DNA of 45,809 bases, counting the filler, from Streblomastix strix (Eukaryota): NCBI GenBank assembly GCA_008636045.1. It is 2 parts of 2 records of this genome, joined end to end, with 100 filler letters (N's around TTAATTAATTAA, not from the genome) between each part and the next. Parts side by side here need not be neighbours in the genome. Positions count along the whole stretch, not along the records: positions 1 to 22,888 come from SNRW01000305.1; 1 more part is not named here. One strand, written 5' to 3'. Each line of letters begins with the position of its first letter. Within the stretch, counting starts at the first letter, position 1. Positions 1 through 45,809 of this stretch are shown piece after piece. The notes under the pieces were generated by a model. It worked only from the letters and a program-made list of their open reading frames with translations. It had not been told where the DNA came from and searched no databases. Position numbers and translations under genes: made by a program.

Positions 1-284
1 GCAATGAATGACTTATGACTGTTCCGAATGTTCCGAGTCGTAAAACATTGATGAAATTTATGAAATTTGCACGCATAAATGGAATAGATAGTGAATGACT
101 TTTGATTGATCCGAGTGTTCCGAGTGTTACGAGTCAAAAACTTTCATCAAAAACTGCTGCCAGCCTGCCATTCTGCCAGAAGTGAGAAAAATAAATAAAA
201 ATAAATAGGGTTTTCCTCCGCCTGCGGCTGTTCAAACGTTAATTTGTTCGTTATTGTCTTCATTAACATCTTTATTGATGTCTT
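1..284 (+). repeat. Left TIR (truncated by window start); contains internal-repeat copy 1 (92-190, forward)
   Basis: Reverse complement of 22329-22612 with 6 mismatches in 284 nt by manual alignment. Confidence 0.95.
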
Positions 285-2713
285 GATCTTCTTCTCTTAG
301 TCTGTCGTATAATTTTATTAAATCTTCAAACAATTTATATATCCATGTTCGTTTTCCTAATATTGTTTTATATATTCTTTGAGATTTATTTTTTTATTTA
401 TAATTTGAATGATTTTTCTTTAACATCATATGGTTTGAATTATAATGCAATAGTGCAAGGCACACCTTCTTTAAACACTTGATAATTTTATAAGATTACA
501 TCATCAAGCTATGAACGTGATGCTCTAATTATGTCCTTTTTCGCCTCTGTGAATGGAATGATTCTTTGATTCCAATTGCTTATATTTTTGGTCATAAAAT
601 AAGTAAATAAATTATTGTAAAATTCATTAGTGAAACCGTTAGATAAAGAAGTGAAATATTCAACGTCGTCTCTATGAACTGCCTTACATCTGCATGCAAC
701 ATAACGCCTATCATTAGTTTCAATATTTACAGGGAAATCGTTATTGGTTACCATTATCAAATTCATTACATTTTCCGCTGTTCTGTGAGGCTGATTTTTT
801 TCATTTATTCTTATTTGATTATCGGTTATTATTGACTTCAACGCATCCATGTTCGAATATCTTGCTTCTCCAAAATTTTTAAGTTCATTAGCTATTCCAA
901 GGATTATATTTTCAACGACAAAATTAAACTTGCCTGTAAATTCATCAATATCTGTAATATTTTTAATTGAATAACCAGCCAATAATTCACATAAAACATC
1001 TGTAAATCTATTCTTGCCTCTAACTTGACTGCCTTACAATATCAATGCCACCTCTGATTTAGTACCTTAATTTTTTATATCAAATGCAATCCAATTAAAG
1101 ATATAATTATATAAATTTTCATCACCTGCTGCTATCGTATCATATATTAAATTTAAATAATTGTTAATTAGGTCTTCATCAACAGTAGGCACTTATTTGT
1201 ATTTACAACCTTAAAATATACTGAATATTTCAGTGTCTTAACTAACAAATCCAATTCCTTTCAACATATATAAAGAACTAAATTATTCGCAAACTTATTT
1301 TAATGATATTTTTTTTTAATTTTCTTTCCATTGAATAATTATCTATAATTGTTCATATATTGCTGTTTTATTCATGCATTAAATTTTATATTTTTCATTG
1401 ATTGCATCGTATTGTTTCACTATAAATACTAAGCTACCATCACATGGAGCACAACGTAATATTCTTGTTAAATCTTAAGCTACTTATTCAATCTTTTTAT
1501 ACACTTTATTTGTAATATTTTTCTATATATCTAATAATGAAAAATTATCTTTTAAATCAATTGATTACTAATTTATTTTTATTTATTCGCCTTATAATTA
1601 TTATGCAAGATAAGGCTTTATAATATCGATGTAATACTATGGATTGTGATATTTAACAATCTTTTATAGAACCCATGGATTAGCTTTCGAATAGAATCTT
1701 GACCTTTTGAGCTCCCAATTTTGAATCGCATTTTCGGGTAAATTATTTTATGCCTAAACTTTGTTATAAGCATCATCAACATATTATTTAATTTCATCTT
1801 CACGTAATCCATCAACAAATGCAAGACCATTTAGTCCTGTAAATAAGCATAATAACGTTATTTTTCGTTCGACTTTCTAAGCATCGTAACGTATCTATAA
1901 ATGTTAGAGTCAATCAACTAATAAATCAGCAAATTCTTTATTCATTTTTCGTAATTTTCCATCATTATTTATAATCGGTTTCTCCTCTTCAAATTATGCT
2001 CTTAAATCTATACTATAAATATCTAAGACATCATTTAATGTCGCTAGGTTCTTTTTTTCAAACATATTATTTAAGTCTTCATATTTTAAAGTTTTTCTTT
2101 AATTATTTTCTTAAGGCCTATATGTTGATTTCGGAAGAACGACAAGTCTTTATTTTTCATCGATATGAGCAAATATATCAACATCAAAATTGTCAGTTTT
2201 AATGATTTGGATTTATGAATTATTTTTTAACGGGTATCCATCTCTATCCAAATATACATGTAATCCTCCATGTGCTGTCTTAACGAGTCCAACATTTGAA
2301 GGTAAATTTTCAATAATTTAATTTCTTATTTCTGTTATTTTTTCAACAGATAAATCCTTTTTGATATCAAAATCCATTACGCATAATTATTCATCACATT
2401 TGCCTAAATCAACTGCTGAACCTGTTTTTGTTACTTTTTTTTCATCAGTATGTTTTTTATAATTATATAATGGAGTGATTGCATCTTTGATACGTTCGCC
2501 AATAGTTAAGTTATTATTTTTCGAATTATTTTCTGACATATTTGTTTAAAGAACTAATAAAATTTTGTTAATTTATCTCTTTTTCTTTTGTTCATCGGTC
2601 ATATTATCTGTTATTTCAGTTGGATATAACATATTAATTATTTGGCTGGATTGGCTGACTGATGGATTCTAATTGCCGTTACATTTGACAGATTCAAATT
2701 CTTTTGTTGCCAT
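232..2713 (-). CDS. Prim-Pol (AEP) primase fused to D5-like SF3 helicase; frameshift in an A-run near 390
   Basis: Table-6 translation: CVMDFDIK and VKTAHGGLHVY (Prim-Pol motifs), ILQGSQVRGKNRF (Walker A-like), ANELK, LKSIITD, MVTNN, DRRY. Confidence 0.85.
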
Positions 2714-2720
2714 TTCTTAC

Positions 2721-2742
2721 CTGTTAAAAAGTTGAATTTATA
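2721..2742 (-). promoter_or_regulatory. Putative promoter/5' motif TATAAATTCAACTTTTTAWCAG upstream of the primase-helicase
   Basis: Same 22-mer with 1 mismatch at 11839-11860; both lie 7-8 nt before an ATG. Confidence 0.45.
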
Positions 2743-2830
2743 AAAAACAAACTCGTTTATTTTTAAAATAAGTTTAATTATTTATTTATTGAACTTTTTA
2801 TTCAACATAATTTTACTTTTATTATTGATT

Positions 2831-2955
2831 TTCACTTCTAGCAGAATGGCAGGCTGGCAGCAGTTTTTGATGAAAGTTTTTGACTCGGAACACTCGGAAC
2901 ACTCGGAACAGTCAAAAGTCATTCATTAACTATTCCAATTATCCGCGCAAAAATT
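2831..2955 (-). repeat. Internal TIR-derived repeat copy 2 (reverse)
   Basis: gcagaatggcaggctggcagcagtttttgatgaaagtttttg-(actcggaac)x3-agtcaaaagtcattca. Confidence 0.93.
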
Positions 2956-3327
2956 ATACACTTTTACATTGCAAAATTCGGATTAATCAACCGTTCGAGA
3001 TTTCGATTTAAACGTCATTTTTGGATTCTACGTATCAACGTTGTATATAAACATCATTCTCAAGGCAATATGGGAACATTAATTTTTTGCCTTATTTTTT
3101 AGCTTAAAATTTTTACAGTCATTATATATAGAAATTAAAAAAAATAAAAAATAAAAAAATAACTTTATTTTCATGAAATTTTAAAATCATTTGATAATCA
3201 ACTACATACACAATTCATATGCACTGATTCCGAATATGACCTTTTTAGCTCAATCTGAAACTGTTGATGAGCATGAATTATCGGCTTTATTTTATGCAAA
3301 TAATTAATTATTTTTAACATGATTAAA

Positions 3328-3891
3328 ATGAAGAGTCCAACTATTCCAGAAGTGGAACCATAATTTGAAAAAGAAATTGATCCATTTTAACAACCCAGTT
3401 TCTGCAACCCATTTCAGGCGTAGGTTATTAAATGTGAAACGCCAACGTTGTCGGCTAGGTGCAGAAGTTCAATATTTGAAGAAACTTTAACTCCAGACCC
3501 TTCAGTGTGTCGTTGGCTGTTGGATATCATTAGTGAAGACGAGCATATAACTAAAGAATCAGTGCATTTCGTATTATCAGAAAATTAATTGATTTGAGTT
3601 GTTGCTTACACTTTTGACGTCCCAGAAAGTTAAATTTAATTGAGTATAGAGGACGAAGGATGTTGTGGTAGGTTTTGCAGCGATTCGACTTAAGCATTAA
3701 ATGAGATATTAATTGGGAACGTAAATATATTAAAGCTAAACGTCGAAAAAGTAAATTTAATTAGGGATAGCTATAAAATATGTTTATAAAAAATAAGAAA
3801 AATTACAAGTATTTTAGATTTGGGAGAAATCACAAGTAAAATTATTAGTGCAGTATCAAAAGGATTAATGACTGTGTTAAATAAAATTTGA
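3328..3891 (+). CDS. Hypothetical viral protein (~187 aa, one internal TGA near 3595)
   Basis: ATG-to-TGA frame under table 6; weakly similar frame before the fibre gene of element 2. Confidence 0.55.
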
Positions 3892-3923
3892 AACCGTTAA
3901 TTAATTATTTTTATTTTTATAAA

Positions 3924-6716
3924 ATGGACGGAGATTTACATATGCTTTATGTTGTTTTAAATCATGATTAGACACTGTACGGTTCAAGTAAGTTTAACAC
4001 CATTGGCTTAATTAACGAAGTAAAAAATATTGAAAATTTAAAAAGTACAATTAATGAAGCACCAGAACCTTATAATCGTGATGAAATTGATGAAATGTTA
4101 GATATAAAATTAAATATTTCTGATTAAATCAATGCTTACACCAAGACAGAAGATGATGCTCTGCTGTTGTTGAAAGCTGATAAATCAGAACTCATTGATA
4201 CATATTCAAAGACAAAAGATGATGAATTGTTAGGATTAAAATTAAATATTTCTGATCAAATCGATGCACACAATAAAATTAAAGTCGATGCCCTACTCGA
4301 TAACAAATTAGATGTAAGCGATTAAATCGATGCATACATTAAATAAGAAGATGATGCATTGATGTTATTGAAGGTTGATAAATCAGAACTCATTGATGCA
4401 TATTCGAAGACTGAAGCCGATGCTCCACTCGATGAAAAATTAAATATTTCTGACTAAATCGATGCATACACTCAATAAGAAGATGATGCGTTGCTGATAT
4501 TTAAGGCTGATAAATCAGAGCTTGCGGATTACGTTAATTTAGGCACTAATCAAACAATAACAGGTCAAAAATAGTTCAATATTATTACAGTTGCAAGTGT
4601 TTCAAAATAGGGTAAAAATGATGCTTCTATCTTTCTAGCAGGTGGTGGTGATATGCTTGTGAGTTCATTAGTGAATTAAACTGAATTATAAGAGGTTCGA
4701 GGTATTGCTTCTGGAAAGTCAAAAGCATATGTATTCGATACATAGTCAGATTTGAATGATTGGATGGCAATTCAGGACAATGTCGCGAAACTTGTGATAG
4801 GTGATAATTTATATATAATTGATAAATAAGTAGTGGATTATTGGTGGGATGGCACTGATTTAAAAGTATTAGAAACTGAATAACCTGATATGGCCAATGT
4901 CATTACAACTCTTATAACAGCTACAGGTGGAGGTAATGCAATAGGTGATTTATTATTTAGTGGAAATACATTAATACCTGCGAAAAATATAAATTTTGTT
5001 ACCGCAGACTACGATTAAAATATTAGTGGTTCAAAAACATTTACCAGAACTATTCATTTTATTGGCATTTAAGTTCAAAATTATGACAATTTAAGCGTCG
5101 TACTAGCAGGTGGCGGTGTAAAGGCAATACAGGACATAAATGCAAGCGTCGATTTATCAAATTATTACAACAAATCATAAACATATTCATAAACTGAAAC
5201 AGATTAAAAGTTAAATCTAAAATTGAACATTTCCGATTAAATTGATGCTTACTCTAAGACATAAGATGATGCGTTGCTGCTATTGAAAGCTGATAATACA
5301 GAGCTAATCGATGCTTACAATAAAACCGAAATCGATGTCCTACTCGACAACAAATTAAATATATCTGATTAAATCGATGCAAACACTAAGATGTAAGATG
5401 ATGCGTTGCTGCTATTGAAGGCTGATAGAACATAGCTGATTGATGCCTATACAAAAGGCGAAACCAATAATCTTTTAAATAATAAAGCTGATTCAGGAGT
5501 TTTATACACTAAAGGAGAAGATGATGCATTGCTGTTGTTGAAGGCTGATAAAACATAATTGATTGATTGATTCACTAAATAGGAAGATGATGCGTTGCTG
5601 TTGTTGAAGGCTTATAAAACATAACTAATCGATGCATACACAAAAGGAGAAACTAATAATCTGCTCAGTATTAATGCAGATTCAGGAGTATCATACACAA
5701 AAGGAGAAGATGATGCGTTGCTGTTGCTGAAAGCAAATCAATCATAAACTTATATCAAAACAGAAACTGATTAATTAATATCATAAATTGAAGTTGGTAA
5801 TGTTGATTTAAGTGGTTATATGGCCTTAGGCACTTCATAGACAATAACAGCAAATAAGACTTTCAATAATGCTTGTAGATTCGTAAGTTCTATCGATGGA
5901 ATGGCAACAATTACAGGCACATAGTTTGTTAAATCTGGCGCTGACGATACTGTTGTATTACTTGGAGCTGGTGGCACTAAGCCAATTTCTGAATTTGCGG
6001 GAACTCCAACTGATTTATCGGACTATTACATAAAAATATAAACATATTTGAAAACAGAAACGGATAATAAATTCGAAAGATTGGAAGGCTCAATTTAATA
6101 AATAATAATTGGAAGATTAAAATATGTTGGTCCATTTGGTTAGACATACGATGAAACATAGGACCCAGTTGCTAATACATATTTGACTATGTCAGAAGTA
6201 GATTCAAAACTAACGAATTACGTAAATACGGCAAATAATTAAGAAATTAATGGCACAAAAACATTCAATGCTAATGTTAATGCTACTGGATTTGTGAAAA
6301 CAGGCAAGGATTATACATCGGTTTTATTGGCTGGTGGTGACGACCAATTATTATCATCATTTGGAGGAGTGCATGCGGAGGACATAACAAATTTAGTTGT
6401 AAATTTATATTCAAATATTATATTCAATTATTTAAAACTTACTCGAATAAGCACTTTTTATACTTTAATGATGGAAATTTAACCAAAAACTTAAATCAAT
6501 ACCTCAACATAAACTATAATTTGCACTGTTGGAAATTCTAGTACTGGCATATCTCCTCCAACACCTCCAAGCACTACATATCCTATTTCATTGGCAACGA
6601 AGCGAAAAACATTAACATGTATTTATTCATATAGAGATTTCCGAATAACTACCGACTCAACAGAAGCATGGGGTATTAATGATGATGTAGGCTTATAACT
6701 TAGTTGAATGCTTTGA
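3924..6716 (+). CDS. Long repetitive fibre/spike-like protein (~930 aa; internal TGA at 5568 and 6705)
   Basis: Single frame with many ~22-aa DAYTKxEDDALLLLKADKxxLI repeats and four QxIxxxKxF...LxGGG-type modules, resembling phage fibre shafts. Confidence 0.65.
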
Positions 6717-6777
6717 TGCCTCTGCTTATTATTGCTTGAAATTGTTTGGATTAATTAATTATTTTTATTGGATATAA

Positions 6778-8429
6778 ATGTCGAACGTATATATTGATGA
6801 AAGATTGTTAGACGCTGCTGGTTTATCTGAATTCCCAGAATTATACGCATATATCAAAGAACGGTATCCTAAACCGATTGGTGAGCTATCGCAACCTGTT
6901 CCAATTGGAGAACAAACATTGCAATAGTAAGTGAAAAATAATGATGATGTTATCCACACATCAAATGAAGCGTTCGCGCCACCAGTGCCGAATGCTATAA
7001 TGAAATTGGATTTAAATTCATAATTAGAACAATAAAGTTTTTTAGCATCTAGTGGTTCAGACCCATAGTTAATCGTTTATGGTGATAGAATCACACTAAC
7101 CACATCATATGCGACAATAGGTCTATTTTCTAGTGGTGTTTAGTTGGGAGGTTAGTTGAGCGGTTATTTATTCAAAAGTTATCCCCCTGAAACAAGACCA
7201 AAAGCAGGTGATTAAGTGATTGCATTAGTAGGAACTGATGCCCCTAATACGTATAATATATTTTGCTATATCGATTAAAACGGGCCATATATTATATGTA
7301 ATAGATAAATATCTTCAAATACTGCTCTAGTGCTTAATATTAGATATTATAAATCGTAAGAATCGTCAAAGAAAATAAATTATGATGCAAATAATGACGG
7401 AAAAATAGACATTATGGACACGTGTAATTAAAATGAAAAAGGTTAATTTGAAGCATAATCGTATGTTTATGAAACAGTTAAAAAATAAACAGATTTAATC
7501 GAGGCGGGAGTGTAAGGATTAAATAGATCTAATTATTTGAACAGTGAAATAAAACTAATGGATGAATTAGCGTTATATAAGGCAAATAGAGCCGCATATT
7601 TTATTAAAGATCGTCCATTTATCATATATAGCCTTGGGGTAAAATTGGCACAATTAGGCACCAATTCTGATGCATAATAAACTGTATATAAATTATTATC
7701 GACAATCAGTAAAAAAAAGTTCTACCACGTAATATTAAATATATGCCTATTCATGTAGAATAATAAGAATTTTCCGCTATTTGTTTGTTCAAGGATATGT
7801 ATGACAAGTCGTCAGCTGTATAGGTAGCCCTTAGTGGAAAATTAAGTATGTTTGATTGTGAATTTCAAGGAACATATATCATTGATAACTATGCGAACGC
7901 ATCAGCATCTAATGAAGTCGCATCTGAAGAACCCGAATCTCACATCGACGAAGTAATAATAAAACATGAATAAAAAATTGGTTCATCACCACAACCACAA
8001 TATACGATAACAAATATCTATAATCAATTTATGATAAATGATTTTTTACCCTCATCAGCATATAATACGTTCTATATCGTTGATGATGGCACTTGCAGAG
8101 TATGCGTATTCAATCTATATTTCGAATCAAAAGGATTGCAAGGGAGGACATAAGAAGTTGGTCGTATTCCTGATTCTGTATTACCTGCAGATGGTAAAAG
8201 TTTGGGCTTCCCTGCAGCTGTATATAGCACATAAGGCGGAAGATAGAATAAATTTTCAGTGAATTATTTTATTGTAAATTCATAACTTAAAATGCTATAC
8301 TTTTAATTATCAGAACCATAAGAGTCAATACCAACGGATTCCGATGATGTTTATAAATATTGTGCTAGTGGGATGTATTACTTGCGAAAAAAATCAACAA
8401 AAAGCATTATTTTGACACGAGAAATATGA
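6778..8429 (+). CDS. Second fibre/receptor-binding-like protein (~550 aa; frameshift in the A-run near 7715)
   Basis: Table-6 frame; beta-rich segments such as YPPETRPKAG and VGRIPDSVLPADG; DANNDGKIDIMD loop. Confidence 0.5.
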
Positions 8430-8432
8430 ACA

Positions 8433-8545
8433 GTTAATGAATGACTTTTGACTGTTCCGAGTGTTCCGAGTGTTCCGAGTGTTCCAAGTCAAAAACTTTC
8501 ATCAAAAACTGCTGCCAGCCTGTCATTCTGCCAGAAGTAAGAAAA
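8433..8545 (+). repeat. Internal repeat copy 3 (forward, four 9-bp units)
   Basis: tgaatgacttttgact-(gttccgagt)x3-gttccaagt-caaaaactttcatcaaaaactgctgccagcc. Confidence 0.93.
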
Positions 8546-8617
8546 CATTAATAAAAAAATCATTTATTCAAATCCAAAATAATACATATAATATTTTATT
8601 TTTATTATAAATAAACG

Positions 8618-8908
8618 ATGGCCGTCGTGATATTCTCTAAAATAAAGCAATTAGTTTAAAAGGTACGGAAGGGTCTTTAATGGGCTAATGATAACGTTTA
8701 TAAACCGTTTATAAAACCATTTGCTAAACCGATACTTGGAGCACTCGGTCCTGTTGGCTAATCAATATGTAAAGGTTTAGATGTTGCTAGTTCATTTCTT
8801 GATTATAGTTATGGTGCAGATAAAAATGGTTAATTTAGATAAGATTTTGAAACGTTGAGAAATGATGAGTATTTAAGATAAAAATTACCAATTGATATTC
8901 AGAGTTGA
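8618..8908 (+). CDS. Small 96-aa protein with basic amphipathic N-terminus (candidate membrane-lytic virion protein)
   Basis: Intact table-6 ORF MAVVIFSKIKQLVQKVRKGLQWANDNVYKPFIKPFAKPILGALGPVGQ... Confidence 0.65.
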
Positions 8909-8967
8909 AGAATATAATTATAAAACCAATGAAAAATAATAAAATTAATGTTTGAAACGTTTGAACA

Positions 8968-9118
8968 CTATTTATTTTTATTTATTTTTCTCTCATCTGG
9001 CAGAATGGCAGGCTGGCAACAGTTTTTGATGAAAGTTTTTGACTCGAAACACTCGGAACACTCGGAACACTCAAAAGTCATTCATAAACCACACCATTTA
9101 TGCGAGCCAAAATCATGA
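8968..9118 (-). repeat. Internal repeat copy 4 (reverse)
   Basis: Same core as copy 2 plus TIR-like ctatttatttttatttatttttctc flank and ccatttatgcg extension. Confidence 0.93.
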
Positions 9119-9209
9119 ACTTTTAAGTTGTAAAATTGATGTTCATCAAAAGTTTATTATTTCATTCAGTATTTATTTAACTATTTCATTATTTTATTGA
9201 ATGTAAAAG

Positions 9210-10923
9210 ATGAATAGATTCTTAATGAAAATCACACATTTACCACAAGCAGGGACCATTGAAGAAACATTATTAGGCAATGCCGTTGTTCCATTCACTA
9301 ATGACGGAGAACATCACTATTCAATCAAGGAAATCAAACCAGAATCATAAATGCCAGCATTATTTAACAAGGGGATAATCATTAGTTTATTAGACACAGA
9401 CCACGACATCACATAGATATAAAATTCGTTCTTGTCGATAGTGTTAACTGCCAATATCTAACTTGATGATAAATTTGATAAAATTGACGAATTGTATAAG
9501 GACGGATAGGTTTTATTTGTAGGTCTCAAATCAGGTTCTAATCTTATTCGCGAATATACCATATATCATAGAGGTAAAAACATTGATGGAAGCCTATAGA
9601 ATGACGCAACAACTGAATCATTTATTTATAACGTAATCAAGCCAAAAAGTGAGAAACATAATAGAAACATATTTATTCCCTTTATGAGAATATTCATAAT
9701 TTTGATACATCAGCGTGTGGAACATATATAAGTAAGCGAGAGATTGAAGAGCTAATAGGAAATCAAACAGCCATTCCATATACAATTCCAATACGCTTCA
9801 GAGTCAGCATTCCACTTGATGATCTCTTGATATTCTCTGCCTTCACTGACTATCCTAATGGCCTATTTGGTGATTTAAAAATAAAATTCTAAATAAATCC
9901 TCATGCATTCGTTTTCTGTCAAGTGAATCCAATTATTTCAATGGCTAAATATTATACAACGAATAAAGATGAATTATTTGGTAGTAGTCAGTAGAAGTTA
10001 ATGGATATCGATTTGATGTTCAGAAATTGGAGTTTGACGTTCTAATATACCAAATAATTTACATAATTAGGATGCACTGCTGACTTGATTACAGGACTAC
10101 ATGCGGAGCCATTAACTGAGACAGGACTGAAAAATTTAGTATGCGACATCAAACCCGTTACCATAAGCATAAAAAATTAACTTACAACAGAGGTGACCGC
10201 TAACATGGCAGGTTATAAAGCTACTGATGCATGCCTTAATCGAGTCCGATAATTCTACAGCTAACGTCCATTTGTGGTTCCTGCTCAACGTGTGGAAGTA
10301 TGGCCATTTCCAACGTCTGCTACATTAACGGGAATATGAATATCTTAAAATATTCCTTTGTCTCACGTAACCGACTTCTGTCTGCTATTCCCTAAAGATG
10401 CAAGAGCTACGACTTGTTTTGAAAATCCGTGCTATCAGAACATGCAAATAACCACCTGCGGACGTAATTTCCCAGAAATGCCTATGAATATGCTTGACCA
10501 ATAATTCTTCCAATTATAACTCAATGCGTCAAATCTTGCCCTTTTATTCGAAGCCACTGATGAGTATGAAGATGCTTTAACAACCCCAAGAAATACAGCG
10601 ACTCGAAGACTGAAACCTCACACAGATTTATCAAGCTATTTGATAACTCTTTAATATGAAAGGAACAGCAACGGAGCACTAATTTTTGACGGATTAGACA
10701 CTCAGAACTAAAACACTTCTGTCGAACTTAGAGGAGCACCAATATATCAAGGAACAACAGATTCATATTATAATATAGATACCAGCGGAAAGAGACCACT
10801 ACCTCCTATTTTATGCACAGTTCATGATACATTTTGGTTATTCTCTCTCTAGCGGCAGGTGGTAGCTGCATATACGATACAAACCACTCATTTGATGAAG
10901 TTATTCGACCACTGACAGGATGA
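9210..10923 (+). CDS. Probable major capsid protein (double jelly-roll), ~570 aa; frameshifts near 9670 and 10845, TGA near 10337
   Basis: Size, beta-strand-like segments (LFVGLKSGSNLIREYTIYHRGKNID) and position in a Polinton-like genome; fold is inferred, not shown. Confidence 0.62.
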
Positions 10924-11072
10924 ACGAACTAACCCGTTAATTGAGAACATTTTTTATTTTTTTTATTTATATATATAACTAATACCTAAACATTAATATA
11001 GTTAATTAAATAGGTCCTTAGTTATATTTTCATTAATTATTTTTATTTATTTTATAATAAACGGCTTCAAAT

Positions 11073-11456
11073 ATGACTTCAGCATAAAACTTAAAATATT
11101 ACACTTTGACATAAAATGACGGAATTGTAATGGGAGAAAACGGTTAGAATGGAGTTGGTTTTGCATTATTATACGCGTTTGTAAATTCAGATAATTAAAG
11201 AAAAATAATATTCTGCTAATGTCCTTGTTCAAATTAAGGCGCTAACGAGGACATTTCTGTTCATAGTTCAATGGTTCAAGAGGAATAATATTTCGATTAA
11301 TTTGTTGGCTATTGTAATGAATAACGTGTTTATAAGCCCTTCATACAATACAACCACAACAGATATTTATATGTTTGGTTCCGTTAAAATTAAGAATTAT
11401 TGGATATAAATTAAAATTAATTAAAATTTGTTCTTGAGTTGATGCTGGAATATTGA
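11073..11456 (+). CDS. Possible minor capsid (penton-like) protein, 127 aa
   Basis: Intact table-6 ORF just after the MCP candidate; C-terminus YLYVWFRQNQELLDINQNQLKFVLELMLEY resembles single jelly-roll penton ends. Confidence 0.4.
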
Positions 11457-11503
11457 AATAACTAATTTATTTTTATTTAATTTTATTTTTTTATCACTAT
11501 AAA

Positions 11504-11719
11504 ATGGCAAATAATGAGAAATAAAATTTACGTTTTGAAAAATATGCACGAATATTTATGGTAGATACTATGAAATTTTTATTAATGCAAGCCGAAAGAG
11601 ATGGAGAAGATTTAGAGTTTAAAATTATTGATTATGAATACGAATAAGAAAGAATAATTTATGCAAAATAAAAAATAATTGAAATGATGAAATTAATTTA
11701 AACAGAGGCCAATTTATGA
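11504..11719 (+). CDS. Small hypothetical protein (frame may originally have continued to ~11820)
   Basis: ATG after T-rich tract and aaaATG context; charged helical sequence. Confidence 0.35.
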
Positions 11720-11838
11720 AATATTAAATCTGAAATAGTTTATAAAGAAAATATAAAGAAATTAGAATAAAAAATTTAAGAAACAGAAGAAAAAATAAAA
11801 TAAATTAAATAATTTTAAATTAAATCGTTTTATTTATA

Positions 11839-11860
11839 TATAAATTCAACTTTTTATCAG
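11839..11860 (+). promoter_or_regulatory. Second copy of the 22-nt putative promoter motif, upstream of the KilA-N gene
   Basis: tataaattcaactttttatcag versus the reverse complement of 2721-2742. Confidence 0.45.
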
Positions 11861-11868
11861 TATATAAA

Positions 11869-12709
11869 ATGGATTCTTCTGTAAGCATAGACGGCAAAGA
11901 AGAATTTATCAAAACATCATATAATGGAATTGAAATTATTGCTAGGAAATCAGATGGATACATTAATGCTTCTAAAATGGTTGTTTCATTAACACGCTAC
12001 GAAAAAATGCAGACTGGAAAATCTTTTCAAAACAAAGAATTGGAGTAAATACTATCAATTTTTTATTTAAATGTAGTAATAAAAGGCTATCGCCCAAATT
12101 TAGTCGGTACAGTATTTAGATAAAAAGAGCATATATTCAGTTGAATTTAGAGGATGGTATGTTCATCCAAAATTAATAAATTATAATGTAATATGGGCAT
12201 CTCCAAAATATGCTTCAATTGTTGGTGAAATAATGCATGTAATCAATGAACATATATAAGTCGAATTCTAAGCTCAAGATGATTAAAGGTCCATGGCTGA
12301 TTTTGCAAACGAATAAATTTAAATAATAATTGAAGAATAAAAAATAATAATAAATTAAAAAAGATGATGAAATAAATCAACTGAAACCAAGAGCAGTTCC
12401 AGATGGTTATTAAACAGATTATATATTCGCTGTTCAAGTAGAAGATGATGATGAGAACGATAACACTGTACTTAATATCAGACAGAGAAACAAATATTGT
12501 ACGAGTAAAAAGCTAATGAGAAAGTTAAAGGGTAGTTTATTATTCTATGAAAAACTACCTATAAGTATGTCGAAAAATTATGAAATAAAAGATTAATTAT
12601 ATAAATGTTTGGAGATTAACTATAATTTCATAAGTGCAGATACATTTTTAAACCTGAACTAATGGATGATGTCATTGATTTTATAAAGCACAAGATTGAA
12701 TACAAATGA
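11869..12709 (+). CDS. KilA-N (APSES-like) DNA-binding domain protein with coiled coil; frameshifted
   Basis: YNGIEIIARKSDGYINASKM and FRGWYVHPKLINYNVIWASPKYA, hallmark KilA-N motifs. Confidence 0.85.
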
Positions 12710-13099
12710 ACGACATTATTTATTTTATTTTTGCAGAAATATAATGGTAATAATCTTGTTCGACAATAGAAAAAACAATTAATTTACTTCAAAATTATAA
12801 GTAGAATAAGATGAATAGGAAGAAATACTATTCGAGGAGGGGGTCGAAGGATAGACCAATGGATATAAATATTTTGAGATCTTAAATGATTTCAAATAAT
12901 TTATTTCCCAAAATTAATAATAATTATCTAAACTAACAACGTAAAAACTAAATAAATTATATAAATTGGACGGCTATAAGTTATCAAAAATAGAAGGTCA
13001 AGTATGTATAAGAACTTGTGCCAAAGACTAATTGAATAGGATTGAGTATAAATTAGACTAGTTTTTGGATTTTCTGAACCATTTAGTTTAAGCGCTGAA

Positions 13100-13205
13100 A
13101 TGAATGATTTTTGACTGTTCCGAGTGTTCCGAGTGTTCCGAGTCAAAAACTTTCATCAAAAACTGCTGCAAGCCTGCCATTCTGCCAAATGTTGATGAAA
13201 AGCGT
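13100..13205 (+). repeat. Internal repeat copy 5 (forward)
   Basis: tgaatgatttttgact-(gttccgagt)x3-caaaaactttcatcaaaaactgctgcaagcctgccattctgcca. Confidence 0.93.
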
Positions 13206-13212
13206 TAATGTC

Positions 13213-14000
13213 TCAGATTATTTTGATAACCGTTCCACTCATTTCATATTATACCACTAATGCTTATTATTTAATTAATCGCACGTACTCATACCATATT
13301 GATTCTTTATCTGATGGTATTGAAGATTAATAGAAAAATTAGTTAAATTTTAATCTTTTAAATGAACCGAAGAACCATAATGAATCAAGATTTGATTTAT
13401 TAGCAGCATCTAAACCAATAATGTCCTATAAACAAAGAAAGTATGTTATTCTGGGCTACCTGTTCTTAAATAACTTTTTAAACGGTGGATTATTTTTATT
13501 TTTAAATATACTCATTGCATTGTCAAATAAAACAATTGTTTGAGGAAAATTGACGTCAAAATTTCCTTCTCCACTAGCTCCAAATACATTGATTAATGTG
13601 TCATCTTTTGACTCTTCAGTTAGCTCTTTTTATAATTATTTTTCTTAAATTTCATCATACGCTTATTTGCATTCTATCAAATCATTCAACACTTAATCCG
13701 CTTCGGCATATGGAATAATTTTAGTCGGTATTTTAATTAAATCCTTCATCTTTTTATAAGTGGTGTCATTATTTGAATCACTGACGTATATGAACAATAT
13801 ATAACAATGTTTTTTAATTAGCTTAATTTTATTAACTCTTTGAAGACATTATACGTCTTGCCACTGCCACGCTAACCTATCAATAAATTTACAGAGTTAT
13901 ATGTAAAATTTAATTCTTTATGAATAATTGTTTAAATTTCGTGCTTATTCACTTTTATTTCTTTTAACATGCTATCAACTTTTTATGTTAAACTCGCCAT
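13213..14000 (-). CDS. A32/FtsK-HerA-like genome packaging ATPase; one frameshift near 13810
   Basis: Walker A LLIGQRGSGKT, Walker B IVLFDN, NRQPRITYFLCLQ (Arg finger/Q motif). Confidence 0.85.
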
Positions 14001-14040
14001 TTTTATTATATAAAACTTTTTTTTATCGATTATAAATAGA

Positions 14041-15146
14041 ATGGCGACATCATCATTATCAGAATAAGAGATACAATAAATACTCGATTTAAAAGCACTT
14101 GAAAACGAAGCAAGATAAGAATTTGAGGCAGAAAAAGGCGCAGGTGGTGCAGGTGGTTAAGGTTTGGTGGAAGTTGATGGAATGGAGGATGATTATGATT
14201 ATTACGAATCACAACCAGCGAGATAGGACAGAATGAAATCACGAACAAAACCGTTTGGTAGGCTGCCGCTCCATCCCAGTATGATTCAAAGAACAAGAAA
14301 GCATGCAGGCCCATAATTTAAAGAATAGGCGGGAGATGTCCTTGCTACACTCGTTGGTTATTTGAACCGAGATATAAAGAAAATTAATAGGTTATCGTCC
14401 GCCTTCAGTGCCCAAAAATATATATAAGATATACATTTAGACAAACGATTCAGTGTATTGGAATAGGATTTAGATGATAATGTAGCCACTCCTGATAATG
14501 TGGTTGTTTTTGAAAAGAAAAAGAACGCAATTTATTCAATCGATGGTTCTACAACAGCTTTAGGATTTGGCGACCCAGAGCATTAACATAAAAAAAATTG
14601 GAAGAAAAATATTATTCAGATGTTAATGATTTAGAACGAGCTGCATTGGCTGCCAAATTAAAAGCATTTGGAATAAAAGGCGGCCCTTACATTAAATAGC
14701 TATCAATGACTAAGCGGCATAAAGTAAGAGAAATAAAGAATTATAGTTTCAGAACATTTATTACCTATGCTAAAAAAATAATGGACAAAAATGGAGGCGC
14801 AAAATTGCCAATGGCAACCAAACAACAAATAATGGCATCTTCTTGGAATTCAGTTCTTATTATTCCTGCTGTAGAAATATTAGAAAGGTAAGACGTAAAA
14901 ATAGACATATGTAACAGAAGCAATAAAACAAAAATATAGTAACGATAATACGAATTTTTGCCACTTGCTAAAAGATTGTATAAGAAAGAATTGCCTACCA
15001 TTATTATTCAACTATATCAAGCCGAAGATGTCGATGCTAGAATTAAGGAAGCACTTGGATATGCTATTTAATATTATGGTCAAATGCTAGCATAGATACA
15101 AGAATAAATAGATGATATCGATTTAGCTAAATATAAGTTCAAATGA
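14041..15146 (+). CDS. Hypothetical viral protein (~365 aa, frameshifted)
   Basis: Long table-6 frames divergent from the ATPase; acidic/Gly-rich N-terminus. Confidence 0.55.
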
Positions 15147-15160
15147 TTTAGGAGATTTGT

Positions 15161-15300
15161 TTTTTTATTAGTGTTTTCTCACTTCTAACAAAATGGCAGG
15201 CTGGCTGCAGTTTTTGATGAATCTATTTTACTCGAAACACTCGGAACACTCAGAAAAATCAAAAGTCATTCATAAACGATTCTATTTATGCATGCCAAAA
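15161..15300 (-). repeat. Internal repeat copy 6 (reverse, somewhat diverged)
   Basis: aatggcaggctggctgcagtttttgatgaa...actcgaaacactcggaacactcagaaaaatcaaaagtcattca. Confidence 0.9.
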
Positions 15301-15399
15301 TAATACTTTTCTTTGAAGTTGCTGACGTTGTTTTATGACTCAATCCAGCTAACAATCCAATTTATTTATGTAATTATTATTTATTTTTATTTTAATTAA

Positions 15400-18300
15400 A
15401 TGATAGATAAATAGCGGTATGACACGTAAAGACGACGCACGCCTCCGATTGGGCCTCCGATTACGCCATAGATTCAAGCACTACCAGAGCTACAACCGCT
15501 TAATTAATCGGCAAGATAAAAGCAGTCATAAATGACTTAAATGTAGGACTATATTACATAAATGCAAACACGCAACTACCAGCCATCGCCAGAATTATAA
15601 AAAGAACATCAGCAATAGTAATTGATGCAAATGTAGAATTATATTACGTAAATGCAAGCACATAATTACCAGCAATCGCCTGAATTAACGCCTGAACTGC
15701 AATCAAAACAGGGCGAAGCTCACGATGTGGGGGCGGATAATCAACTGAATTTAAGGCACCATAAACTAACACCAGAAATAATAAGAGAATTAATGACTTT
15801 ATATGACGCTGAAATTTAATAGAAAATAAACATTAACGAATTAATGTCATAATTTTCATTAATTTTAGATAAAATTCATTTAGAAAAGGGTAGAAACAAT
15901 AGAGAAATAGTTAGAAATGCAATATTATAATCAAGACCATTTGCATAACGAATAAGATAAGATACTTAAATAGGCCTTCAAAATGAAGAATTAATAGATA
16001 AAGTTTATGCTATATAATTTATGCAAGAAAAAAATAATACATAGAATATGAGCACTTAAGACAAATAGAGCAAACAACGCAATCAATTATGGGAGCAAGT
16101 GATGGAAGATTAGCGAGTCAGACATGCAAATCTATTAAAAGAGATTAAAGAATAAAAAATAAACCTTAAATAAAAATAAAATGCTGATGTGTTCAAAAAT
16201 GATAGAGATGAAATATAAGAGTTTAATGAAGAAAATGAGGGCAAGAATTATAAGCCAAATAACGCCTTGCAGAACACAATTATGTTATGTGAGCCACAAT
16301 TCGAATAAGAATATGAAAGAAGAATTAATTTTGAGCGAAAATATATGAAAAATTAACATGCAAAATATGACTCGTTTTATGTCCATACCATCAGCCCTAC
16401 AAAAGAATATTACAAAAATGATTTGAAAATGATTGAAAATGTCGATGCTTACTTAGATGAAATATATTAGCGTGAATAATAATTTGCGTTCAAAATTGCA
16501 TTTGATTTTGGAGTGATTATTGAACGAGTTGATGGTTAAGAAAACGAATAACAAATAATGTATAAAATTAATTATCCCCTTTAAGCTAGAACAGAAATGG
16601 GAGCACCGACAACCATACGCAACCAAATGGACCTTGCGGATTATAAGAGATTCATTAGAAACCACATAATTTAAATGTAAGAGAAAACCATTATGGACAC
16701 AAAAGAGAAAATAGTTGGTATATTTTCAATAATGATTCAAGTATTCAGACTTCCACATGCAGGCGCTGGTGGGGGCGGTCGAACAATACCATCATTAAAG
16801 AAGCATATTATGAGGCGAGAGATTCGATATATTGACCCTGAAAAAAAATAATTTAAATTTATGTTTCTTTCTAGCATATTCATTTGTTATGATGCCAGAT
16901 ATTAAGGTTGATGTTGCAGCTGACGGTTCCGCTATTGCTGCTAAGCGTTATAAGGAACATTCACGTATTGTAGAAGCAAAGCGATTATTTTAAAGAATAT
17001 ATGGGAAAAAAATTGATGATAATTATTAAGGTTTTAATTTTACAACAGAAGCAGATTAATTTATATAGAATGAAAATTTAAATATTAATGTATTAGCTTA
17101 TGAAGAGACAACGGCAACCTCAACGGTAACCAATTAAGGAAGTTATTATCTATGGAATTAATATAGAAGAAACGAATAGAACGAATAAACAAAAGAATTT
17201 AATATACTTTTTATAACCAACACAATTAACTAACTATAAACTGCTCACGTTTTTTATATCAATGATGTTGAGGCACTAACTGGTTTAAAATATTGTCCTA
17301 TTTGTGAAATGCAGGCTTATAAGACCAGAGATTCAAATTTGTAGTCAAAACTAAAAAGAAACATATAAAAATGTTAACAAAATGGAGGAAAGATAATAAA
17401 AAAAAGTTTATTTAGAAAAATTTCCAAGGTCTTATGATCCTCATATATTGAATAATGTCAGCTATAATTATCTTCTGGCACATGGTCGAGAGGATGAATT
17501 TAAACCTACTAAATATTATATAACATATGATATTGAAACTGTTGAAAGAATCATTAATGAAAAATTTGGGGATAATTAAACATAAATTTCAATACTTGAA
17601 CCTCTTTCGATTGCAAGCACAATAAAAATAAAAAAGAAAGTCATTAATGGTTCAAATAACGGTTCCGTTGATTAAATTTATTCTATTTATTTTGACATAC
17701 GAACCTCAAACTTTATTAATATATGGATTTAATAATTGTTTAAGGAAGCCCGAAAAGTTATTGATTCGAACAAATATGAAGATGAGACGATATCATAGCA
17801 TTATGAGGTACCAGTTATTGGCTTCAATTCTTCAAAATTTGATATTGCATTGATTTTTAAAAATTTATAAAGCGATGAGTGGCAAATCATTAAATATCTT
17901 GGCAGTGGTTCAAACGCTAAATAAATCATTGTTAAGCATAACATATCAGGAATAAAATTGAGATTCATCGATGCGATGATTTATTCTACAAAATTGAAGT
18001 TAAAAAAAATCATAAAAGATTTCACGCCTAAAACGACGCAAACAACGTCAGCCAAATTAAAGTTTCCATATGAATTCATCAATTTCGATAATTAAGTTTA
18101 AGAGTTCGATAAATCAGAACCATTTCCTATTGAAGCGTTTAATAACACTATTAAAAATAAAAATATAAGTCAAGAAAAATATCAAAATTATTTATCTATT
18201 GCTTAATAATTTTTGAACAGGTGGGACTACCTTCGACACTACAACTTTGAAGATACCCGCTTAATGATTGAGCCCCTTGATTACTTAATTGATATGTTCT

Positions 18301-20321
18301 TCAATTATAAAATTGATATGTTGTAGTTTATGTTGATGTCAGCATGCGCTAATGCTATCAAATATGCTCTTGCTTATTGAGACTTCAAACTGGATTAAGA
18401 TTATACGCTAAAAGATGATTATGCCTCATTTATTTTGATATAAAATTTTTGGAATATTAAAGTTTAAAATTATATGAAATAAGATAAAAAAAGAAATAGA
18501 GACACAAGCAACAACATCAAAGAATCAGATTGTACGTTCTACAGAAAATTATTTCTATCGATAGGATGCAACATATGCAAGGCACGATTCACAAGTAAAA
18601 ATCCTCCAACATTAGATAGAATCAACAACGACAGGGGCCATTCTGCTGATAATGTAAAACCTTGCTGCTTATTCAGCAATAACTTTAAGTCAAATAAAGA
18701 TGAAAATTTAACAAGATTAGTAATACAATTAAAGAATTTTTGTCTGTAGAAGTCGCTACCTATGACAATAACAGATGAGGAAATTTATTAAATTTTACGT
18801 TCTGGAATCACTGGCGGATTATCATAAGTCATGCATCGCTATAATGTTGCAGGTGAAACTAAAATAAATTAAATATAATATATTAATTGAAAAGTCATTA
18901 GTTAGGACACAGACCCCATAATGACCCATCTTTTGACTCTAGATTTCAATTGTTAATATCCCACCGTTATGAGCTCAGAGCCGCATAAGTTCATTAAATA
19001 TATAGGTAATAAATTATATATGGCAGGATAAATATTGGATAAAATAACTGATAAATAAACAGCTAGAAATTTAATTTATAATCCAATTCGATTTAATGAT
19101 GTTGAAGGAATGCCGCTATTTATCGCAGTTGTTAAAGGATACATCGACGAATAACATATAAATGATTTTATTAATTTTCTTCCGATATTTAGAAACATAA
19201 ATATTAAGACTGATTAAAAAACATTAGGTTCATATGTGTATAATCTGCTGCTGAAAAATAATATGTAGCATGATAAAATTGAACGAAAATTAACAAATTT
19301 ATCATCAACTCATGGGTAATTCATGCCAATCAGTAATTATTATTTGTGGCTTCTCATTGATGATTTTCATTTCATTATTGACGATATTTAATGTCTTATA
19401 ACGTTCTCGAAGCATGATAGATTCAATCCATTTGTTAAGGAATTTATGAGTCAAAGAATTTGGACAATAAATGAAAAAAATGATGGAAAATAATAGTTCT
19501 ATAAATTAGCTATGAACTCAAGCTATGGAAGTGATGGGATGAATTAAGAAAAATATTCGCAAACGAAATTGTTGAGCTCTGATAGGACATGGTTGTCTCA
19601 TTTCTAAGGTTCATTCGCTAATGATTAACAATTAACAGATGATTTATATGCTGTGTAATTTAATGCTGAAAGTTGCAACTGCAACACCTGCCTCCATTCT
19701 GCTTATTTCGTGTTAGATAATAGCAAATACTGGTATAAAAATTTTATCTATAATTTTATGGCCAAAGCTTTCGATTTGAACAGGATGCATTATATTTGTG
19801 GTGATACTGATTCGATGACATGGGCCATCAGCGGCAATCCTGATGCAGAAGAAGAATACAGGCAGAAATTTAAATATGTCATAAAAGATCAGAAATTTTT
19901 CGATGAAAATTACCCATTATTCTTCGGATAATATAAACAATTATTGGGAGTCAGTTATGAGGCAGAAGGAACGGCTTGCATCGCCTTAGCTCCAAAAATT
20001 CATTACATTTATAATCTTCTGCCTAATGAGAATGAAAAGGATTACAATTATTGTTTGAAAGGAATAACATAAAAATAAAATGTTCAGTTGAACGATGAAG
20101 CATTTAAATAATCATTAAATGATGAATAAATTTATGCTTAAAATATTATACTTGGTTAAATAAATAAATAAATGTCAAAAATATAAATTAATAAAGTTGG
20201 TTTATCATCAATCCATAATAAAATGGTTGTGCTTGAAAATCAATGTTGTGCGCCATTCTTATATATTAACGGGTAGCAATTGAGTTCAGAAAATTATATA
20301 ATTATTAATGATGAGCACTGA
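15400..20321 (+). CDS. polB: Protein-primed family B DNA polymerase (~1640 aa) with N-terminal extension, OTU-like, Zn-finger and EndoVII/HNH-like segments; several frameshifts
   Basis: ITYDIET, IGFNSSKFD, FPYEF, GITGGLS, LDFNCQYP, KLAMNSSYG, CGDTDSM, LAPKIHY. Confidence 0.93.
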
Positions 20322-20341
20322 TGATAGACTCTAATAATAAC

Positions 20342-20455
20342 CATTGAATAGGAGCGATAAATTGAAGTGGTTAGTGAATGACTTTTGACTGGACTGAGTG
20401 GATTGGGTGGATTGAGTAAAATGGGTTCTATGAAAAATGCCAGTCGATCCGCCAA
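20342..20455 (+). repeat. Internal repeat copy 7 (forward, variant 9-mers; includes a copy of outer TIR sequence)
   Basis: cattgaataggagcgataaattgaagtggttagtgaatgacttttgact-ggactgagt-ggattgggt-ggattgagt; first part matches the reverse complement of 22601-22641. Confidence 0.8.
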
Positions 20456-20528
20456 ATAGTCGAAACGTTATTTGAATCATCAACATCTCCATTAATGCCT
20501 TTAATTGTTTTATTTTTGCAAGAAATAA

Positions 20529-21944
20529 ATGCAAAACGAAAATAAATTGTATGAAGATATCCATAGGACTTTTGCAGGTGAATAATATTAAAGGGAAGAA
20601 TATGAATTTGAAGTATAATAAGATATCGATGATAAAGCATATAAAGTTCATTATAAAATGAGTCTATCAGAGTTCATAAAAAATATCTTTAAAATTGCAA
20701 AGAAAAAATATGTCGATGTTATTGAAGAGAAAGCAGATGAAATAATTATTGGAAAGCGAACAGTAGAAGATTGGTATTATTATTATATTTCAGTTTAATC
20801 GTAATAGGAACCATCAAAGTAAAAAAATAAACAGAAAAATAAACAAATGGAAAAAGAGACATAATAAGCGGTTTAGACTTCCATTCAATCATCCAGCCAG
20901 TAATCCAGCCAATAATCCGCACCCGTTTAAGGTGGTGATAATGAAAATATGCCCTATTTTCCTTTCAAAACAAAATTAAAATTGTTTGAAAAAATAAATA
21001 AAAATAAATATGCTAACAATGAATATTTGCCAGTGACGGATTATAAATTAAAACCATTATAAAGACTACTACAACCTTATTTCTCTCCAAAATTGGGGAG
21101 TTGGGAGATAGATATAGTCTTTTCAGTCGATTAAGACTTGCAGGAAAATAATGATGAATATGATGATGCTATCTTTGAATAAGACGAAATAAGATATGGA
21201 AGAAAAACAAATTTGTATCTATTTTGCATAAACATTAATACGAAATATTTAGTAGTATATCCATTGATTGATAAATCAGCTGCATAAGTAGTTGGATGAT
21301 AGTAAAAAATAATTTAAAACAATTACGTTAATAATGTTCGTGAAGATGGAGAGAAAAGATTTAATGGTTCGTATTTTGCTTTGCTTTGTTCAAAGAATAA
21401 AATTAATGGTTATTTCACTGATTCAAAATTAACTAATCATAATAGAGTAGTCCATTCAGTTATTCGAACAATAAGGAACGCATTTGGTTATAAATTTAAT
21501 TAATTTTCAACAAATCAATAAATGTAAATAGTTGTTGGTATATATAATAATACACCACATCTTGCGTTTCAAAATAAGTATTGCCCATTTTAAGTTCAAT
21601 TATCAAGAGATTTAGAAGGATAATATATATGTTCGTAAATGAAAAAATTAGAGCGACAACTAGCAAGACAACGATAACGGGGTATATTATCATTTAAGGC
21701 AGGAAATATAATTTTAATACATCTTGATTACTAAAAAACATAATAAAAATTTATGAAATAAAGAAAAAATTTTAATTAGTTAGCAGAGTTTATTCGATAC
21801 GTAAATGGTAATGTTTTATGCAGATTATTGAATCATTCTTATAAAGTAAATATAATCAAAATACCTTCATATTATTGTAAGTATGTTAGTGAAAATAAAG
21901 AATCTATTCCAGAATATTATGCTACAGAGTTTTTATTTAGATGA
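20529..21944 (+). CDS. Retroviral-like (RVE) integrase; internal TGA near 21297
   Basis: GSWEIDIV, LFCININTKYLVVYPL, VREDGEKRFN, VIRTIRN, YNNTPH. Confidence 0.87.
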
Positions 21945-21996
21945 AATAAAAATAAAAATTTATTTATATATTTTTTAATTTTTTATCGAATAATCA

Positions 21997-22381
21997 ATGA
22001 CAGCTATTGAGACAATCAACGAGACAAGTCCCAACGGGGCCATCTAAAGACTCAATGAAACAATATAAACTGAGTCATCACAAACAGATCCATTTAGTTC
22101 AGCAAAATTAGGACATCCAAAGAAATATACCGATAAAGAATAGGCAATGATTGCAGCAAGAGAGCAACGCAAAAATGCAAGAATTAGATATAAATAAAAT
22201 TAAACAAATTATGTTTCAAAAGTCAATGAAATGCAATTATTGATAATCAAAAAGCTTAAAAAAAATAATTGTGAATATTAATGATTTGATTACAATAAAT
22301 GAATTGATTAAAAAATATGACAATAAAAAAGACATCATTAAAGATGTTAATGAAGACAACAACGAACAAATTAACGTTTGA
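21997..22381 (+). CDS. Small basic helical protein ending inside the right TIR; frameshift in A-run near 22260
   Basis: KLGHPKKY (AT-hook-like) and AAREQRKNARIRYK; homologous frame after the integrase of element 2. Confidence 0.55.
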
Positions 22382-22670
22382 ATAGCCACAGGCGGAGGAA
22401 AACCCTATTTATTTTTATTTATTTTTCTCACTTCTGGCAGAATGGGAGGCTGGCAGCAGTTTTTGATGAAAGTTTTTGACTCGTAACACTCGGAACACTC
22501 GGAACAATCAAAAGTCATTCACTATCTATTCCATTTATGCGTGCAAATTTCATAAATTTCATCAATGTTTTACGACTCGGAACATTCGGAACAGTCATAA
22601 GTCATTCATTGCCAAACTCAATTTCTCACTCCTATTCAATGCTTTTCATCAATGTTTTCATTAACATACT
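22329..22670 (-). repeat. Right TIR (~342 bp), contains internal-repeat copy 8 (reverse)
   Basis: Inverted match to 1-284; extension to 22670 inferred from the CT terminus and the match to copy 7. Confidence 0.9.
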
Positions 22671-22888
22671 CAATGATTTCATCAACGGAATCTAATAACC
22701 AAACAATTAACAGAGTAAGTAATTATGTGAAGAAGGAGAGTGCCATACATTTCAAGAATATAATACAATAATGTTCATCACTAATCTACTTCAACATCCA
22801 TATTCATTAATCATTATCAATATTGCAATCAATAATTTTATTTCAAGTGTTTATTTTCTTTTACATTATTTATATTATCATATTTATT

Positions 22889-22988
22889 NNNNNNNNNNNN
22901 NNNNNNNNNNNNNNNNNNNNNNNNNNNNNNNNTTAATTAATTAANNNNNNNNNNNNNNNNNNNNNNNNNNNNNNNNNNNNNNNNNNNN
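22889..22988. other. Artificial contig-joining linker (44 N + TTAATTAATTAA + 44 N)
   Basis: Symmetric N-run with an all-frame-stop 12-mer; sequences on either side need not be adjacent in the genome. Confidence 0.92.
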
Positions 22989-25900
22989 ATTTCCATTATT
23001 AATAATTATTTTCATCATATTTACATCTTATACCATTTTCATCAACTTTACCGATATATTCAGTAATATTTCAATTTTTATTACTTATCCCATTATTTTT
23101 CATAAATTATCGCAAAATTAATTATTACCATAAACCTCGTTATAATTCCCTTCTGAGGTGCATCTAAATTCTATAAATAAAAAGATAATTAATTAACCGA
23201 TTCATAATAGAAAATATAAATTAATTGAATTACTTTGATTATCGAATATAATATTTATGTAGATTAGAAATTTATACTGCAATAGTTATTCCACTCTGAA
23301 GATGAATTTTACGCTTTCGATAACAATAAATCAGATCATTTTAATTTACGTACTACAGAAGATATTAGTGAAATTTGTTTTAATCATGCCATCAACAAGC
23401 ATATATAGCCTTAAACAGGTACGAAACAATTCAGTTAAAATATTTTGAATTATATATGTTATGTTGATATGAATTATGTTAATAAGCGGATTGAAGCATT
23501 TTTATATAATTTTTGGATGTCGGATCAACATATTCATATTGCATATAAATGATAGTTACAGCTCATCTACGTTATTCTACTTCTATCAATTCTAATTTAA
23601 TTACTCTTCTAAATAGAAGCGGACCAAATGAATGTTTAAAAATATGAACCAATTTTCGTTACTAATAATATTCTACCAGTAAAAGTATAAAGTCCAAATT
23701 GTTACTGTTACAATTAATGCAATAAATACATATCTAATTCGATTAATCTTCATAGTTCTTTCATAAATGATGCAGAATGAAGTTTAGCATGCATAGAGCT
23801 AATTCATGATTAACGCATGAATATAGAAAGACTTGTATAAATTTTTTCATTCAATAAAGCAATTAAAGTTAATGGAGTAATTTGAGTTTTATTATCGGAC
23901 AATTTATTCATTTAATTTACTGGATACTTAGAATTGTACTATAGTGGAAATATAAATTAAAAAACTAACTAAAGGATCTTGCAAATAAATAGAAAAGTAT
24001 GTGAATAGAATGTAGACTTCAAAAAATTAAGTTAAAAGCAAATGATTCTTTTCAGAACTGATAATAAATACTCCATTCATAAGCTATTTTGCAGAATATC
24101 AACTGATATTAGCTATATTCGCTAATAATCAAGTTGGATGGCTATATTTTGAAGGAACTAATAATTTAATAATTAATAAAATGGTTTATAAACAAAAATT
24201 AATTTATACATCTATTATCTATGGTAAAAATATGATATTTCAAACAAATCAAGTATGAATGAGTAAAACAATTTATTTAATATTGAGTAACAATTTTGGA
24301 TGAATAGTTCAAACGAAATACATGGATATGTATAATAATTTGCTACTCGAAATATAATACTAATGAAAAATAATTCGTATTAATTATTTATATTTTTGTT
24401 TCTTTATTATGTTCAGTAATGTTTTCAATTAATTTCAGTCATTAATTTTCTATCTTCTTGAGCAATCGAATATATCTCTTTTAATTCTTTCATTCGCAAA
24501 CGTTTATTAAATTATTACAACAAAAACTTCAATTTTATATCAACTAATACCTTTTCCAGTGATTCGCTAGATTAGAAAAAATTTGTTATAAATAGAAAAT
24601 TTTTCAAAATTTATTTATTGTTCAAAAAATGAAATTTATAATTGAAATTACTCGTAATTAATCGGCTATAGATTTATTGAGAAAAAATGAAGAATTAAGT
24701 ATTTTGCTGGTGGCAAAGATACTCATGGCATTTAACGCACAAAAGAAAAAACTGTAAAGGTGATGTTGATTGTTAATCATCATCAAGAAAAAACTTCACC
24801 ACAATATTGAACAAATAATGGTAAAAAATTAAAATATAGGCCATTCCCAACGGACCTAATTTATATATGTTTTTATTAAATAATATTATATATTTAATTA
24901 TTTTATTTTCCGTGAAATTAGTTTTATATGCCGGAAATCATTGACCAGGGAGAAAACAACTTTTTAAAATTTTTCATAAAATAATTAAAATCGGTTTTTC
25001 GTTACTATTTTGAAACAATTTATTATAACAAATAAAAAATATGTAAATATAATAAAGTATTGAAAATTATTTTGTGTAAATTAAATTATAAAATAAGGTG
25101 CATAGTATTAAAATTTATCAAAAATAAAAAATTTCATTAAGATGAGTACAGGATAAAAAATATTTGAAATTAATACATCAAAAATGATAATTAACATTAA
25201 ATAAATATAAAATGTATAAATTTATATAAAATAAAACAACTGAACCTCCATGATACAATGAAAACTTTACAAAATTTTTCATAGATCAATTACTGCAGTA
25301 AATAATTATAAAAATTAAAATGAATTATATTAAATAAAAAAGATATAAATTGATTATATAATAATTTATAGTTTAAAATATAATAAACATACCAGGCATA
25401 TGGATATGAACCTTTCCATTTTTGCATTTCTCCCTCGCTTTGCGCACCATGTGGTATCGATCTGTCGGATATTACATTATAATTATATGTAAATAAATAT
25501 AGCAATATAAAATTTATCAAATATATAATAATATAATATATAATCAACGAGAAAATGTAAAAAATTTATTGTTCGAGATATAGTAAAATAAAATAATATT
25601 TGCTTATATATATTTGTTTAAAATAAAATTTAAAATATTTAGTTAAATTTGTGTTGGACTTGGTAATGTACAAAATGTAAATTTTGAAAAATAAAATATT
25701 TTATGATTTTTTCTATCGTATCAATATAAAATGTAGTATATTTATTGAATATTATCTATATAAAAATATTAAAGATGAATTATTATAAATTTGAGTGTTT
25801 TAACACAGCGGATGATGTGATACGAGCTTTGCTATATAATTTCCAATTCAAGTAACTTTTGAATAAGAAATTTATTTAATTTTATTTTAACTTTAAACAT

Positions 25901-26354
25901 TAATTTTATGTTTTTAACTTATGTTTTTATATTTATAATGAAATTTAATATCTGAATGTGAAGATAACATTATTTGACAAAAATTCTAATTTCTCGATGA
26001 AAAGGCAGTATTTTTATATTTTATTAATTTCACGGAAAACAGTGAAATTTAATATAATAAATGTATCTATTAGCTCAAACATGAATTATATAGGTTGATA
26101 ATGACCCATATGAAATGGAAAAATTTAATATTTTTTTAATTACATTTTAAGATAGTTGAGAATAATTAAAAAATCCGAAATTTCATCCATTTATACTTAT
26201 TATAATAAAAAATAGAATAATGAAGATTTTTCAGGTTATTCTCTATTTATTATGACTAATTTTTGTTATAAAAAGCAGTAAGAGAGATAGAGTTATGCAT
26301 TTAATAAGTAATTGTAACTTTATTTAAGTGATTAACTCAAAATTTCCTAAATTA

Positions 26355-26433
26355 AAACAATCCAGCTATTAATAATGCCTTCATTCTTTTGTTGGAATAC
26401 AACCGACCGGTCAATGGATCAGATCGAAACAAA
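26355..26433 (+). repeat. DIRS right ITR plus right extension
   Basis: 26385-26433 is an inverted copy of 31551-31600; 26355-26387 is complementary to 26684-26715. Confidence 0.82.
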
Positions 26434-26683
26434 CTGACTTGATAAAAAACAGTATAGCAAAATGCTTTTAAAACATTGCAGTGAAATGCGCCAATCGTTT
26501 CATTACTTCGCTTGAAACCTCCTCTCGCGTTTCATTGCTCTTCTTCTTCAGTTTATGAAGTAGTAGTGGTTTGATCTTCAAATGTCAACAGCTCGACTGC
26601 GTCTTTTGTGCACGGACACTGTGATTTTAGTTGTTGAATGCTTTTAAATAAAATATAAATGTTAGAATTATCAAAATTAAGTA

Positions 26684-26790
26684 GAACGAAGGCCTCATTA
26701 ATTGTTAGATTGTTTAAAACACAACCGTTCCTCTGGGTTTCTCATTACCAAGGCCATTATTCGGCCTTCATTCCTTTATTGGAATGCAAA
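26684..26790 (+). repeat. DIRS internal complementary region (ICR)
   Basis: One half pairs with the element 3' end (26355-26387), the other with the 5' end (31581-31658), joined at TTT 26713-26715. Confidence 0.82.
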
Positions 26791-27244
26791 GGATCATGTA
26801 AAGAGTATATATAAAGTGCTGTGAAATGTAATTTTTACCTAATTAATTTGAAGTATTGAAATAATGTATTTGTGTGATATGATAATGTGATTTGATATAT
26901 AAATATATTTATTGGGAGTATCATAGTATTATAGATTTTATATAAAATTTATATAATTAATTTGATGAGTTTAAGTGGTTTGTAATAATGATGTATTAGA
27001 ATGATAATATATGGTGATATGTTAAAATATAACCCACTGATTTAAATCTATAAAATTAAGATATGGTTATATGTTGTTAGAAAAAATGCCGATACACTTC
27101 ATTTAGGCTATTATTAATGGGCAAGAGAACTAACCCTCTTCGGGTATAGTTGACCTTGACGCAAAAGGCCAGTGATAATAGTCATATATATCATAAATGC
27201 ATATATTTATTAATGTATTTAATATAATATATCTTAATATTTGT

Positions 27245-28290
27245 TCAAATTTTATTCATAGATTTGATGTTATTATATATATATCGTTCAAACCTATCTT
27301 AATCAAATAAAATATTTCCCAAATCTCTCTGAATTGGACGATTATAGAAAGCATCAACGACGGTGGAAGTTAGAACATGACGAGAGAATGCATTCACTTC
27401 ATATTTTGAAGCTCATTTTTGTCAAAGTTTTGTCATTACTGCATGTTTGATGGAGGGTCCATTGTAAGGTAGAAGGATATATACATTTCGAATAATCGAA
27501 GTTAGAGTTTTGCTGCAATAGAATGAGGTAAGTTGAGTTTATTTTTAGATGTTCCAAAAGAATGAGATGGGTTTTAATTTCAACGATTTTCCTACTAATG
27601 TCCATTCATTTATCGCTTTAATAGGGCAAAGGAGTTATTTGTTTATTTTATGATTATTTTTTCATTTCTAATAGTATTCCCCTTTTTAATTTGAGTTGTG
27701 ATTGTTAATATATTAAGCTTCTTATTCTTATTTAATGTAGAAGAAAAGGTTAAGTCATTTAATTATATTCGTAAAAGCTTTGTCATTCTTGCAGCTAAAA
27801 AACAAACAAGTAGTGCTTTTATTTTTGATTGAATCTCTTGTGGAGTGGTGCATGGAGTAATCTAGATGTGATTGAGATGTATTTTAATTTCCCATATTAC
27901 TGCATATCTTGCTTTTGATTCTATGTTTAATATTGAGACATCTAGAAAAGTTCTTTATTAGTGGAGAATGACTAATACTGGAATTCTAGAGAATTATGCT
28001 AGGTCTGCATTTGTGTGAATACTGAGAGAGATAAGATTTGATTTTCTGCTCTTTCCACCTTTTTCACTGATCCAGGATAGATAATTGACAACATAAACAT
28101 CTAGGCGACCGTTCGATAATATCTCTGGAGATATATTATTTAGTTTCATATATTAATCCATCAAACTTAAGCCAGTTCATCTTTTTTTCCAGGTCTCCAA
28201 GTTAGATTCTGATTTAATTAGCTTATGATGACCTTATTTAGACCGGATAGTTCTGCCAACTTTCTGTAAATGCTTTCTCCAACTGCATAT
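27245..28290 (-). pseudogene. DIRS tyrosine recombinase (stops and frameshifts)
   Basis: FLAARMTKL, CPIKAINEW, YNGPSIKHAVMTKL, VNAFSRH, VVDAFYNRP. Confidence 0.8.
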
Positions 28291-30327
28291 TTGTCGTCGG
28301 AACTGCTAAAAGATTTCCTGGCGGGAGCTTTAGACGTAGTTGATTCATACGTTTTCCTATTTCAAGTACCATTTGGCATGAGCTCTGATTCAATTGACAA
28401 AGTATCTTAAGAAACAATAGGTTGAACTTATTCATGCGCCAGTCCGGTAAGACGAACAGGGCTATCGAATGTTTCCTTCGTAGTTTATTCAGAGCCTGAA
28501 GGATCTTTTAGATTGTAGGATGGATTAATGACTGGAGGTTCACCCAGGATGTGTTGAACGCCCTCCTTTTTACCTCTGTGTTTCTGTCCAGCTACATCGA
28601 GCAGCATCATCTGTGTAAATTCATTGTTCGTGTGGCTAAGAGATCGATCTCTGGGAAGAAGTTAAGAAACATTGTTACTGCATTAAAGATCTCTGTATTT
28701 ATCATGTAGTCCCCCCTCCATGCAAGTCTGCTGAGAGAGTCTGCTTTCAGATTCAGTAAGCCCGGAATGTGTTTCGTAGACAGAGTGATTTTCATCTCTC
28801 GAAGTAGTTGAAATATCAGCCTAACCAAATGAATCATCGGAGGTTTTGCGCTCCAGCGTCTTAATGAGTATTCGACTGTTTGATTGTCGGTCTCCGGAGT
28901 AATTGAATTGACTTTCTGGCTCTGAAATAATGGTCGAAAGGCTCGAAGTGCCATAAGAACTGCTGCCATCTCGTGTTAATTACTGCTTTTCAAGTGCCAA
29001 TTCTTGTTCCACTATTCGACATCCATTAATTCGAACTGTTTCCATTGCAATGTGGCCAACAGCTTGATTCTGCTACATCTATAATTAGAGTTATCTGTGA
29101 ATTAAGGTCTACCAAACTACGTAGACGGTTATTCTTAATTGTCTTGAGCTACTTGAAAAGGTTTCCAATGATTTTCTTACTGAGTTTAACAGAACAATCC
29201 CATCCCCTTTTGTTCAGTGCATAACATTTAAGATGATTGAGAGAATTGAGATAGAGGGAAGTGTCCGGGAATTAGAAGAGTAAGTAGTTGAGTGAACTTA
29301 TTAGAGAGGCGAGATCCTTCACTTTGACTATCTGTTGATTAAGAGTCGCTAGAATCCAACGTTTTAGTAGATTCTTCAGAAACCTTCTAGTTGCATGTGC
29401 CATTTTCACTTCCATCATTTATGAGTTCCATTCCCAGCCGAGGTAAATAAATGCTGTCAAAGGGTGAATTCTGCACTACCGAGTCAGAAATTTCCATCCT
29501 AGATCTTTGAGAAATTAAATAACTCTAATTATTATCCTTGTCAGCTCATCCTTATCTCCAATTATAAGATTGATATCGTATATATAATATATAATTAGGA
29601 CTTTCACCTTCCATATTTTCCTGATTTCCTTTAGAGCAATCCTAAGAGTCTTGATAAATATGTAGATGATGTTCTTGTATCCGAAGGAATGTCCACTGTA
29701 AGCGAATGTCTTACCCAGGAAACTAAATCCAAAGTAAAGGTGGAATGAATCCGAAACCTTCATATAGTTAAATGCATTCTCTAAGTCGAGAGTTAATGCA
29801 TAATCATGTTGTGCTAAGATTTTTTTAATAAATTACGCGCCTTCCATCTTGAATTTCACAAAGTTAGTTATTTTATTAACTTATCTGCAGTCTAGTATCT
29901 TCCGTATTTTTCCATCTGGTTTGAGAACAAGGAATGTTGAATTATAGACTCTGATGTAATCTGTTTCCACTATTATACCATTTTTGATTTTCTTCATCAG
30001 TTCATTGGCGTTTTCGATCATTTAGTAGGCTAGAGCTCTAAATTCCTTGTATATTGGTATCGATTCCAGTTGATTCAGGTCTTCGATCGAGGTCAAATTA
30101 GGTTGAGCCCCAGTAAAATGTTTATTTTGCTACCAATTTGATTTCACATTTCTATTCTTGCTGTCAGTCTGTTAGGAACTGAAACACTTTCCAAATCGAT
30201 TGATTTCGACTTCTTCAAGTTATTATTTTTAAATTAATCTTAACCATTAATCAGAATCTTGGTATTTAACATTATCATTTTCATTTTATGAAACATCAGA
30301 TTCAGTATTCACTTCATCAACTTCCAT
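28146..30327 (-). pseudogene. DIRS reverse transcriptase / RNase H / Dam-like methyltransferase ORF (decayed)
   Basis: GKIRKILDCR, FKMEG, LDLENAF, YIYD (degenerate YxDD), YLGWEW, TDNQTV, HIPGLLNLKADSLSR, PEIDLLA, IHPTI, LPDW. Confidence 0.88.
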
Positions 30328-30329
30328 AT

Positions 30330-31600
30330 CTACCTCATACCTCGGAATTTATCATTGTTATTTAGGTAATGCTGCCTATCGAGAGCTGTTTGATTGGTTT
30401 GTTAAATTTTATTAGAACAAATTAGTTTATGAGCCTTGTTATAGGAGGAATTTCTGAGCTTAAGGTTAATAATTCATAGGAGGTTGTTGAAACAGTGATA
30501 CTTATTAGAATTTGTTGTGATACATTTATTAATTTGGTTGCAGGAAGTGTTGAGGGTAATTAGAACTCGGAAAACCTGCTTTGTTTCTTTTGTTCAGGTC
30601 AATATATAGTTTGCGTTTAGCTGATGTACTTATTACTAGTTTTAGAACTGAAATTAATAGAGTTATTAGTTGTTTTATTGGAACGTGTTCTAACTGTAGT
30701 TCTATCAGAATTGGTTATTATAGTTATTTGGAGCTTGATATTGGGGTACTAGAAAAATCGGCTACGTCTGCTGGATTCCAGATGTCTGTGTAGATGATGT
30801 ATTAGCCTGAGTTGTGTGATCAGTAACTGATTTTACTTAAGTAGACGTTTGTTATTCATCTTTGGGAGTTGAAATATGATTCTTTATCTTATATAATTCT
30901 TTAATATTCTCAACCGATTCTTTGTTGGTAACACTAAATGCATCACCTTCTTTTCTAAGTGCAGAACGGAATTCAGGATTAATTTAGGCCATTTTCCTTC
31001 TCCGTTGTGCCTCACTTGTTATAATTCTTGCAGTGTGATATGACGTTAAGATAAACTGTTGAGCTGCTTGAAACTCGCTCTGTACTAGTGCTACAGAAGT
31101 TGTCACAAGCGAGATATGCACTAAAACTGTAAATTGTTCAGTTTCTACCTACTCCTCTGCATCTGATGATCTAATGCTCTCGGGGGCACCTCTACCGTTC
31201 GTTTCAAGACCCTCGATTAAATCATCGAGTCACAGGAATAGTTCCTTTTCACGTTTTGTAGCGTTTTCACCAGTTGGGAGTATTTGTGCTGCCTTTTTGC
31301 TATAGTAGTTCTCAAAAAGTTTTGAAGTTGAATCCAGTTGCTATATGAGATGTTTCGCTTCGGTATTGTTTACGTTTTAGCCAAGCATCAAACATGTTCA
31401 ATACGGAATTGCTTCAGAGGTTCCGACCCGCTATATCGATGAATCTTGTGACTCACTCGCCTTGCAATCTGTTAGAGGCTACTTTTGATAATTTTTTGGA
31501 CATAAATTTACAGCGCTCACGTCATCAATCAAACGGTTAGAAATAGCAATTTTGTTTCGATCTGACCCATTGACTGGTCGTTTGTATTCCAATAAAAGAA
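30330..31600 (-). pseudogene. DIRS gag-like ORF with Gln-rich C-terminal part
   Basis: Long table-6 frame with few TGA stops upstream of RT; helical core then Q/P/N-rich tail. Confidence 0.6.
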
Positions 31601-31658
31601 ATATGGACGAATAATGGCCTGGGTAATGAGAAACCCAGAAGAACGGTCGGGTTTTGAA
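31551..31658 (-). repeat. DIRS left ITR
   Basis: Complementary to both 26385-26433 and 26713-26790. Confidence 0.82.
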
Positions 31659-33676
31659 TCAACTCGCCTTCCTTTATATAAAGTATTTACGACATTCGCG
31701 CCAAGTTCTCAGAAAAGAATAGCAAAAATACAGGAAGACCATGTGGGAGCATCCTTTTATATAAATGTCACAAATACGTCAACAAAGAGATTATGGCTAC
31801 AACCTTAGTCATCATAAGTTTCACTTGATTCTTAACTAATTGATAAATTCTATTAATAATGATTGTAATGTTTGTTATATATAGAAGTTTTTGAAATTAA
31901 GGAAAGTGATAGCGCCAGCAATTTTGATATAATAAATGTAAAAATTACACCAAACAATAAAATGATTTAAACTTTCGGTCAGATGAATCATTATCAGATA
32001 AAAAATTATTTTTTTAAATTTTACAATTGTCTACTCAAGAGAAATTTACGCAAATAACAGTAAATATTGGAAAAGTAACGATTAATATTTTTATTTGACC
32101 GTGGTTGATATAATTTTTGTATGATCATCCTCTTATTTCTCTCCATCTGGCAGTTTTAATGAAAATTAAAGAATAATAAAAACGGATTATTTGTACGAAT
32201 TTGTTATTTTCAAAGATCGACAAGATATATATATATATATATATTGACAAATGAAAATCATTAATATTTTTTGTTCAGTTTTGCTGTTTGGTAAGAAATC
32301 TGGGAATATAATCAGTTCCGAAGAAATTTAAAGATTTTCCTAGAAAAACGAGCTATTTTTTAATTTATCAAATGATAGAATAGATTTAAAAATTAATTTA
32401 ATGAAAATAAAGAATTTATAATATTAATAAATTTATAATATTTAATTTAATAAGAATTAAAAAGTATGCATAAAAATTTTATTAATATGATAAGTATAAA
32501 TTCAAAAAATAATCTAATATTAACCATCATAAATTATTATACCTATTATTAATCGAACAATTCGTCATAGTAGTGGAGATTATAATGCAGTTCATTTCTA
32601 TAAACATCAGCATATTTATTAATTTAACAAAAAAATATTATTTTAAATGTTTAATAACATTTTTAATGTAAATTTAAACTCAAATTTTATGAATTAATTA
32701 ACGAAGAAAATAATAGTTTCAGATTTGATTGTTAAGTTGAAATATGAAGATAATTAGAAATTTTAGATTCAAAGTTATTATATGAAAAACTAAACAGTTA
32801 AATGTAACGTATTGAATATAAATAGAAAACGACTTTGTCATAAATGATAATTTAAGTAATTATATTTGTTAGGATAGAAAAAAATTTAATACCATATTCG
32901 CATATAAATAAAACGATAGGTAAAGAATATTAATAACTACAATTAAACTCAAAATCTGAACTTTATTCCAATAAGATTTTGAAAATCAAAACCAAAAGTA
33001 AAAACTTTAAAGCAATTTTTTTGAATTCATAATAATAAAAGAAAATATATATTCGTTTGAATATTTATCAACACTTTATTTGGTATTTCATATTATAGAA
33101 GAATTTTAAAAAAATCTAATAATTGATTACTCAAAAAACTGAATTTAAATCAATCATTATTACGTAATAAAGTAAAGATTTAAAAATAAAAAATTTAATG
33201 AGAAATAATATGATTTTAATTGACTCTTTATAGAGTAGAGAATTTCATATCTGCAATAAAAGTAATAACATTATATATAGCTATTGAATTTGTTTAATTT
33301 AATTTATTTGAGCATTGATTATTAAAGAATAAATAAAAATATATTTATTCTCTGATAAAGTTAAACAAAGGGCAAAATATATCGATTAACTCGTCAAAGA
33401 AAATATTTCAATTGGACATGATCTTATATTAAAAAATTAGAAAATGAAGAAAAGTTTCACACTTCGATAACTGATGTTGTTTTGTTAGAACACTCAAAAT
33501 ATCAAAGTGAAAAAAGTAACAACTAGAAATCAATCCAACATATAAGTCAAAATTGAATAATTTTCAACGATTATTCATATCTTAAAAAAATGAGCAACAT
33601 TTTGCGTAATAATATATTGATTTAAACAAGTTCATCGTTTGATTATTATATTCTATAATGTTTTCATGAAAAAAAG

Positions 33677-36286
33677 TCATTTATTAATTTCCTTGAGGAA
33701 ATTTGTATTTTCTACATTAATATTCACGCCATCATATGTTCTGAAGTTGCTGTTAACATTTAATACCAAATATCTTCTATCTTTTATAGATATTTATACA
33801 GGATTACTATGATTTGATATCAAAATCAGGTTTGTAACGTTTTATTCAGTGTGTGGATTTACATATTTTGCTTCATATTCTAATTGATTGTCCGTAATTA
33901 TTGATTTCAATGATTCAATTTCATGTTATGACATATCGCTGAACTTTCTTAGCTCATTTCCAACAGCATATACTTTAAATAACAATGATCTGTTGAATTT
34001 ACTTCCGATTGAGGACAGTATTGTTAAATTTCCCTCTGAATATCCGTCCGTTAATTCGCTTAATTTATTCGTAAATATATTTTTCCCAGTGACTTCCATG
34101 TCTGTTAATATAATACATACTTCTGTTTGTAATTATGGATATTAATTCAAGTGAGACATCCAATCCATGATATATTCATAAACTTATGAACGGATATTTA
34201 CTATTCATGTCTTATAAGATGTAAAAACGGTGAAATTACTTATGATTAATAATTTTCTTTAAGATAATCGTATTTCCAGCCTTAAAATATTGAAAAAAAC
34301 ACTTAAATCTTCGCTTAGAAAATATATATCAGTAATTATTAAGAAATCTTCTTAAAGACTTGCTATTTTACACAGAGTTTATGATTTCAAATCATTATAT
34401 TTTGAATATACATCCAGAGATTTTCTTGCTACATCAATAGATAACCTCTGAATTTCATAAAACGGATTATTTCAAATTTATTTATCAATATCATCATCGT
34501 CGTTTTCAATTATTTTCGCAGATATTATAGACTTCGATGATGAATCTTTCGTTTGTAACTCTTAAAATACTTTTATTTACGGAGGTTTTTTCAATTTTAT
34601 TTTTTATTTTAGTAAGTAAACCATTTCACTCCTTTATTTCTAAATTCTCAATATTTTTGTAAAGTCAGATATAACTTCTTCTACACAATCATATGGTTTT
34701 ACTCTAATTTTATATATAATGCCTTCTAAACCGAATTATTCTTTTATTTCGATATTACATTCCTATATCTTCATGAAATCGTAAACAGCGGATTCTGAAG
34801 GAATTCGGCCACGATGCAAAGCATCGCTATTTGTTTAAGGTCAACCGCTTTATTTCTTTTTTGACGTCAGTAATAGAATTAATTGTTGTGTATAATAATC
34901 TGGCTTGAACTTCTTGATATATCCCTGTAAACTATATGGCGATTATTATTTTCCAGAATTACGTTAACGATGCGCATGAAAACATATTTTCGCTTATAAG
35001 AAGTAATCGCAATTTTCTTCTATGTAATCACAGTATTCATTTATGAAATCTTCATCAACATCTTCGATGGATCACAATCCATTTATATAAGTGCACAGCG
35101 TAAATAAGCTCAATTATCCTTCTGCATGAGGATGATTTGTGTGAATTATGGTCTAATTTAATACTTGAACTAATATTTTTGCTTATTCTTTGGTCATTTC
35201 TTATTTTTCTAAGCAATGTTCCGCGTTACAACTTTTATGTTCTTCGATTTTTTCTAAATTTGCATCATCGAGCTGAATAACTTTAATGTCAAGCCTAAGA
35301 TTAGAAATGCATTTTATATTTCTGGAAGACCTGTCTTTTCATATGCATTATTTAAGTCCTGATATGTAAGAATTGGATTTTTCAATTCACCTGTTTATAG
35401 CTTCTATTTATATCAGGATTTAGTGGTTTTCTCTTTGAATCTCGATATTTTTATATCTATGTTCCAGGTTGCATAATTCTTCTCGTTTTATATCTGTCTT
35501 CAACGTTGATTAATTCATCCATTTAACAGTCAAATATTGCATCAGCACATGTAAATACACCAACTGAAAATTTTTTTGTTACAATTACATTAACCATAGA
35601 ATTTTGATGTAATTTGAGAGGGCTCATGTTACAATATATGTGAAGCCCGCATCTTGCTGATTTAGCAAGGTCAACATTGCATCGTTAATTGTTTTTTTCC
35701 ATCAAGATTTGTGCCTCTATTGCATTTGTAGCATAATCTAGAAAATCTTGTTGATTTTATGGTTGAAACAGTTATATTATGCTATTTCTTATCTAATCAC
35801 GCTGTGTAACATCTAATTTATCTTCATGATCAATGCTTATATTAATTACCACCAAGTATTTGCATTATGCCATTTCAAGAGTATGACCTGTGCATGTTTT
35901 ATTCTTATTTTTCTTGACCTACGCTTTTTCGGTTTGATAAGTTGTTTGAAATGCTATCTTTTTATAATTATACAGATTGATTGTCGCAAACTAAATTCTA
36001 TCTATTAATCTTTATGATGTTTTATTTTTTAGAAGGCTCTTTAAATGATAAATCATGCGTTTTTGGTGGTAATCCATGCTTTTGACCACATTTACGAAGA
36101 TCCATGTAAAGATCTAGTTTATTATATTTTCCATGAAAATTATAGCATAATTATTCATACATGAAAGGATCATCTATTTCTAAATCAAAAGTCCAGCTCT
36201 CGATGGTTAATTTTATGTTTCGTCATTTAATTTTTCCCCAATTTATATATCTTAACTGACATGTCCTAGATTTGAGACTTATCCAT
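33677..36286 (-). pseudogene. Prim-Pol/D5-like primase-helicase (decayed)
   Basis: KSARCGLHIYC, IILTDMEVTGKNIF, GNELRKF, LKSIITDN, ILISNH, DRRY. Confidence 0.82.
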
Positions 36287-36428
36287 GTTTGTACATTTGT
36301 CAAATTACTAAAAGTGATAAGACAAAAAATAAAACTTCATGAATTAATAATTAATTAGGACATTAATTAAAAAGTAAAAAATAAAAAAATTTATTAAAAA
36401 ACCATTTTTAAAATTTAAATTATTTTTT

Positions 36429-39400
36429 AAGAATCAGTCCTTTTAGACAATTTAGCAAGTCTCAAATGTTGCAAGGTCTCACCGCAAACGTCGTTATCAA
36501 CGTCAAAATCAACCAAAATAATCATAATCTCCATTAAACAAGGTAAAAATTAATAAAAACTGCCTATATTAGCATCGATTTTAACAAATACGTGATTTTG
36601 TGTCGCAAAAGCAACGTAATCAACAGTAAACTAAAATTTCGCCGACGAAGCCGCATGTAAAACCTCCAAAAAATAACTTTAAAGAAACCATCGAAAAATA
36701 ACTTCGAAAACAGCGGCACAAACTTAAATCAGAATCTCGCAAACAGCGAAATAAGAAGCGTAAATAGCGTAAATCTGCAAAAAATTAAGATACGAGATTG
36801 ATGCTCGAATAGATGAATTGTGAAAATTACTTATTTTTGGATATAACATTATGAACAAAGTTTAGATGAAAATTCTCGCAAAATTCTCAGAAAAAGTCAA
36901 GTTGAAATTCAAGATCTCATCGATAAATACGGTGATTTTATTTTATTATTAGTTTCTTATGCCGATCCCGAATATATTATATTTTCTAAGCCGCTAAATA
37001 TGGATTTGCTTACGTAATCAATTAATGAACCTAGGACCAGATAAAGTGGAATTAAACTAGATTTTCATAATTTAACTGATGCAACTCCAATAACAGTTGA
37101 TTTCTTTCATAATGATATTCGTTCACCGGAAGATATTGACAAATTCATTGAATACGTGTACACACATGAAAAAGGAAGACTATTTAAATGTACTTTTGAT
37201 TTTGGTGTCGGTATTGAACGTAACGAAATGTCCGAAAACATGAAGGAATAACTGAAAAACAAGAAACTTATACATAAACTCCAATATATTGACGGACACT
37301 ACTTAGCTACTTACAGAATTAAATTTATTGATAACAATTTCAGTTATTTACATGCTCCAAAGATTCTCTTCGATAGAAATTCAATCAATATTTTCAAAGA
37401 ATATGTTCGTTCATCAATTTTGTTTATGCAAGAATTCGGAGAACTAACTGATACGAAGGAATTGATTGTAGCAATCTTTTTGATGTAAATTACATCTCAC
37501 AGACTACCTTTTCCGGGTAAAAACATGGAAGAATTGCTTAAAATTCTCAAGAAAAAAGTATTATCAAATATATTCATACTGATGATGATTGTAACATCTG
37601 TTTCTGGTATAATTTAACATGTGTAACTGTGTCTGATTTAGGCTGTGCCCTGTCAAAAAAAGAAGGAGTGAAAATTGATAGATATAAACGAATTGCTGAA
37701 GATAAACGTTTGTTATTCTCCTTTTACGGAATTTCAGAACCTAATTAACGTAAATTTCTCAAAGAATATCCAGGATTTAATTGGAATGATGCAAATAAAA
37801 TTGCAGAAAAATATAATATAAATATCAATTGTTATGAATACGCCTGCGAAGGATTCGAAGATGATGTTTAAAAACCCAAATATTAATAACAAATTTCATA
37901 TCCTGACATGTAAGTTGAAGAACGTAAACCTTATAATATTCTCTTATTAAACGATGGTATTGGCAATTAACACATAATGTATATCATAAACGTCGTGAAA
38001 CAGAATGGATTACTTATTTGCCCAATCTGCAACAATCATGCAATAAATGCAAACGAAAAAAATAGTCACATTTAACGCAAAATGGATGCTCACATCAAAG
38101 AATATATGATGAAACTTGGAAATCTAAATAAATAAATTAGATTAGAGAAGTTTTCAAAACCATTTATACCGCACATTATATTGAATTAAACTTATAAATA
38201 TCTTCTTTATCACAATAGATTATAAGAATATAAGCCAATGTAATATTATATTACGTTTCTATTTAACTCAATGCCTAAATAAGAGGATGATATAAAATAC
38301 CCTGTAATCAAACCTATTTCTGTTGTGTCAGCTATTAAAACTAAGTCAGGAATAAAACATGTTATTTCGATTGTAGTTAAGCGAATTTTGTAGATTAATT
38401 GATTTATTAACTATTTGCAGAAGCAAAGTAAGTTAAAATCGATAATTTGTACCCGCGAAGTGGTTAAGCTGATTATTCGGCGTACCTTGATGAGGTACCT
38501 TAACGGTATGAAGTACCTTTAATTGGATTTGATTCTTTGAAAACATCAATTAACTTGATGTTCAGAAATCTCCAATCGCATAACTATGAAATTGTCGATT
38601 TTGTTGGATAAACATCATCTTCTGAATATTTTGAAGTAAAACCAACCGAAAAATATCAATAAATCATGAAAAAAATTACATTAAAACGTAAACTCCATTC
38701 ATCATAAGTTTCCTTATGCAAAGAACAATTTAGTTGACAATATTTTCTTTGAGAAATTCATAGAGGAAGTTGGTTAAGCTAAGTTTTATGAAAACGACAT
38801 TCTCGAATAATCAAAACTAATGATAAATTCCATTGATTTTTTAATAAATCTATATTTAAAAAACAAAATTGACTTATTTGCGAATATAATACTTACAAAA
38901 TTTGCTTGTTTTGATAAATATTCTCATGAATATAAGAATTTTGATATTTATATTGATTACACTCCATAAACCAACGATCCATCATTTAATTTAACTTAAA
39001 AACAATGGAAACATAAAGTGGAATCTTATAAAAAACAAGACAAATTAAAAAAACGACGTACGGATCACATTGTATCTGATTCTGATAATAAGTATTTTCA
39101 TGATTTATTCATTTCTTCTTGTTGTCACATGTGTAAAACAAGATTTACTTATAAAAATCAACCAACTTTAGATTGAATATGTAACTCAAAACCACATATA
39201 AAAACAAACGTTAAGCTTTGTTTTCTTTAATGCAATAAATATGCCTCAAACAAAGATAAAGATATATGTCGATTTATGATATAATTGCGCAAATTTGCAT
39301 AATTTAATCATCTTGCAATGATTATTTCTGAACATAAAGTTTATAAAATCTTAAGGAATAATATGATAGGAGAAAATTCGTATGTTATTCACAGAGAAAA

Positions 39401-40890
39401 TAAATCTGGAATAACGCCAATTAACAAATTTAAATATAATTCTTCAGATAAAAACAGTTCATTCCATCGATTTGCCATATATCATTTCGCACATAGCATG
39501 TCTTGATTTCAATTCCTTTTATCCTTCTGTAATGAGCTAAAATTCGCATGTTCTGATTCCGTACACAAATCATAAGATATATATACCTGGAGATATATCT
39601 TCAATAGTGAAAGACGATCACAGATCAAGATAAATCATTTATAATGAATATTGATTCTCATGCGATGAGAATGTCATTGAAAACATGGTTTATTTGTTCA
39701 TTATAGTTGTAAAAGCTCATATCCTAGAAGAATTTATCAATGAATTTATAGATCTTCCTTTAATTTGGCGAAATCTTAAGATAACAATGAATAAACAAAC
39801 TATATGGAAATATAATGATAAAATTGTGATTGAACATCATATGGTATGCGATAAAAAAGAATCAAAATTACTTATGCTATCGTCGACACATAATGAATTC
39901 ATGACTTTTAACAACTATTACTTACTGTTTCTTACAGATAGATATCATCTTGTAATTGATGAAAAATAATAAGTCATAACATATAGTAAAAATATTGCAT
40001 TGCACGAATTCGTCAATGAAACTCATAGGCTTAGATGTGATGTATTTGTTGCAGGTAATAAAAATCTAGAATTAATGTATAAAATAAAACTGAATGCATC
40101 ATTTGGTTATGACGCATTGTATACCGAGAAATTTCAAGATATAAGGATATGCAATAGATAAAAACTTTGACTATGTCATATGCTAAATATATTTATACTA
40201 GATAGATATTTGGCTGATAATTTATCGGTGGTTGAGTAAGAGAAGAGGAAATGTTAATGCTCAACACCATTATAAGTTGCTTATTTCGTGATGGATAATT
40301 CCAAATTTTTCTATCTTAACACTTTCTATAATTTCCTTGTTACATGTCTTGACATGAATAAAATTCATGTTATTTACGGTGAAATTGACAGTTTATGTTT
40401 AGGAATCGATGATGAAAATTGGCCAATTCTAAACTAAAAATTATGGAATAAATTATTTTCTTAATTTTTTTCAATATCTGATTAAATTCACGAAAAGAAG
40501 AAATTGCTTGGTTTGAACATCGAATATCAAGTAAAATCATGCTTTTCTTAAGCTCCTAAGTGTTATTATTTAGATATAAATGATAGAGGCGAAATTATGA
40601 AGCTAAAGAGGGTTATTCAATAGATAAATACAAATATTTCACGGAATTCCTTAATTAGAAATATTTAAGATGATTATCGCACTGAAATAACACGGAAATC
40701 TGTAATTCAAAAATAAGGTCTAATGTCGGAAATAATATCAAATCGTGTTGGTTTTAGCGGAATTAGTACAAAAACAATAGTTCTTAAAAACTAATCGTGT
40801 ACGCCTATTTTGTATGAAATTATTGTTGAAAAATATTTTGCTTTTTCGAATGGGATAAGAACGCTAAGCGTCACTAATGAAACACATTGA
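36429..40890 (+). pseudogene. polB: Protein-primed PolB (decayed; start approximate)
   Basis: CNICFW, ICPICNNH, CHMCKTRF...PTLD, LDFNSFYPSVM, KIKLNASFG, YGEIDSL (degenerate DTDS), APKCYY. Confidence 0.88.
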
Positions 40891-40948
40891 ATGTGCAGCT
40901 TTTAAACCGTTAATTATTAACTTACATTATTTTTGCATAAACTTATAA

Positions 40949-42128
40949 ATGAACGTACAAACATAAGAAAAAGTGCCATAGTGGATCGAACATATCGCTC
41001 ATTATAACATAAATCAAATAAAATTTTAAGAGTTTGTCAAGAACAAGAATAAGTAAAATCTCGGAAAATTTAATAAAAAGATGCTTGAGAAATTATATAA
41101 ATAATGCATATAAAAACATGATTAATCAAGTGTTCCATGATTACGAAACAAATCGAGGTTTCATAATAGAAAAAAAACGTATCCGAAATAGGAGGGCACA
41201 TTGAATTACCCATTCAAATTGAAAGTTGAATAATTTAAGAAGAATCATGGCGAAATACCCCAAAAAGTACAAGAAATTCCGCCTGGTTATTAAATAAAAC
41301 CATTATCTAAGCTAAATCGTCCATATTATTCTCCATACTTAGGATCTTCGGATATAGATTTGGTTTTTTCGATGGACGAACATATCATTCGTGCCATTCA
41401 AATATATCTTTTCTGCGCAAATATTAACACAAAATATCTCGTAGTTTTCCCACTAAGAAATAAATCAGCAGGTTAAATCATGAATATGTTGAAAATTTTG
41501 GTTAAGAATTATAATATTACGAATATCAGAGGCGATGGCGAGAAAGAATTTAATGGAAACATATTGAAATCATTCTGTTACGAGAATAACATTACTTCAT
41601 TCTTTACCGATTCAAAATTCATAAATCGTAACAAAGTTGTCGATTCTCTTATTGGAACTATTCGCAATGGATTTTGAAATGATTCATTGAAGTTTGTAGA
41701 TAGTGATTTTATGCAACAAATAGTATAAATGTATAACTAGGCTCCTCATTCTGACTATGACAATAAATTTACTTCAGAATAAGCCAACCCTAGTAATGAT
41801 ATTGAAGGGATTTACATAAGATAATAGTAAAATTAGCTCTTTGAAATAAAAAATAACAAAAAAAATTAGAGTTCGTGTCATTCTCTCCGTGAAATATTCT
41901 TATGATTCATCTTGATTTTTCTAAAACAGGGTATTAGTTCGTAAAATAAAGAAGAAATTTCAATGAATTAGCTGAATTCATTAGATATTCAAATGGAAAT
42001 CTGGTTGCCAAATTATTAAAATCATATTCTGATATAAATATTATAGAATTATCGAAATAATATTGCAAATTGGTTGCAAAAGAAATAAGTTAATTAGATT
42101 AAAATATCAATAATATTTCAAAATATGA
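40949..42128 (+). pseudogene. RVE integrase (decayed)
   Basis: DIDLVF, LFCANINTKYLVVFPL, IRGDGEKEFN, VVDSLIGTIRN. Confidence 0.85.
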
Positions 42129-42139
42129 GATCTGCTAAA

Positions 42140-42589
42140 ATGGAAATTGTCGTTTTATAAAATAGGTAAATTAAAATGTAAAATTCTGAATCATGTTACA
42201 ATGAATATCGTAGGAATTAGTTAGCGATGCAAATCAGCTGAGCTGATCGAAGGCTAACGCCTGAAAGCGTCGCAGATGTAAAGAGATAATCATAACAATT
42301 TATATATTAAACAGAAGAAGAGTCATTAAAAGTTGTTGAAATTAGCCGTAAATGTGCACGTTCAAAGGAATTTCTAAAAATGAATATATATCAGTAATTT
42401 GCACCTGATTCTTAGCAATTTTTAATATATTGATTGCGAAGATTGATTGTAAACAATGAAGTTGAGATTGTTTTAATGCATTAAATCGTAGATAAATACG
42501 ATGAAAAGGATAAGAAAATAATGGAATTTGCAAATACTGTTGATTTAAAAGAAGCTGCGTAATAAAAATAAGATATTAAATACGAATGA
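42140..42589 (+). pseudogene. Homologue of the small post-integrase ORF (two internal TGA)
   Basis: QFLIY*LRRLIVNN...IVDKYDEKD versus QLLIIKKLKKIIVN...IKKYDNKKD at 22230-22335. Confidence 0.5.
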
Positions 42590-42612
42590 AATATTTTTAG
42601 ATATATATTACT

Positions 42613-43343
42613 CATCTTAAATCTGTTTCATTGAAACATTTTTCAGGAATTTCCATCTCTCACAAAAGTGAGTAAGCAACGAAGTGACATGTGAAGTTGT
42701 CAAGCTACGCTCGGTTGCTTATGATTTTGGATTCTCAGCTTAAGATGGAATTTATGGTTGACGCAATGATTCCTCAACTTATTTCTTTTACTTTAACATC
42801 TTTATTTAATCCTTATATTTTTCAACTTACTTTTTTGAATCTTGATGTTATTGTTTGATAAATGCATTTTCTGTTCGCAAACTTATATATTCTTCAAGAT
42901 CAGCATATGGTGAAGTGTAATTTATTTATGGTTTTATATTATTTTCTATGGAGTTAGCTTTGGAGTTTTCACGGGTTTCTCGACAATGGTTTATTTATTA
43001 TCTTCTTCATCGCTGTATAATTGCTCATATGATTTAAATAGACGTCCACTTTATGAATAGATTGCTTCATAAACTGAACGCTCACGCGTGTATTTATCAT
43101 CGACATCATCATCAAAAACGCTTTCAACTTAACGTTTTGCTTAACGTTTTGATTTTGTTTATCCTCCACCACGTGCTTACAATCACAATTTAGTTTTTTA
43201 AGCTTAAGTCAATGTTTTGGTAGTTTCTTTCCTTCTTCATATATTTTTATCTTATTCTTTGCTTTCATGATATATTCATCATTGAATTACTCAATTGATG
43301 AACCGTTTTCCATGAGATTCTTGAGTGCTTATGATTGATTCAT
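42613..43343 (-). pseudogene. Hypothetical viral ORF (decayed)
   Basis: Long interrupted table-6 frames from ATG 43343; no recognised motif. Confidence 0.35.
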
Positions 43344-44278
43344 TTGATATTCTCTGATTTTATTTTATTTAAATTCAAAATCTTTACAACAGCATAAACG
43401 AATCAAATTAGAGTTCATAAAAGCAATCATACAAATCCTGTTAAGAAAGAATTATTAGAAGAAGATAATGCAAGATTATAAGCAATTGATGAAGCGATAA
43501 TAAATGGTTTTCGGAAATAGATTGAGATTCTGTAGCTTTAAATTCCACGGAACTAGCAAAACCTATATTTTGACATAAACTGAGCGGCTCATTCGTATAA
43601 ACCGACTAAGTCCGCTTGCACTCCGTGTAAACTCCGATTTAATCAAAAGAAATATAAATTGATTAATCCAATGAAGAATACTTATAACGTGGAATACAAA
43701 CTGCCGTAGGCATCAACGAGCGAAGTGCAGTTATAGATCGTCCGCGAAAACGACTTTATAACTTCCATATATATAAAGAAGTTTAACGTGAAACCGCTTA
43801 AGTTGAACCAGAATAAGTTATAAAAGATACATTCTTATCTCATCCTAACTTTGAAGTATAGAATTTCATCATTGATTGCATCTGGAGATGCGTTGATTCT
43901 CGTAGGAATGGTGAAGATTTCATATTTAAATCCAGTAACTATATAAAAGTCTGGGCATTAAAAACATAAGAAGAATAGAAAGATATTGAGATTGTTATGG
44001 AAGAACCACTGATGAGATATAATAGTTGTACTTCGAAAAAATATAGCAGGAAAGAGATTGTAAAAATAAATGATGTTCTCATTAAAATGTCTCTATTTCA
44101 AACATTAATAATGTATTATGGAATAGTATTGAGAAGTTATATCTTCTAAATAAGGACTTCGTTAGATTATCTGACAAACTAGGATCAGATATTGGTTCAA
44201 ATGAATTCTGATTAGAATATAGAGGCTGCATAAGCTCACCGCCACGAAGTGAAGGTTCAGAATTTATTTTTGTTTCAA

Positions 44279-45366
44279 ATGGAGGAAAAGCAGCCAACTT
44301 CAGATATCGAAATACCGTCAGAAGAAGAACTATAATAAATGAAATTAGAATTTGAGAAGATGAAGAAATAATAATTAGAAATAGAACCATTACAGAAGTT
44401 ATAAAAATAAATAACTTAATAAATTGATAAAGATATTATAAAATATTTTACTTATTTTAGTTAATTCTTTAAGAAACCATCTTTATCTAATTTATCGCAT
44501 TTAATAAAACTAGATTTAGCTAAATATATTACTTGAACTAAGACATTTGCATATCATATCATAGCAAATTCTTTTATAAAAACTGATAGTACTTAAAATT
44601 AAATATTATTCTCTAATGGAGATACATCTGATATAGATGATTTCATATTAAAAAAGAAAACATTTGCGTTTAGTGATTTTACTCTATAGTCTAATACATC
44701 AATAGATGCTAAACTAGGTGGATTAAAAATAAATAGAGGAATCAATAAAGATTTAGATAGTAATATATATTTATGCACTAATGTATGTGATAGTTTCTAA
44801 ATAATCGACGGCCACCCCACACTTATCCCTACTTTAGAATTTAGTTGGGCATTATCATCAAAATTGACTAATACAACTACTGAATTTATAAATGATTAAT
44901 AATTCCAGATATTTAAGATGCTTGATGTTAATAATATAAATAGAGGCTTATTTATCGATTAAGATTGTATTTAATTAATATTAAGTGGTAAATAATATTT
45001 CCATGTACTGCAAAAAGAAGATAATTTCATGTAATTGATAATGTAACTTGTTTAAATTAAAATTCATTAGTTTTACATAGTAGTGGAATAGTTTATATAA
45101 ATGACTATTTTCAATGGGCATCACCTGGTGGAACTTCTACAGATGCTATTATAATGGGTACAGTTGATGATGATTTTATTCCTTAATTTACTGAAACACT
45201 TTATATGTAACATTTAACTGCATCATCAGCAAATACAAATTAATATAAGGATAGTATAATCAATTAATATGGATAATTTATTACTAATTCTAATTCACAT
45301 ATATCAATTCCAACTTCGTTAAATATGGAAGTTAACGGATGTTATTATTTCAATAATGTTGCTTGA
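44279..45366 (+). pseudogene. Fibre-like protein of element 2 (interrupted)
   Basis: IT*TKTF...ANSFIKTDSTQNQILFSNGD matches the module of the 3924-6716 protein; Asn/Thr/Gly-rich remainder. Confidence 0.55.
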
Positions 45367-45809
45367 AACTTCTTCAATTTTAAACACTATTATAAAAAGT
45401 TTTAAGATTCAATAACTTTAAATACAGAATGTATTTCCACATCCTAGCGAGTTCTTCATCTTACTTTTCGATGACTTCTTTAATTAAATCCTCTATTTAT
45501 TCGTTTGTATATTTAGACCAATGAAAAAATTCTTGTTTCAGTTCTGATTCCATCTTGATTTTCTTCTCCCTTTGGGATAAAGCCGTTCCGGCGTTTCGTG
45601 GACGATAAACAAATTGAAATGTATAGATGATTTTATTCAATGGCACTAAAATCACATCAAAATAACTCCATAATTACTTTATTAATGAGATTATTTATAT
45701 AAGTTTTTCATAAATAGATAATGAAATTACGGATACTATGAAGTTATCTCTATAAAATATAGAAATAATTTTTGCTAATAACAGATTCATTTGGCAACTG
45801 ACAGAAGCA

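Follow-up and report, generated by a model that had tools for sequence, protein, structure and literature searches.

An inverted-repeat cassette recurring at internal junctions of a Polinton-like element of Streblomastix strix

In this work, we asked why a part of a virus-like element's terminal inverted repeats (TIRs) should be found again inside that element, its orientation changing from one locus to the next. The window, i.e. the whole 45,809-nt stretch of S. strix DNA that was analysed, carries a Polinton-like element of 22.6 kb, readable when TAA and TAG are translated as Gln. We assessed its gene content, the structure and distribution of the repeat, its conservation in relatives and the roles it may play.

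The element and its genes

The element is an integrated Polinton-like virus, probably of this termite-gut protist, as originally predicted and as upheld by its TIRs, its size and a family B polymerase match. According to the sections of Bellas et al. 2023 (PMC10120064) dealing with Metamonada-group Polinton-like viruses, these have a length of 15-30 kb, TIRs, a capsid gene, pPolB and/or primase-helicase and an integrase, and S. strix endogenous virus elements use TAA/TAG=Gln. The present element (~22.6 kb with its TIRs, within the 15-30 kb range) resembles them in size, TIRs, code and, probably, gene set, whereas those sections mention terminal repeats alone and here six internal junctions bear a TIR core as well. 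The name Streblomastix strix is borne by 99 of 101 capsid relatives, which we infer to be the S. strix set of that study.

The left TIR (1..284, + strand), clipped at its outer end by the window start and holding the final helicase codons, and the right TIR (22329..22612, - strand) show 6 differences over 284 nt. The real right terminus may lie up to ~50 nt farther outward; an AGTGAG-type 9-mer at ~22630 was considered as the terminus and dropped, because similarity to the upstream flank of the repeat copy F7 (see below) continues past it. A second Polinton-like remnant is present at 33.6-42.1 kb of the window, in which no comparable repeat family was found.

The gene content within and between the repeat pairs was as first described, several labels being motif-based. 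The primase-helicase gene (232..2713, - strand; several ORFs) owes its helicase label to a profile and its presumptive primase label to motifs, profile and structure searches of this N-terminal part having given no match. It is followed on the + strand by a block of a fibre-like, repeat-rich gene and two more genes (3780..8429; the fibre label comes from the repeat pattern, with no family match) and by a gene for a basic, probably amphipathic 96-aa protein (8618..8908), which may be adenovirus pVI-like and whose homologue is inverted and adjoins the capsid gene in all three distant loci showing it. The major capsid protein gene (9210..10933, +) is split into at least three ORFs. Structure models of sibling proteins are of low confidence (pLDDT 46.5 and 50.9); the adenovirus hexon (Z 6.3, rmsd 4.6, 151 aligned) and the mavirus (Z 5.3) and Sputnik (Z 5.2) capsids are among their best matches, with seipin tying. 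With the same low-confidence models, major capsid proteins made up most of the named Foldseek rows above probability 0.8. These matches fit a double jelly-roll major capsid protein but do not settle the point.

Downstream are a probable minor capsid (penton) gene (11073..11456, +), labelled from its position and whose homologue comes after the capsid gene in locus L002, then a broken KilA-N gene with a small ORF (11869..13103, +). A probable packaging ATPase (13213..14000, -; two ORFs) has a P-loop and weak terminase-type profile matches (E 8e-4) and is divergent from a hypothetical gene (14041..15146, +; two ORFs). The family B DNA polymerase block with its endonuclease VII insert (15400..20321, +; several ORFs; E 2.7e-5 and 1.2e-6, the former for a PHROG DNA polymerase match) displays visible PolB motifs. 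The broken, probable rve-type integrase region (20529..21944, +) is presumed to be such from rve-like motifs, no profile or PDB match being obtained, and a small terminal ORF (21997..22412, +) has its final codons inside the right TIR. Protein scans gave no relative, either in viral contigs or in prokaryote genomes.

An 87-nt core at eight loci

The repeat core spans 87 nt and is composed of a 14-nt head, three or four 9-mers, an A-tract and a GC-rich tail. A degenerate 26-nt head pattern, searched with up to 3 mismatches in the whole window and in 100 shuffles, matched the window ten times (+ strand: 5, 92, 8438, 13101 and 20375; - strand: 2925, 9084, 15272, 22521 and 22608) and none of the shuffles; no copy occurred in 22,660-45,809, i.e. 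the remaining ~23 kb. The search reproduced the eight full units, with strictly alternating orientation, at the sites originally given: F1 (92..178, +), R2 (2839..2925, -; between the divergent helicase and fibre blocks), F3 (8438..8533, +; four 9-mers), R4 (8998..9084, -), F5 (13101..13187, +; at the sole convergent junction), R6 (15186..15272, -), F7 (20375..20461, +) and R8 (22435..22521, -). Six of these loci are internal, and F1 and R8 lie inside the TIRs. The predicted derivation of the repeat from the TIRs is supported. Alternation is nevertheless true of loci and not of every motif copy, since each TIR also harbours an outer half unit that had been overlooked (F0, 5..38, +, made of a head and two 9-mers; R9, 22575..22608, -). 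Likewise, the repeats are nearly but not always intergenic, the first TGA of F5 being the stop codon of the preceding small ORF.

The cores of F1, R2, F3, R4, F5 and R8 are mutually identical at 82-85 of 87 positions (94-98 %; one extra 9-mer of F3 excluded), with 85/87 for the TIR pair F1/R8. R6 has somewhat diverged (73-76/87 against the others), and F7 proved to be a real variant, with GGATTG-type 9-mers, a tail of its own and 46-51/87 identity to other cores, R2 versus F7 being the least similar pair type (48/87). The core has only a weak dyad. Its folding did not surpass that of shuffles in 9 of 10 cases (z +0.63 to -1.91 over the 10 folds), so that hairpins within a single repeat are not supported. 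An Rfam search of 1-23000 gave 0 matches.

Conservation ends abruptly at the core edges. Upstream flanks of 45 nt are 58-76 % alike between non-TIR pairs for a background of 51 %, except at F5 (44-53 %), which lacks shared flanks. Likeness is patchy elsewhere (downstream, R4 and TIR 31/40, F3 and R6 30/40; upstream, R2 and R4 36/50), F3 and R6 being mutual best matches downstream and joint best upstream. The copies that face each other are not mutually the most closely related, therefore an origin as four captured TIR-flanked units was rejected. Upstream of R4 and R6, possible remnants of the outer half unit of the TIR did not reach significance (p 0.15 and 0.16).

Copies on the same strand are separated by 8346, 4663 and 7274 nt, and by 6159, 6188 and 7249 nt, i.e. 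one copy every ~4.7-8.3 kb per strand. This spacing is more even than expected (p 0.011-0.016), positions are roughly mirror-symmetric (offsets 687, 1097 and -428 nt; p 0.015-0.026) and alternation would arise by chance in 1/64 or 1/20 of cases, all three statistics having been selected after the data were seen and being mutually dependent.

The repeat in sibling and distant elements

With 44,303 records from run X1, the family is both diverse and very large. Sibling evidence, drawn from gene-model read-through and short contigs, spans three of the six internal sites (R4, R6 and F5), and site and orientation are conserved at all three. The five sibling proteins reading through the repeat (two of which belonged to the query) all have it in R orientation, at R4 (2) or R6 (3), and two contig joints (run X1; among the 15 listed of 459 joints) place a copy in F orientation ahead of the 3' end of the ATPase gene. 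Four of these five proteins combine F7-type 9-mers with a standard tail. Siblings often bear the other 9-mer type at the same site, which supports an exchange of repeat types between sites.

The repeats had also been proposed as sites of module inversion or exchange. Frequent inversion is not supported by fused sibling gene models, an indirect test, which are collinear and same-strand with the window in 27 of 27 cases. Among them, 19 place the 96-aa gene immediately before the capsid gene, and 8 skip it and are silent on its orientation. In distant relatives (34-43 % capsid identity), no such repeat was found around the homologous junction, so the virus group can dispense with it. Exact repeat patterns gave 0 loci in viral contigs, metagenome contigs and prokaryote genomes, and a profile of the F-frame translation gave 0 matches among 1.84 billion representatives.

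Possible roles of the cassette

We tentatively consider the eight loci, at somewhat less than even confidence, as copies of one 87-nt TIR cassette acting as putative strand-specific protein-binding sites for replication. A protein-binding cassette of the TIR would have been copied inward; its tandem 9-mers and 8-mers would be recognised by a replication protein, which is probably either the primase-helicase encoded by the element or a factor of the host. While the 22.6-kb genome is copied by strand displacement, synthesis would be loaded or re-primed at F copies on one strand and at R copies on the other, so that alternation would reflect the interleaving of two evenly spaced series, one per strand. 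Gene conversion or recombination between siblings would likely homogenise the cores and shift 9-mer types among sites, and the cassettes may double as enhancers. The conserved cores within diverged flanks, the spacing, the sibling sites and the presence of a family B polymerase together with a primase-helicase-type gene were counted in favour of this role; F7 without a standard tail, the primase domain without profile or structure match, the repeat-free homologous junction of distant relatives, sibling evidence that spans three of six internal sites, the post hoc choice of the spacing statistics and the distances of R4 and R6 to start codons were counted against it.

Those distances, 126 nt to the capsid start codon and 128 nt to that of the polymerase block, would suit a promoter, and five of the six internal copies adjoin a gene start. 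Furthermore, the three internal R copies all lie ahead of long + strand blocks and the three internal F copies all lie behind them, and F5, with no adjoining start, is also the copy without shared flanks. It is thus possible, if unlikely, that the cassette chiefly controls transcription, as a bidirectional promoter, an enhancer or a boundary, and splits the genome into seven expression blocks. However, 5/6 represents no enrichment, because the ~15 junctions include a single convergent one, and that one holds F5. The core is present where no gene starts (F5) and where no gene ends (R2) but absent from the divergent ATPase/hypothetical junction, and either side of it faces starts or ends depending on the site. 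The shared transcription-control role first proposed, taken as a simple promoter or terminator, fits poorly. A sigma-70 scan of 8300-9300, a model unsuited to a eukaryotic virus, remained at chance level.

The patchwork of flank similarity and the hybrid copies of siblings would also be expected of functionless relics of TIR capture, through copy-back or template switching during replication, homogenised by gene conversion, and recombination preserves alternation. Conservation that halts sharply at the core boundaries, an unexpectedly even spacing and siblings that keep their sites, where same-orientation copies should favour deletions, make this reading clearly unlikely. Active recombination at the repeats that inverts or swaps modules, with genome isomers like those of herpes simplex virus or of shufflons as the outcome, would account for the opposite orientation of the 96-aa gene (enclosed by F3 and R4) relative to the capsid gene in distant loci and for the shifting 9-mer types, but is very unlikely given the collinear fusions, with no recombinase recognised in the ORFs scanned and, as a weak test, no ATPase fusion of at least 313 aa among 396 candidates. 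The mirror symmetry and the flanks common to F3 and R6 could be seen as nested pairing (F1-R8, R2-F7, F3-R6, R4-F5) folding the displaced strand into one long rod needed for copying or packaging; this is highly improbable, as R2/F7 is the least similar pair type, F5 and R4 have no common flank and any F core could pair with any R core. Finally, that the pattern comes from a host MITE sitting in the element, or from chimeric joining of short reads during assembly, is scarcely credible: mis-joins at repeats are possible because the family is so large and diverse, and F7 may mark a mosaic, but the other ~23 kb holds no copy, the core is directional and belongs to the TIR, the gene set is single-copy, and independent sibling gene models agree on order and on fixed sites.

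Several known systems resemble parts of this layout. In herpes simplex virus, terminal repeats are likewise copied internally in alternating orientation, splitting the genome into blocks, but they are kilobases long and yield equimolar isomers, whereas the cores here measure 87 nt and the sibling fusions examined showed no isomer. The adenovirus ITR origin with its factor-binding sites, although terminal only, is similar as a short directional binding cassette near a protein-primed genome end, and plasmid and phage single-strand initiation signals are similar as strand-specific priming signals. In many Polinton-like viruses, a primase-helicase is encoded in addition to the protein-primed polymerase or in its place, and we know of no primase-helicase start site on their genomes. 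The Polinton-like virus PgVV-14T also has a repeated intergenic motif, a giant-virus promoter motif upstream of start codons according to the part of the preprint concerned (bioRxiv 10.1101/2022.07.28.501842), but with an 8-nt core instead of an 87-nt TIR-derived cassette. Baculovirus hrs, as outlined in the relevant part of PMC4535591, are likewise dispersed intergenic loci (about seven) of short conserved repeats that serve as origins and enhancers. They are palindrome-based and belong to circular genomes of 80-188 kb, unlike the present core, which is directional, TIR-derived, strand-alternating and without stable hairpin in a 22.6-kb element; by analogy, the cassette, though not itself an hr, may function in a similar way. 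The virus group was already known, and the internal TIR-core layout is apparently new, no description of it being found in the literature searched, which covered few subscription papers.

Going further on the replication reading, it is conceivable, though doubtful, that this lineage left terminal-only origins for a two-strand internal priming array, i.e. four TIR-derived cassettes per strand, situated ~0.1, 8, 13 and 20 kb from the end of that strand and used by the viral primase-helicase, whole sets switching 9-mer type together between sibling lineages. If true, the array would stand between the protein-primed replication of Polintons and that of large DNA viruses, which is primed internally. 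Alternation would, as a logical consequence, survive any inversion or deletion between copies, and direct and inverted copies offer a ready path for module exchange and deletion across this endogenous family, which is very large. The cassette, being conserved, directional, present in many copies and available in two natural sequence types, gives binding and priming assays a concrete substrate and, were its role transcriptional only, it would still be a defined cis-element for viruses of an unculturable oxymonad.

Gene content and affiliation of the element

Long ORFs emerged in the element only when TAA and TAG were read as Gln. It encodes, in order, a primase-helicase (- strand), a fibre-like block, a pVI-like 96-aa protein, the major capsid, a probable penton, KilA-N, an ATPase (- strand), a hypothetical protein, a family B polymerase carrying an endonuclease VII insert, a probable integrase and a small ORF. 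The helicase, KilA-N, polymerase and endonuclease VII insert were identified by profile matches; for the presumptive primase, integrase, fibre and pVI-like protein, the names were taken from sequence motifs or gene position. The majority of large genes were broken into multiple ORFs, through either decay or sequencing error. Each terminal gene ends inside the TIR, which holds its final codons (232-284; 22329-22412), so that the products of the helicase gene and of the small ORF at the other end have a near-identical C-terminal peptide.

The virus group is already known. Bellas et al. 2023 (PMC10120064) place S. strix capsids in a Metamonada group and likewise note the TAA/TAG = Gln code for S. 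strix elements. Among the 101 capsid relatives, 99 carry the species name Streblomastix strix. The viral family is large: 44,303 records of the termite-gut run X1 match window 1-14000 at 80% identity or more. Structure predictions for two sibling capsids were of low quality, their better matches including double jelly-roll capsids. Public S. strix gene models (sibling proteins P0001-P0104) often join several viral genes via predicted introns; because of these fusions, database capsid lengths and N-termini are unreliable for this family.

Elsewhere in the window, 33677-42081 holds the decayed remnant of a second Polinton-like element (helicase -, polymerase +, integrase +). At the amino-acid level it is about 35-55% identical to the first; its helicase and polymerase have no capsid block between them, and it lacks a repeat family. 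Its gene order is that expected from an R2-R6 deletion, yet it belongs to a different family. A retroelement (26384-31658), presumably DIRS-like by its layout, carries a reverse transcriptase on the - strand (Pfam RVT_1, E 8e-12) together with inverted repeats (26384-26433/31551-31600; 26713-26796/31575-31658). A weak match to the sibling fibre-like protein P0053 lies at ~44578, outside both Polinton-like elements.

Anatomy and relationships of the repeat copies

The original prediction of eight repeat loci in alternating orientation held, with 10 matches of a 26-nt head pattern in the window and 0 in 100 shuffles. Full units start at 92 (F1, +), 2925 (R2, -), 8438 (F3, +), 9084 (R4, -), 13101 (F5, +), 15272 (R6, -), 20375 (F7, +) and 22521 (R8, -), and half units at 5 and 22608 (R9) lie at the outer ends of the left and right TIRs; the remaining 23 kb contained no match to the pattern. 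The TIR measures 284 nt, differs at 6 positions between ends and is clipped on the left by the window start. At 22889-22988, 280 nt right of the TIR, two N runs flank a 12-nt palindromic island, read as a scaffold gap, so that the right flank beyond is insecurely joined. An 11-nt word found upstream of F7 (~20339) and R9 (~22644) recurs within an ORF at ~13030, ~70 nt upstream of F5 (shuffle p 0.01, one among several tests).

In the 87-nt core, a head is followed by a tandem run of three 9-mers (F3 has four), then by an A-tract segment and a GC-rich tail of three words at 8-nt spacing. Pairwise core identity is 82-85/87 among F1, R2, F3, R4, F5 and R8; R6 and F7 match the other copies at 73-76/87 and 46-51/87, respectively. 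By contrast, 45-nt upstream flanks are only 58-76% identical between non-TIR pairs (51% background), and F5 has no flank in common with other copies. Flank likeness is a patchwork: R2 resembles R4 in its upstream flank, F3 resembles R6 in both flanks, and the R4 downstream flank resembles the TIR. As the best match of a facing-pair member is not its facing partner, an origin as four recently joined TIR-flanked units was rejected. Hairpins within one repeat were not supported, single copies folding no better than shuffles except F5 (z -1.9).

Repeat sites in sibling viruses

Sibling sites were taken from gene models reading through intergenic DNA, plus short contig joints. When the R-frame translation of the repeat was used as a profile, five proteins matched, two of them already in the query. 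The repeat stands immediately ahead of the capsid (i.e. site R4) in P0089 and in P0001, whose capsid is 91% identical to that of the window; site R6 is represented downstream of the hypothetical gene (P0102, P0103) and ahead of the polymerase N-terminus (P0104). Orientation was as in the window in 5/5, and 4/5 carried F7-type 9-mers with the standard tail, the window having the other 9-mer type at R4/R6. Contig-joint findings come from 15 of 459 joints. In X1, two joints, each from a single contig and with sides of 34 and 30 nt, put an F copy ahead of the 3' end of the ATPase gene, at site F5. A contig of run X2 holds a reverse hybrid (R2-like head, F7 tail), and one joint in both X1 and X3 (same sample) arranges two cores head to tail. 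Judged from these sequences, the repeat is real and conserved at the sites visible in siblings. Conservation of position and orientation was seen, indirectly, at three of the six internal sites, R4, R6 and F5 (five read-through proteins, two X1 joints). A MITE or assembly artefact appears extremely improbable.

Spacing, rival explanations and possible role

Consecutive F copies are 8346, 4663 and 7274 nt apart, and R copies 6159, 6188 and 7249 nt, while the mirror partners R2-F7, F3-R6 and R4-F5 lie 0.4-1.1 kb off exact symmetry. Spacing and symmetry gave p 0.011-0.026 in post hoc, overlapping tests whose nulls were either uniform or confined to junctions (15 of these, positioned by eye). Alternation alone gave a post hoc p of 1/64, or 1/20 if three of each orientation are given; it persists once present, since it survives both the inversion of a stretch bounded by opposite copies and the deletion of one bounded by like copies. 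Pairing of the repeats as a nested single-strand rod is highly improbable, and neutral relics kept alike by conversion are an unlikely explanation. That the repeats serve as active inversion sites, one of several original proposals, is very unlikely: 27 of the 101 capsid proteins are fused to neighbour genes, all 27 in window order and strand (96-aa gene ahead of the capsid in 19, skipped in 8), and a weak search found no ATPase fusion of at least 313 aa among 396 candidates. Against this, at distant loci with 34-43% capsid identity the 96-aa homologue is on the strand opposite to the capsid gene in 3/4, the remaining locus being without upstream DNA; the homologue of L004 is 26% identical (E 2e-6), and no repeats flanking the gene were found at these loci. 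The module has been flipped at some time, with no sign in these sequences of ongoing inversion isomers. One distant relative with the standard code, L001, has an HNH endonuclease gene (901-1482; Pfam HNH_3, E 5e-5) that separates the small basic gene from that of the capsid and is missing from L003 and L004.

Transcription control is somewhat doubtful. A promoter role would suit R4 and R6, found 126 and 128 nt ahead of the capsid and polymerase start codons, but both core sides face gene starts at some sites and gene ends at others without rule, the R2 junction has no gene end, the F5 junction no gene start, and the divergent ATPase/hypothetical junction no copy.

The reading we tentatively favour, as quite possible, is that a putative protein-binding cassette of the TIR was copied inward to internal sites; replication sites would then be evenly spaced on either strand, with the element's primase-helicase as probable reader. 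The cassette may also enhance transcription, like the seven hrs of SpltNPVII (PMC4535591). S. strix is not named in supplement 1 of PMC10120064, and no description of internal TIR copies in a Polinton was found in the literature searched.
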